A stretch of 64,000 bases of DNA from Sphyrna mokarran (taxonomy: Eukaryota). Every line of letters starts with the position of its first letter. Within the stretch, counting starts at the first letter, position 1. Both the position numbers and the translations under genes were made by a program. Where the stretch lies: positions 30,318,001 through 30,382,000 of the forward strand of contig JAGIQG010000021.1 of the NCBI GenBank assembly GCA_024679065.1. The letters run 5' to 3'. The notes beneath the pieces were generated by a model that made no database searches, was not told the origin of the DNA, and worked only from the letters and a program-made list of their open reading frames with translations. Positions 1 through 64,000 of this stretch are shown piece by piece.

Positions 1-57
1 CTAATTAAAGGCAACCAATACAAGGGAGAATATGAGAAAAAGGATAATCTTACTCAC

Positions 58-372
58 CTTTAACCCTGAATATGATGTATTCATATGTGTGACCGGAAGT
101 TGTTTGCAAATAATATCGATAAGTCCCTTCATCTGTCAGTTGTGTTTCCTGGATTAACAGTGATACATCATCTGAATTTGGATGAACTAATTTAATTCGA
201 CTTGGAGATACCGTATTATCTGAACTGAATACGAGACTTCTATTGTCCTCCGTTTTACTCAGTTCAATGCGAATATATGTTTGTACTATTGATGATTTGA
301 TTGAGCATGTTAGTTTAGTGTCTTCATTTAATATTCCTGTCACTACATCCTCACAATCTAACGTCACAAAGT
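58..372 (-). CDS. Gene A (B7/PD-L-like IgSF), atypical Ig V-domain exon; the gene continues beyond the window start
   Basis: Acceptor ttgtttttcag before 372 and donor gtgagt at 57-52. 315 nt, phase 1-1. Encodes (N)FVTLDCEDVVTGILNEDTKLTC...DVSLLIQETQLTDEGTYRYYLQT...IIFRVK. Paralogous to 15361-15687. Confidence 0.9.
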
Positions 373-462
373 CTGAAAAACAAGAATTTCCATTAGTTCA
401 CATTGCCTGAGTGATAATCGGTGTTCGATGAAGTATAAACTGAGGAACACTTTAGTACTTAC

Positions 463-529
463 TCTGTGTAAAGGATGGACTTGCGCATACGATAATATTA
501 AGGAAAATTATTGCACGGTGTAAACCCAT
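463..529 (-). CDS. Gene A signal-peptide exon (coding part; exon 463-547)
   Basis: ATG at 529 gives MGLHRAIIFLNIIVCASPSFTQ. Donor gtaagt at 462-457, 90-nt phase-1 intron to the V exon, tagcag tandem acceptor at 553-548. Confidence 0.88.
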
Positions 530-870
530 TACCGGAATTCAGTTCACCTGCTAATATGAAGATAATAGAGAAAAATCACTAAAAACACGAGGCTTTTGTT
601 TCACACACAAAAGGATCAAGTCTTGTTAATGGGTCAGAAAGCGGCAGACAAACTTATTCAGGGAGGGCAGTGGGACCCAGGCATTAACATCATTTGAGGA
701 CAGTGGTCTGTCCCTTTCAACCATTTCCCCCCAGTGTAGATTTCATCGGGAATTTCATGGGAGGATGGAAGCATTCAAATTCACCTCAGATATATTTGCA
801 TTGCTGGGAACGTTAGCTTTACACAAATGTCAACAAAATAATTCTTAAGTTTCTGAAAGTCAAACTGTAC

Positions 871-1125
871 CTTTTGTGCTCAGCAAAATGCCGACCTGTC
901 CAACCAGTTCAAACTAACTCAAGGGAAATCAACAATACAACATCCCACACTTGGTGAAAGTGTTTCAGGGATCCGGACACCGCTGGAATCGGAAGCGAAA
1001 GCTGGGATCTGCGGGGAGAGAGTTGAGGCAGTCGGCTCTTGATCTGTTGAGCAATCTGGGAAAGTTACCAGTGTCTGTTAGCTGGTGTTGACAACAAACA
1101 GCGAACAAAGGTTATCTCTGGTTCC
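871..1125 (-). other. Gene A probable non-coding first exon (5' UTR); upstream boundary approximate
   Basis: CpG-richer block clearly homologous to 17410-17655. Donor AAAG|gtacag is conserved in both copies. Confidence 0.6.
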
Positions 1126-1229
1126 TATAAGAAGTCTCACAACAGGTTAAAATCCAACCAGTCCTACAATCGGCTCAGTGCAAATACAGGGAACAACTGG
1201 CGCTCCCTGTTTTCTTGCCTCGCCTTTAA

Positions 1230-1252
1230 ACTTTCCCTTTCGTTATGATTGG
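1230..1252 (-). promoter_or_regulatory. ISRE/IRF element plus overlapping CCAAT box, gene A promoter
   Basis: actttccctttcgttatgattgg reads GAAAGGGAAAGT on minus. The same motif lies upstream of genes B and C. Confidence 0.7.
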
Positions 1253-1734
1253 ATGTTTGGCGAGTTGGCAAAGAAGAGGGATTAAAAAAAGCCAGATGTG
1301 CCTGATATCACCGACTTTTCCCTTCCAGCCACAAAAGCACATTCAAACGCTGCCAAGTACAGCATTTTTTAAAAACTATTTAAGTAAGGGATTTTTTAAT
1401 TGCGAATAAAACTTATTATCAGTCTTAAGTCCAGGAAGAATTTTTTTTTAATGCAGCGAAGGAACTGTTTCAAACACTAGATGGAGTGTAAACTCAATTT
1501 ACCCAAACTGTGGGATGGGAGAAAGTAGTATAAAAGGGACAGCACATGAGATTTGGGATGATTGAGATACTGATATGGATTGAGAATTTAACAAAGTAGG
1601 AATAAATTAATCATTCTCAGGTTGAAGATTGTAACTAATGGGGTGGGTGGGGGGAGGGACGGTGAACAGAAAGGATCAGCACTTCACTCCCAAAGCATGC
1701 CAGAAACAATCCTTTTCACTATATATTAATACAT

Positions 1735-2060
1735 TCATGGAGTGATAGCCTAGCGGTGTTTATCGCTAGACTATTAATCCAGAAACTCAGTTAATGTTCT
1801 GGGGTCGTGGGTTTGAATCCTGGTGGAATTTGAATTCAAAAAAAATCTGGAATTAAGATTATACTGATGGCCATGAAACCATTGCTTCAGTTATGTCCCT
1901 TAAGGAAGGAAATCTTCCATATTTACCCCATCTGGTCTACATGTGATTCCAGAGCCACAACAATGCAGTTGGTGCTCCACTGTTCTCTAAGAGCAAGTAG
2001 GGATGGGCAATAACTGTTGGCCAGTCAACATCACCGATGTCCCATGAGTGAATAAAAAGT
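1735..2060 (+). mobile_element. tRNA-derived SINE (same family as 63165-63450)
   Basis: A/B-box-like head; shared core gaatttgaattc...agggaaggaaatct...catgtgactccaga...gggcaataa. Confidence 0.65.
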
Positions 2061-2089
2061 GACAACAGTAAATCAAATCAAATTCAGAA

Positions 2090-2930
2090 TCTATATTAAT
2101 GATTTGGATCTGGGGGATTACATTTAACTTTTCAAATTTTTTTAGATGATATGAAAGTGTGAGTTTTGAGGAGATACTTCAAGAACATTTGGAGACGCTA
2201 AGAGGAGACAGCAAACATTTGGCGTGTGGAATACATGTGGAGGCATGTGAGGTTATCCACTTTGGTAGGAAAAATGGGAATAACAGAAATATTTCTTAAA
2301 TGCTGAGTGATTGGGAAGTGTTGATGTCCTTTGGGACCTGCATATTGTTGTTCATAAGTTACTGAAAACTAGCATGCAGGCGAATCAAGCGAGTCGGAAG
2401 GCAACGATACATTAGACTTTTTTTTATTCATTCGTGGGACATGGGCATCGCTGGCTGACCAGCATTTATTGCCAGTCTCTAGTTGCCCTTCAGAAGGTCG
2501 TGGCAAGTTGCCTTCTTGAAACGCTGCAGTGCGTGTGCTGTGGGTTGACTCAGAATGCCATCATGGAGGGAATTCTTGGATTTTGACCCAGCAACTGCGA
2601 AGGAACGGTGATATATTTCCAGGAGGATTTGAGTAAGGGCAATGATGACTTGTTGCAATTATATAGAGCTTTGATGAGACTACACCTAGCGTAGTGGGTG
2701 CAATTTTGCTCTTCTTATCTCAGGAAAGATATATTTGCCACAAAGTAAATGCAGCAAAGATTCACTAGACTGATTGTTGGGATAATGAAATTGTTCCACA
2801 AAGAGAGATGAAATAGACTGGGCTTTTATTCTCAGGAATTTTGAAGAATGAGAAGTGATCTCATTTAAAACACATAAAATAGCACTTTAAAGGGTAGATG
2901 CAGAAGAATGTTGCCAATGGCTGGTGTTTC
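2090..2930 (+). mobile_element. Degenerate CR1-type LINE RT fragment, interrupted by another repeat at ~2425-2625
   Basis: Remnant motifs YINDLD, DDMK, VIHFGRK, LYRALMRLHL, QQRFTRLI. Confidence 0.7.
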
Positions 2931-3214
2931 AAGAACCAGGGCTCTTACCTGAAACAAAAGGAACTTCAACAATAGCTCGGGAAGGCAACACTTTCAAAGT
3001 TAATAGGGAACCATCTACAAGGCACAATGTAGACCATCGCAGACTCAGTGACAATAAGTTGCACTCACCAGGATCAGACTTAGTTAGAAAATCTCCCAAT
3101 GTTGAATAACCTTTTGGCATTCAGAGTCAAAGCTGACAATAGGAATAAAAGAATTTGTTGATAAGTTATCAGATATGGATGAATACCAATGAACAAGGCA
3201 ATAACAAAGATTCC

Positions 3215-3425
3215 AAAACTAGAAAATTCTAGAAAATCTCAGCAGGTCTAACAGTATCTGTGGAGAGAAAACAGATGATGCTTCATCAGAGCTCTGACAA
3301 AGGGTCATCCAGACTCAAAACATTAGCTCTATTCTCTCTCCACAGATGCTGTCAGACTTGCTGAGATTTTCCAGCATTCACTGTTTTTTGTTTCTGATTT
3401 CAGCATCCACAGTATTTTGCTTTTA
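3215..3425. repeat. Palindromic (fold-back) short repeat, probably derived from Penelope termini; relatives near 30500, 41460, 45360 and 52085
   Basis: gaaaatctcagcaggtct..cagtatctgtggagaga is inverted to ctctccacagatgctgtcagacttgctgagattttc. Confidence 0.6.
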
Positions 3426-5804
3426 GGAAGGATTCAATATTTACTGAAAAGGAAAACAAAGGACATATTAAAAGGGAAGCTAGTAACAAAACAATAAGTG
3501 ACGTTGTTATGAAAAATAATCCCCAAAAGTTTGTACTATGAGAATGCATATTTACATTCAAATTCTTAGTAGAGTAGGTATAAATGTGTCATTCGCTTCT
3601 CAGGTCCACCTTGAAAGTACCAATGATTAGAAATATTGGATTTGTTGTTTACGCCTTGTCATGGTATAAATGCTTTGAAATTACTGACACCCAGCATAAG
3701 GCAAGGACTGGTTGGGCTAAGTGGCTGGTTTATACGTCACTTACTTTAACTAATCCTACTTAAGGTCCAATACCAGAATGGCTTGTTGTATTGACAAAGG
3801 GAAGTGTGCTAAATTATCTTTCAGTTAAGAATTATTATTTGCAACACACAATGGGCTTAATGATACAATGATGACTATTTTAGCTTACAATAGACTGCAA
3901 CTGATTCGTTGGAGTTCATCATGAATTATTCCAGGGACCATCAAATGTGACATATTGGAACCAAAACTTGGCTGAAACTCCTCTGTTAGTAATTTCATAG
4001 TACAGAACTTGAGTATTGCTGAAAAAAAACAAACTTTGAAGTTTTTTTTTTATCTTGCAGTCATTAAGATAATGATTTACACTACACAAGAGAATTCTGA
4101 TATATGGAGTCAAATTTTTAAACTCAAATTTTGAATTTGAACAAAAGCTTGGCAGTTAACTGTTCCTTGGTGCATTCTCCATGATAGTGCCTCTAACAAT
4201 TAGAGTCCATAGATTATGAATGTTGCTAGCAAGGCCCATCCCTAATTTCCCCCCGAGAAGGTGATGTTACTGCCTTCTTGAATCACTGAGGTTTATATAA
4301 TGTAGATACACTTCCAGATTTTTGGCCCAGCAACAGTGAATGACTGCCAACGTATTTCCAAGTTAGAATGTTGTGGGCTTGGAGGGGAACTTGCACAAAG
4401 TGAGGGGAACTTCCCTGCCACTGCGACTCTTGCACTTCTCAGTTGCTGATTGCTGGTTTGGACTGTGCAGCCAAAGAGGCTTGGCGAGTTGCTGCAGTAC
4501 ATTTTGTGTATTGTGTCATTGTGTGTCAGTGGTGGATGGGGTGCCAATCAAACAGGCTGCTTTGGCTAATCCAGAAGACTGAAGTAGTAACCCAAAAATC
4601 ATGAGTTTCAAATCCCATCACCACTTAATGTGAATTTTAATTCAGTTAATAAGTAAGCTAGTGCCAATAACATGAGCATTACATTTTTAGACCATTGGAC
4701 AAATCCAGCTGATTCATTTGTGTTGCTTAGCATAAACAGGTAGTCTATCTTGTGGCACTATATGTGACTCCAATCTCACGCCATTTGGTTCACTCTGAAC
4801 TGCCCTACCATCCCAATCAGGTGTGTCAAGCTACATTGGAGAAGATCATCTTCGAATCATCTAAAAATAATTTGTGTCAAATAAATGTAAACAGTGGAGT
4901 AAGTCATCCACTATGATGAGTGCTTGTAGATATACTGCATAAAAAAATAGACTGCATTGGGGTATCTTTGAACTTGTATAATGTTTAAAATGATACTTGA
5001 AACTTGTATATCTGATGTGCGAAGTGTATATTACAAGATGTAAATTTTAAATTTAAACTTTAGAATCAGCTTTGATTTGACACATGTTCTCTCTTTAAAG
5101 GACTTTGGTTTGAAAAAGATGAATGATACAGATCTCCTTTAATTACATTACAGCACAGTATACACTAAAGTATTATTTTACTGTAAAACTCAATGTCAAT
5201 ATAGAAAGGGACTTTGCAAGTTGGTGTCTCCCAGGCAGAATTCAATTTCCCATTGAATTTTTTTTTCTGTCCCTCCCCGCATTTGCCTTTTTTCTGTACC
5301 AAATACCACAGAGAGATTTGTAATGAAGCTACTGTCTGCTCGCAGTAAGATAGATCAATATGGAGTGCAGGATCAGAGGGTTGCTGTTATCATTTGAAAA
5401 TGGCTGTTTAACTCAGCCATTGCACAAAGAATTCATGAATTTGACCAATCACAGAGAGTGGACATGATACTGACTTGCATTGGTCAGTGATAGTGTTCCT
5501 GTGCCTTTCCCATTCTCTCAGTTTTTCAAGCTTTCTGCTTCCAAAGATTCAATCAAAAAAGAAACTCAAATGTTTTTGAATCACTACACCACTTTCTTGA
5601 TGTGAAGTTAAAGTTAATCCTAAAAGGCCCTTCCCTGCTTTATGTTCCAGGAAGTACTATGTATCAGATATCGGATTGGTTCAACATTGATAGTCATGAC
5701 AGGAATTGAAAGCATTAGTTACCCAAAGTTTATGAACATTGAACTCCAATAGATACTTTCATACAATTAGTGTTTTTTTAATATAAATGAACTTCAGTTA
5801 ATTT

Positions 5805-6128
5805 TCATAGAATCCCTACAGTGTGGAAAGAATCCTTCCAGCCCATTGCGTTTGTACCAACAACAATCTAGGAACACTGAACACCCTACGCCCTATCTCC
5901 ATAACCCCATATATTTATGCTGCTAATCTCCTTGACACTAAAGGCAATTTACCATGGCCAAACCACCTAATCTGCATATTTTTGGAGTGTAGGAGGAAAC
6001 CAGAGCACCTTGGAGGAACCCCACACAGGCACAGGGAGAATATGTAAATTCCTCACAGTTAGAGAAGTTTAGAATTGAACCCAGGTCCCAGGCACTGTGA
6101 AGCAGCAATGCTAACCACTGTGCCACCA
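5805..6128 (-). mobile_element. HE1/V-type SINE
   Basis: V-domain core ggaggaaacc..gagcacc..gagg..accca, tRNA head, LINE-like tail. Confidence 0.8.
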
Positions 6129-8231
6129 TGTCATCCTTTCGATGTTGAAATTGAATGTTACAATAGGACACTACTTTGATGTATATACTGCACTTAATGT
6201 AATTAAAGATGATCCACGCTGTGGGAAAATCACCACTCAGAGTCAGATTTAAAGATTCAACATGCAGTTTATCAGACAAAGTTTTGGGAGAAGCACTGGG
6301 ATCTCCACAGTGCTTGCAGTCACCTCCTCAATTTTAAAATGGCAGCTGAGCTTTTATACATTTTCAAATAGTGGACAAGTACGGATATTAGCTTTTAGCA
6401 CATTGTTATATATTTATGCTCTTCTTTCAACGACTGGTCTTGTTAACAAAACTCATTGTTTTGGTTCTGTCTTATCTCAAGCTAAGGTGATCATCTGGAC
6501 ATCAAAATCTGATTTATTTCCAGTAGTAATTAGACACTAACAGAATTTAACTCATTATGCAATGTCTGCACCTCGATCAGCACATCTTAATGTCTTTTCA
6601 TGGAGTCCATTTTGTGCCAGGTAACCATCTTGTATCTTTTAATTTTGGGTTTACTCCAACAATCCATATTGTTTACCTTTTTATGACTCAAAGCCTTTGA
6701 AGAAGAAATACGTACTGAGTATAGCTGGCTGCAATACAGAACATATATCAGAGCCATCCCTGAACTGTCTCAAAGAAAGAATAAGTTTTCCTGTTGTAAT
6801 GAACACTCTAGGTGAGGTTCCTATCTATTTGTACACACTGAGTCATTCAGGTCAGCAGGAGGAGCTAAGGCTCGTTTACCGGCAAACCATTCACTGACTA
6901 TTTTCCGAGAATAATTCTAATTGCATTCCCATCTGAAAATCTGTCATTAACTTCACAACTAATGAAAATAATCTGTTTATTCAGGGATTGGAAACTCTGG
7001 CTGGACAAGTTTGTAAAGCAACATAAGCAGCCCAAGAAAATTGGATGTTCGTGCTCCTGCCTTGCTGTAATCAATTTCTCAGGAATATTGCTGAAAGATA
7101 CCATTGGCGTAGATAAAAAGAGATTTCAGTCATGATGATTGAGATTTGGAATTAGCAGAAGGGGCAGGAGGGAAGGACGAGTGGGAGAGGGGGAGGGGAG
7201 ATGGGCGGCGGCAAGGAATTCAGGATTTGTCTATCAATCTTCTAACAGTAGTCAGGACAATACATAAATAAAGAGATCAGGGATTCATGGAAAAAAAAAG
7301 TTAATAGAAAATTTTCATTTGCTCAGGGACTGACTAAAGCACAGCAGTAGTAAAGGGAATTATAATTCTAGAATGCATTGGGGATAGTTTTCTTAAACAA
7401 TCGAGTGACATCTCCTGGATTGGGACTTCACCCAGTTGCCAAGATTTTTCATGCACACTTTAGCTTTGTCATGTAATTTCTTGGGAAAGTGAGCTGCTAT
7501 TGTTCCCCAGGAGAGGTTTTCGAAACTTGTTCAAAGCAACTCTTTCATGGCCTCCAGCATTTAAAACTGAGTTTGGCAACAAGGCCAAATCTGAAAACGT
7601 TTCATTGTTTTGTGAGTTCTGAATCTCGTTTAGTTTTGAGAGATGTTCATGTCAAGCTATTTCAGGACAGTTTCAAGGAATCCTATTACAGCCAGTAGCC
7701 TATAACCTCACCTTGAGTCATGCCAAGAATGCAGCAACTCCTTTTGTAAGCCCAGTGGTATTTCCTCATGGCCGAGTTACTTATCTGTCCAATAAGGCAA
7801 GGAAATTTAAAGCAGAGAAGTGGCAGATAGGGATTTAACAGACACGAGAAAATGTAATTGCAGCACATAAGAGTATATGATCAAGTGTGAGACCAAGCCC
7901 AAGATGGGGTGCAATGCCTTATCTTGTCAGCTTGGATCTTGTATGTCTCTTTTGTGTGGCCACGAATTGGACTCAGTTTGAATTTGGTTTTTGGAGCAGG
8001 CAAGGAGATGGATTTGGGTTTGCCTGGTCCACTCTGAGCATTGGTTTTGTAACCTCAAGAACACAGTAAATTTAAAAAAAATGCCACTTATATTGGTTTG
8101 GGCAGAGGACTGGAATAATATGCTTGGTAGTTCAATAAACTGGAAATGTCGATATTACCACAAATCTTTGTTCTTAACCTTTTTCCCTGTCATACACCAC
8201 TATGCAATTCTATCTTCACCTTCTTTTTAGA

Positions 8232-8530
8232 GTGGCACTATGGCACAGTGGTTAGCATTGCTGCTTCACAGTACCAAGGACCCACATTTGATTCCCAGCT
8301 TGGGTCACTGTCTGTGCGAAGTTTGCATGTTCTCCCAGTGTGTATTTTGTCCATGAGTTCCGGTTTCCTCCCACAGTCTGAAAAATGTGCTGGTTAGGTG
8401 CATTAACCTGGCTAAGTTCTCCCTCAGTATATCTGAACAGCTGCAGAAGTGTGGCGACTAGGGGATTTACACAGTGACTTCATTGCAGTTTTAACATAAG
8501 CATACTTGTGACTCTAATAAATAAACTTAA
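8232..8530 (+). mobile_element. HE1/V-type SINE
   Basis: tggcacagtggttagc head, V core, taataaataaac tail. Confidence 0.8.
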
Positions 8531-8619
8531 ATTTTTATTTCCTCATCTCTCACATTTAAACAGGAATTCTATGTTCAAAGAAAGATCTACATTTAAAAAC
8601 AGTTTCCATGACTCTGGAT

Positions 8620-8865
8620 TTTTCTAAAATGCCTTACGACCAGTAAAATCCCTTTGAAGTGTAGTTACTGTCCCAATGCTATAACATAGCTGGTAACTTT
8701 GCACACAGCAAACTCTCACAAACAGCAATGTGATAATGGCCAGTGAATCTGTTTTAGTGATTTGGATTGGCAGATAAATATGGATCAGGACCTTGAATAA
8801 TTCCCCTTCTTTAAAATAGTACCATGGGATCATCAGAGTAAGCAAATGGACCATGGTTTAAGAAA
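8620..8865 (-). mobile_element. Deu-domain SINE fragment (another at ~46530-46695)
   Basis: gcacacagcaaactctcacaaacagcaatgtgataatg resembles the Deu domain as I recall it. Confidence 0.5.
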
Positions 8866-11460
8866 TAGCAACGGAAAGGTTGAACATATTGGATCTTTAG
8901 AGTTTAGAAGAATGGATGGTGTTAGAGAGCAGATCAGAAACCCCATATTATAAAGTTAGCCTAGATTCCTGTCTATTTTTGATTTTGGTATTAGTGCCAG
9001 GATACAGTGTTTCGCTCCAGGTGTGATTTCATTAATTCGCTATGAAACTTTTATTTCTAAAAAACACTTTTTTTAAACAATACAGTTAAAATGTGCCAAA
9101 ATTAATTTGAATAACTTTTACCAGTAGAAATACCTAAACATAACAAGGTATAATTCTTAAACTGCTAGCTATTTCCACAGTTCCAATTTAAGCAGTGTGC
9201 TCACAGACATACAGCCTTCTTTGGAATCAGTTAGCACACACCTAGCATGGATCCCAGATTTCCAGGCTTTTAACTCCTTTGGACAGAGATACGGAAAGAC
9301 ATCTGTCTTCTGACTCCCATGTTCATGTGTTTTGACTCTGCCATGTCCACATAGGTTTTTGAATGCTTTAAAGGTTTTTTAAAAGTTTAGTTGGATGGGG
9401 AATATTGTAAGGTGGTTTGGGTGGTGAGTTGGTTAGTTACTTGGCTGATTTGTGAGGGTGGGTATTCAGGACATGTGGTTGGATAGTTGGGGGATGGGGA
9501 ATCAAGTTGTATGGGGAACTGGTTATTTGCAGGGTGAGTAGTCGGGGGTGAGTAATCAGCGGGACGTGGAGGCAGTTTGCATGGGTGCTGGGCTTTGTAG
9601 GGGCCATAGAGGATTGTGTGTGGGTGGGTGCTGTCAGAGCAATGGGATGGGCTTTGCTGTTAATCATTGACTTGTGCCAGAAACAGCAGAACAATACTTT
9701 GCGTGATTATTTGGGTATGCATTGTACAAGCAGTCCACTGAGCTCAGTGTCTGAGATATTCTCAGGGACCTGGGAAACAGATCTGTCCATCAGGAATATA
9801 AGCTTTCCAGCAATACCATGCATGTTTGGTCTTCTGAAGGGTCTCAATGCACAACAGAGGCAAATGTGTCAACATTGGCCATTGTTGGTTTCAATAAGAT
9901 CCAGGCTGTTATTTCTCCTCATGAAGGAATCTAGAATTTCAGAGTAAGTTGTTGCCCATTTAAGACCTAGATGGGAGGATGGAGAGTGGAATTTATTTTC
10001 TCAGAAAGTTGTTAACCTTTGTAATACTCTTAACCCACAGAGCGCCAGGGCTGGGTCAATGAATATATTCAAGCCTGAGTTGGACAGATCTTTGAGCTAC
10101 AAGGGAGTCAAGGGACAGTTAGACAAGTAGCACGGGGGCCACAATCAGATGACTAGAACTTGCTGCCCACAATGGTGAGGGGAATGTTGAGGTGGAATCA
10201 GAGGTGTAGACAAGATGTTGGATGGGCACTTGGAGGAAATAAATGCGGGGCAATTGGGAATCAGCAGGAAAGTGAGGCTGACTGGATTACTCTGCAGTGA
10301 GCTAGCGTGAACTTGATGAATTGAATGGCCTCCAGCTTTGAAACTGACCGTCGAGTTTTGAGAGTGAACCATTCAGTAATCAAGCGCAACAGCATGAGAC
10401 TTGGCAATCTCCTCCAGAAGTGTAGAAAATAAATCCAATTTGAAACACAAGCCACCATTTAAATTAAAGCAACATGAACAGGTTGCAGCTCAATGGATTT
10501 GGGTAAGTGCACAATCCTGTGGTCTAGTCTGCAATCAAGGAATCCTAGCAATAATGGGAGGGGAGTGGTGCTGAGGTGAGTAGCTCAGAGTGGCAGCAGT
10601 CAGAGAACATGCATCTATTCAAAGTGTATTTAAAAATGATATTCATTTCAAAGTAAAAAGAGGATATCAAGCATTTCAAATTTTACAAAAAATACTCATT
10701 TCCTATTCATTTCATTGTTCCATCAAATAGAATATATAAATCAACATGTTGAAGAATTATACATTCCATTTTAAATTAAAACCATTACAGTTGTAAGTTT
10801 AATTGTGGAAATAATTTTGTGAAATAAGAACTCCTCCCCCTATTTCAATTTTCTGACCTAGTTGTTTGCAATAATATTTCCTCTCCTACTGGGTAAAAAT
10901 TAGACTCACATCAACTCTTTCACAATATTTCAGCAATCAAGTAGCAGGAAGAATGTTTTCAAAGTGAGAATGAGTCTCGAAAATCTTCTTCTCCTTTTAC
11001 AGAGTGCTATAGTGTCACAAATGAATCCATTTATTAACCCAGCTTTAAAATAGGGACATTTCTTGAAAAACAGCCAAGATTGAGGGGCAAGCTCTCCATA
11101 GTTTGTGGCGTCCTCATGTTTTATGGATCAAATGATTTGTGGATGGTGTCCGTATCCAACTAACATGCAGGCTTTAGTTGTCTACATACAAAAGCAAATA
11201 GTGAAGACTCTAACACAGTGACAGAGGCTGAGTTACCATCTTGATCAATCACTAAAATAGTTGGAGATTCCAGGTGGTCACTGGAAAGTGACAGTGCTTG
11301 AAATAATTTGTATGACGTGCATTCACCTTCCACATGATACAGAAGGACATGGCTGGGATATATGCTTGAAGCATCATATCACAAAAATGTTCTTGAAGTA
11401 GTCCATGAAATCAATGCATTCATCGCAAGTAGAGATAAGGAGTATTTGCTGCAATTGTTA

Positions 11461-11490
11461 TTAACTGTCAACAGTCGGAACACTTTGCAT
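11461..11490 (-). CDS. Gene B last coding exon (MQSVPTVDS*)
   Basis: Strong acceptor ttccttcatttcattttaacag at 11491. The 84-nt intron parallels the 86-nt last intron of gene C. Candidate polyA signal (tttatt on plus) at 11030-11035. Confidence 0.6.
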   Translation of the reverse strand: MQSVPTVDS

Positions 11491-11574
11491 CTGTTAAAAT
11501 GAAATGAAGGAAATGATGAAACTAGTAACAGAAAGCCTTTGAAAAAAAATTCAGACATTTGAAATTGCACCTAC

Positions 11575-11603
11575 CATTGGCATTGTTGACTCCCTTCGAA
11601 CTA
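11575..11603 (-). CDS. Gene B cytoplasmic exon (VVRRESTMPM)
   Basis: Acceptor tttctcttctgttttactttcag, in frame with the TM exon. Donor ATG|gtaggt; read-through instead gives ...VGAISNV* ending at 11551. Confidence 0.7.
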
Positions 11604-12076
11604 CTGAAAGTAAAACAGAAGAGAAACAATTAATTCATTATTTCTAGTACATAAAATTTGAATTTACATCTCCAGCTTTAGAATACTTAGTCCATTATTT
11701 CTCGTAGTTCCAAAATTCCTAATCGTATCAAACATAGCAATCTCTGTTCAATTATGATGATTTTATCATTTATAAACAATGCTCATATTTTGACTAATTA
11801 ACACTTGAAGAGTTTCTCCAAATCATTTGTCCAATGATTTACAAAAATAATCTGATAAGAAAGGGGATCCAAAACAAATGCAGTCACCTATCTACCTTAC
11901 AATTTTTCTTCTTCCGACTTGACTCGGTGTTTATGTGGTGGTCACATTAACAAACTATTCAAGAAATTGTTCTAGCAATCCCCAGGGCATATGTTCAAAT
12001 CCCATATCACAGCAAAAGAATATTAATTCATTTTTTTTTTAAAAGGAACATCGGTATTTATAACCCTCACAGTTTC

Positions 12077-12320
12077 AGGGACCCGCATTCAATTCCTGGC
12101 TTGGGTCACTGCCCATATGGAGTTTGCATGTTGTCCCCCATGTCTGCATGGGTTTCCTCCAGATGCTCTGGTTTTCTCCAAAAGATGTGCTGATTAGGTG
12201 GACTGGCCATGCTAAATTCTCCCTCAATGTACCCAAACAGGCACCGGAGTGTGGCGACCTGGGAATTTTCATAGTAACTTCATTGCAATGCTAATGTGAC
12301 ACTAATAAATAAACTTTAAA
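12077..12320 (+). mobile_element. HE1/V-type SINE, 5'-truncated
   Basis: V core and taataaataaacttta tail. Confidence 0.75.
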
Positions 12321-12919
12321 TTTTTAGAAGGTGACCATGAATCTTTGGTCAATATTTAACCATGTTGTAAAAAAAAGGGTTTACTAATTTTTGTTTTTGT
12401 AAAGGAACCTATAGTTCTTACTCTGTCTGTCTGATATGTGTCTCACATCCTACATCAATATGTTGATCTTAACTGCCCCCTGAATTAGCCCAGCAGGTCA
12501 GCCAGTTATAAAAGGCTACAAAGAAAAATATATTTTTTAGGCCAATAAGTGTCAATCACAACTAGAGGATGATTTTTTTAAAAATTGTAATTCATACATA
12601 GAGACTGTTTCCTTTTTTCCCCTATCCGAATGGCTTCTTCCTGTACTAAACACTACAGCTTGGAACTTGTGATTTGAAATGTCACAGATGATTCATTCCT
12701 GCAGCTACCATTTCCAATTCTGTTTGATGTTTGGATGCAGCTCAACAGAAGTTGTTCCAGAGCTATTCAATGTGACTTATCTGGAGTTTTTCTACATTCT
12801 CTTGCTAAAAGCTGAGTAACAGGCTTATTATAGTGGAGCGTTCATCTTTTCACCTAATCACTTTAACCAAATAGAATGTAAGGAAGCAAGACTCAAGTAA
12901 ATCAAGTAGGGAAAATCCA

Positions 12920-13450
12920 GAAACATAGAACACTACAGCACAGAAACAGGCCCTTTAGTTCTTCTTGGCTGTGCCGAATCATTCTTCTGCCTAGTCTCAC
13001 TGACCTACTCTTGGACCATATCTCTCCATGCTCCTCTCATCCATATACTTTCCAACATTTTCTTAAATGTTAAAAGTGAGTCCACATTCACCACTTTATC
13101 TAGCAGCTCGTTCCACACTCTCACCACTCGCTGTGTGAAGAAGGCCTGCCTAATATTCCCTTTAAATTTCCCCCCTTCATCTTTAATCCATATCCTCTAG
13201 TTTTTTTTAAATCCCCTAGCCTCAGTGGAAAAAGCCTGCTTGCATTAGTCTATCTATACTCATCATAATTTTATACTCCTCTATCAAACCTCCCCTCATT
13301 TTTCTATGCTCCAGTGAATAAAGTCTTAATCTATTCAACCTTTTCTGTAACTTAGTTTCTCAAGTCCCTGCAACATCCTTGTAAACCTTTTCTGTAGTCT
13401 TTCAATCTTATTAATATCCTTCCTATAATTAGGTGACCAAAACTGCACAG
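12920..13450 (-). mobile_element. CR1-type LINE 3' end
   Basis: catagaacactacagcacagaaacaggccc tail and RT C-terminal remnant. Confidence 0.75.
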
Positions 13451-13787
13451 AACGTTAAACTTTTTTCTATTTCTTAAGCAAATGTTTGTTGAATGCTTTC
13501 ATCCTCAGTGAGGTACTGGGCATGCAGTGATTCAGCTAAAAATCTAACAAGCAAACATCTGGGAAGTGATTAAGAATGCCTGGCAGAAGCTGAAGCCATT
13601 GAGAGTGTTTCAGATTTGACCCTCCCTTTCTTGGCCAGATAATTTGTTTAAACAGAATTATCAGGTTTCTAGATTCTGGGCTGTATTCAAAAACAAACAA
13701 AACAAAAATCAAACAAGGGTACTTTTTCAATAAGATAATGTCAGAATTTATGTTTGTTAGAAATCAGAAACTTTTACACAATCATAC

Positions 13788-13934
13788 CTGTATATAAATT
13801 TCTTCTGAATCGAAAAATTGTCAAGATGATTATTCCAACTGCAAGTGCTCCAACAATGACAAAGACAGCCGTGAGAACCTGAGTCTTTTTTTCTTCACTT
13901 TGCTGGTCAGTATTAGGTTCATCCAAGAGGGGAA
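13788..13934 (-). CDS. Gene B stalk + transmembrane exon
   Basis: Acceptor cttttcag, donor gtatga, 147 nt, phase 1-1. IPLLDEPNTDQQSEEKKTQ-VLTAVFVIVGALAVGIIILTIF-RFRRNLYT. Confidence 0.9.
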
Positions 13935-14222
13935 CTGAAAAGTTGGGTGGAAAAATTTAATTAATTGCAATCTCCAATTTCAACCTTTGCATGTATAATA
14001 ATGATGGTATTAATCATAAAGGGACATGAGTTGGAGTTGAACTGCACAGAGGGAAAGGATGGCAGCAGTTTAATAAGAAGCCACAAAACCTTCTCAAGAA
14101 AAGATGATTACAGGTGGTAAATTAGATTTTGTGGCATTGCACTCATCTTCAACACAAGAACAAAATCAATTCTTTAAGCACTTATTTTCTGACACTGTTT
14201 TGGATAAAAGCTATGAACGTAC

Positions 14223-14519
14223 TTGGAAAATGCTTTTTAACTTCATATTCACGTTCTTCCACGTTCCACACAGCACAAGTGTAATTGCCTTCCAAAGCAC
14301 TGTTTGCAACTATGATCGGAAGAGAACTGGTGATCTTGAACAGCCCCTGTGGGGTCTTTATATGATCTGTTTTAGCACGAGAGGTGAGGTTTGTTTTGTC
14401 ATAGACAAACCAGTGAATCTCAGAGAGTGGATAACCAGTTGTTTCACAGATGAGGTCTGTCATTTTCATCCTTCTTGTGACATTGGATGCCAACATCATT
14501 TTTGGCAAACTGTATGGAG
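14223..14519 (-). CDS. Gene B Ig C-type domain exon (PD-L1/PD-L2-like)
   Basis: Acceptor tgtttttag, donor gtacgt, 297 nt. APY...LICETTGYPLSEIHW...TPQGLFKITSSL...GNYTCAVWN. Confidence 0.92.
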
Positions 14520-14974
14520 CTAAAAACAAATTACACTTTTATTAATGTAATAAGAGAGAGGCACAGAAGAACATAAGAGCAGTTTCTCCACTTACTCCAT
14601 CAGCCAGCAATACACAACAACAATAATATGATAGCAGTAGGGATTTAATTTATTTACTTAAGGTGACATATGTGTAGGGGTGAAAAAAATACTTAATGGT
14701 TCAAATTTGGGATTTTGATCTGATTTCTGAATATGTGAATTCCAAACTGTTTAGAATACATAGCAAATATGAATGTGCATCAAATATGATTATCCTATTT
14801 ACAACGTGGCCATCCAAATTATTAATACACCTCCTCTAACTTCAGTGATTAAAGATGTTTCAAAGATATGAAAGATTTTCTAAAAATGCAAAACCATGAT
14901 TCCTTCTCTCAACATGACTCTTGTTATAATTTACTGTATGCCTCACACATGTCAAGCTTTTAGGTAAGTTTGAG

Positions 14975-15270
14975 TTTAAAGTTTATTCATTATTGTCACA
15001 AGTAGATTTACATTAAAACTGCAATGAAGTTACTGTGAAAATCCCCTGGTCGCCACATGCTGGCACCAGTTCTGGTACACTGAGGGAGAATTTAGTACAG
15101 CCAATGCACCTAACCAGCATGTCATCTGGATTGTGGGAGGAAACAGGATTGTGGGAGGAAACGCAGACACAGGGAGAATATGTAAACCCCACACAGACAG
15201 TGACCCAAGTCAGAAATTGAACCTGAATCTTGGCACTGTGAGACAGCAGTGTTAACCACCATGTCACCAT
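14975..15270 (-). mobile_element. HE1/V-type SINE in a gene B intron
   Basis: V core with a small internal duplication; tail aaagtttat. Confidence 0.8.
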
Positions 15271-15360
15271 GCTGCACCATGCAAACAAAATAGGAATTTG
15301 TTGCTAATTAAAGGCAACCAATAGAAGCAAAAATATCAGGAAAAGAATACTGTTACCCAC

Positions 15361-15687
15361 CTTTAACCTTCAGTGTGATGAACTTATTGTCATATCCAAC
15401 CCTTGTTTCCAAATAATAAATATAATTCCCTTCATCTGTCAGTTGTGTTTTCTGGATTAACAATGATACATCATTTGAATCCGGATGAATTATTATAATT
15501 CGATTATGAGGTTGTTTGGCACCAGCTTCCAAATGGAACATGGGTCTTGGTTTTCTATCTTTTTCAATTTTACTCAGTTGAATGCGAATATATGTTTGTA
15601 CTATTGATGATTTGATTGAGCATGTTAGTTTAGTGTCTTCATTTAATATTCCTGTCACTACATCCTCACAATCTAACGTCACAAAGC
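15361..15687 (-). CDS. Gene B atypical Ig V-domain exon
   Basis: Acceptor tttttcag, donor gtgggt, 327 nt, phase 1-1. SFVTLDC...LTC...DVSLLIQKTQLTDEGNYIYYLET...FITLKVK. Confidence 0.92.
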
Positions 15688-15777
15688 CTGAAAAACAAGA
15701 ATTTCCATTAGTTCACATTGCCTGAGTGATAATCGGTGTTCAATGAAGTATAAATTGAGTTACACTCCAGTACTTAC

Positions 15778-15844
15778 TCTGTGCAAAGGCTGGATTTGTG
15801 CATACGATGATATTAAGGAAAATTATTGCACAATGTAAACCCAT
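15778..15844 (-). CDS. Gene B signal-peptide exon (coding part; exon 15778-15862)
   Basis: MGLHCAIIFLNIIVCTNPAFAQ, donor gtaagt, 90-nt intron. Confidence 0.9.
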
Positions 15845-16199
15845 TACTGGAATTCAGTTCACCTGCTAATATGAAGATAATAGAGAAAAATCACTAAAAC
15901 ACAAGGTTGAGTTTGTTTCAGTGGATCATGTCTTGTTGAAAGCGGCAGACTAAACTTGCTTTGGTGGGCAATGGGACCCAGGCATGGAACATTTTGCTGG
16001 ACTATCCAGTTAACATCATTTGAGGATAGAGGCCTGATCCTTTCATTCCTTCCTTTCCACCATCCCCCACCCCATCTCCTGCCCTCCCCTCCCCCTGTCC
16101 CCTGCCCCCGCCCCCCCCCAAACCAATTCAAGACCTGGTAACTCAGCAGTGTAGGCAGTGCCACTAGTAGTAGTGGCTGTCTCTTGAAGAAGGGGGCAC

Positions 16200-16410
16200 T
16201 TCAATGCCAAAGATTCGTGAATGGAATTGGCTGCCGTCGGAGGTTGTTGAGGCAAACTCGCTGGGGTCTTTTAAAAGACTTCTGGATGAGTATATGGAAA
16301 CAAACAGGATAGGGGGCTATAGATAGGTCTGTGGATTGGTAGATGTGATCGGCGCAACTCGTGGGCCAAAGGGCCTGTTTGTGCTGTATTGTTCTATGTT
16401 CTATATTCTA
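16200..16410 (+). mobile_element. CR1-type LINE 3' end in gene B intron 1
   Basis: gggccaaagggcctgtttgtgctgtattgttctatgttct tail. Confidence 0.7.
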
Positions 16411-16824
16411 GATCAGCAAGCCCCAGCAATGAGAGGTAAACACAGCTGGGGGGGCTGGGGAAGGGGTGGGGGAGGTGGATTATTCCAGCAGCACCCTTTG
16501 GTGTGTGGAAAGCCATTTCCACTAAGTAGCCTTTACAAACCCCATTGAGCTCCCTTCAACTTTGTAACAGCCTCTCTACAGGAACTGGTTGGTAAAGTCT
16601 GATGATTTCCCCTTACAGCAGCAAGCAACCCCCTCCCCTCAGTGCTGATCAGGTGGGATTGGACCTGCCCCTTTCCTTCCCCTCCCCCACACAACATTCC
16701 CCCAAATGAGCACTCACCTTTTAACATCATATGAGTTCATGATTCCAATTGAAGTAATTGGATTGGCACTTCAGCAAAACAAGTGTGCAAGACAATGGCA
16801 ATAATGAGGTTAGTCTACAGATTG

Positions 16825-17112
16825 TTGGCTCAGTGGTTAGCGCTGCTGCTTTACAGTGCCAGGGACCCAGGTTCCATTCTGGCCTCAGGTCAGTGTCTGT
16901 GTGGAGTTTGCACATTCTCCCCATGTCTGCATGGGTTTCCTTCGGGTGCTCTGGTTTCTTCCCATGTTCCAACAATGTGCAGGATAAGTTGATTGGCCAT
17001 GCTGAATTGTCTTTTACTGTCAGGGGGATTAGCAGGATAAATATGTGGGTTTACTGGAATAGGGCCTGGGGAGGTATTGTTGGCCTCCTTCTACACGGTA
17101 GTGATTCTATGA
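16825..17112 (+). mobile_element. HE1/V-type SINE in gene B intron 1
   Basis: tRNA head, V core, gattctatgat tail. Confidence 0.8.
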
Positions 17113-17409
17113 TTTAGGGTCTTCGGTTGGCAATATGTTTTGCCAGCAGGATAGTGTCAGGCAGTGTCAGGCAGTCACTGTGTCAGTGTCAGTGTCAGAT
17201 AGTGTCAGGCAGCCAGTTCTCCTGCTGCTCCCCAACCCTCAGTAATCTAAATCAAATCTGATTCAGTTTGTCTGTGCATCGTAAGGTAGATTTCGACGGG
17301 AATTTAATGTCAGGGTTGAACTACTCAGATTCATAGCAGATAGTGGGGACGTGAGCTTTTACCAAATGTCAATGAAACAATTCTTAAGTTTCTGAAAGTC
17401 AAACTGTAC

Positions 17410-17660
17410 CTTTTGTATCCAACAATACGCAGACGTTCAACTTGTCCGGCACCAAACGGTGGTTCAAACTGACCCAAGAGAAATCACCATACAAAATCCC
17501 ACACTGACTGCGAGTGTCCCGGGGATCCGGACTCCGCTGGACTCGGAACCGAAAGCTGGGATCTGCAGGGAGAGAGTTGTGACAGCCGGCTCTCGATCTG
17601 TTGACCAATCTGCGAAAGTATTGACAACAAACGGCGAACAAAGGTTATCTCTGCAGTTCT
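17410..17660 (-). other. Gene B probable non-coding first exon; upstream boundary approximate
   Basis: CpG-rich, homologous to 871-1125, conserved donor AAAG|gtacag. Confidence 0.6.
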
Positions 17661-17749
17661 TCTACCGTCTTCCTTGTCTGTTGGAATTGAACCCAGCGAA
17701 GAGCTAGCTGAATCTCCCAGATTTTTTTTTTCTCTCTTCCTTGTTTCTT

Positions 17750-17772
17750 ACTTTCTGTTTCAATATGACTGA
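17750..17772 (-). promoter_or_regulatory. ISRE + AICE1-like composite element, gene B promoter
   Basis: actttctgtttcaatatgactga. An NF-kB-like gggaattcc lies at 18087-18095. Confidence 0.7.
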
Positions 17773-18354
17773 CTAACAGCAATTCGGGTTGGCAAATACC
17801 GAGTTTCAATCGCCAGAAAAAGGGGAACAAATTTATCTGAGCGGTCTGTTTTCACAGAACTTCCCCAGCAACACTGCTGTTGCGTAGACTTGCAACTGTC
17901 AAACGCTTCGTCTTTGCTATCCTTTCTCACAGACCATTTCAGGAAGTAATCGGAGCAAAGGAATGTGTGAAATCTAGCATTGGAAATTGAAAGTAGCTGG
18001 GAAAGGCCAGATTTGCTCTTCCAGCGTCTGCACGTATTTTCCCTTTGTTACTCTCTCCGGAAGATTAGCTCTGAAATATTGGCTAAGGGAATTCCAAATA
18101 ATTTATTTTTAGCTCTTTCTATTAATCCAAGTTTATATTGTCTCACCTCTCTTACAACAGAAACCCCCCCTCCCCAGTAGAATCTGGAGATGAACAACAC
18201 CAATTAAATCTATCTGCACTCTCAGATCTTAACGTGAACTTCCTGTTCTTTCCTCCTGCAAAAGTATACTTTATTCCTATAAAATCAGAAGGATACATTC
18301 CAAAACATTTCAAATTATTATTACAGTAAATAGCAATAGTTTTCACACTCCCTA

Positions 18355-18640
18355 AAAGTTTAAAGTTTATTTATTATTGTCACAAATAGGCTTGTATTAA
18401 CACTTGCGGTGAATTAACTGTGAAAATCTCAGCACATTTTCGGGAACACGGAGAGAACTTAGAGGCCAACGCACCTAACCAGCACATCTTTTAGATTGTA
18501 GGAGGAAACAGGAACACCCAGAGGAAACCCAAACAGACACAGGAAGAACATGAAGATTCTACACAGATAGTGATGTAAGCTGGAATCAAACCCAGGTTCT
18601 GAGCACTGTAAGGCAGCAGTGCTAACCCCTCTGTCATCAT
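18355..18640 (-). mobile_element. HE1/V-type SINE
   Basis: V core and tail. Confidence 0.75.
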
Positions 18641-18929
18641 GGGTTCAATATCAAATAAAATATTGATATTGTGCTGTATTGTTCTATGTTCTATATTCTA
18701 GATCAGCAAGCCCCAGCAATGAGAGGTAAACACAGCTGGGGGGGCTGGGGAACCTGATGTTGTGAGACTTCCCACCGTGCCACCCAGAGATCAAGATCTT
18801 CTCTGAAGTGCTTCAGTTCAGTAATGACAAAATTACAATCATTTCAATATTTTCACAATTCTGTTCAAACTATATACATCTGGCATGTTGCATTCTGATG
18901 TGCTGCAATATATTTGCATAGAATTTCAA

Positions 18930-20000
18930 ATTTCAAATTGAATCCATTTCATGGTCCCTATAAGGGAGACAAACAAGATCCAAGCTGAGAAGATAAGGCA
19001 TTGTATCCCGTCTCGGGTTTGATCTGACACTTGATTTTTTTTTTATATCTTTTGATACGTTATTCCCAATCAAAAATCCAATTTGGTCCAATCAGAGTCC
19101 GCACATGAGTGACAAGGAAGATCCAAGCTGACAAGACAAGATTTGATCAGGTAAGATCCAAGCTAACAGGATGAGGCATTACAATCACTCCAGGGCTGGA
19201 TCTGAGCTTCATCTTAGCCAAAAGGCCTAATAGATTTTTTTAAAAATTGCTTGCTGTGAAGCCTCTGTTTAACCTCACTGGCCAAGACCTGGTATTACAC
19301 TTTTTAGTTATATCCAATCAAAAGCCATATTGGTCTAATCAAAGTCTCACCAGTGAGACATTCCCAATCCTAGCTGACAAGACAGGCAATCCTCCTCCTG
19401 ACTTGGGCTTGATCTACATGATCCAAACTGAAAGGAGCAGGCATTGCACCCTCTCCAGTGTTTGATCTCATTTGCATCTTAGCCAAAAGGCCCAATGCCA
19501 TTTTTTAAAAAATTGTTTCAAATGAAGCCTCAGTGTTACCTCATTGACTTCTATCAAGTGCAGAACAGCAAAACTACATTTTTTTTTGTTATATCCAATA
19601 CAATACAATCAAAGTCCAAATCAAAATTTCAACAAGTGAGACATTCCAGATCCAAGCTGACCCCTGTCTTGGGTTTGGTCTACTTGATCCAAGCTGGTAG
19701 GGACAGGCATTGTACCCACTCCAAGGCTTGATCTCATTTGCATCTTAGTGAAAAGGCCGAGATGCCGCTTTTAAAAATTGCTTCAAATGAAGTCACAATG
19801 TAACCTTATGGCTTCAACCAAGTATAGTATATTGATACTACACTTTTGTTTATAAACCTAATTCAGTCCAATCAAGTCCAATTCAGAGTCTCATTAAGTG
19901 AGACATTTCCCATCCAAGGTGACATGACAAGGCTTTTGCTTCCTATCTTGGGCTTAATCTAGATGATCCAAGCTGGTAAGAAGAGGCATTGCAGCTCCTC
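18930..20000. repeat. Diverged tandem repeat, ~265-280 bp period, about 4 units; inverted single copy at ~7880-7990
   Basis: gatccaa(g/a)ct...aggcatt recurs at ~19155, 19420, 19686 and 19965; the first three units continue gatct...catcttag..aaaaggcc. Confidence 0.75.
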
Positions 20001-20009
20001 AAGTGACCA

Positions 20010-20582
20010 AAGAACAAAAAAAATTACAGCACAGGAACAGGCTGTTCAGCCCTCCAAGCCTGCAACGATCATGCTGCCCGACTTAACTAAAACTCTCTAC
20101 CTTTCTGGTGACTAGATCCCTTCATTCCCATCCTATTCATATACTTGTCAAGACGCCCCTTAACAGTCACTATTGTATCCGCTTCCACTAACTCCCCCAG
20201 CAACCAGCTCCATGCACCCATTATCTTTGTGTAAAAAACCCATCTCATACATCTCCTATAAACTTCGCACCTTAAACCTATGCCCCCTAATAATTGACTC
20301 TTCGTGTGGAGTTTGCATGTTCTCCTTGTGCCTGCAAGGGTTTCCTCCAGGTGTTCCGCTTTCCTCCCACAATACAACTATGTTCAGGTTAGGTGGATTG
20401 GCCATGTTAACTTGCTCCTTTGTGTCCCAAAATGTGTAGGTTAAATGAATTGGCCACAGTAAATGTGCAGGGTTACAAGGATAGGATAATGGAGAGGATT
20501 CTGGTTAGGATACTCTTGTCAGAAAGTCAATGCAAACTTGATGGGATGAGTGACCTCTTCTACACTATAGAGATTCTATGAT
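20010..20582. mobile_element. CR1 3' end (minus, to ~20300) abutting a 5'-truncated HE1/V-type SINE (plus)
   Basis: acagcacaggaacaggc tail followed by the gtgtggagtttgcatgttctcc V core. Confidence 0.7.
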
Positions 20583-20919
20583 AATAGGTTTAGTAAGGAA
20601 GAATGAACCAATTTGATAGTAACAGCACATCTTGCAAACACGGACCATAATATGGTTGAATATTTTTATTGTGGTTGAAAGAGAGAAGACTCCTGACCTC
20701 ACTTATAGTTACTTGAGGGTGTCCCTCACCTCCTAAACTTCATATAATCCAAAAGAACCTGCCCCCCCACCAATCTTCATATATTTACTATCAATGATGG
20801 AAAGCTGATTTCCCAGAAGCTTGAATGAAGAGCCCAGCAGAGTGTTAGCTTTCTTTGAGGTAATGTTCTGAGCCCTGTTCTTGTTCCGCTAGTGGAATAC
20901 CAATACAAACATGTATTGG

Positions 20920-21870
20920 TATCCCACACACAAGTTTCACCCACATAGACCGGCAGCCCATACACACAAATCTACACACATACACATATTTCTACACAGA
21001 ATTGCATCCCACACACATACACTTACCCCAAATATATACACTCCATGTGCACCCACAACCTACACCCCACACACACATATCCCCAAACAGATACATCTCA
21101 CACACAGACCTGCACCTCACACACATACACATACCCCTCCAAAAATACTGCACATGCATCCACATCTCACATGTATACACATAACTACAAACACATACAC
21201 TCCATATAGCCAGAGCCACACATATACACATACTCTCCCAAACATCTACACTCCACACATTTACACATGCTTACACACATCACATACATACACAAACCTG
21301 CACTTGTACACATATCCCTAAACTCCTGCACATTACAAACATACTGAGGGAGAATTTAGTATGACCAAAGATATGCTGGTTAAGTGCTTTGGCCATGCTA
21401 AATTCTCGCTTAGTGTACCCAAACAGGCACCAGAGTGTGACGACTAGAGGATTTTCACAGTAACTTCTTTGCAATGTCAATGTAAGCCTACTTGTGACGA
21501 ATAAATAAACTTTAAAACACCTGCCCCCACAGACACTTATACATAACCACACACACCCACACCCACACACATACACAGACCTGTATACGCCCGCACCTCA
21601 TACATATACCCTCACACACATATGCATGCACCCAACACATACCCCATACACCCACATTCCACAATTGTACAGCCCCCACAAATTCACATTCCACACACAT
21701 GCATCCCTTATTGGAACCCACACAAACCTACACCTCCTCCTCACATGCTCACACTGCACACACCCGCACCCCACATGCATGCATTCCCTGCATACTCGCA
21801 CTCACACCACACCCACTCCACAACACATATACTTGCACAGCATGCGTCTTCACATCCTCTACACAGCTGA
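20920..21870. repeat. Degenerate CA-rich simple repeat with an inserted, partly fold-back SINE fragment (21342-21515)
   Basis: (CA)n/(CACATA)n-rich; source of the many His/Thr and Cys/Val ORFs. Confidence 0.85.
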
Positions 21871-22099
21871 ACAGTAGATCAAACTAAATATAAAATATAA
21901 TCATATCATGATCACTGCCACCTAGGGCACCTTCATGATGGAGTAATTAATTAATTCTGTCACATCGCACATTACCCGATCTAGTACAGCCTGATCTCTG
22001 ACTGGTATTAGAATGTGCTACTTGAAGAAACTATCCCCAAAAGACTTAATGAACTTATCATCCAGGCTAGCTTGCCAATGTGATTTGTCCAGTGAATCA

Positions 22100-22620
22100 A
22101 TACGAACTTCTTGGAATCCATAATTAGAGAAGAATGACTGGACGCTTTGACATATATTTGTTGACTCAGCACAGATTATGAAGGATAAGTCATATCTGAC
22201 TAATTTAGACAGCTTTTTTAAGGAAGTCGCTGGACAATGAATAAGGAAGTGTCTCTGGATGGTTTACATGGACTTTCAGAAGGCACTTAATCCTTATACC
22301 AGGACAATGATAGTCAGACTGAAAGAGTGTGGAAGTATACACAGTCTTGTAGCATAGGTTAGTTATTAGTTAGAAGGCAAGAGATAAAGAGCCAGATTCT
22401 CTGTCCTGCTGCAGTGACTGGAGATTGAGTGTCAAACCTCCATTCTCACTGGCAGCAGAAGCAGGGTAGCAACGGCCAGAGAATTCCAGCCAAAATGTCA
22501 GTATGAAAGGAATGTATGTGTCATGAGTATTGGTGTACCCTAGTGATCTGTACTAGAACATCAACTTCGCACTATATAGATCTTGGATGAAGTAACTTGA
22601 ATAGAATATGAATTCCAGTG
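22100..22620 (+). mobile_element. Degenerate CR1 RT fragment with an embedded short fold-back MITE (~22390-22492)
   Basis: Remnants MDFQKA and SYLTNL; gccagattctct...agagaattccagc inverted ends. Confidence 0.55.
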
Positions 22621-23169
22621 AAGATGCCAATGTGGTGAGGGGTGATGAAAGAATAAAAAAACTCAATTTTCTCACAAATATTCATAATAAACACAACAAT
22701 TGGACTGAATATAAAAAGAAGGTCACTCCGCAAAGTTGTTCTTAGTGTTATGATGAAATCAGATGATAATTGTTGAGTAATTCCAATCCCAGAGGGATTT
22801 CTGGACCACAACGCTTTTCTTCTGTATTTTAAAAAAAATGGGAAGAAACTGTACTAATCTTAGCTGCAAAGAAGTCCAACAACCCTTTTGGATTTAAAAA
22901 TATTAAAACTAAATGACTTATTAGCAAGAACAAAATAAAACTTAAGCACATTTATAATCACAAAGTTAAAAATCATATAAAACATTCCCCAAAAGAACTA
23001 TAAGTAAACGCCTTCTCTTATACATTTTTAACTCGTCCAGGTATATTATCCAAGGCAGAACGGCTGCTACCTTCTTACAGCATATAACCTCACAAACTTG
23101 CCTCCACTCTGCCGTGGAAATTCAAGAAACTTCAAAAACAAGACAGCTTTGCAACCTAAGACTTCCCTA

Positions 23170-24400
23170 GCTTGACTCAGCTTGATGGCTGATTCGAACT
23201 TTGCATCTTCTGCCAAGGCCCAAAAATGGCCGCAATTGGGGCCATGCCTGAAATGGGCATGATGTCCAGTTAAATACATTCGCCTGTGTTTAACGTAACT
23301 TAATGGGCTGCACGTCCAACTTTCTCAGCACTTCCCCTTCTACTACTGCGTTTGCCCATCCAGAATCACCCCAAACCCGACGTGCTCCATAAAACTCCGA
23401 TTGAGGCACTCCAATTAGTGAGGAGTTAGGTGCCTAGCGTCTGACGGCTCTCTGTTTGAGGTCGATGGGGGGTTGGGAAGAGGGAGGTCTGCTGCCACAC
23501 TGCCTGAGATCAATGGGGAAAGTCTGCTGCCACTCTGTCTCACTGCAGTGAAGGGGAAGAGTGCCCATTGCTGCTTTGCCTGAGATCAGTGGGGGTAGGG
23601 GAGGTCCGCTGTCATTCCGCCTGAGATTAGTGGAGGTGAGAGGGGTCCGCTCTCAGTCTGTCTGTGACCGGTGCGGGGAGGGGAGTTCTGCTGCCACTCT
23701 ACCTGACATCAGTGGGAGGGAAGGAGAGGGGCCTGCTGCCAGTCTGCCTGAGATTAATGGAGGAGAAGGGATCCACGGCCACTCTGCCTGAGATCAGTGG
23801 GAGAAGGGAGTTCCGCTGCCACCCTGCCTGAGATCAGTGGAGGGGAAGGGGGTCCGCTGCCACTCTGGCTGAGGTTGATGGAAAGGAGAATGGGGGATCC
23901 ACTGCCAGTCTGCCTGTGATTAATGGGGGTGGGGAAGGGTGTCTACTGCTATTCTACCTGTGATCAGTGTGGGGGGGGGAGGATTGGTCTGCTGTCACTC
24001 TGCCTGAGGTCAATGGTGGAAGGGGGAGGAGGGGACGAGCTTGCGATCAGTCCACATGACATGGAGGAGGGGGGTGGTTAAGGGGACCAGTAATGTTGGA
24101 GGCGGGTGGTTGGGGCAATGGGAGCTATGGAGAAGCATTATCTGACCTGGGAGCTGAGGTTGGGGGGGTGGGGGGGCATATTCCACCATTTATCTCTGTG
24201 TATGTGCAGTTGGAGGGGCTGATCAGCGCTGCAGGATTTTGGCTGCATTAAGCCCCGCCCACAGGCTTCTACAGCACAATTTGGAATCGCTGATATATTT
24301 TTAAGACAGAGTGCTTATGGGGGTGCCTGAGAACAGGCCTAAAAGTCGGATCTGAAACACTACCAGTTTCGAGTCTTCCAACACTTAGAATGAAAATGGG
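23170..24400 (+). mobile_element. Unclassified repeat with an internal ~36-40 bp GC-rich tandem array; second copy at ~59540-60405
   Basis: Repeated ctgccactctgcctgagatcagtgg; shared 3' end cggatctgaaacact.ccagttt...cacttagaat. Confidence 0.7.
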
Positions 24401-24402
24401 AA

Positions 24403-24600
24403 GTGGCAATTTAGGATGGTCAATCCACAATAACCTGCACACCTTTGGACTGTGAAAGGTAACCGGAGCATCTGGAAGAAACCCATGCAGACACAAGGAG
24501 AATGTACAAATTCCACATGGACAGACAATCACACAAGGCCGGCGTTGAACTCTGGCATTGTGAGGCAACAGTGCTACTGACTATGTCAGCGCGCTACCCC
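24403..24600 (-). mobile_element. HE1/V-type SINE fragment
   Basis: V core. Confidence 0.7.
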
Positions 24601-25085
24601 TAAATAGGAATATGATGAATGTAGCTGTGGAACTTTGCAACCATTTCGTGAATCACCACATTTATTTTTGAGATTGGGACTCTACTACAATTCCAAGAAA
24701 TGTGAGTTGGCAAATAGCAAGAACTGCAGTTTCTATCAACTCCAGCTGCAGTGGTAGTCTGATTCTAACCAATTAGACCTCTTATTTCTTCAGTGTTCAC
24801 ACATCTCAAAAAAATCCAGGTCAGTTGGGGAAGCTGGAGCCAAAGCATAGAGCTCTTTGTTCAGTTAATTCACTTATTTGGTCTCACAGCTTTATCATCT
24901 TCAATATTCCAGTGATCCTTTATTTATGTGTGCTTGAAAACAATTACAACCCAATTGTATAATCAACACGATAGGAAACAAATTAATTAGCCATATAGAT
25001 TTGTTAATATATATTTTGAAAACATATTAATGCCTAGCAGATTACGGAAAATTTATTTCTAAGATCAATATCGTCCAGGTCTTCC

Positions 25086-25099
25086 TCATTCAGCATTCT
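25086..25099 (-). CDS. Gene C last coding exon (ENAE*)
   Basis: Acceptor ctttttttccaacag, TGA at 25088-25086, AATAAA candidates at 25052-25057 and 24919-24924. Confidence 0.7.
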
Positions 25100-25185
25100 C
25101 TGTTGGAAAAAAAGTTCAATAATGAAATGTAAAGTTACCACTTCTTATTGCAAATTATAAAATATATTCTAAGAGAGTTGCATAC

Positions 25186-25230
25186 CGATTAAGTTTGATG
25201 TTGCTGATTTGGATCGTGATCCCATGAACG
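25186..25230 (-). CDS. Gene C cytoplasmic exon (PFMGSRSKSATSNLI)
   Basis: Acceptor ttttcattttcactaaag, donor gtatgc, 45 nt, phase 1-1, 86-nt intron to the last exon. Confidence 0.72.
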
Positions 25231-27379
25231 CTTTAGTGAAAATGAAAATATTAGCTTTCAAGCAGCTTTTATGTTAGCAATAGTTACATTTATGCATAAC
25301 ATCATACATTGAACACTTTCCTGCCATTCTTTTTTCTAGTCATTACACTAAAGCACGAATACGGCATGTTAGTTACTAGTGCAACAATCTCAAAAGTTAG
25401 AGCCTCACTTAGCATTGCTTTATATGCGGTTGTCAATATATTAAAACTGTTAGCTTAATGTTCTAACTCTCATTTGGAAAATAAAATTGTTGGTCAATTT
25501 TAAAAATCAGTTCCCTGCAGTCCCATGAGCAAAGCAAATGGAGCGCTCAATGATCCGATTCAACATTGAGTATAAAAGAATAATGATTAAGGCGGGGAGA
25601 GGGAGGGTGATTCTCCTAGCCCACTGCACTGCTCTAGCAATGTAATGGGCCAGGGGACATCAGAAGGCTGTTTCATGACACCCTGAGTCTCTGTGCGTTT
25701 CAGGGGTGAAAATTTTTAGTGCCATCAGCTCTGCACCTGAAATTGGCATGGAGCTGATTTCAATAGTTAAATTATGAATAGCATACAATTAATGGGCCCG
25801 GACTGAAGTCTCTGGGCCCACTAGACTATGTTATGGTTCACTCCGACAGGGTTTACTACTACTCCCCATGGACAAGGATCCTGCTGGAGAATCAGAGGCT
25901 ATAGAGGCCTCCTCCTCAGTAGGTCAGAGTGAAGGGGATGGCCTCTGGGCAGCGCCAGCATGGCCCCCTGCCAGTGTCCCACAGGCAAAACTGGCAATGG
26001 CTGAGAGGCACATTGGCACTGGCCAATGGGCAAGGGGCAGTGCCAAGGGGACAGGCACCAGAGGGGACATAGTCTATTGGGGGTTAGGACTTATAGGGGG
26101 CCATAGGGGGTGATCAGTGGGGATATCCTGCACTGGATGCACTGGGATTGTTGGCAGAAGGGAGTAAGTTGGTGGTCAGGGCTGGCCATTGGGATCATTA
26201 TGGTGAATGGAGGGGGTCAAGGCTACTGCAGGAGTTACAGATGCTGTGGCGGAGGGGGCTATCAGGACTGCAGGAGGATTGGAAGACAGCGGGATGGCCT
26301 GAAGACACCTGAAATGCTAGCGATCAGGGGGGTGATGGGGATTGGGGGGGGTGGTTGGATGGTGGTTCAAGGGGGATTCTCCTGTCTGGGCAGCGATCGG
26401 GAACCTGGCAACATGGGGTCTGTGAGCATGTGCCAATTTCCATAGTGACAGATCAGCGCCTGCACCGTAGCCCGTTCATCCCTCTGGTGCCAGCCTTTCA
26501 GTCGGAATAGGCTGTGATCTGATTTTGAGAGGGAATCCCGGTAGCGCACTCTGAAGTGCTCAGAGTGTGGGAGATTCAATTTGAAAACTCCGCGAAAGAA
26601 ATTGACAGTTACTCCTGTTTTCACATGAAATGAGGACTTAGAATCTTTTGGACAGAATCCTGGTCCAGGGGACCCCATACAGTTGTTGGAGTTCAGTCAG
26701 CTGATGTCAGCCAGAGCAGATACTGAGGACGTTCAAATTATACTTAGTCTCTTTCAGTTCAGGTGAACTAATATCAATCAAAATTTCATTTGCTGAATGC
26801 TGGTCAGTGACTTTAGCTGGAATAACCTTTCCATCATCAAGAGTAACTATTTCCATGTATCCTTTGTTATTGCCTCAGCCGATCTGCTGCTCAAACCCTC
26901 ATTAATACTTTCATTCCCTCCAATCTCAAATACACCAGTTCTCTTCTGGCTGGCCTCACATCTTTCACCTGATTCTGAGAGGTAAACCTGATTCTGATGT
27001 CTATAATCCACATAGTGTCAAATCCTGTTCATTCACCTGCAAGCCATGCACTCTCCCCCCTGCCATTCCCTACATCCACCAACTCAATGCTTGCTGATCT
27101 ACATTAGCTCCCAAACCTCAGTAAAAGTTGTCAAACATGTCTTTAAATCCTTTTTTATCCTCAGCCCTCTCTATCTATCTTTACAGATTCCTTACAGGCT
27201 TCTAAGAATCTTTCATTCCAAAGGTTCTTGGCCTTTTGTGCATCTCCACCATTGGTAGCTAGTCTGCCTTCGTGCTAAGCTCTGGAATTCTCTCCTAAAA
27301 CCGAATTGATTCTCCACCTTTCTCCTTTAGAATTACATTAATTTTCATCTGCTTGCACTCCTGTGAAGTGCTTTAGATT

Positions 27380-27697
27380 CATCATAGAATTATACAATGC
27401 AGAACGAGTCCATTTGGCTCATTAAGTCTGCACTGAGAACAATCTCACAGTCAACCCTATCACAGTAAACTCACATATTTACTCTGCTAATCCCTCTGAC
27501 ACTGAGGGGCAATTTAGCATGGCCAATCAATGTAATCCACAGATCTTTGGAGTTTGGGAGGAAACTGGAGCACCCAGAGGTAACCCAGGCAGATACGGGG
27601 AGAATGTACAAACTCCACAGAAATAGTCACCCAAAGCTGGAATTGAACCTGGCTTCCCAGTGCTACGAGGCAGCAGTATTAACCACTGTGCCCCCGT
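27380..27697 (-). mobile_element. HE1/V-type SINE
   Basis: V core, head and tail. Confidence 0.75.
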
Positions 27698-28517
27698 GGG
27701 GATGTTTTACTCTGTTAAAGGGACAATATAAATGTGAGTTGTTTTTCGTGCTGGGCAAACATGATACTGACATTGGGAGAAAACTGGACTGGACTCAGCT
27801 ATAACCATCTTATTTTCATATAAGCTGCCTATATTTAATGTGAAAAATAGTCACGGTGACAGGTGCAATTTTACACTCTGAATTTAATAGGAGTGGTGTT
27901 TATAATACCTGAAGGGTTGGTAGAGAACATATCCTTGCTGATGTCGGCCATCCCTCAGCCATTTAACAAATGTTAATTAGCTGGAGGTGCGGCTTCCATT
28001 TTATCACTCAGGAGGAAATCTTGCATCAGAGAATGGTTGGCCAAGCTAATTGAGACGTCAACAGCTGGGAAGACAGGGAGTCCCCAGTGTCAAACCCTGG
28101 AGCTAGATGCAGGTATGTACTGGGGGGATTTTTAGCTGAGAATGCAAAGGGCATCTCCAAGGTGATCAGGAGAATTTGTTAGAGAGGATGGCGGGGGCCG
28201 GGGGGGAGGAACAAACAAGGGGGAGAGAGGGAAGGCCCTGGGTGAGGGAGAGCCCAATATGGAAAGGGTGACAGAGAGATAAATCGATTTATTTGACAGG
28301 CCACCCAATCTTCAAACCTGCCCTTAAAGAATGGTTAAATTCTACTCCATTAGTCAAAGGAAGAAGAGTGGTTAGGAAGGGGTGGAATGGGGGGAGGGGG
28401 TGGGAGGTGGGCTTTAATGTTGCTTTGGAAAAGGAAAACATGATCTTGGAAAGGTCCTCAGCAAAAATAGCTATGTCATTGCCCTTATTTGAACTAATAT
28501 TGTACCTTAAGACATAC

Positions 28518-28658
28518 GATTTCTCCAGTAAAAGAACACCATCATTACCAAAAGTGCGAAAATTACGGCAAAGGACAGAGAGAAATAAACACCAACAGGT
28601 CTTCTCATTTTTGCTTTTTGTTGCTGATAGTTTCCTTCCATTTTAGGATTGTCCAATA
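28518..28658 (-). CDS. Gene C stalk + transmembrane exon
   Basis: Acceptor gccatttcag, donor gtatgt, 141 nt, phase 1-1. VLDNPKMEGNYQQQKAKMRRP-VGVYFSLSFAVIFALLVMMVFFYW-RN. Confidence 0.88.
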
Positions 28659-29851
28659 CTGAAATGGCAAGCATATAATTGGCATATTTAATTACAATTG
28701 ATATCATGTACTCCAAGAGCTTTACTTAAAACATCTTTTGTGTAAGATAGGATGGAGCAGATTACATTAATTTATGAGATCATAGTGCCATGGATTAAAT
28801 AAATTATACAGCAATGACTTAGTTATATAATTGTGCCTAAATGCTTCCTTCAGATGATTAGACATTGCCCTTGGCCAAATTGTCAGAATTAAGTGGCACT
28901 CAATGAATAGGAATTAGTTATGTTCATTTTGGATTCAGTAAACAGGAAAAAAATGACAGATAATGTCAACTGCAGATTGGGTTTCAGCAATATTATCATC
29001 TTGCAGTAGGACATGCCAAGTGGAAACAGGGACTTACTGCCTCAAGTGCAATGAGGAGCAGAAATGATGTAACAATTTAACTAACAGCTCAGATTTTAAA
29101 AGAATGCTTGTCATCTAAAATATTCAATACTGTCCCTATCATAAAAGAAATTTAAAAATATACATATTGTGCAGAAGTATGTTGATAGGTTTTATTCAGA
29201 ACAAAGTATAATAGACACTGGAATAAAAACAGAAAAAGCTGGAGAAACTCAAGATCTTGTTCAGAAGAATTCAAGTAAAAAGCCGAGGAAGTATTCTGAA
29301 TTAAAGGGACAGCTGCAAAAACGAGACTTAAAGTCAGCTAGGTGAGAAGCTAGACGTACAATGTAGATCAAAAATTTGGTGGCACCTTAAACCAGCCTGT
29401 GAAGCAATGGTGTTCTGTTGGCAAGGTGTGGGAGCTTGAATGCAAGTGGCAAATCCAAGGCATATCAATGTTGAGATATTGAAATGCTGGAGATGGATCC
29501 TTGGTGAAAACATCCGAGAGAATGTTCTGCTTCGGGCAAGATTTCAGATATGTTCTTTGAAATGGGAGTTTGGAAACCCTCATATGGACATCAAAGTTCC
29601 AATGAGGCCAGTTGGTTCAGAGTGTGACAAGCATTTGAAGTGGAATTTGATGAGAAATCTACAGAAGTTGTTCTGGGTGGCATCAATCACTTGATTTCAG
29701 AGTGTGGTTTGTCTGGCCACAATTGGCCTGTTGATTTGCACAAGAACATTACAGAGTCTAAGATAAATTTACAATTTATGTTATTCTTACAAATCTCTAT
29801 AAATCTGTAAAAGGTAGAATTGGCTGAATGAATAATGTATTATAGTTAACA

Positions 29852-30314
29852 TTTTTTTTTTTTAAAGCAACACAGCACGGGAAACAGGCCCTTCGGCCCA
29901 ACGAGCCCGCGCCACCGTAATACCAAATCATTATCCTATTTTAATAGTCCTATATAATAGTATATATATTAATCCTAATTTGGAAAATTTTCACCATAGG
30001 GACAATTTGTTACCCAATCAGCCTAAGAGCGAATTTTTGGGTTGTGGGAGGAAACCGGAGTGCCCGGAGAAAACCCACGCAACCACGGGGAGAACGCGCA
30101 AACTCCCGCAGACACCGGCCCAATTCCAAGTGTCTGCACAGCCACATCGATAGTCTCTGAGCTGTCATGGTGCCCTTCAGGTGGTCCACATAAAGCACTC
30201 ATATACGACATGAGGTACCAGGCAACCCATGAATCAACATCCAAGAGCTGTCCTCGCACCACCTGCCGAATGCGTGCTCAAATTATGGACCGAATTACCT
30301 GTGGAAAAAAGCCG
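29852..30314 (-). mobile_element. Young atypical V-domain retroposon with a poly(A) tail and a non-tRNA 5' part
   Basis: CpG-intact V core, CR1-like tail gggccgaagggcctgtttcc, A-rich end; near-TSD tagttaa(a)ca on both sides. Confidence 0.65.
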
Positions 30315-31667
30315 TAGTTAAACAGTCCTAATATATCCCTCTATCTGCATTTTCTTGATTAACAAATGTTTTATTATTTTATTAAAGGTTAAATGGCAGC
30401 GCTGTGACTCTGTTCATCCACCTCTGGAAATATATTATAGAAGCTACAATCTGTTGTCTGGGACCTGACTATACAATAGCAGCATGAGAAACAATATGAC
30501 TCTTCTTCAGAGTTCTGTTTCTCTGTACACAGATGCTGCCAGGCCTGCTGAGCTTCTTCAACATTTTTTTTTCTATTTCAGATTCCCAGCATTTATAGTA
30601 CTTTGTTCTTATTAAATCAGACATTATGTTCATTTTTCCCACTAGATTACAAATGTAACATTAAAAAATGAGTCCGTGTTCTCTTGCAATCTGAATGTCA
30701 CACTTAAATGATATGCTATTGAGTATTTTTGATCAATCGATGATTTTAATGGATCCCCAAACTTTTACTCAATGGTTGCAAGCTTCCAGCCTTTTCTCTC
30801 AACTGAAAAAGAGATTCCTCTCTAACCAAACTCCAAGCTTGGACCCAATTACTTGTCCTCTTTGACATTCCCCATTGACATTGCCAACTATTCACTTCCA
30901 GTCAGAGCAGCCTTGCCTATCCACGGGAGCCACTGGGCCTCCCATTTTCTGAACATTATTGCAGAGTTTCTCATGTTCTCAGGCTCAGTGCTAGATTTCA
31001 CATTTTCTGGCTTCCAGAGAGACAGCTTTGCCATTTGGAATGGTTCAGAAATTCGCGACATAAATTCATGGCAGCTTCAGAAGCACCAAGAACTACTGCT
31101 GAGGATTGCTAACATCAAACCAAAGCCACATGTTTCCTTAGCCTTATAAATGAAAACAGAATCAGGATGAGTGTTTTCCTTAAAATATCTATACTATATA
31201 GAATAAAATGGTGATCTCTTTTATGGCATTGTTAAAGTTCTAAATAATAGTGGGCCCATCCATAGGAAATGCAAATCAATTTATGTTTTGTGATGCCAAT
31301 GGGAATTAAATTAGGGTGCATGGAAAATAATCCAATTCTGGGATTGTATTATAAACAAAATCTCCTCTGGGGGAATTTGTGAGCTATTTTAGAAAAGTGC
31401 AGTTTGAATTTTATGCTTCTCATGGTGAAAGTGGCTGGGGTTTGGGAATACTTTCTCCAGACAGTATCAAAGTGGAAAGTCCCATGTTAAGTACCAAAGA
31501 ATTTTGTTCCAAAACTCCATGCTTTCTGTTCCATCTCAAAGAAATACCTTAACTTAAAACTCAGAAGTCTATTTCTTACAATGCTGGCTTTTCCTCATAA
31601 TTCATAGCTCTCAGTTAAGAAATACAGCAAACACTACCTTAAAGAGATGCGTACATTTACATATTTA

Positions 31668-31910
31668 TATTTATTTATTAATGTCACAAGTAGACTTACA
31701 CTAAGGGAAAAATTCACTAATCGCACAATCCAGCACCTATTCGGGTACACTGGAGGGAGAATTTAGCATGGCCAATACACCTAACCATCGTGTCTTTTGG
31801 ACTGCAGGAGGAAAGTGGAGCGGCCGAAGGAAACCCATACAGATATGGGGAGAACATGTAATGTCCCCATAGCCAGTGATTCAAGCCAAGAATTAAACCC
31901 AGTTCCCTGT
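31668..31910 (-). mobile_element. HE1/V-type SINE fragment
   Basis: V core and tail. Confidence 0.7.
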
Positions 31911-32168
31911 AGATTAATAATCTCACTTTAATTTTTCCCTTCAATTTATCAGCCCATCACATTTTGTTAAATATGTTTTGCACTATACCTGTGAGCACTT
32001 TACATTTGCAGTGCTCAAGGCAACCACAACTCACTAATGATTTTATTGTATGTGAGTTCTTGTGTTAGCAGCATTTGCAGAGACATTTCCCTCAGTCCAT
32101 ATCTTTTCATTCCGACATGTGTACTAGACCAATGAAAATCATGGAAAAAAAAGTTTGCATCAACTTAC

Positions 32169-32423
32169 CTGCAGATGTGCATGCATTTTCAATGCATACA
32201 GAACAATTGTAGTTTATGTAATGCTGTTCATCAATGACTGAAATGTAAGAAGTGATGTTGTACAACTTATCTTCCATTTGTATTATGCTGGAATTAGCAT
32301 TTAAATTCGTTCCATTTTTAATCTGCCAGTGAAGTTCTGCCAAAGGATACCCAATTGTAGTACAAGAAAGACCTTTCTCACCACCTCGGTTGCTTTTGGT
32401 GACTTGAGGTATGGTATATCTGG
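32169..32423 (-). CDS. Gene C Ig C-type domain exon (short, PD-L-like)
   Basis: Acceptor tgttttcag, donor gtaagt, 255 nt. ARY...LSCTTIGYPLAELHW...EDKLYNITSYI...NYNCSVCIENAC. Confidence 0.92.
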
Positions 32424-33454
32424 CTGAAAACATGTTTCACAAGTTTAATCTTGCAACTCCAAGTTAGTGATGTACAGCTGGATTTAATAAGACCAATACC
32501 AATCATTCCAATAGCACCACAAACATTGTAGGTTGAGTTTCCACTGATTCATGATGACATCTTTAAAAATGACAGGCGGGACCAATTCTGGGATTTCCAA
32601 TCCTATCTCTGGGCTGTCTGACTTCCAGAAGTGCCTTTAAAGGATGCTGGCTTATGGCGTCAAACATTGACAGCTGCAACTCCCCATTCATTGTGGAGTT
32701 CAACACATCCTAGTCCTCCAACATACTCATGGAGCTGGGCACAGTCTTTCATGAGTTATTGTTCATCCCCTTCCAAGGTTTCCTCATGAACCCTACCTTT
32801 CACAAGGAGACTTTTAAAAAGGTGATTGCTAAAGATCCTCTTCAAGCTCTTTGTAATAAACTATGCCCCTGCACCCACCCTCATGGCTCCTCATTGGCCC
32901 AATGCCAAATCATGGCAAATTACCCATCCCGATGGTCCAATTGTTCCCATACACCTATGTCAACTTTTGTCTCTTCACTAACTCTCAAGGCCCCTGGTGT
33001 CCCCTATGCCAAGCTATGGTACTGCAATGCTTATTGACCGATTTATAAACTATATAGTACAGCAATGAGCCCTATAATGACAGTAGGATGTGTAAAATAA
33101 GCTTTAAAAAATTCATTCATTCGTTACTTTCTACTCTATTAAGGAAGTCACATTATGACAAGAGAATAAAAATATCAATCAGTAAGACCCTTTAAAGTAT
33201 CAATAACAGAAAACACAAACTCTTTAAACTGCTTAGCTTTCTGTAAGAAGAAAGAAATTGACCACATAGATCAGAGTGCTGGAGCTATCGTTTAAGCAAT
33301 GTTTTCTCTGGGATGCAGCTATTTAAGAAGTGTAATAGGACTTCTTCTGTTTGCAACACATGTTCATGATGTATGCTTGGCTAATAGTCCAGACATCCAT
33401 TACTCTGTAAAGATCCATTATCCTTGAATGATGCAGTGAACGCAGGTTCTATGT

Positions 33455-33650
33455 CAGATTCCTATTTATTGACTACAGATCAGCCTTCAACACCATTATT
33501 CTAATGAAACTCATTCCAAACTCCTTGGCCTGGGCCTGGGCTCTTCCTTTGTGACTGGATCTTGAACTTCCTAACTCACAGACCATTATTAGTTAGGGTA
33601 GGCAACAACACCTCCTCTACGATCATCCTCAATACCGATGCTCCACAGGT
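33455..33650 (+). mobile_element. Rex1-type LINE RT fragment (another on minus at ~45530-46050)
   Basis: DY.SAFNTII..KL..LGLG.SLCDWILNFLT.RP motif; second fragment has MKCFKRLVM. Confidence 0.65.
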
Positions 33651-34215
33651 GAATGCATTCTGTGTAGAAATATTGGGATAATAGGTCTAAATTTTCATTC
33701 ATGAGGTTGGCAATGGGATTGGAAAAATTCATGGTTCAGCAAGCCTGCCTCTGGAGAAAGTGCCAGCAAGGCAAGATCTTCATTGGTGGATGGGTGTGGG
33801 CTGAAGTTGAGCCAGCTGACCCAGGAGAAGCATTTTCTGGAAGCAGGATGTTTAAAAGACCTCACCAGTACCTCAGCCAAGGTGGTTGTTTGTTATTTGT
33901 GAATCCTGGAAGTAAATTATGACATGAGTTTCAACTACTGGGACCTTAGAACTTAAGGTAGTATTAGAATTAACCAGAAACAGGGATTCTGTCTGATTTT
34001 ATGCTAACAACAATATAGCCAACTTCAACCATACATGGCAAGCAATGTTAAATTAACACAAGTATTTATCTATCCTTTGGAACATGAGACCATACTGACA
34101 CAGAAAAGACCAATATAACAAATATTGATGTAACTCTATTAGTTTTAATCTTCAATGCCTGATGTGAAATATTCTTGTACTGTCCTGGGGATAAAAAGGG
34201 ATTTTCTTTACCTAC

Positions 34216-34527
34216 CTTTAACAAAAAGTTCTATATCTTCTTTTTTATAACCAAATTCACAGTTTAGGAAAAGCTGATATTTCCCTTCATCCAAAATTTC
34301 CGTTTCCTCAATTATCAATTTTACAGTTCCTGAATCTGTGAGACATCTTCTTCGTCCCAGGGCATTTGCTTCTTCTTTGGGTGTACATGAGATTTCAGTA
34401 TCATTCATGAGAATCGAAATACTGTTACATTTTTTGTTCTTTATTAACGTGTACTGACAAGTCAAAACAGTGCGCTTGTTATGGATCCCTGTGACTGGAT
34501 TCTTACAATGGACAGTTACAAATGAAT
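34216..34527 (-). CDS. Gene C atypical, Cys-rich Ig V-domain exon
   Basis: Acceptor tatttatttcag, donor gtaggt, 312 nt, phase 1-1. DSFVTVHCKNPVTGIHNKRTVLTC...VKLIIEETEILDEGKYQLFLNC...IELFVK. Confidence 0.9.
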
Positions 34528-34629
34528 CTGAAATAAATATAATGATCTATTAGCACTTATCCTTTAAAGTATAGAAGCACAAAATAGAAACATTGAACAT
34601 GACAGAAGTTATATATTGGTATTACTTAC

Positions 34630-34702
34630 CACCAGCTACAATAGTCACAAAGAAGGAAACCACAATAAAACAAAGAATTTTTGGAAAATGGTAAGTAGCC
34701 AT
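34630..34702 (-). CDS. Gene C signal-peptide exon (coding part; exon 34630-34725)
   Basis: MATYHFPKILCFIVVSFFVTIVAG, donor gtaagt, 102-nt phase-1 intron. Confidence 0.88.
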
Positions 34703-35146
34703 TCTTTTCCAGGACTTCCAAGAATCTGTTTAAAATATTGGAATAACTCATTACTGGCACATAATAAATTTTGGGGACATTTGTTTTGCACTCAAATGCC
34801 ATATTTATTTGGCACACTTAATTGAGACTGGGTGGTCACATTCCTGAGTCTTGTGTTCAAAATTTACACGGTTCTTGTGTTCAAGCACTTACATGCACAT
34901 CCTACTTGTGATCTGAACAGTGTAGTCTCCACTTATGCTTATGCTGCCATCAGAACAGCAGCCTGAAACATGGACCACAGATTCCAGCTCAGGATTTTTT
35001 ATAATTGGCTAAATTGATAAGCATGACCTTGGGAAGAGATGGTAATATTTGAGGCGAGTGACTAAATAAACATTGCAGTTCACAAAAGTGTGAATAATTT
35101 GACTCCAAGTCCTGATGAACGAGATAGTCCCGAGGTAAAGAATCTA

Positions 35147-35972
35147 GGGGCGATCTTACCGCTTGTCACAATGGTCAATCAGCAGGGCAAGCCAATAAGA
35201 TTGCAAGAGAGGCAAAGAAAACGGGAAGGGTGCAAGGCTGATGTAAATATTTCAATCTGCATTTCAATGATATTAGTGAGCCCAGGACAGAATTGTTCAG
35301 GCTTACTTGCCTTAACAGCTACAGAGGTGTAGGTCCTCCCTGGCAAGGATCACCAGAAATGGGGACCAGCTGTGATGGCCTGTGTGACTGGAGGCTACTG
35401 AGACCCCTGATGTGGTTGGGGAGTGAGGGAACAATCATCCTTTGGCAGAGCCAGCCTGGCTATTGGGGCAGCAATCAGCTGGGAGGCAGGAAATGGAGGT
35501 GGCAATCAGCCAGGGGTGGGTAGATGGGGGTGGTGCTCAAACAAGGAAGCCAGTGATCATCCAGGGAGGACAGGGATGGGTCTGAGTTCAGTGATCATCC
35601 AGGAAGGCAAGCAATCAAGAGGAGAAATCAGACATCAGCTGGGGAGGCCAGTGATCGAAGGGAGTGGACAGTGATTGGCCAGGAGGGCCAGCGATCATAG
35701 TTAGAAGCCAGCAATCGAGAATGGAGTCCAGCAATCATTAACAGATCTCTCCAGCACACAGTGCATTCAGAAATCAAAGTGTGTGCGCAATAGTGCTCCT
35801 CGCAGTCAACAGCTGGCTTCCTGATGAGAATAGATTCCGTCCACTCCCCTTACTGTCGTGAATCACACTTTGCCTCTCTTTTTGCAGTAAGTGCCCATGT
35901 GATTGCATCTGTGCGCTTATCCAAAAAATGGATGCGACTTTCTCCTGTTTGTTCAGCAATTAAAATCGTCCC
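35147..35972. mobile_element. Non-autonomous Harbinger-like DNA element
   Basis: Imperfect terminal inverted repeats ggggcgatctta / taaaatcgtccc, similar to the TIR at 49069/51895. Confidence 0.5.
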
Positions 35973-36654
35973 TTTATTTCTTTGTGGTGGTAGTCGCAAT
36001 CTCAACAGTTTTCACATTATAAATTATTAATTATCATGGCTAAACTAAGAGACTATTCATAGTAACATTGGTTGGATGTTCTCCATTGGTTTTATTATAT
36101 ATTTTCTTGTGCAAAAGTGTTTATTAAGTAATGCTTATAGAGCTTCAAGTTAAACAATAGAGCACTATATGCAAATACATATTGATTTAATTTCAGTTGT
36201 CTAAAATAATTAAATTAATACTGGTGTTAGAATTTCAGAGGGAAAAAGTTCACAGAAATCCAAGTGTTGAAAGGCTGCACACCATTGTAATTTTCCTCAG
36301 TCACAAACATTTGAGTTCAGCTGTTAGATTTTATCTTGAACATTTATAGTGGTAACTTGCACCATTTCACTGAGAGCAGATGCTGGAAATCTATTTATTA
36401 GAACCTCATATTTTTAAAAGCTTTCAATGGAAATAAGGGACTTTTTGTACAAGCATTTAAAGAAAGTAAGAATGGCTTAAAGTAATTTGGATCCCTTAAA
36501 GAGACAGGCAGATAACATTGTAATTAAAAATTGGGAAATGACAGACTCCTTAATTATTTCCTTTGCACTGAAGTTGACAGGAGAGGAAGATGACAAAGTG
36601 CCAGAAATATGAGAAAATTGAGGAAAATGGACAGCGATCAGTCAGGGGAGGGAT

Positions 36655-36952
36655 TGATGGCAAGTGGTTTGCACTGCTGCTTCACAAAGCCAGGCATCCA
36701 GGTTCAGTTTCTGGCTTGGGTCATTGTCTGTGTAGAGCTTGCACATCCTCCCTGTGTCTGCATGGTTTTCCTCCAGGTACTCCAGTTTCCTCCCACAATC
36801 CAGAAGCTATGCAGGCTAGGTGGATTGCCATGCTAAATTCTCCCTCAGAGTACTTGAACAGGCACTGGAGTGTGGCAAGTAGAAGAATTTTCACAGTAAC
36901 TTCATTGCAGTGTGAATGTAAGCCTACTTGTAACTAATAAATAAACTTTAAC
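36655..36952 (+). mobile_element. HE1/V-type SINE
   Basis: Head, V core and tail. Confidence 0.75.
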
Positions 36953-37289
36953 ACCTAAAGCCAAATCAAAGGAAGGAACTTTGTGAGATTGCCCCATATT
37001 CTTCAACACTTTGGATCATAAGAATCTATCAATCACCCTTCAAAATATACAATTAGTATATCAATTGCCATTTGCAGAAGATGGTTCCCAACAGTACAAC
37101 ACAGTCACACACTCATATACATTTATGTTTAAATTTCATCAGCACTGCTATAGTTAAAGAAAACGTGATCAGGCAACTTTCCATTAAATTAATTTTAACC
37201 AATTATCGGTCCTTAAAATTTGCCATCCCTTTATACTTAGTGTACTGCACTTGTATGGGCCCAAAATCCTTAATCTTGATGGTCTGGGT

Positions 37290-37770
37290 CACTTGAGTTC
37301 TAGTATAGGTTAGGTCTGGAATGGTTTAGTTCTGGTATGAGTCAGGTCTGGTATTGGTCAGGTCTGGTATGTGTCAGTTCTGGTATGGGTCAGTTCTGGT
37401 AAGGGCCAGTTCTGGTATGGGTTAGTTCTGGTATGGGTCAGTTCTGGTATGGGTCAGTTCTGGTAAGGGCCAGTTCTGGTATGTGTCAGTTCTGGTATGG
37501 GTCAGTTCTGGTATGGGTCAGTTCTGGTATGGGCCAGTTCTGGTAAGGGCCAGTTCTGGTATGGGTTAGTTCTGGTATGGGTCAGTTCTGGTATGGGCCA
37601 GTTGTGGTATGGGTTAGTGCTGGTATGGGTCAGCTCTGGTATGCGTCAGTTCTGGTATGGGTTAGTTCTGGTATGGGTCAGTTCTGGTATGAGTTAGTTC
37701 TGGTATGGGTTAGTTCTGGTATGGGTTAGTTCTGGTATGGTTAGTTCTGGTATGGGTCAGGTTTGTATGA
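37290..37770. repeat. 16-bp minisatellite (tggtatgggtcagttc)n, about 29 copies, in gene C intron 1
   Basis: Direct inspection. Confidence 0.92.
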
Positions 37771-39299
37771 CTGGAGAATAGGCAAATACCAATATTCCAG
37801 GACAATGGAGGGAAATGGGATATCATGTAATGTTTAGACTGGCTGAGATCACCTGATCGTGGGAGGGGTAGGACAGGGAGACATATTTTCCAGAATTTCT
37901 CCTGCTCATTTGAATCTGGGTTTTATTGGGTAGATTGGATGATTGGGGGAGATGGGGGAGGGGTAAATGATGAGTGAAGGGCAGGAGGTGATGATGAGGG
38001 GGATGATGTGTAGGGGGTTGATAAGTAAGGGAGGAGGGAAGGAAGAGGAGGAGGGGAATGAGGAGTGAGATAAGGAGGGGGGTTTAGGAGGGGGGGTGAG
38101 GAGATGTGGATCAAAGGGGCTAAGGAGGAGGGTAGATGAGGGAAGGAGGGAGGTAGAAGGGGAATGGGAGAGGGTCATGGGTATTTTATTCATCCCAGTT
38201 CTGCTTCTACTCAAAATGGAAATGAAAACCAGGCAGGATATATGACAGACTACTGATGTTTCCCACTCCCAGAAACACCCAGCAGCTCTGACAGAATCTG
38301 TGGAGAAATATATCAGCTCTGTGACCTCTTATCAGATGTTGTAAGCAAGAAGATTAGAATTTATGTGAGCATTTTCCTTCTGTCAGAATGATAAACATGA
38401 AATAAGAAGATGGATGAGCGCACACATAAATTATGCAACACACATACACACACAGACTATGGAACACATGAACACAAATACACATACACAAACTACACAA
38501 CGCACACACACAAACTACGCAACACACACACACACACCCACACATACAGAGGGGGGCAATCTTACCAAAAACACTCTAAGGACTGCATGAGTGTGAAAAT
38601 GGAAGAAAATCTCATATTTTTTTGACCAGCTTCCAGGCACAACTGTATGGCACTTAGAAAAAAAAGAGCCAATCTGTGATTCTTGCCAGCAGAGGGAATG
38701 GGTAGAGCCTATTCACACAGAAAACTGGCTGCTGATATCGTGGGGTGCCATTGTGCGGGTGCCCCAATCTTCCACGTGCACAAGAGATCTGGCACTCCTC
38801 CCACCCCCTGGACATCATTCCCTCTGTCATGGTCATTCTCCACCCACAGCCCCATCGTCACACCACCCCCCCCCCCATTATCCTCATCATCAATCTGCTG
38901 CCCTGATTGATCATAAAACCCCCATCACCTGATCAACCAATGACTCAGCCAATTCTCAATCCTCCAGGATCGTAAAGCAGTGTACCCCTTCCCTCTTCCC
39001 CATGGAACACCCTCTGCCTTCTCCATCATGGCCCTACTCCCTTCAGGATCCACTCACTCAGGCCATGTCCCCTTTCAGCCATGCCCCCTTATGGCCTTGC
39101 TTCCATGACACTGCCTAGTGCCCAGTGGGCAGAGGACAAGGTACCTAGTGGGCATTACTAGGGTGCCAGGCTAGCAGTGTGAAGGTGCCAAGCTAGCCAT
39201 GCCAAGTTTGCAATACCCAAGAGGTGTAAAACTGAGTGTGAGCTTAATATTTCACCTCTTGCCCAATCTTACTGGCTTGCCACATCAATTGACATCACT

Positions 39300-39640
39300 C
39301 CCAAAAACTACACAAAACACAGACACACAGACGACACAAAATACACACAGAAACTACATGCACACACACAAACTACACAAAACATACACAAAAACTACAC
39401 AAAATAGATACAGACAGACTACACAAAACACACACACACACCAATAGACTATACAAAACACACAGAAACAACACAAAATATACACAGACTACACAAAACA
39501 TAGACTGCAAAAACACACAGACTACACAGAACATACATACAGACTACGTGCAACAGAGAACACAGAATATACACACACGAATTACAGAAAATAAATACAG
39601 AGATTACACAAAACACACACAGACTACACGGAAACACTTT
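39300..39640. repeat. CA-rich low-complexity repeat (also 38420-38548)
   Basis: actacacaaaacacacag-type units. Confidence 0.8.
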
Positions 39641-39699
39641 TTTTTGTACCTGGGGTCTGAAGAAGGTTCTCTTTCACTGAGAAGTGTGCTTAAAAATGA

Positions 39700-40360
39700 A
39701 AGCGATGCCTCCAAGGACCGGGATCTTAAGTGAAAGGGGAAAAAAACGGCATTGAGCAAATTTAAATAGTTTGCCAGATCTATTTATAGCAACAGCCGGA
39801 ATGGCTTCGCAAAACCTTCGACAGCGCCACTTTATGCAGATATTGAACTCAATGGATCATTTTATAAACGTAGTTACAGATAGACCGAGAATTCAGAATT
39901 ATTTACTGAAAAGAGCAGAAGCAAATCTATTACCCAAAATGGTAATTCAGGGTTATTTCACCTTATATTATTTTGCCATTCTGGAATCTCTGGCATAGGG
40001 ATATAACCCGAGGAATAATAGACTCTCAGTAAACGGCGATGCGGCGATCTGGTCGCTGCTGTCCTTTCTGTTGATATGTCGAGATTATTTTCGAACATTC
40101 ATCCTTACTAATCTCCCACCGAAATATAAAATTAAAACTGCGTGGGAAATTAGAACGATACAACTTTTGGTATCGTTCCTGACAGCATTATCAAAACAGG
40201 GAATTTATTCTTGCCCGTCCTGTTCCCAGTTACTGTTAAGACTTTCTGTTTCGTTATGAGGTACATAGGCCAGCTGGATTTAATCACTATTAGAAATCAT
40301 CAAACGTGGGCATGATACTCCCACCAATACACAGTTATTCCAGGGGTTTCCCAACAGGAG
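39700..40360 (-). promoter_or_regulatory. Probable gene C promoter/first-exon region: ISRE at 40241-40259, NF-kB site at 40343-40352
   Basis: CpG-enriched unique sequence; actttctgtttcgttatga matches the A and B promoters; ggggtttccc fits GGGRNNYYCC. The exon-1 donor was not pinned down. Confidence 0.65.
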
Positions 40361-40461
40361 TCCAGATGCATCAATGTTGAATATCCTGCATGCGATGAAG
40401 TATACTTACAGGCTTCGTCAGGGACACTAAAAGTATTAGCAAGTCTGACAGCATCTGTGGA

Positions 40462-41451
40462 CTCAGTAAAGTTTTACAACACCAATTTTAAACCCAACCA
40501 ATTTATTTGATAGTAAATTCACGAGCTTTCGACTTTATAGCCTTCGTCAGGCAAATGCAGTGTTCTGGTCTGCAATAGCACTCATATCCACACAGACAGT
40601 TACAGATTGCTGATTAGAATGCGAATCCTTACATCTAACCTGCTATTCAAGTGTTAAAGTGGCTAACAATGTGTGTGAAGGGAATCCTGAGCATTGGTTA
40701 GAGAATTGTGTATTTTCTCCAGACAGCACAGTAAGTGAGGTTTTTTGCTAACCCAGGCAAGTTACGGGGGTTACAGATAGTGTGTCATGAAGCCAAGATC
40801 CCTATTAAGACCGTCCTCATGTGTGCGGAACTTGGCTATCAGTCTCTGCTCAGCAACTCTGCGCTGTCGTGTGTCACAAAGGCCCCCTTGAAGGACATTT
40901 ACCCGCAGGTCGGAGGCCGAATGCCCATGACTGCTGAAGTGTTTGCCCACAGGAAGGGAACTGTTTTGTCTGGTGATTGTTGAGCGATGCTCATTCATCC
41001 ACTGTCGTAGTGTCTGCATGGTCTCCCCAATGTACCATGCTTTGGGACATCCTTTCTTGCAATGTATTAGATAGACAACGTTGGCTGAGTTGCAAGAGTA
41101 TGTACCATGTACCTGATGAATGGTATCCTCACATTTGATGATGTCGTCCATGTCTATGATCTGGAATGTCTTGCAGAGGTTGCTATGGCAGGGTTGTGTG
41201 GTATTGTGGTCACTGTTCTCCTGAAGGTTGGGTAGTTTGCTGTGAACAATGATCTGTTTGAGGTTGTGCGGTTGTCTGAAAGCAAGAAGTGGGGGGGTGG
41301 GGATGGCCCTAGCGAGATGTTCATCGTCATCAATGATATGTTGAAGACTCCGGAGAAGATGTCGTAGCTTCTCCGCTCCGGGGAAGTACTGGACAACAAA
41401 GGGTACTCTGTCCACCGTGTCCTGTGTTCGTCTTCTGAGTAATCTGTTCGT
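40462..41451 (-). mobile_element. 5'-truncated Penelope-like retroelement with a GIY-YIG endonuclease ORF (40771-41454) and pLTR
   Basis: NVVYLIHC..GCPKAWYIGET...RQWMNEHRS...E..LI..F.T...GLN; 10-bp TSD catctgtgga at 40452-40461 and 41452-41461. Confidence 0.9.
40517..40556 (-). ncRNA. Minimal type-I hammerhead ribozyme motif in the Penelope pLTR
   Basis: ATTTGC-CTGACGA-A-GGCT-ATAA-AGTC-GAA-AGCT-C-GTGAAT: core boxes, stem II, palindromic stem III and a 6-bp helix I. Confidence 0.55.
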
Positions 41452-42249
41452 CATCTGTGGAGGCAGAAGAGAGCCAACGTTTTGCGTCTGGATGACTCTT
41501 GTTCAGCTCTAAGATTAGTCATCCAGACTCCAAACATTAGTTCTGTTCTCTCCACAATCTTCCTCCAGACTCGGTATTAATCCCTCTCTACAGCTGCTGT
41601 CAGACCTGTTGAGATTTTTCAGCGTTTTCTGTTTTTATTTCAGCTTCCAGCATCCACAATATTTTGCATTTACACAAGAAGTGTTTGTTAATATGGAAAA
41701 CTGTGTGTAGAGGGGCTGCTCTGGCCTACATGTCATCCACACTCCCTGGGCTGATTACCCATTCTCAGTCCCAGTTGGACCATCAAACCAGAAGATTCTC
41801 TACAGCTGTGTTGTTCCAAAAGGGACAGTCACCACATTCTTCCTCCTTCAACTCTTCTATACAATCTTCAAAACTAAGTTACTCAAGCCCAAATTCTAGC
41901 TGAACATTATACACATGTAAGAAGTCTCACAACACCAGGTTAAAGTCCAACAGATTTATTTGGAATCATGAGTCCCCAGTCCAACACTGGCATCTCCACA
42001 TCATTATACACAGGAGTTGGACAATTATGAATTGAGTCTTTGGGGTGGGTTGGGGGTTATGTTTCTTGTGGAGAGGTGCAATTCTGAGATGCTTCCACCA
42101 GATTTACATTAACAGGAACTACAATAGTATATATCTCTTCTGGCACGGGTAGTTCATTGCAACTTGCTTCTGTGGAGACATCAGTTATATCTATAACAAG
42201 TCGATCTAGTACTCAGCTACTTTGGTACTTAAAATCTCAAAAACATTTC

Positions 42250-43364
42250 TTGATAGTTCATTCATGAGGTCTTGACCCTCGTGTGTCCAAACATAAACAC
42301 TTACGTTTAACTATGCATAGTTCCAAATATAGCCTCGCTATACTCTTCCTTATAGCCTTGCTGCTTTTCTATTTGTGTGACCAATTCAGCAATCTTGTTT
42401 TTGCATGTAATCTCAGTTTCTTCCTCTGTCTGAAATTGTTGATTCTGCTATCAATTTCAATGCCTTTTTTTACCTCTGGTTAAGTTCTCATTGCCAAGTT
42501 CCCCTTCTTCAAGCTCCTAGTTTTCTGATTCAATTCTTCACTGGACTTGATTCTAAGTTTCTGGATGCTTTTCATAAGAGTTCAGCTTATTCTCCATTGT
42601 CTCCTTTAGTTTTGCTTCTTAACTTCATTTTCTAATGTAGTTTGCAAATTTGCTGTCAGTCATTTCATCTTATTGTTTTGATGTCTTCTTTAGAGCTTTA
42701 ATTCATTTTGCTGATTCTTCTTTATGTTCAATAATGCCCACTTACCTCTCTTTTTATCCTTAAAAAAAAGCACTACAGCAACTTCCCATCTTCTACTTAG
42801 CTCCTCTCTTGAAGAAATCATAGCTCTAGCTCTTGCTTCTGAGGGCTATTTTTTTCTATTTCTTCCCATATACTTCCAAACCTCTGACTGTGTCAACCAA
42901 TTCAAACTTGTGCTGCGTCTGCCCCTCTGGGTCTTGCAATATTTCACATATCACCACTCATACATCTTGATCACTGACAGTGTCCACATTATCCATTTTT
43001 ATCCTTGTCACCAATGTAATGATGCACGTTATAGACTTCCTCAGGAACACAAAAGGTATTTATTAATAAGCAAAAAATTAAGAGGCTTGCAACCTCACCA
43101 GCCCACCGGTTATTCCAGTCCCTACATGTCTTCTACAGGTCTTTTAGATGTGTTCTGCCTAAAAGAGAGCTCCACTCTCAGGGGTGATTACCTACGCTCA
43201 GTCCCAATTGGTCCCTCAATCCAGGTGATCCTTTTCTTGTTGTTTTCCTTAAAGGGAAAATCACCACATTTTCACTCTGCCCTTTTAATCATCCTTCAGT
43301 ATAAGAGGGGTGTGATCCATTCCTCTTCCTGGGCTTGCTCACAGTGGTACTGTATCACCTGACA
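42250..43364 (-). mobile_element. Decayed Gypsy-like LTR retrotransposon 5' end (LTR 43015-43364, PBS 43001-43013, degenerate gag)
   Basis: TGT...ACA ends with an internal AATAAA, followed by TTGGTGACAAGGAT, an ATG at 42996 and a stop-riddled E/K-rich frame. Confidence 0.5.
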
Positions 43365-46089
43365 GCAGCAAATATTAAATAATTGCTTGGGTCAGTGAAC
43401 AGATCTCTACTCATTATTGATTGTTCACTTGAGTAGATAGAGGATCTAGTGGATTCCTTGACTCATGTATGTTGCAACCTGCTTAACTTTCAGAAATGCA
43501 GTTTAATATAGTAGGATCAGTATGTTGTATGATATTGCATGTAGTTCAGGGGCTCTCAGGAAGAAGTCTTGCGTCTTGTATGGTTTAACAGTAAATTTTT
43601 ATGAAGTACTAGTGACTATGTACATATACACAATATGAGATGTAAGGTAAGAGCTGTCTCCATGCTTGCCTCTACACACCTCTCTCTGAAGTACAAGACT
43701 CTAGATTGGATCATATGTTCCATTATATCTCTGTGTGAGCCATATTACATCCACTTTCTATGCCAGATCCTTATACTGTAATTTATACCTGTGCACAAAT
43801 CCCGGGAGAATCTCCAGTTTGACGCAGGGAAGTGGAATTCCTAATGGAGCCCCTGATTGACGAGGCTGTGAATGGGCCTCAACCCTTCACTTTTGAAAGA
43901 GAACCTGGAACTCTTGGGATTTATGGACATGGACTACTTCATTATTTGACCCAATCTAAATGGAGCTGAACACTGCGATCATTAGCAAAATCATTCACTT
44001 CTCACTTTGTGATGCTGAGATTGGTGAAACAACTTTAGATTAGACCTAAGAACCTCCTGGACCTTGGGTTAATGACCCCAGGAATGATTTATTACATTGA
44101 AAGTGCCAAAGAAATGCTAATTGTTATTTGTACCCAACGACCCTGGAATCTTTCTAAAGAACCTTCTCTGTACTTTCTTCAAGCCTTCACAGCCTTTCTC
44201 AAGTATAAGGCCTAACTAGCATCTTATACGGTTTTAGCAAATCTACAAATTGTTAACGAAGAGAAAATAATCTTGTACAATCACGCCCGTGACTGAGAGA
44301 CAAGGAAATATTTTATGACGCAAAAAATGAGGGACAATAGCTTTTAGGGAGGGAAAACCAAGTCAGTTACTTACATCACAAAAGAAAATTTTGTAAAACA
44401 TTGGGTAAATAGCACAAATATTGTAACAATGGTGCACATAACTCTTATCATTAGGAGTGTGTCATATGTTTGTTTTGTGTCATGTAACAAATTGCTTACT
44501 AAACTTACATCATTAATGCAATAGAAAAGCTGCTGTCACTTTGTTTCAACAGTGGAGACTACACTTCAGCACTTAGACTACCTATAAGTAATATCAGGGT
44601 AGATCAGTTAATAACTTAATGATTGTCCGCAAGAGATCCAATAAAATAGTGAATAATTACTTCTTGCAATGGTTTTCAATTTTTATTACATTTCTATGTT
44701 CATTAATTGAACATATCAAAGTACATCATTTTTTAAACTTTGATTTTTCTAGATCTAAAGCAATTTGAATTAATATGACTTTATTAGTTGTGAAATTATG
44801 TCTTCATGCTTTACTTATTAAGGCTAACAGATTAATTGGATTTGGACTCCATTCTGTCACATGGATATAACAGGAATTTTGGATAACTTTATAGCCTTAG
44901 TACATGCCTGAGAATGGATATAAGATAAACTGCATTCTAAAATTTGCCTTTACTTTTCAAATGGTTTTCACAAGAGATCTGACTTCCATGGCATTTTTTT
45001 GGTTGTTTTCTCCCTCTCCCACAGGTTCAAGTGGTGGCAGCAATATTCTGATAACTTGTATAAGTGGCTATTAGATAGCAGGCTGTTTCAGCACAGAGCA
45101 TATTAACACTAAACATATCTACTGCCCACACATACAGGAGTCAGTGGATAGTAATCAGGAGCAGGAATGCTCTTGAATTTATTGAATCTTTCTAGTTTCT
45201 CGCCAGGAGAATGTGAAAAAAAGCAGTGCAGTGGAATTGCAAATAAGAAAAAGTTATATTTGTAAAAGCACTTTCACATGTTCCAAAGTGCTTTCTGTCT
45301 AATGAAATATTTTTGAAGCAATTTCACTGAGGAATCTTGGCAACAAGAGCAGGCAGGATCTGAAATAAAAAATAGAAGATGCTGGAAAAACTCTGGTAGC
45401 ACTGTGGAGAGAGAAACAGAGTTAACACTGCAAATCAGTAGAGCTCTTCTTTAGGGCTGAGGAGAGGTAAAAATGGTGGTGGGTTTTATTCTGTTAAAAG
45501 TAGGGTGTGGAGGGGCAGGCGTGATTTGATTTGAGTGGAGTTAATGCGTGCCATGACTAACCTTTTGAAGCACTTCATAGTAATGAATGTCAGAGGCACT
45601 GAGCAGTAGTCATTAACGCATTTTGCCTGGCTTTTCATTTGGACAGTGATGATGGCCATTTTCTTGAAGAAGGTATGCACCTCAGATCAGAGTAAGGAGT
45701 GATTGAAGATGTTTGTGAAATCACGTACCTCCCACACCCCCCAAACTGGTCCACATAGGATCTGAGTGCTCACCTGGCTACTTGCTTTATGTGGGTTAAT
45801 TTTCAAGAAGGCCAATCTGATATCTGCATGGCTTGGCCCAGTACTGTCTCTTGGTATCTTTGATGGCTCTCTATAGACCTTATCTGGTTTCTTGTACAGT
45901 CACAGTCAACTGACTTGAACACTTCAGAACTGGACTTCAGTAAGCCGTGGATGTCCCTGATCATCCATGGTTTTCAGTTGGTAAATACATGGACTTGCTT
46001 CTTTGGCACACAGTCTTCTACACATTGACTAATGAAGTGGAGCAGATGGCAAGAATAGTTGAAGTTATTCAACTATTTATAGTAAAATA

Positions 46090-46373
46090 TAAAAGTTTAT
46101 TAGTCAATAGTAGGCTACATTAACATTGCAATAAAGTTACAATGAAAACCCCTATTTGCCACACTCTGGTGCCTGTTGGGGTACACTAAGGGAGAATTTA
46201 GCATGGCCAATCCCCCTAACCAGCACATCTTTCAGACTGTGGGAGGAAGCCAGAGCACCTAGAGGAAACCCACGCAGATACAAGGAAAGCGTGCTGCATA
46301 GACAATGACCCCAAGCTGGGAATTGAGCATGGGTCCCTAGCGCTGTGAGGCAGCAGTGCTAACCACTGTGCTG
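46090..46373 (-). mobile_element. HE1/V-type SINE
   Basis: V core, head and tail. Confidence 0.8.
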
Positions 46374-46989
46374 TTGATGATTAAGAGAGATTACATTTTC
46401 AAGATGTCAAGGGCGTAAGATAAATAGAGTGGTAATGACAGTAGTAAGATTAAAGTGTAGAAGAAAAGCTGACTCTGAAAGCAAGAAAGCAGAATGTGTT
46501 AATGGCAGAACAAGGATCAGTGCTTTCTGAAAGGAGGGTCTCTATTTAATGTCTCATTCAAAATTTAGCACTTCTGAGAGTGCAGCACTCTCCCAGTCTT
46601 GCAGAAGAACATCCACTTAGATTATGTGCTCAAATTTCTAAAGGAGGATTTGAACGCATGACACAGAAGTGAGAGTGTCAACTACTGAGCCATAGTTGAC
46701 AACTTCTAATTATCCACTCAGTTTTTGAATGCTTTTGCAAAAACACAATTGACACGCAATTAGAGCTATTTGTTGAAGTTATTTTTAAGCAATTCGATGA
46801 TGAAACCAAATATAAAAAATTGAAAACTCCAGAACAGCTCAAGTTTTAAATCTGGAAACCAAAGAGGAACAAAAGTTTCAGATCTACACGCCTTCATAAG
46901 TTAGCTGTCAAAAAGCCTAGTTGGATGCACTGGTGTCACTTCCACAAGGAAGATTTTTTTGATTTATTTCTCAGTATTTCTGCAATGTT

Positions 46990-47945
46990 TTGAAGATAAT
47001 TTGAATCACATGAAATGGAACTGAATGAGTATATAAAATGAAAAAAAAGAGGAAGGCAAAAATAGCGCCAGAGCCTAACCAATATCTTAAGAATGGGAAT
47101 GATACTTGTTAAAGTTGTTGTGTGACTCTTATCCTCAGTGAGATGGTTTCCCATCAGAATTACCACAGGGACTGGGACTGGGATAAACACAGTAAGAAGT
47201 CTCAAAACACCAGGTTAAAGTCCAACCCTTGGACTTTAACCTGGTGTTGTGAGACTTCTTAATATGTTTAGCCCCTGAGAATGGCACGGGAGAGTACCTA
47301 ATTGAAAAGCTCACTCTGAACTGAGTCTTGAGAATGAAGTTTGATTCAATTCTGACTGTTCTTGTGCTCCCTTTCCTGTTCTAAGCTGCTACTATATTTG
47401 GAAATAAATATTTGTTGTTGCACTAAAAAGAAAGCTAAACGAGCTAAACCAAAGGCAAGAGAACAAATAATACTCTACGGGAAAGTATGCATCACAGGAG
47501 ATAGGTCTCTATAATTCTAGCCAAACCCAGACTGACTATATCAGGTATTACGTTTTAACATTTGGGATTTCTTTGAAAGTTGTTGCCGCCAATTAGTTAA
47601 GTGTAGGTGTAGTGAAGAACATAAGCAGTCATTTAACTCTGGTGTTACAACAGCAGTTCTGAATGTTTTCTCTGTTGGTCTGTATCATTAAGATGAACAT
47701 GTAATATGATAATTATGCCAGGTAAGTTACAGCTCACTAATTTATTACCACATTATGGAAAGAACGATAATGCTACACAATTACTCTTCAATAAACATGT
47801 CAACTACAAAGCTTGGGTTTATCGACAGAGGCACTGAGTGAAAAAGCAAGGAAGTCATGTTAAACCCTCTGTAAAACACATGGTTTTAGATCCCAGGTGG
47901 AATACTGGGGAGAATTTTCCAATTCCGCCTACTACAGGAATTAAC
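46990..47945 (+). repeat. Left arm of an inverted duplication (partner 60520-61110)
   Basis: Collinear reverse-complement matches throughout; the left arm carries an extra ~320-bp insert at 47113-47437. Confidence 0.85.
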
Positions 47946-49068
47946 ATGGGGAGAAAAAGAATGCCTGGTCTTGGTGTGGGTGCAACCGGAAAATCCCACG
48001 CTTTGCATCCAGTTCTAGGCCCTGCACTTCAGGGAAGGTGTCAAGACCTTAGAGAGGGTGGTGGGGAGATGTACTGGAATTATTTCAGGGGAGAGGGATT
48101 TCAGTTAATGAGTGGAGAATCTAGGATTGTTCTTGTTAATTTAAGGGGAGCTTTAAATAAGGCATTCAAAATCAGAAGGGATTTTGATGGTGTTGATAAG
48201 GAAAAACTGTTTCCAATAGAAGGAAGCTCGGTAACCAAAGGAGCTCAGAACACAGATTGAAGATAGTTTGTAAAACAACTGGGCCAGTGGGAGGGGTGGG
48301 GGAGGTGGGGTGGGGAGATGTGATGAGGAGAATCATTTGACGTGATGTGTTGTGATTCAAGACATGCTGGCTCAAGAAGGGAATTGGATAGATATTTGAA
48401 GGGAAAAACAATATAGAACAATCGGGAGGATGTTAAGTATGCTGAGACATGCTCCTTTAAGAAAACATGTCAGATAACCTGGGACTCAAACTCCACCCTG
48501 GGTGGAGCTTGCTTTGACCTTCTTGTGCTCACTGTTAATGCACTATCACTGACCTCATGCTCCTCTCTAACAGACCTCAGAGATAATAGGGGAGAAGAAG
48601 CACATTGTGGGAGAGGGAGTGGGATTCATTGGATAGCTCTTTCAAAAACACAATGGGCAGAATGGTCTCTTCCTGTGCAATGACTCTCAGAACTCAGTTA
48701 TGCTAAGATTATTAAACTAGATTACACATGTAACTGTTTGCGACTGCATAATGCTTAACTGTAACTTTGCACTATATATAATTTCCATCCTATATAACAA
48801 GAATCAATTTCTTTTTATCCATATATGGTGTCAATAAGAAAATAGATAACAACATGTTGGTATTCATTTATATGGTGTTACTTAATTGAGTAGCAAACAC
48901 TGTTTTAATTAATGATTCAATTCTAACATGTGGAGAATAAGTCATTGTTAATGTTGAAATTGGAGAAGGATTTGGGAATTATTGAAGGGTTTTAAAAAAT
49001 TCACATTGGCTGTTGGGGGTAATGAATGGCATATTTTGGAAATAAACCCATCTTAAGGCAAAGACTGG

Positions 49069-51895
49069 AGGTGGAATTTTACTAAGTGTCCAGTTAGCAT
49101 GAAACCGGGAAAGTTTTTGACCCGTTTTTTGGGCAAAAGGTTTTTCACATCCAATCTTATGCACTCATTTTTGAAAAAGTGTGCTAGATTATTTCTAGCC
49201 ATTAGTGGCAATGATTGGGGCTGTATTCGCCAAACAGTCAACAGCTCAGATTGGAGCCACAAACTGTGCATGTGCAGAAAAAGCTAAAAGAAAAGCAGCT
49301 CTCCTGCTGTAGAACCCATCTTCCCTTCCCCTGTGTCAGATACAGCCTTCCCACCCACACCCAAAAAACATCATAGACCCCCCTGCAACATTACTGACCC
49401 CCTTATCCCCTCATTGGACCCTATTGCACATGGCTCATTCATCACCCACCTGGGCTCCAATGGCTGACTGACATGACCTCTCTTTCTGCTGCTCCTGATC
49501 GTCACAGAGGCAGAAATCCATCCCATCCACCACCATCAGCATAGCTGCAAGTGCTGACTTGGTTTCCCCCTCCATGGTAATGAAATGAAAATTATTAAAC
49601 TCGCTGAATGCTCTAACGGGCGTGTGACTCATCCAAACTGCCTGCAGCTAATCTGCCCTAACAAGGGAGAGCTCCATAAAAACTCCAAGGATGGACAGAC
49701 AGGCAGTAAGAAATGGTCTCTAGGAAAACAGCTCTCTATTTTTCTGAAGCTGATCTGGCCAGGTTGCTGGAGATGGTGGAGGTAAGATCCAACATTCTCG
49801 TCCCCACAGCAGGACACCAGGGGAAGGGATGGAATTGCAGCTTGGGGTTGGTGGCAGCATGTATCAGTGCCAGGGCACTGGCCAGGAGAACATGAAAGCA
49901 ATGCCGCAAAAAACTGAATAGCCTCATCCAAGCAGTAAGAGTCAGTGTTCAACCTCATCCAGCATCTTCGTCCCTCACACCCAAGCACGTCCCTCTTCCA
50001 TACCAAGAGTATCACAACCCTTGGTCTCTGAGGGCCATCCCCGGATACCCTTCAGGACTTTGTGCCTCAGATTCTATATGGCTTCTTCTGTCTCCATGGG
50101 AAAACAATGCCCATAATCGATAGGTGGTGTGCCGGAGATTCGTTTCCTCACCCTATTCGAGAAGCGGGCACTGGAGTTTTTGGGAGAGGAAGGGATGTGG
50201 ACAGTTAGTGCCAGAATGGTCACGCTGGAGCATAAAAGAGAGAACCTGCGAATCTTCTACTTGTTGGGGAAATCTCAAGTAAGTTGCACGCAGCCCAGAT
50301 TTCTCTCCCTGCCTTGCAGTTAATCTTGTGCCCTGTGTTGCAGGAAGAGACCCGTTGTGCCTGGGCCGTCTGGCATCGTGGCTCTCACTGCTGCTCCCAC
50401 CCATCCTACCCCTGACAGCTGGGAAGGCTTCTTGGAGGAAGCCAATGAAGGGAGCTCTGAGGCCGGCACCAGTTTGGTATCAGCTTCCACCTCGCAATTC
50501 ATCATCCCAGAGACTCTGGCGTGAGTGGGTCAATTTAGCGGTGCAGTATCTGGGTCACTCTCTGGTGTGCACAGCACACCTGCTGATGTACATCAGGTGG
50601 AGAAGGAAATGTCCGAGGCCTCTGGCATGCAGGGCCTGCTGGAGGCGAGGACTCAGCTAACCCCAGGCTATATGCTGGGCCTCTGCGATCACTTCTCTCT
50701 CAGCTGCAGCATGGGAGCCAGTGAATGCAGGAGGAGCTGTAAGCTACACTGAACTAACTGTGAGGGGGGGGGGGTCCCAAACTTACAGGCGGACCAGCTA
50801 AAAGTTGTCTTGTGTGCTTCCCAGGCTAACAGTGCGAAGGTGGTGTCTACCTGTGGTAGGAAATCTTCACCATGAGTGCCAGGATCCAAGCAATGGCCTA
50901 GTCACAGCTGAGGGCCTCAACAGGCTTCTTGAGATTCCGTGGCCCATTGCTGAGAGGCCGCAGAGCTTTGCAGATTTAGTGGGACAGCGCTGAGGCACAG
51001 CAGGCTATGACAGTAGCTTTTGAGAACCTGACCCAGTCACACAAGGCCATGGCGAAGGGACTGCAGAGCACGGCCCAGTCTCAGAGAGCACTTGCTGTTG
51101 TCGTTGACAGATGGCCCTGGCACAGAGGCCATCGCTGATGGCTAAGCCACCAGGACGAGTCCTCCAGGACTGGCAGGGCCAGGTGAATCTGGAGCTTCTG
51201 GACCTCTCTGTAGCAGCACTGAAGTCCTTTGGGGTGACCCAGGGGTCCACATGAAACCCCCTCTTTTGCTTGCAATTCATCCTGCTGATCCTCCTCACAA
51301 ACACATGCCCCCCCCAGAACCCATGCAGTAATGGTCACAGTGCTGCTTGACAAGTCCTGAGGCTGCAGCACTGCCACTTCAGAGAATTTTCATCCCATTC
51401 CTCATCAGCAACAGTCCTGCATGAGGACCTAGAGTCGATGCTTAGAACCAAAGTCAGCGCTTTGACCTGGGTCTGTGCTGAAGGCCAAAATCAACGCCTA
51501 TCCCCCCACCCAACATGGTCACCATGAAACAATCCCCCCTCCACCCCGAGCAGCATGGAGCAGTTGAAAGTAGAGACTCACTTCCTCTCTCACCCGCACT
51601 GCGCAAGTGCCTGAATGCGACTTTTACACATGAGATGTTTTCCTAACCGATCCAGCTGCAGTGAGTGAGGTCGGTAAGGCAGGTGAGCTGGGATGATTGG
51701 GAGTGAAGTTCACTGATTACATCATGGTTAGTGCAAGAAGAATGCACGTTAACATTTTGTATATTTGGTCGGGGTCCCAATTTCACTGCTATTTTGTCTT
51801 GGCATGAAAACCAGTGCCATTCCTACTAATCACATCATGACCGCTTTTACGATGTTTTTGAGAAATGGGTGCAATGAGGTTGTAAAATTTCACCC
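49069..51895 (+). mobile_element. Harbinger/PIF-type DNA transposon with a degenerate spliced Myb/SANT-like gene and no recognisable transposase
   Basis: TIRs aggtggaattttac / gtaaaatttcaccc with a 3-bp TSD tgg. FSEADLARLLEMVEVR...VAACISA...RRT*KQCRKKLN at 49713-49930; AHN..GGVPEIRFLTLFEKRALE at ~50105-50180. Confidence 0.8.
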
Positions 51896-53544
51896 TGGCT
51901 TCAGGCCAATCCTGTTCTTGATATACGACTATTGAATTTAACAGTCATTTGCCAAGGGAAAGTTGTGTTGCGCTCAATGAATTGCTTAACTCTTTGAAGC
52001 CCTTCTTGCTTTTGATATTTTTACAGAGCGAAGTATTAAAATATCGTTTCCATTATACCTGCTAACATCGAGAAACTGACTTCAAAGCAAAATACTGAAG
52101 ATACTGAAAATCAGAATAAAAACAGAAAATGCTAGAAAAACTCCAATATGACAGTAAAAATGAGTCATATCAGACTCAAAATATTGGGGTGAATATTATC
52201 ATCTCATCCAGCAGGGGATATGGAGTAGGCAAGGGACTGACCGTAGAAAAGTCAGTTGACTGGGAGAAGGGGGAGTCGGCGGTTTGGTTTAGGGGTGAAC
52301 AAGATCGGAAAATCCCACCGCTAACTTTGTTTCTCTCTCTGTAGTTGTTGCCTGACCTGCTGAACATTTCCAGCATTTTCTGAACTCATTATTACTGAGA
52401 AACTGATAGTCAATGCGTAAAAATGAACACTTTTAACTCAAGAAAAGAACTAAAGATTGGATTGTAAATAGAAAACAGATTGTTTTTGATTGAGGTCTCC
52501 ATCTGTAACAGTCTGTTCACAACATTGCAAGCATATTTGCCAACAGGCAAACCTCTGACAACATGCACTCCATCATTAAATCCACTTATTTCCACCCACT
52601 TGGCTCAGCTATCCTACAGCCTCAGTTTTCCAGCTGCTGAAATCCTCATCCATAACTTTATCATCTCCAGATGTGTGACTTTTGGAACATACTTTTATTG
52701 CCTCTCATGTTTTACTTTCTGTAAATTTGAGGTCGTAAGCTTGAGGATGTCTTTGTCCAGGTCCTAACTCAGAACTTTCCCAGTCAGGGCAGTTCACGAA
52801 TGCCTATGAGTGAAACACCATTTCCAGCCCCTTCCTGAAGTAGGCTGAGCAGAGGGGACTCTGAAAATAATATTCCATGCTGGATATGCAGTCACAAGTC
52901 TAAGAGATGGGAGACCTATAGAACCACATAACCATAGGAAAGTTACAGCACAGAAGGAGGTCATTCAGCCCATCTTGTCCCTGCCAGTCCCAGGACACCA
53001 AGGTGCCCTTTATAATCCCAGCTTACTGCAACCAGCCCATAGCCTTATAGCTTGCAGCACTTAAGGTGCAGATAACTCTTCTGAGAAGAGTTTAGGGTCT
53101 CTGCCTCCACCATCAACTCAATCAGTGAATTCCAGACACCCACGGTTTATCCAGGGAAACTATGACAATCGGACAATGTCAATCCCACTGCAGCCTTCAT
53201 CTATCTTCATAGCTGTTGATATGAACATGTGTCTCATTCATTCCCCTGTTCCGATTGAAGACTTGAAACATGTATGTTAATAGATGCTCCCTCCTCCAGA
53301 TCCATCCAGGTCAGTGTAGCACATTCGCCTTCTGCACCTTTTCGATGGGACAATGCTAGTGGAAAGACAAGCTGTGAACAGAACGATAATGAGTCTGCCT
53401 CCCTCAGATGTGAGATTCAGTACCATTGGGAAGGTAGAGACATTACGCACAAAACATCAACTGAAGCTTTCACTTAGCATAACTTTAGTGTAGTGGATAT
53501 TGAGGCACAAAAGGACATTTTAGGACAGGTTACTTTTTCAGTTG

Positions 53545-53832
53545 TAAAACTTATTTATTCATCACAAATAAGTTCACATTAATACTGTAACAAAGTTACT
53601 GTGAAAATCCCCTAGTCGCCACATTCCAGTATCTGTTCGGGTACACTGAGGGAGAATTTAGCATGGCGAGTCAACTTATCTTTGGACTGTGGGAGAAAAC
53701 TGGAGCACCTGGAGGAAACCCAGACAGACATGGGGAGAGTGTGCAAACTCCACACAGACAGTGACCCAAGCCAGGAATTGAACCTGGGTCCCTGGCACTG
53801 TGAGACAGCAATGCTAACCATGTGCCACCATG
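53545..53832 (-). mobile_element. HE1/V-type SINE
   Basis: V core, head and tail. Confidence 0.8.
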
Positions 53833-56800
53833 CAACCCATCAGAGACAGTTGTTAAGGAGCAAATTAAAAATGATATATATAAGCTACACTGTCCCAAAC
53901 ATCAATGCAGCATACCCAGAGCTGGCTCATGATTATTTTGAATATTGAAGGCCATAGTTGTAATTGTCTTTGGTTTTGTCAGTGACATTATACAGTTAAT
54001 TGCTTAAGTCTGATAATAGGAACTTAAAACAGTGTGTGAGTTAGAGCTAATCGTGAATCCAATAATTATATTCATAATTTAAAATATCGAGATTGCATTA
54101 TTGGTTTCCCATAAACAATAGAAAGTTCACAAGAATTGTTACTTGTAGAGAGCTATTGACATTATCGCCAGAATTTTACCATCTTGTCCGCCCCGGAATT
54201 GCAGAGGCTCAGAGAACGAAATTCTCCAATGGCATCAGGCAGGATTTTACGAATCTTGCCTGAGCGAGGTCTTAAAATCTCGATCAATAAATATGAACAT
54301 GAAATGTGCATGTACACATAGCTTATTAGCTTTGTACTTTTACATTGCGTTTAAAATTCGATAACTTGATTAACTTGAAATTGCTTCAACAATTTATGAC
54401 ATGTAATGATCGGAATTTGAACCCCAGGTGACATGGATTCTCCAAGTAAAGAAACAGAAAGTCTAACTCAGCACTTTTTAATTCTATTTATGGAAAAAAT
54501 ATCAAGTAAGATTTTAGATGAATTTTGTTGAACTATTGCAGTAATAAGCATGTTTGCTACAATGCCTGGTTAAATTAAATTGAAATTGCCAATGTGAAAT
54601 ATCTTTGTCTCCTTTCTGCAAGTGGGGATGTTTTGCATTGCGAAATCTTGCTCCCAAATGACAGTCCATGTCCAATTCCTCTGTCAGAGGAATTGTAAAT
54701 TAATGTTTACAGAATGAATAAACAAGGGCAGCATTGTCTGATTCAGTTACTGAGCCAACCCTTACTACAGAATTCGATTCAAGCAGACTGTAACATATTA
54801 ATATTCATGTTGACATTGACTTCATTTGAGTGAGTCTGCGAAACAATACCTTCAAGTTGCATTTTTATACTGTCTTTAATTTTGCAAACATTCTGAAACT
54901 TCACAAAAATGTTTATCAAACAACATGTGACATTGAGCAACTTAAGGAGATTTCAGGACAGTTGCTAAAGTGTGTCTCAAAGGAGAATGGTACACTGGAG
55001 AGAGTTTAGGGCCTGGGCAGTTGTGAGTGGACCCACCACTGACGGTGTGAATAAAATTAGGAATGTGCAGAAAGCCAGAAGTGGGGGTGCGCAGAGATCC
55101 GGGAGGTTATAGGCTATAAGAGATTCCAAAGGTGGAGACTGGACAAGGTCATGGAGGGATTTGAAAATAAGAATTAGGATTTAGTAATCTGAGGCATTGC
55201 TGGACTGGGAACCAATTCAGATCAGCCAGATCGTAAATCTCTGGAAAACGTAGGAACATTACCATATGTAAAAACACATAAAGGCCTGAATATTTTGGCC
55301 TCATAGCCACTGCAAGTGAGGATGGAGAATTTGGCGCTCAGCCGGATCAGGAAATCCCGTTAGCATGAAAATTCCACCCAAGGCATGAAACGTAACAGCT
55401 TTCTCTGAGAGGCTGCAACATTCCTGTATTTAAATGTGTTCCTCATTAAGAACAGCGTAGTAATTGGATTTGTTGTTCCTTCCTCCTGTCAATTAACATG
55501 AATGACACTAGGGGAGTGGTAGAAAGATGGTGATTGGCGTATAAGCGTAACAGCGTGTTTTCTCAATAAGAGTTAAGTTTATTTGCACCAAACCTGCTCT
55601 TCCCTCAATTTATTACAAAGTGATGAGCTTGTTATTCAATAGGAGAACAATTTGGACCAATACTCTTATTTGCTGTTTTTACTGTTCCATTTTAAAGTAT
55701 CATCAGACAACAATTTTATGAAATTGGACACACAGTATGAAAACAGACTAAAATTACACTCAGAACCTCCCCACTAAAGGTCACAAAAGAACAGACACAG
55801 ACTAGCAGGCAAGAGCATGCTTTTAGAATGCAAATGAGGACTAGCACACAGGGGAAGCTGGACAGAATGGCACCTACAGAAAGTGAATTAAAAAACACAT
55901 CCCCACACCACCAAATCAGCACTTCTAACTTAATCAAACAACCCGCTGTGGAGACACCTAAAGATTAGCATAACTAAGGAAGCATCTCTGGCCCCTCAAA
56001 CTTCCTGAGAATAATCACACACCCATTGTTCAAACCCCAGAGATTACTAGACCCTGGGTCTGTAGTGGTCATTTCGCCCACTCGCACTAACCCTGGAGAT
56101 TCGAGACCATTAATAACCAAACAGACAAGAACGATTAACACATACGATTAACCCAATGTTCCAATACTTGAAAACATCGAGGCAGGATGGCTAAAGTCGA
56201 ATACTATAAATAAAGCATTAGCATTTGAATTGTGCAATACACCGGAGTTCAGGTATAACTGTAGGCTATTGCTGCGGGTTTTTAGTGTGCTTTCAGGACA
56301 GTTTGATTGTATGTCCTGACTGCACCTCCCCTGACGTAAAAGAAAGTAAAGCTGTGCCGTTGTTGTCGAGTAGTGGTCTAGTCCCTGGGTCCATAATGGT
56401 CATTTCGCCCACTCACGCTAACAAAGGCTGTCAAGTAAAGTGGTGGAGGCAGGTACTCTGCAGTTATTTAAGAAATACTTAGATGGGCACATGAACAGAA
56501 TGGGAATAGAGGGGTATAGAAAACTGATTTAAAATAGGGATCATGAGCCTTGGGAGTCCCTGGGAAGTGTGTAAATAGATGATGATATCGATGTACTTGT
56601 TTTTATCCTACAGGTGCTTTGGTCCGCCTTGTCCAACAAGGGGCATACACGCGATGGGTCGTGAGAGGGCTGCTCATAAAGGGCATTGTTGGCATTTTAC
56701 ATTAAAGTGGTCTCACTGCTTCAACGTTTGCTGCTGAATGATGCTCACTCATTCCAATTAGTGGTGGAGATTGTGCTCAAAGTGGTACCATATCCTTGCC

Positions 56801-57391
56801 CTACATTTGTTGTTCACTTTTTGGAATGAGATACAAGTCCCCTTTGATAACTGTCGCTGTGACCTACTGTATTACTAAGGCAAAGCAAACTGTCCCTCCT
56901 ATCCAATTTCACGATTTTGGTAATTCTAATAATTTTTAGGCTGTGTAAAATCTGTAGATTTTATTCCTTACCCACTTTATAAATGGTTTAGTTTGAATTA
57001 CTATAAGTTAGATTTTTTTCCGGGAAGGCTTGTTTGTGAGAAACAGGCATTGTTTTATGACTTAAGTGACCTAAGATTCTGTAACCAGTTGCTCTATTTT
57101 TGAAGATAACAAATGAGTTTATGTTTTCTCAGATCGTGCCAAACAAAACTCTGTAGTTGTTGTTATCCCCAATGGATCTCAAGACTTTCATTTTCAAAAT
57201 GTTATCAAGATCACTACTGGGATATCTAGAGGCAGCTGCCTCCCTTGTCTTGCCAGTACTTCTGCTTATCTAAAGCAATTATGCAGTTCATTTCTGAATT
57301 CAAGCCTTCAACTATTTGGGACTTTTCCTTTTGTTGTTTGAAATCCTCCCCAAAACTAAACAGACTTAACTTTTTGTGTTTCTCACTCCTC

Positions 57392-57892
57392 ATAAATTAT
57401 AAGAAGGATGTGGAAACATTGGAGAGAGTGCAGAGGAGATTTACCAGGATACCACCTGGTTTGGAGGGTAGATCTTATAAGGAAAGGTTGAGGGAACCAG
57501 GGCTTTTCTCTTTAGAGCAGAGGAGGATGAGAGGCAGCTTATTAGAGGTTTATAAGATGATGAGGGGGATAGATAGAGTGGACGTGCAGAGACTATTTTC
57601 TTGGGTGGATGTAGATGTTACTATAAAGTTCATGGTGGGAGATATAGGAAGGATGTCCAAGGTAAATTTTTTACTCAGAGTGTGGTTGGGGTGTGGAATG
57701 GACTGGCTGCTGTGATGGTAGAGTCGGACACTTTAGGAACTTTCAAGCAGTTATTGGATAGGCACATGGAGTGCACCAGAATGATAGGAAATGACAGAGC
57801 TTGATCTTAGGTTTGGACATAGCTCAGCACAACATTGAGGGCCAAAGGGCCTGTACTGTGCTGTACTGTTTTATGTTCTATGTTCTGTTCTA
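57392..57892 (+). mobile_element. CR1-type LINE 3' end
   Basis: YKKDVETLERVQRRFTR...GLFSLEQRRMRG.LLEVYKMMRGIDRVD; tail tatgttctatgttc. Confidence 0.88.
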
Positions 57893-58089
57893 ATTCTCCC
57901 TGTAACTTGAATGTAAATAGATGGCTCCAATGTCAGCCCCTTTCATTGCAGTGAAATTTGTGTGGGAAATTTTCCACATTTTCCATTACCTACATCTTTT
58001 ACTTCCCTGACATGAATCCCTCTATCTCTTCTTAGCTGTTCTAATACTCCTTCAACATTCCATCTCTTCTATTTTGCATTTTTTCATGA

Positions 58090-58985
58090 AGCTTGGGCAT
58101 TGCTGGCTAGGCCAGCAATTTTATTTCCCATTCCTAATTGCCCAGAGGGATAGTGATGGTGAACTGCCGTATGAACTGATAGGAGCACTCACAGGGCTAT
58201 TAGGGAGAGAGTGCCAGGATTTTAACCCAGTGACAGTGAAGGAATGGTGATATATATTTCCAAGTCACTTGTCTGGGGCTTGGAGTGGAAGCTGGAGCTT
58301 GTTCCCATGCATCTGCCGCCCTATCTTTCCAGGAGATTATATGTTCAAAGGTGTTTTTGATGAAGTCTTGGTGCATTGCTGTAGTGCTTCTTGTAGTTGG
58401 TACATACGGTTGCCACAATGCATTGATGGTAGAATGAGTCGATTTTGAAGGTGATGGAAGGGATGCCAATCACACTGTCCTGGACAGTCCTGTGCTTCTT
58501 GAGTGTTGCTGGAACTGCACACATCCAGGGAAATGGAAAGTATTCCATCACATTCCTACGTCTTACAGATAGTAGACTTGCTTTGGGAGTTAGGAGATCA
58601 AGTATTCTCTGCAGAATTCCCATTCTCTGACTTGCTGTTTCAGCTACAGTACTTATATGGCTGGTCCAGTTCAGTTTTGGACAGTAGTAACAACCAGAGT
58701 GAATCAGCAATGGTAATGCCATTGAATGCCAAGGGGATATGGTTGGTTTCTCTCTTGCTTAAGATGGTCTTTATCTGAAACTTGTGTGATGTTAATGCAA
58801 CTTGTCACTTCCAGCTGAAGGCCTGAATATTTGCTGCAAATGGGCATGGATTGCTTTAATATTGAAGAGTTGCAAATGGTGAATGTTGCGCAATTATCAG
58901 TGAAGGTTCGAGTTCTTACTTTTCGATGCAGCTGAAGGAGGTTGGGCACTAATGTGAGGAGTTCCTGCAGCGATGTGCCAATATT
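58090..58985 (-). mobile_element. Degenerate CR1/L2-clade LINE 3' region
   Basis: KLNWTSHISTVA..ASQRMGILQR...VMEY.P..WM motif. Confidence 0.75.
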
Positions 58986-59254
58986 CACCTCCATCTACTG
59001 GGGTAAAGCACATTTATGTTACAGCTAATTCTCATTTATTACCCTCTAATATCTATCTTAAAATGGACATGCTGAAAAAAAAGCTATCCTAAACAAAAAT
59101 CACTTTGTTATAAGAAAACATGTAATAAGGAGTTCCTGACCTATAATGTTTACATTTACTGCCGTAAACCTAATAGACACAACAGACATAAACATTTTCA
59201 TTATTGTTAATAATTTACCAACTATTAATTACTAACTGTTTCAACTCAATGGAC

Positions 59255-59525
59255 TGAGTTATTGGGAGAGGTTGCAAAGGCTAGGACTTCTTTCTTTGGA
59301 GCGGAGGACACTGAAGGGTGATCTTATAGAGATGTATAAGATCATGAGAAGCATGAATAGGGTGAATGCATTTAATTTTTTCCGGGGTTGGAAATCGAGA
59401 ACTAGGGGGCATAGGTTCAAGATAAGAGGGGAAGGAATTAATGGGAACCTGAGGAGCAACCTTTTTACACAGACAGTGGTATGTCTGTGGAATTGGTACT
59501 GGAAAAAGTGGTTATGGTAGGGGCA
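59255..59525 (+). mobile_element. CR1-type LINE fragment
   Basis: LGLLSLERRTLKGDLIEMYKIM...SRTRGHRFKIRG. Confidence 0.8.
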
Positions 59526-60519
59526 TTGACAACATTCAGAAAATCAGGGGGCTGGTCATGTGCACATTTTGTGCAGGAATGTCTGCCCACCTGTCCATTC
59601 TTGACTTTATAATGGAGCTGCCCCTTGTTAGGGCAATCAGCCGCATAAAGTTTGGCAGAGCATTCCAGCAAGTTACATGGAATTTGCTTGTTGGCATTGA
59701 GGGGAAGGCAAGTGACCACTTGCAGGTGTGCTGATGGAGAGGCAGGGAAGGACAGGGTCAGTTCCTCAATCATTGTGGAAAGGGGAAAGAGAGGCTGTCA
59801 CACAACCATCAGTGTCCAGAGGAGATGGGGGCCTTGTGCAGGAGGCTGAGGGGGGATCTCCTCCCTGCCTGATAGTTTGCAAGGTGGGAGTGGGGGAGCA
59901 GGGTGGATCGCTTTGCCTGATATAGGTGGAATGGAAGGCAGGGTCCTCTTCTTGTCTGAGGTCAGTGGGTGGGGAAAGGTAAGGGATGGGGGGAGCGGGG
60001 GGGGGGTCCGCTGCCTGAGATCAGTGGGGGAAAGGGAGAGGGGCATGTGATCAGTGTGGGTGGCGGGGGTGGAGGAAAAGGGGATCAAAAATGTTGTGGG
60101 GGATGGGGCAATGTTTGTGGAAGCCAGTGGAGGAGGAGGGGGAGAGGCATTGTCTGGCCCGGGAGGGGTATGGCAGGGAAGCGTTATTCTTGCCTTTTTT
60201 CTGCGCATGTGCAGTTGGAGGTGCCGATCAGAGCTGCAGGATTTCGGATATGTTAAACCCCATCAACAGGCTTCTACAGCATGATTTGGAATCACTGATA
60301 CTTTTGCAGGCAGAGAACATGTAGCGGCGCCTGAGAACGGGCCGAAAAGTTGGATCTGAAACACTCCCAGTTTGAAGTCCGCCCAGCACTTAGAATCAAG
60401 ATAATAAACTAGGGTGCAAAGGGTGGGATTTTCCAGTTGCCCCTCCCCCCACCTTCCCCGAGACTGGAAATTTAACAAATATTTAAACATTCTGCTGAAT
60501 TTTCCTTCTCACCATGATA

Positions 60520-61110
60520 ATTCTTATAGTAGGCGGGACTGGAAAATTCTCCCCAGTATTCCAACTGGAGTCTGAATCCTGTGTTTTACAGAGGGTTTAA
60601 CATGACTTCCTTGCTTTTTCACTCAGTGCCTCTGTTAATAAACCTGAGGTTTGTTAGTTGACATGTTTATTGAAAATTAATTATGTAGCATTATTATTCT
60701 TTCCATTATGTGGTAATAAATTAGTGAGCCTGTAACTCAACTGCCATAACTATCATATTACATGCTTAATTAAATGATACAGATCAACAGAGAAAACATT
60801 CAGAACTGCTTATGTTCTTTGCTACACCTACTCTCGACTAATTGGTAGCAACAACTTCCAAAGAAATTCCAAAATTGAAACATAATACCCGATGTAGTTT
60901 GAGGCAGTCTGGATTTGTGTAGAATTGTACAGACCTATATCCTGTGATGCATACTCTCCACAGTAGAGTATTGTTTATTCTCTTGCCTTTGTTTTCAGCT
61001 TGTTTAACAAGTATCATTGCCATTCTCAAGACACCATTTTTGCCTTCCTCTTTTTTTTATTTTAAATATTCATTCAGTTTCATTGCATATAATTCAAATT
61101 GTCTTTAAAA
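60520..61110 (-). repeat. Right arm of the inverted duplication (partner 46990-47945)
   Basis: For example gtgttttacagagggtttaacatgacttccttgctttttcactcagtgcctctg is the reverse complement of 47826-47879. Confidence 0.85.
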
Positions 61111-61112
61111 CG

Positions 61113-61345
61113 CTGGCTGTGCAGAGTCTGCATGTTCTCCCCATATCTGCGTGGATTTCCTCTGGGTGCTCCGGTTTCCTCTCACAGTCCGAAAGACGTG
61201 CTGGTTAGATGCATTGGCCATGCTAAATTCTCCCTCAGTGTAGCCAAACAGGCACCAGAGTGTGGCGACTGAGGGATTTTCACAATAATTTCATTGCAGT
61301 ATGAATATAATTCTACTTTTAACTCGAATAAATAAATAAACTTTT
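61113..61345 (+). mobile_element. HE1/V-type SINE, 5'-truncated
   Basis: V core and tail. Confidence 0.75.
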
Positions 61346-61751
61346 TCTATGGTTTAGCCTCAATTTCACAATTTGATGTCAATTTCACAACTTCGTTATT
61401 GACCACAATCACGTGATAGTCACAGGTTGAATCCGGCAGGAACCTTTTTTGCTGACCTGATTTTTTAATTCTCACAAGTCAGGCTTTTTCTTTGACATTT
61501 CTATCTAGCAAAGATCATTTTGAATTCTGACCATTCCAGAAAAGTGCTTTGATGTTATTTTGAAGAATTTTTTAAAAAATTTCAATTGATCAGAAACTCC
61601 AATGTTAATTTCCTGTGCAAAATTAAGGCTCAAAATTATGTTCTTGAAATAGGTAAGTGATTTGTGGTTTGTGATTTGAGGAATTAATGAAATGATCCCT
61701 AAATGCATTGACAATAAAAAATAGAAATACAGGGATATAACCAATTTCCTT

Positions 61752-62067
61752 TCATAGAATCAATAGTGCAGAAAGAGGCTATTTGGCCCATCAAATCTGC
61801 ACCAACCACAATCCCACCCAGGTCCCATCCTCGTAACTCCTCATATTTACAGTCCGAATCCCACTGAAACTAAGTGGCAATTTATCACGGCCAATCAACC
61901 TAACCCACACATCTTTTACTGCGGGAGGAAACTGGTGCACCTGGAGGAAACCCACGCAGGCATGGGGCGAATGAACAAACTCCACACAGATAGTGACCCG
62001 AGACTGGAATTGAACCCGGATCCTTGGTGCCGTGAGGCAGCAATGCTAACCACTGCACCACTGTGCT
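61752..62067 (-). mobile_element. HE1/V-type SINE
   Basis: Full head, V core and catagaatc tail. Confidence 0.8.
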
Positions 62068-63164
62068 GCTTCTTTCTTACAGCAAATAATCATTTCAATA
62101 TTCATCAGATAAAGAAACAAGCATGTTTGAGAGGAAAAGATGCATTGGTCTATTCAGTTTGTCCCATACAGTCCAGGTGCCTTTTCACTGAATGTACTGT
62201 ATTTAAAGCTGACATAGATTTTAAACATCTCATGGAATTGAGAGATCCAGAAACTGGATAGGAATGTAGTGTTGAAGCCAATGTTCAGCCAGGATCATAT
62301 TGAATGGTGTATCAGGCTCGACAGGCCTGGTCAACATCTATTGTTATTTCTTATGCTTTTATGTTTGAGGTATTACAATACGGATATTCCCTACTCACAA
62401 TATGGAATCTCCCCAGAGAACTGAAAGGTTAGATTTTTAAAAATATCTAGATCAGTCATCTAACGAAACCTGGAAAACTTCCTCAGGCATTGAAACCAAT
62501 TCAGATGATTAAATAGACATTAATTTGTGTAATAAGCTACCTCCGTCTTATCTGAGGTAACTTCCACCCTATACATAAACAGGCCCCACTCACTCTTCCC
62601 TAAAGGCCCTTGGCAAATAGACAATTGTCACATTTCTCTTGGCCTGTTCCATGGGCTCAATATTCTGGGGGAAAACAACAATCGCCAAACATCTAATCGA
62701 GTATTTCCCATGCATAAATCATTCCTCTAAATGACAAATAAATAATTGTCCCACATACATATAGCCACTATTTCAGAAATCTGTCAATTTGTCCCAGTGA
62801 CGATGTTTTCTAAAACATACACATGTAGCTCTTTAAGTTTAACCTCAGTAATTAAGTTGTTTTAAATTAGTAATTAGTATTATGCCCTCCTCTGCATCTT
62901 TTCTAAAGCCTCAGAATCCACAACCATGGGATGTAAATGAACCTGGACATAACATTCTGACTGGAACCTAACCAAACATGTTACAACATGCTGTGCTTTG
63001 TTTTATCTTGATTTGTTCTGTGAACATATCTAGAATACTATTCACTCTAGCTATAGCTTCATGGCATTAAACATGGATCTGATTGATGCAGTGTAATGAC
63101 TGAATCTTTATCCACTGGCTTCAATTAAGTCCTGTGTAAGATGTAAATATATCTCAGTGGCAGA

Positions 63165-63450
63165 GGCAATGGCATAGTTGTATTGACACTGGATTAGTAA
63201 TCCAGGGAATCATGGTTAGGTTCTGGGGACCCAGACAGATTGTGAAATTTGAATTCAGTGAAGAATCTGTAATTAGTAGTCTAATGATGACAATATAACC
63301 ATTGCTGATTGTTGTACAAACCCATCTGGTTCACTAATGTCCTTTAGGGAAGGAAATCTGCCAACCTTTAACTGGTCTGACCTACATGTGAGTCCAGATC
63401 CACAGCAATATGGTTGACTCCAAAACATCCTCAGGGATAGGCAATAAATT
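63165..63450 (+). mobile_element. tRNA-derived SINE (family of 1735-2060)
   Basis: Shared core and gcaataaat tail. Confidence 0.65.
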
Positions 63451-64000
63451 GTCGTGTGGAGTGGAGGAGGTAATTGGAAGAGAGTGGCACAAAAGACAGA
63501 GGGGAGGGGCGTGAAAACCATTAAAAAGTAGATAGGAAAGTACTGACCGAGGCAAATTGTTTGCTGTGTAGCTTTTAAAATTATGTGACATAACTGCAAC
63601 ATTCCATCACACTGGAGATGTAAAAATAAAAATGGCAACTCGTGTCTGTCACAGATCGCAGTTTACCGACAGATGGCATAAATCTTCCCATTTATGCTCT
63701 TTAACCCATCTTTCTGTTCATTTTTTTCTCTCAATTAGACTCTTCTCTTTTGTAGTAGGCGAGATTTACTGGGTCCATTCGCCGTGGGCTCAAATCCATT
63801 TACAGCTGCTAAACCTCACAAGAGGGCCATAACAAGATTTTCACTGGCAAGACTTTAATTTGCAATCTCTACCCACCTACCCACCACCACCACCCCCCAA
63901 CGCCCCCAGCCCCCTCCCCCACCCAGCCCTCTTCTCCACCCTGCCCCCCCCCCCCCTTCATCCAAGTGATGCGAACAGGGTCATGCCTAAAAAGGGTGTG

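Follow-up and report, generated by a model that had tools for sequence, protein, structure and literature searches.

A shared 19-bp element as the likely proximal ISRE of three shark B7-fold genes probably related to SECTM1

In a 64,000-nt window of Sphyrna mokarran DNA (GCA_024679065.1 JAGIQG010000021.1:30318001-30382000), three genes, here called A, B and C, share a 19-bp element that is likely their proximal ISRE, and these B7-fold genes are likely shark co-orthologs of SECTM1; the cluster would be co-induced by interferon, and the encoded proteins would bind CD7 on T cells and NK cells. The SECTM1-CD7 pair, like its regulation by interferon, probably long predates placental mammals. We regard as evenly balanced the wider proposition that CD7-SECTM1 is an ancient linked pair of B7-type ligand and V-domain receptor common to all jawed vertebrates, in which SECTM1 is a B7 protein that has lost the IgC domain and a proximal ISRE with a partner-read TCATA has travelled along since before the shark-ray split. 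An ISRE in an immune promoter is ordinary by itself, and the interest lies in the genes so marked. CD7 is a CAR-T target, and if the shark genes are true co-orthologs, CD7-SECTM1 would join the B7-type co-stimulatory systems and date to early jawed vertebrates, and the teleost gene zgc:174863 would become a testable zebrafish candidate. The common element would constitute an independent regulatory character matching the known interferon response of SECTM1, and the database labels PD-L1-like, CD276 and ICOS ligand would be corrected across sharks, rays and coelacanth.

The sequence-only reading had placed three 19-mers of one common orientation at 1230-1248, 17750-17768 and 40241-40259, and all three were found there. 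Genes A, B and C all lie on the minus strand, and the element is therefore upstream of each. Read on that strand, it has the form TCATA-NN-GAAA-NN-GAAAGT, that is, TCATA-NN-GAAANNGAAAGT:

1230-1248, minus strand: element of gene A, TCATAAC-GAAA-GG-GAAA-GT (TCATA lies 5′ of the ISRE core)
17750-17768, minus strand: element of gene B, TCATATT-GAAA-CA-GAAA-GT
40241-40259, minus strand: element of gene C, TCATAAC-GAAA-CA-GAAA-GT

The reported invariance of the two TTTC half-sites was confirmed, as 15 of the 19 columns are identical across the three 19-mers and variation is confined to the two spacer pairs. A search allowing up to two mismatches, with a pattern derived from the sites themselves, returned 4 matches versus a shuffle mean of 0.32 (100 shuffles, none reaching 4). 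A fairer test was performed on 601-bp promoter windows placed by hand around each element, using 300 shuffles and 300 real shark stretches. The best three-way 19-mer among these windows was the element itself, and its 15 identical columns were reached by 0/300 shuffles of C and by 2/300 real stretches. The element was also the top local alignment of promoter C with promoter A (score 31, equalled in 0/300 shuffles and 5/300 real stretches) and with promoter B (score 28, equalled in 6/300 shuffles and 3/300 real stretches). Gene C was said to have no other non-coding similarity to A or B, and indeed no further non-repeat match was obtained (blastn, E<1). Genes A and B are related at the DNA level, with 73-82% identity in blocks, and are therefore not independent, so that the comparison of the element effectively involves two lineages.

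Genome-wide, the exact 19-mer pattern had 10 matches, three in the cluster and seven elsewhere, one of the seven, also located on this contig (C783:27.75 Mb), matching element A exactly over 22 bp. These outside sites, together with the two real stretches that reached 15 columns, would fit an element that is a chance match or a functionless repeat remnant, which we nevertheless consider very improbable: orientation and apparent proximal position are the same in all three genes, the 3-kb loci of the seven other sites hold no family gene and no common flank beyond dispersed repeats, six of the seven are in CpG-poor DNA, and the reversed control pattern gave 3 matches, so that a few are expected. 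The 22-bp copy of element A has no family match and no CpG island within 40 kb. From the same figures, both a repeat origin and a genome-wide regulon of the exact 19-mer were rejected. Contigs of runs X6, X16 and X20 span element B with no difference inside it among 40 of the 167 difference rows listed; the runs are ~9% divergent, and this was not counted as conservation.

The core GAAANNGAAA is the canonical ISRE (PMC6954429). Its occurrence in all three elements, its apparent proximal position and its retention across an old paralog split support the ISRE reading and, as far as sequence can indicate it, a shared interferon inducibility of A, B and C. In common with ISRE/IRF-E sites, the shark element has two perfect half-sites spaced 2 bp apart and probably lies close to exon 1, in a TATA-less CpG-rich setting, but it differs by the invariant TCATA extension and by departing from the detailed ISGF3 consensus WBVGGAAANNGAAACT at both ends in 3/3 cases, the first GAAA being preceded by C or T where the consensus has G, and the 3′ end reading GT; the full consensus occurs in <1% of IRF9-dominant regions (PMC6954429). 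In 664 kb there are 95 GAAANNGAAA cores, 10 GAAANNGAAAGT sites and 5 of TCA-N4-core, and all three elements belong to each set. An IRF dimer, presumably of the IRF1/IRF2 type in view of the GAAAGT end, would bind the two GAAA half-sites, and a second factor or an extended IRF contact would read the TCATA extension.

The AICE1 consensus used for scoring was that of the sequence-only reading and of general knowledge. The TTTC-N4-TGA spacing of AICE1 is exact in 3/3 elements, the TGA is invariant, and the element of gene B is, as had been stated, one mismatch from the AP-1 heptamer TGASTCA, all of which would suit an AP-1/IRF composite for IRF4 or IRF8 with BATF-JUN that directs dendritic-cell or lymphocyte expression, not interferon induction. 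We judge this quite unlikely, because the heptamer has 3 mismatches in A and 2 in C, only the IRF-proximal TGA is kept and the distal AP-1 half is unconserved, the second GAAA half-site, dispensable for AICE1, is invariant, and no perfect AICE1 was found in 664 kb. With the heptamer incomplete in all three promoters (1-3 mismatches), AICE1 was rejected as their common logic, and the ISRE is retained as the preferred reading.

The proximal placement of the element was derived from a contig end for gene B, from alignment to B for gene A, and from CpG content and candidate donors for gene C. The contig of gene B exon 1 has a depth of 338 in run X2, which is guessed to be RNA, none of the runs listed being recorded as such, and is spliced from 17410 to 15865 in exon 2; element B lies 43 bp beyond 17707, the end of this spliced contig and not a mapped start site. 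The IgC and transmembrane exons of gene A are 1.4-2.1 kb left of the window. The exons are as follows:

871-1175, minus strand: gene A putative non-coding exon 1, donor 871/870, 5′ end put there by alignment to gene B
463-550, minus strand: gene A exon 2, ATG 529, signal peptide, 3′ end approximate
56-372, minus strand: gene A IgV exon, ends approximate
17410-17707, minus strand: gene B non-coding exon 1, contig-covered (run X2)
15778-15865, minus strand: gene B exon 2, ATG 15844, signal peptide, 3′ end approximate
15359-15687, minus strand: gene B IgV exon, Cys pair 16 apart, no F-strand Cys
14212-14520, minus strand: gene B IgC exon, approximate
13788-13934, minus strand: gene B stalk and transmembrane exon
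11560-11625, minus strand: gene B probable last coding exon, weak tblastn match (E 0.28)
39962-40200, minus strand: gene C predicted CpG-rich non-coding exon 1, candidate donors 39962 or 39650
34631-34725, minus strand: gene C exon 2, ATG 34702, signal peptide, 3′ end approximate
34214-34531, minus strand: gene C IgV exon, approximate
32170-32433, minus strand: gene C IgC exon, approximate
28510-28719, minus strand: gene C stalk and transmembrane exon region, tblastn span

CpG-rich DNA, proposed to adjoin the element, follows it clearly in genes C and B, where o/e is 1.07 and 0.85, and weakly in A (0.53). One of two suggested NF-kB-type sites, that at 40343, fits GGGRNNYYCC on the minus strand, whereas the other, at 18087, is one base off:

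40343-40352, minus strand: kB consensus site GGGAAACCCC, 84 bp upstream of element C
18087-18096, plus strand: weak kB-like site GGGAATTCCA, ~320 bp upstream of element B, with a single mismatch

No kB site lies within 600 bp of the element of gene A, and a GAS-like TTCACAGAA is present at B only, so that the companion sites are unlike among the three promoters: consensus kB at C, GAS-like at B, neither at A. This dissimilarity, the abundance of gene B in run X2 and the departure from the ISGF3 consensus would be compatible with a working IRF site that governs basal or cell-type-specific levels (through IRF2, IRF8 or Blimp-1 repression) or varies from paralog to paralog, with no co-induction. 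Such a site is unlikely to be the explanation, given that two perfect proximal half-sites are the usual build of interferon-stimulated promoters and that the mammalian gene of this slot, SECTM1, is interferon-induced.

Genes A, B and C have the B7 layout of signal, IgV, IgC, transmembrane segment and short tail, and their best matches are B7 relatives. Identity between C-type and B-type proteins is ~30%. In the tree, the C clade contains eight shark rows and one ray row (support 100/99), and the split of C from A/B therefore predates the shark-ray split. By sequence, the closest solved relatives are CD276 and PD-L1 (CD274). The analogy drawn to PD-L1 does not, however, extend to identity: catshark PD-L1 XP_038660173 (PMC12151841 supplement), compared by eye, differs from the catshark relative XP_038633137, the shark genes have other neighbours, and the IgV B-F disulfide of PD-L1 type is absent, the F-strand Cys position being Tyr in A and B and Leu in C. 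As catshark PD-L1 is a separate protein and the F-strand Cys is lacking, PD-L1 was rejected as the identity of A, B and C. The fold search by VIA singled out no family, its top rows being tied between B7-H6 (Z 14.9, rmsd 2.0, 109 aligned), VSIG4 (14.7) and nectin-4 (14.6). The teleost gene zgc:174863 and genes of coelacanth and sturgeon were recovered by the family profile and carry the same Cys pair; zgc:174863 is listed as having no readily predicted human or mouse ortholog (PMC7720500). Interferon data on it were sought: the gene is absent from the main text of bioRxiv 10.1101/693333, whose supplements may list it, and a further paper on it contains no such data.

The shark genes are situated between CD7, 44 kb downstream on the same strand, and UTS2R, 307 kb upstream (E 1e-114), with CYBC1 and NARF beyond UTS2R and the 42-kb and 307-kb gaps annotated in part. 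CD7 was assigned through the one single-domain chain among the 60 PDB matches listed, matched over query 3-109, and the gene carries a transmembrane exon and a YEDM tail, which we take to be a CD7 motif. SECTM1 (K12 in human, Sectm1a/b in mouse), a CD7 ligand, occupies the CD7-UTS2R interval of the human, mouse and rat genomes, and its hallmarks are Cys38/Cys55, no B-F disulfide and GxYxWxLxGxQ (PMC4603632). The shark proteins likewise lack the F-strand Cys and have an N-terminal Cys pair, 16 apart (versus ~17 in SECTM1), which is invariant in 25/25 rows of alignment A3 and located on strands 3-6 and 22-25 of the predicted model. The pattern G-x-Y-x-aromatic-x-L is also shared, as GxYxYxL in A and B, and coelacanth relatives have GxYxWxL or GxYxWxI. 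Local tandem duplication and, as proposed, the interferon theme are further common features: SECTM1 is induced by IFN-gamma/STAT1, and mouse Sectm1a has a predicted ISRE in its promoter but was raised only 1.21-fold by IFN-gamma alone in vascular muscle cells. The differences are that A, B and C have IgV plus an extra IgC where SECTM1 has a single-Ig ectodomain, and match 3/6 positions of GxYxWxLxGxQ, with Tyr or Leu for Trp and no G/Q of the motif (4/6 in coelacanth P0079 and P0173); the F-strand Cys is retained in many bony-fish relatives (33/99 rows). The putative homology rests on position and hallmarks, and SECTM1 was not among the matches listed in PDB sequence, fold (Foldseek, VIA) or Atlas searches.

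The regulation could be as proposed while the genes belong to a separate fish B7 lineage of zgc:174863 type that was lost in mammals, SECTM1 having arisen independently in the same interval. The two Ig domains with CD276 and PD-L1 as top matches, the description of SECTM1 as eutherian-specific, with none found outside eutherians by BLAST-level searches (PMC4603632), and the lack of a SECTM1 cluster among the Atlas matches listed all speak for this origin. We hold it to be a minor though real possibility, since the common slot, the rare cysteine layout, the coelacanth Trp in place of the F-strand Cys, the interferon theme and the weakly passed CD7 complex prediction would then all be coincidental. 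Under co-orthology with SECTM1, which we prefer, eutherian SECTM1 would have descended from this gene by losing the IgC exon, and the element would have been inherited from a single ancestral gene and held by selection as the rest of promoter C diverged; interferon signalling would switch the cluster on jointly, and the A, B and C proteins would bind CD7.

A predicted complex of the CD7 V domain with the gene B IgV scored 0.43 versus 0.17 for the best control and weakly supports this binding; the mark applied is reached by 51/78 solved and 2/108 mismatched pairs, but at scores of 0.60 or less by only 5/78 solved pairs, by every one of the 4 passing mismatches (of 180) and by 7/44 blind neighbours. 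The prediction runs agreed in at least 94% of contacts, with a partner pLDDT of at least 82.

Beyond CD7, on the side away from UTS2R, gene order may be rearranged: FASN shares the contig but lies at a distance of 5.5 Mb, CSNK1D was not found in 664 kb by short motifs, and HEXD was not returned by PF00728. Among the many flank ORFs, 125 selected by composition were scanned with Pfam, and these yielded the CD7 V exon and retroelement pieces only.

The three 19-bp sites that the sequence-only reading had placed upstream of A, B and C, three neighbouring B7-fold immunoglobulin genes, were all found at positions 1230, 17750 and 40241. Across them 15 of 19 columns are identical, and variation falls in a 2-bp spacer and the two bases beside it; on the gene strand the element reads TCATA-NN-GAAA-NN-GAAAGT and lies upstream of a non-coding exon 1.

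Elements and genes of the cluster
1230-1248, element A
17750-17768, element B
40241-40259, element C
529, minus strand, ATG of gene A (signal, IgV, IgC and transmembrane exons)
15844, minus strand, ATG of gene B (signal, IgV, IgC and transmembrane exons)
34702, minus strand, ATG of gene C (signal, IgV, IgC and transmembrane exons)

Allowing up to 2 mismatches, the consensus pattern, which was derived from the sites themselves, gave 4 matches against a shuffle mean of 0.32 (100 shuffles). In a three-way comparison of 601-bp windows positioned by the analyst around each element, with real stretches drawn from the flanking 264 kb, the element was the top 19-mer, and its 15 columns were reached by 0/300 shuffles of C and 2/300 real stretches. 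It was also the top local alignment of C with A (score reached by 0/300 shuffles and 5/300 real stretches) and of C with B (6/300 and 3/300, respectively). A scan of 664 kb returned 95 GAAANNGAAA cores, 10 with the GT end and 5 in which TCA is placed four bases before the core, elements A, B and C being in every set; at this density (~1 per 7 kb), any one upstream stretch of 120 bp would by arithmetic contain a core in ~2 of 100 cases. Across the whole genome the exact pattern has 10 occurrences, versus 3 for the reversed control. Six of the 7 sites outside the cluster lie in CpG-poor DNA and the seventh (locus L031) does not, and their flanks have nothing in common with the cluster beyond dispersed repeats, except for 22 bp that copy element A exactly. 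This copy (locus L024, G000:C783:27746913) is on the same contig 2.6 Mb off, where the DNA is CpG-poor and no family gene lies within 40 kb.

Two identities had been proposed for the element. AICE1 requires TGASTCA, and elements A, B and C carry 3, 1 and 2 mismatches to this consensus (as given in the sequence-only reading), so that the proximal TGA alone is retained and the AICE1 reading was rejected. The GAAAGT end is one that we take to be IRF1/IRF2-like. The element is likely an ISRE: its GAAANNGAAA core is the canonical ISRE (PMC6954429), although it departs at both ends from the detailed ISGF3 consensus, WBVGGAAANNGAAACT, of the same paper. The companion sites are unlike among the promoters: of the two kB sites reported earlier, that at 40343 (C) is consensus, whereas that at 18087 (B) is one base off and accompanied by a GAS-like site, and A has none.

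For promoter position, a contig of sequencing run X2 (depth 338), which is presumed to be RNA and has the organism code of the best DNA match, spans 17410-17707, and its 119 loose letters match exon 2 at 15865. The two exons are spliced at a GT donor that A also has, indicating that B exon 1 is transcribed and extends at least to 17707, 43 bp from element B; the contig end itself is only a hint of the transcription start. A exon 1 was provisionally placed by alignment to B, and C exon 1 from CpG content and candidate donors. The A-B alignment is poor in the stretch that separates exon 1 from the element, and against it the element stands out. At the level of span, DNA contigs from three other organisms align across element B. 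A NAGNAG tandem splice acceptor is present at exon 2 (B 15863-15868, A 548-553), the X2 contig taking the upstream TAG, and an 84-bp perfect direct repeat (16379-16462 and 18669-18752) brackets B exon 1 and its promoter. A 243-aa open frame (40771-41502, minus strand) with no Pfam match begins ~500 bp upstream of element C and presumably resembles a Penelope-type retroelement end.

A and B are 73% identical in exon 1 and 82% in the signal-IgV block (1-684 and 15304-15985, intron included), and were therefore counted as a single lineage. Their IgC exons share only 50% protein identity against the 82% of the signal/IgV exons and intron, and in Mustelus the IgV domains of A and B are closer to each other than to their Sphyrna mokarran orthologs, a contrast suggestive of recurrent gene conversion in the ligand domain. 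B-type and C-type relatives occur on one chromosome in several sharks, and in Mustelus the accessions of the three are adjacent. C-type and B-type proteins are 30% identical, and in a 37-row tree (root for drawing only, four long branches) the C clade comprises 8 shark rows and one ray row with support 100/99, so the B/C-type split is older than the shark-ray divergence, ~250-300 million years ago. As had been noted, C has no other obvious non-coding similarity to A or B: apart from repeats, the rest of its promoter does not align (blastn, E<1). The element's survival since before that divergence in an otherwise unalignable promoter points to selection. Proteins P0042, P0046, P0016, P0017, P0079 and P0081 (rays, coelacanth, bony fish) carry additional or repeated Ig domains (as many as nine stretches), which makes the number of domains a labile feature of the family.

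Among the chromosomal neighbours, a V-set exon (L006:5627-5965, minus strand) lies on the strand of gene A, ~44 kb downstream of it; among its best 60 PDB matches listed, in which multi-domain antibody constructs rank higher by summed score, CD7 is the only single-domain match, over the full exon length (E 2.4e-9). UTS2R lies ~307 kb upstream of C (E 1e-114), followed by CYBC1 and NARF, as is presumably the human order.

Flanking genes
L006:1780-1920, minus strand, shark CD7 transmembrane exon, after the V exon
G000:C783:30266468, shark CD7 tail with YEDM (presumably the CD7 motif), after the transmembrane exon
L074:2853-3992, plus strand, UTS2R, intact single-exon open frame of 380 aa

A second CD7-like V exon (L036, G000:C783:30215202-30215649, minus strand) shows 71% identity, and its reading frame changes close to the F strand; neither a transmembrane exon nor a tail was matched to it, and it is a pseudogene or an assembly error. 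Beyond the CD7 genes, a long exon (L054, G000:C783:30031448, minus strand) that we take to resemble SEPT9 stands at the presumed place of human CSNK1D, which suggests local rearrangement.

Relatives carry differing database names (PD-L1-like, PD-L2-like, CD276, ICOS ligand). The PD-L1 analogy fails as an identity, because catshark PD-L1, as given in the supplement of PMC12151841, and the catshark relative of gene B are different proteins. PMC4603632 terms SECTM1 eutherian-specific on BLAST-level searches, puts it in the CD7-UTS2R interval of human, mouse and rat, and gives as its marks Cys38/Cys55, the lack of a canonical disulfide and GxYxWxLxGxQ. The shark genes occupy the same CD7-UTS2R slot; their IgV carries two Cys 16 apart (invariant, 25/25 rows), a pair comparable with Cys38/Cys55, and lacks the F-strand Cys, as SECTM1 lacks the canonical disulfide. 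However, the full six-residue motif is absent from A, B and C, which have two domains (IgV and IgC) where SECTM1 has one; compared through these published hallmarks, they are not filed as SECTM1 proper. Among 99 relatives (180-560 residues, counting isoforms and two PD-L outgroups), the residue at the F-strand position is Tyr in 34, Cys 33, Phe 10, Ile 6, Trp 5 (coelacanth rows), Leu 2 and unread in 9. The shark IgV is predicted as a confident V-set sandwich (pLDDT 92.5), with B7-H6, VSIG4 and nectins tied as structural matches. A, B and C are thus B7-fold genes in the SECTM1 slot and likely SECTM1 co-orthologs, a reading to which the promoter element adds a regulatory character. Literature at listing level, with most subscription journals outside its scope, gave no link of SECTM1 to fish genes, and SECTM1 and CD7 are absent as whole words from the main text of PMC13262535.

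Complex prediction of the CD7 V domain with the gene B IgV scored 0.43 versus 0.17 for the best control, with at least 94% of contacts shared between runs, a partner pLDDT of 82 or more and the alignment unused. The benchmark mark was reached by 51/78 solved and 2/108 mismatched pairs, on eukaryotes by 39/65 solved pairs without a like complex and 2/126 unrelated pairs, and by 7/44 blind neighbours; with a score of 0.60 or lower it was reached by just 5 of the 78 solved pairs versus all 4 passing mismatches (of 180). The pass, which could reflect memory if a CD7-SECTM1 structure is already solved, weakly supports binding of CD7 by the gene B IgV.

Collectively, the cluster most likely represents an ancestral SECTM1-like locus of two-domain genes controlled by interferon. 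Interferon would activate STAT1 and IRFs, an IRF dimer would occupy the two GAAA half-sites 40-120 bp ahead of exon 1, and A, B and C would rise together on myeloid or epithelial cells, their proteins engaging CD7 on T and NK cells. In mammals, SECTM1 is induced by IFN-gamma/STAT1 according to PMC3769348, PMC9932126 and PMC8515872; PMC4257532 gives a software-predicted ISRE in mouse Sectm1a and just 1.21-fold induction by IFN-gamma alone in the cell type of that study.

A fourth look-alike, CCATAGC-GAAACAGAAACT (L014:2894-2912, plus strand; G000:C783:30404894), lies 46 kb upstream of C in opposite orientation, with a kB-like site ~100 bp on, three GAS-like sites and no gene found beside it, and may represent an enhancer or else an interferon-stimulated promoter that is not annotated. 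Further GAAANNGAAAGT cores in the window are at 54451-54462, 57184-57202, 58530-58541 and 17983-17994 (plus strand), the last 220 bp upstream of element B and oppositely oriented.

What the first reader, a model, noticed from the sequence alone, without database searches (positions are those of the whole stretch)
15361..15687. V domains lack the canonical B-F disulfide and the C-strand Trp but share a new A-strand Cys
Seen in all three paralogs: the DxGxYxC cysteine is replaced (DEGTYRY, DEGNYIY, DEGKYQL), and none of the V exons contains a Trp. The B-strand Cys (LTC) is kept, and a conserved extra Cys sits 16 residues upstream (VTLDC, VTLDC, VTVHC). In A and B these are the only two Cys of the domain. 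Inference: a non-canonical A-B disulfide, or a free thiol or dimer link, replaces the Ig pin. Conservation between distant paralogs with intact frames argues for selection rather than decay. The PD-L1 G-strand ADYK motif is also absent, so the receptor may not be PD-1.
Basis: partly seen in the sequence, partly recalled or inferred. Interest (0 to 1): 0.8.

Follow-up and report, generated by a model that had tools for sequence, protein, structure and literature searches.

The report
Shark two-domain ancestor of SECTM1
Three intact B7-like surface-protein genes in this shark sit between a CD7-like gene and UTS2R, where mammals keep the CD7 ligand SECTM1, and have the same kind of unusual cysteine pair, so they are likely an ancient two-domain form of SECTM1, a gene published as unique to placental mammals, and would probably signal to T cells through CD7.

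Summary
All three V exons lack the F-strand Cys and any Trp, and have Cys6/Cys22 (C-x15-C). The pattern is not new: SECTM1 (K12, the CD7 ligand) has invariant Cys38/Cys55 with a predicted same-sheet disulfide (PMC4603632). These genes are not PD-L1, which lies on another contig between RIC1 and PLGRKT with canonical residues. They lie between a CD7-like gene (V, stalk, TM, YEDM tail; about 42 kb away, same strand) and UTS2R, followed by CYBC1 and NARF: the SECTM1 slot. Relatives occur in sharks, rays, coelacanth, ray-finned fish and lizards, labelled CD276/PD-L/CD80-like. A lizard member's first structural neighbour in the Atlas is SECTM1, by a small margin. Many fish members keep all three Cys plus Trp; F-Cys and Trp are lost together several times. 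Best reading: V+C (B7-type) co-orthologs of SECTM1, with an A-B disulfide, likely binding CD7. That contradicts the published eutherian-only range. No direct alignment to SECTM1, S-S distance or complex model was obtained, and a second shark B7-like locus has a similar Cys pattern. The scan reached the same reading before on another genome (e1-8587257).

The parts
15778..15844 (-). Paralog B leader exon (ATG at 15844)
   Evidence: tblastn with P0001; splice sites; joined to the V exon in run X1 contigs
15361..15687 (-). Paralog B V exon (the finding): Cys6 at 15670-15668, Cys22 at 15622-15620, Leu37 (15577) at the C-strand Trp position, Tyr90 (15418) at the F-strand Cys position
   Evidence: Pfam V-set E 1.1e-8; model pLDDT 94
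14223..14519 (-). Paralog B C-type Ig exon, B7/PD-L-like, canonical Cys pair and Trp
   Evidence: (C2-set_3 E 3e-5); V-C junction in a contig loose end
13788..13934 (-). Paralog B stalk and transmembrane exon
   Evidence: 85% identity to P0001 aa 228-279; splice sites
11575..11603 (-). Paralog B short cytoplasmic exon (predicted; the last exon was not located)
   Evidence: weak tblastn match E 0.28; splice sites
34630..34702 (-). Paralog C leader exon
   Evidence: tblastn with P0083
34216..34527 (-). Paralog C V exon: A/B Cys pair, four further Cys, no Trp, DEGKYQL
32169..32423 (-). Paralog C C-type Ig exon
28518..28658 (-). Paralog C transmembrane exon (predicted)
   Evidence: hydrophobicity scan; tblastn with the P0083 tail E 0.004
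463..529 (-). Paralog A leader exon
58..372 (-). Paralog A V exon: Cys6/Cys22 only, DEGTYRY, no Trp. Its C and TM exons lie 1.4 and 2.0 kb beyond the window start (L007)

Best explanation
The three genes encode intact leader-V-C-TM B7-type membrane proteins lying between a CD7-like gene and UTS2R, and are likely two-domain co-orthologs of mammalian SECTM1/K12, whose A- and B-strand cysteines are predicted to form a same-sheet disulfide in place of the B-F pin and whose V domain would likely engage the neighbouring CD7-like receptor on T/NK cells. Shown: gene structure, splicing of B in one run, Cys pattern, V-set fold, gene order, a separate true PD-L1, family range from sharks to lizards. Inferred: the disulfide (about 0.9), co-orthology with SECTM1 (about 0.85), CD7 binding with signalling through the receptor's YEDM/PI3K motif (about 0.6). 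Inferred history: a canonical B7-type V domain gained the A-strand Cys (three-Cys state, kept in many ray-finned fish), which made F-Cys and its packing Trp dispensable, so they were lost together several times; the mammalian gene also lost the C domain.
For: Synteny on contig C783: CD7-like V exon at 30.274 Mb (-), with TM exon and YEDM tail; human CD7 is its best-scoring single-domain chain among the 60 PDB rows shown of 966 (E 1.8e-9, rank 15 behind two-V antibody/TCR constructs). Paralogs A/B/C at 30.316-30.353 Mb (-). UTS2R at 30.665 Mb (+), E 1e-114 against 6e-41 for the next receptor. CYBC1 at 31.30 Mb (-) and a NARF-type gene at 31.33 Mb (+). The order CD7-Sectm1-Tex19-Uts2r is given in PMC4603632; CYBC1/NARF next in human is recalled. 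SECTM1 hallmarks: Trp33-x4-Cys38-x16-Cys55 and G113xYxWxL. Here: Phe1-x4-Cys6-x15-Cys22, B-Cys to F-Gly 58-64 aa (58 in SECTM1), GxYx[YL]x[LF]; 3 of 3 coelacanth rows in the alignment have GxYxWx[LI]. Atlas structure search with lizard member P0131 V: row 1 of 10 is SECTM1, TM 0.77, score 481. DSSP strands 3-6/22-25 and 25-29/45-49 imply that the two Cys face each other. 37 of 37 aligned members with F-Cys keep the Trp; 25 of 28 without F-Cys lack it; starred branches force at least 4-5 changes of the label. PD-L1 lies on C1215 between RIC1 and PLGRKT, with canonical Cys, Trp and a VDYK motif.
Against: No SECTM1 sequence was returned by any search, so no direct alignment or tree includes it. 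The Atlas margin is small: other V-set rows have TM 0.69-0.78 and scores 407-472, and the feature searches did not list SECTM1 for the shark or the lizard domain. The lizard rows are on a long branch with weak placement, and their gene neighbourhood was not checked. The GxQ end of the SECTM1 motif is absent, and spacing is x15 rather than x16 (x16 in 1 of 65). A butyrophilin/B7-H4-like gene on another contig (C224; P0140 in catshark) also has C-x16-C and no F-Cys, so the Cys pattern alone is not diagnostic. No CK1 (CSNK1D) motif was found in the 864 kb scanned. YEDM also occurs in CD28X and CD28H. Mouse SECTM1A/B also act independently of CD7 (PMC3769348).
Confidence: 0.72

Rival explanations
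1. SECTM1 co-orthologs with the A-B disulfide, but the shark proteins bind another receptor (a CD28-family member, or a GITR-like receptor) and CD7 binding arose later in mammals.
For: The V+C body is B7-like (best PDB profile hits CD276 and PD-L1). Sharks have extra CD28-family receptors whose ligands are untested (PMC11599192). Mouse SECTM1A binds GITR and acts without CD7. The three paralogs differ strongly in the C-C' and F-G regions.
Against: The tight linkage of ligand and CD7-like gene is kept in both shark and mammals.
Confidence: 0.12
2. An independent B7-family lineage that sits near CD7 and converged on the A-B Cys pattern; SECTM1 arose separately in eutherians, as published.
For: PMC4603632 found no Sectm1 in fish, bird, monotreme or marsupial genomes. 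The same pattern occurs at a second shark locus. No direct sequence link to SECTM1 was obtained here.
Against: It needs two unrelated Ig genes with the same rare Cys layout in the same slot between CD7 and UTS2R. The published absence rests on sequence-similarity searches and did not test cartilaginous fish (Table 1). SECTM1 is the first Atlas structure row.
Confidence: 0.11
3. The two Cys are not paired within the domain but are free or link dimers.
For: S-S distance was not measurable from the tool output. 37 of 65 aligned members have three Cys, so one must be unpaired or intermolecular there.
Against: The two Cys are opposite each other on adjacent strands in both models. They are the only two Cys in A and B. 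72 of 84 examined relatives under 650 aa keep both.
Confidence: 0.04
4. Duplicated PD-L1, CD276 or CD80 copies, or decaying pseudogenes, as database labels suggest.
For: NCBI names of relatives include PD-L1-like, PD-L2-like, CD276-like, CD80 and ICOS ligand.
Against: The labels disagree with one another. True PD-L1 is on another contig. Frames and splice sites are intact and B is spliced. The PD-L1/CD276-like rows form a separate branch (support 91).
Confidence: 0.01

Closest known systems
SECTM1/K12 (human), Sectm1a/Sectm1b (mouse): CD7 ligand
   Same: Position between CD7 and UTS2R; tandem duplication beside CD7; type I membrane protein; V-like domain with only an N-terminal Cys pair, aromatic residue 5 before the first Cys, GxYx(aromatic)xL instead of the F-strand YxC (PMC4603632; this locus).
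   Different: The shark proteins have an extra B7-type C domain; Cys spacing x15 against x16; no GxQ after the F strand; SECTM1 is published as eutherian-only; binding untested.
B7 family V+C ligands (CD276, PD-L1/PD-L2, CD80, B7-H6) and butyrophilins
   Same: Leader-V-C-TM-short tail, phase-1 exons; best sequence-profile and fold matches.
   Different: No B-F disulfide or C-strand Trp in V; different locus; this genome has its own canonical PD-L1.
Teleost zgc:174863 and 'CD276-like/CD80-like' automatic annotations
   Same: Same family: A-strand Cys, V+C+TM.
   Different: Many keep F-Cys and Trp (three-Cys state); their gene neighbourhood was not checked.
Other V domains without the B-F bond (CD2/SLAM, CEACAM N domains; Siglec B-E bond) - recalled
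   Same: V fold stable without the canonical pin.
   Different: They have no A-B Cys pair, no B7-type C domain and no CD7 linkage (recalled, not tested).

Membership tests
SECTM1 | Gene lies between CD7 and UTS2R | tested here: met
   mammalian order from PMC4603632
SECTM1 | Two conserved N-terminal Cys (38/55, x16), no F-strand Cys | tested here: met
   C6/C22 (x15), Tyr/Leu at F; spacing differs by one residue
SECTM1 | G113xYxWxLxGxQ123 motif | tested here: not met
   GxYxYxL in A and B, GxYxLxL in C; GxQ absent; Trp only in 3 coelacanth rows of 65
SECTM1 | Single Ig domain ectodomain | tested here: not met
   V+C exons in all three paralogs
SECTM1 | Significant sequence or structure similarity to SECTM1 | tested here: inconclusive
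   First Atlas structure row for a lizard member with a small margin; no SECTM1 sequence retrieved; PF28742 not in the Pfam copy
SECTM1 | Binds CD7 | not testable with these tools
   Needs a binding assay; no complex model was obtained
B7 family (broad) | Leader-V-C-TM-short tail with B7/BTN-type C domain | tested here: met
B7 family (broad) | Canonical B-F disulfide and Trp in V | tested here: not met
   absent in 3 of 3; present in 37 of 65 aligned relatives
PD-L1/PD-L2 | Locus between PLGRKT and RIC1 (recalled), G-strand (A/V)DYK | tested here: not met
   A different gene on C1215 has both
CD80/CD86 | Linkage to ILDR1/CASR/TIMMDC1 (recalled) | tested here: inconclusive
   LSR/ILDR-family hits are on C668 and C335, none on C783 (3 matches); other markers not searched
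CD7 (the neighbouring gene) | Single V with J-like G strand, stalk, TM, YEDM tail, beside UTS2R | tested here: met
   YEDM-PI3K from a reference title in PMC2193045; lacks the PPP loop and synteny of CD28X

The most novel reading that the evidence does not exclude
CD7-SECTM1 is an ancient, jawed-vertebrate-wide, B7/CD28-like co-stimulatory pair encoded side by side. SECTM1 is a truncated B7-family member, and the large unnamed fish family (zgc:174863, 'CD276-like') is its two-domain form. The family records a stepwise disulfide swap in an Ig V domain (B-F only, then three Cys, then A-B only with loss of the Trp) that happened several times.
Probability: 0.55. Interest if true: 0.75.

Novelty: new variant of a known kind. 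Interest (0 to 1): 0.6.

Why it matters
It would move the origin of the CD7 ligand from placental mammals (PMC4603632) to the base of jawed vertebrates, give SECTM1 a place in the B7 family, and name a widespread mis-annotated fish, shark and reptile family with a testable receptor next door. The three-Cys intermediates give a natural series for how an Ig domain trades its canonical disulfide for another. CD7 and SECTM1 are in use as CAR-T target and binder (search listing), so conserved residues could help map their interface.

Tried and rejected
PD-L1 identity: rejected by synteny. PDB sequence searches with the shark V exon, the family profile and a lizard member and fold searches gave generic V-set and B7 matches and listed no SECTM1 among the rows shown; this is no evidence either way. 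The viral fold library gave generic Ig matches. Atlas feature searches gave generic V-set clusters. A profile search enriched in tetrapod rows found 8 of 6472 candidates, with two more lizards but no bird or mammal member (word-limited). A homolog search for the CD7-like V exon among proteins of 203 aa or more found 0 of 82 candidates. CSNK1D was not found by recalled kinase motifs in 864 kb. A thioesterase (FASN-type) hit lies 5.5 Mb away on the same contig and was not used. Complex prediction with the CD7-like V domain was not available, so there is no verdict on binding. No run was on record as RNA; the one laid shows splicing only. Literature: SECTM1+CD7+shark gave 1 unrelated review; B7 family+CD7+synteny+SECTM1 gave 0; searches listed no paper whose title or abstract start reports a non-mammalian SECTM1. 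Flajnik 2012, Quiniou 2024 (catfish), Zhang 2009 and one more id were not held; subscription papers and all supplements were unseen, so prior mention is not excluded. The careful tree did not finish; the quick tree was used.

Full report
Observation. A six-frame scan finds three V exons on the minus strand: A 372-58, B 15687-15361 and C 34527-34216. Each begins FVT(L/V)(D/H)C, has the B-strand LTC 16 residues later, has Tyr, Tyr or Leu where DxGxYxC has Cys, and has no Trp. A and B have two Cys, C has six. The B exon scores as Pfam V-set (E 1.1e-8) and folds as a V domain at pLDDT 94 (best VIA match B7-H6, Z 15.3, tied with VSIG4 and nectins). A and B share an identical first 106 nt of the exon after its first base, so they count as one witness.

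Gene structure. Each paralog has leader, V, C and TM exons with intact frames. Contigs of one public run cover the B leader and V exon, skip the 90-nt intron and continue into the C exon (1 of 1 run laid, RNA status a guess). The closest named proteins are from Mustelus (75-76% over V) and Scyliorhinus (60%), labelled PD-L1-like, uncharacterized and CD276 (3 of 84 candidates). A full-length model of the Mustelus ortholog matches B7 and butyrophilin ectodomains.

Not PD-L1. PLGRKT and RIC1 are on contig C1215. A gene 85% identical to a catshark PD-L protein lies between them, with canonical Cys, Trp and VDYK. The window is on C783.

Neighbourhood. About 42 kb beyond the TM exon of paralog A, on the same strand, lies a single-V gene with a Cys-containing stalk, a TM exon and a tail ending in YEDM. 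Its best single-domain match among the 60 PDB rows shown is human CD7 (E 1.8e-9). A frameshifted second copy lies 58 kb further. On the other side come UTS2R at 312 kb (E 1e-114), CYBC1 and a NARF-type gene at about 0.95-1.0 Mb. PMC4603632 (outline, passages, sections 15 and 18 read) gives the mammalian order CD7-Sectm1-Tex19-Uts2r. That CYBC1 and NARF follow in human is recalled. CSNK1D, expected beyond CD7 (recalled), was not detected in 864 kb. YEDM is the CD7 PI3K motif (reference title only, PMC2193045), but it also marks CD28X and CD28H; CD28X has a PPP loop and other synteny (PMC11599192, passages), which this gene lacks.

Match to SECTM1. The same paper describes a domain from Trp33 to Val133 with invariant Cys38 and Cys55, a predicted same-sheet disulfide and the motif G113xYxWxLxGxQ123, and calls Sectm1 eutherian-specific. 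PMC8515872 (passages) and PMC13223139 (passages) repeat these features or name no non-mammalian vertebrate homolog in the passages seen. The shark domains have an aromatic residue five before the first Cys (47 of 65 aligned rows), Cys spacing x15, B-Cys to F-Gly distance 58-64 (58 in SECTM1) and GxYx[YL]xL, but no GxQ; three coelacanth rows have GxYxWx[LI]. The Atlas structure search with a lizard member's V domain lists SECTM1 first of 10 rows (TM 0.77, score 481; others 0.69-0.78 and 407-472). No tool returned a SECTM1 sequence, so homology rests on position, Cys layout and this one structural hit.

Family range and history. A search of 1.84 billion representatives listed the best 150 of 500 hits. 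Of 152 proteins then held, I examined the 84 under 650 aa and left out 68 longer ones. I chose 62 for alignment by eye because they had the A-strand Cys, so its invariance is by selection. Of the other 22, 9 had the pair by script and 1 by eye, and 12 lacked it: 72 of 84 in all. Thirty of them were looked up for names: sharks, rays, coelacanth, sturgeon, bichir, gar, teleosts (zgc:174863) and lizards (two more lizards). Among 65 aligned V domains, 37 of 37 with F-Cys keep the C-strand Trp and 25 of 28 without it lack the Trp. The rows are related, so the Fisher value there is not a probability. The quick tree of 71 rows forces at least 4-5 changes of the F-Cys label, including a loss inside a teleost clade. 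Two family members lack the A-Cys and keep the canonical pair (coelacanth P0050, teleost P0102). The PD-L1/CD276-like rows form a separate branch (support 91, not starred); the lizard rows are weakly placed; the root is not known, so the order of events is inferred.

Mechanism. In both models the short A strand and the second half of the B strand have matching ranges (3-6 with 22-25; 25-29 with 45-49), which puts the two Cys opposite each other. Coordinates were not returned, so the bond is inferred. Most likely the A-B disulfide staples the N-terminal strand to the B strand, while Tyr or Leu fill the core positions of F-Cys and Trp. By analogy with SECTM1 (SPR binding to CD7 in PMC3769348, passages), the membrane-distal V domain would bind the CD7-like receptor on T/NK cells, which would signal through YEDM to PI3K, with the C domain as spacer. 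Binding is untested, and mouse SECTM1A/B also act without CD7.

Against. A second shark gene on contig C224 (butyrophilin/B7-H4-like) has C-x16-C and no F-Cys but keeps the Trp, so the pattern can arise elsewhere. Two published SECTM1 features (single domain, full motif) are not met, so I file these genes as a likely ancestral two-domain form rather than as plain members. PMC12151841 (passages) treats PD-L1 in sharks and did not bear on this locus in the passages seen.

Verdict. The Cys pattern itself is known from SECTM1. The link of a jawed-vertebrate-wide B7-like family to the SECTM1 slot beside CD7 was not found in ten paper searches, within the limits of the library. New variant of a known kind; interest 0.6.

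Noticed in passing
G000:C783:30273624-30273968 (L011:5624-5968, -), TM exon near 30269850, tail near 30266465: Intact CD7-like gene in a shark: V with J-like FAQGT, Cys-containing stalk, TM, YEDM tail.
   Followed up: yes
G000:C783:30215226-30215565 (L029, -): Second CD7-like V exon, about 70% identical to the first, broken by a frameshift; pseudogene or assembly error.
   Followed up: partly
G000:C224:86910341-86918959 (L093-L095): Butyrophilin/B7-H4-like V+C+C gene whose V domain also has C-x16-C and no F-strand Cys but keeps the Trp; a probable independent case of the same disulfide swap.
   Followed up: partly
window 1-684 versus 15304-15985: 82% identical duplicated segment covering the leader and V exons of A and B; the first 106 nt after the exon start are identical while the C-C' and F-G regions and the C exons (about 48% aa) diverge, suggesting gene conversion or exon shuffling. 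The two Mustelus proteins show the same pattern of near-identical V with different C.
   Followed up: partly
window 34216-34527 (-): Paralog C V domain has four extra Cys (aa 32, 46, 60, 88) that could form two more disulfides; its ortholog P0083 in Heptranchias also has six.
   Followed up: no
P0007, P0011: Fish relatives with many tandem repeats of the same V or V+C unit (916-1147 aa).
   Followed up: no
window 40774-41502 (-), 57230-57712 (+), 59236-59517 (+) and flanks: Fragments of retrotransposon-like ORFs (reverse-transcriptase and endonuclease-like) and many copies of a roughly 300-bp interspersed repeat in the introns; judged by eye.
   Followed up: no
G000:C783:30664853-30665992 (L067:2853-3992, +): Intact single-exon urotensin-2 receptor gene.
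   Followed up: yes
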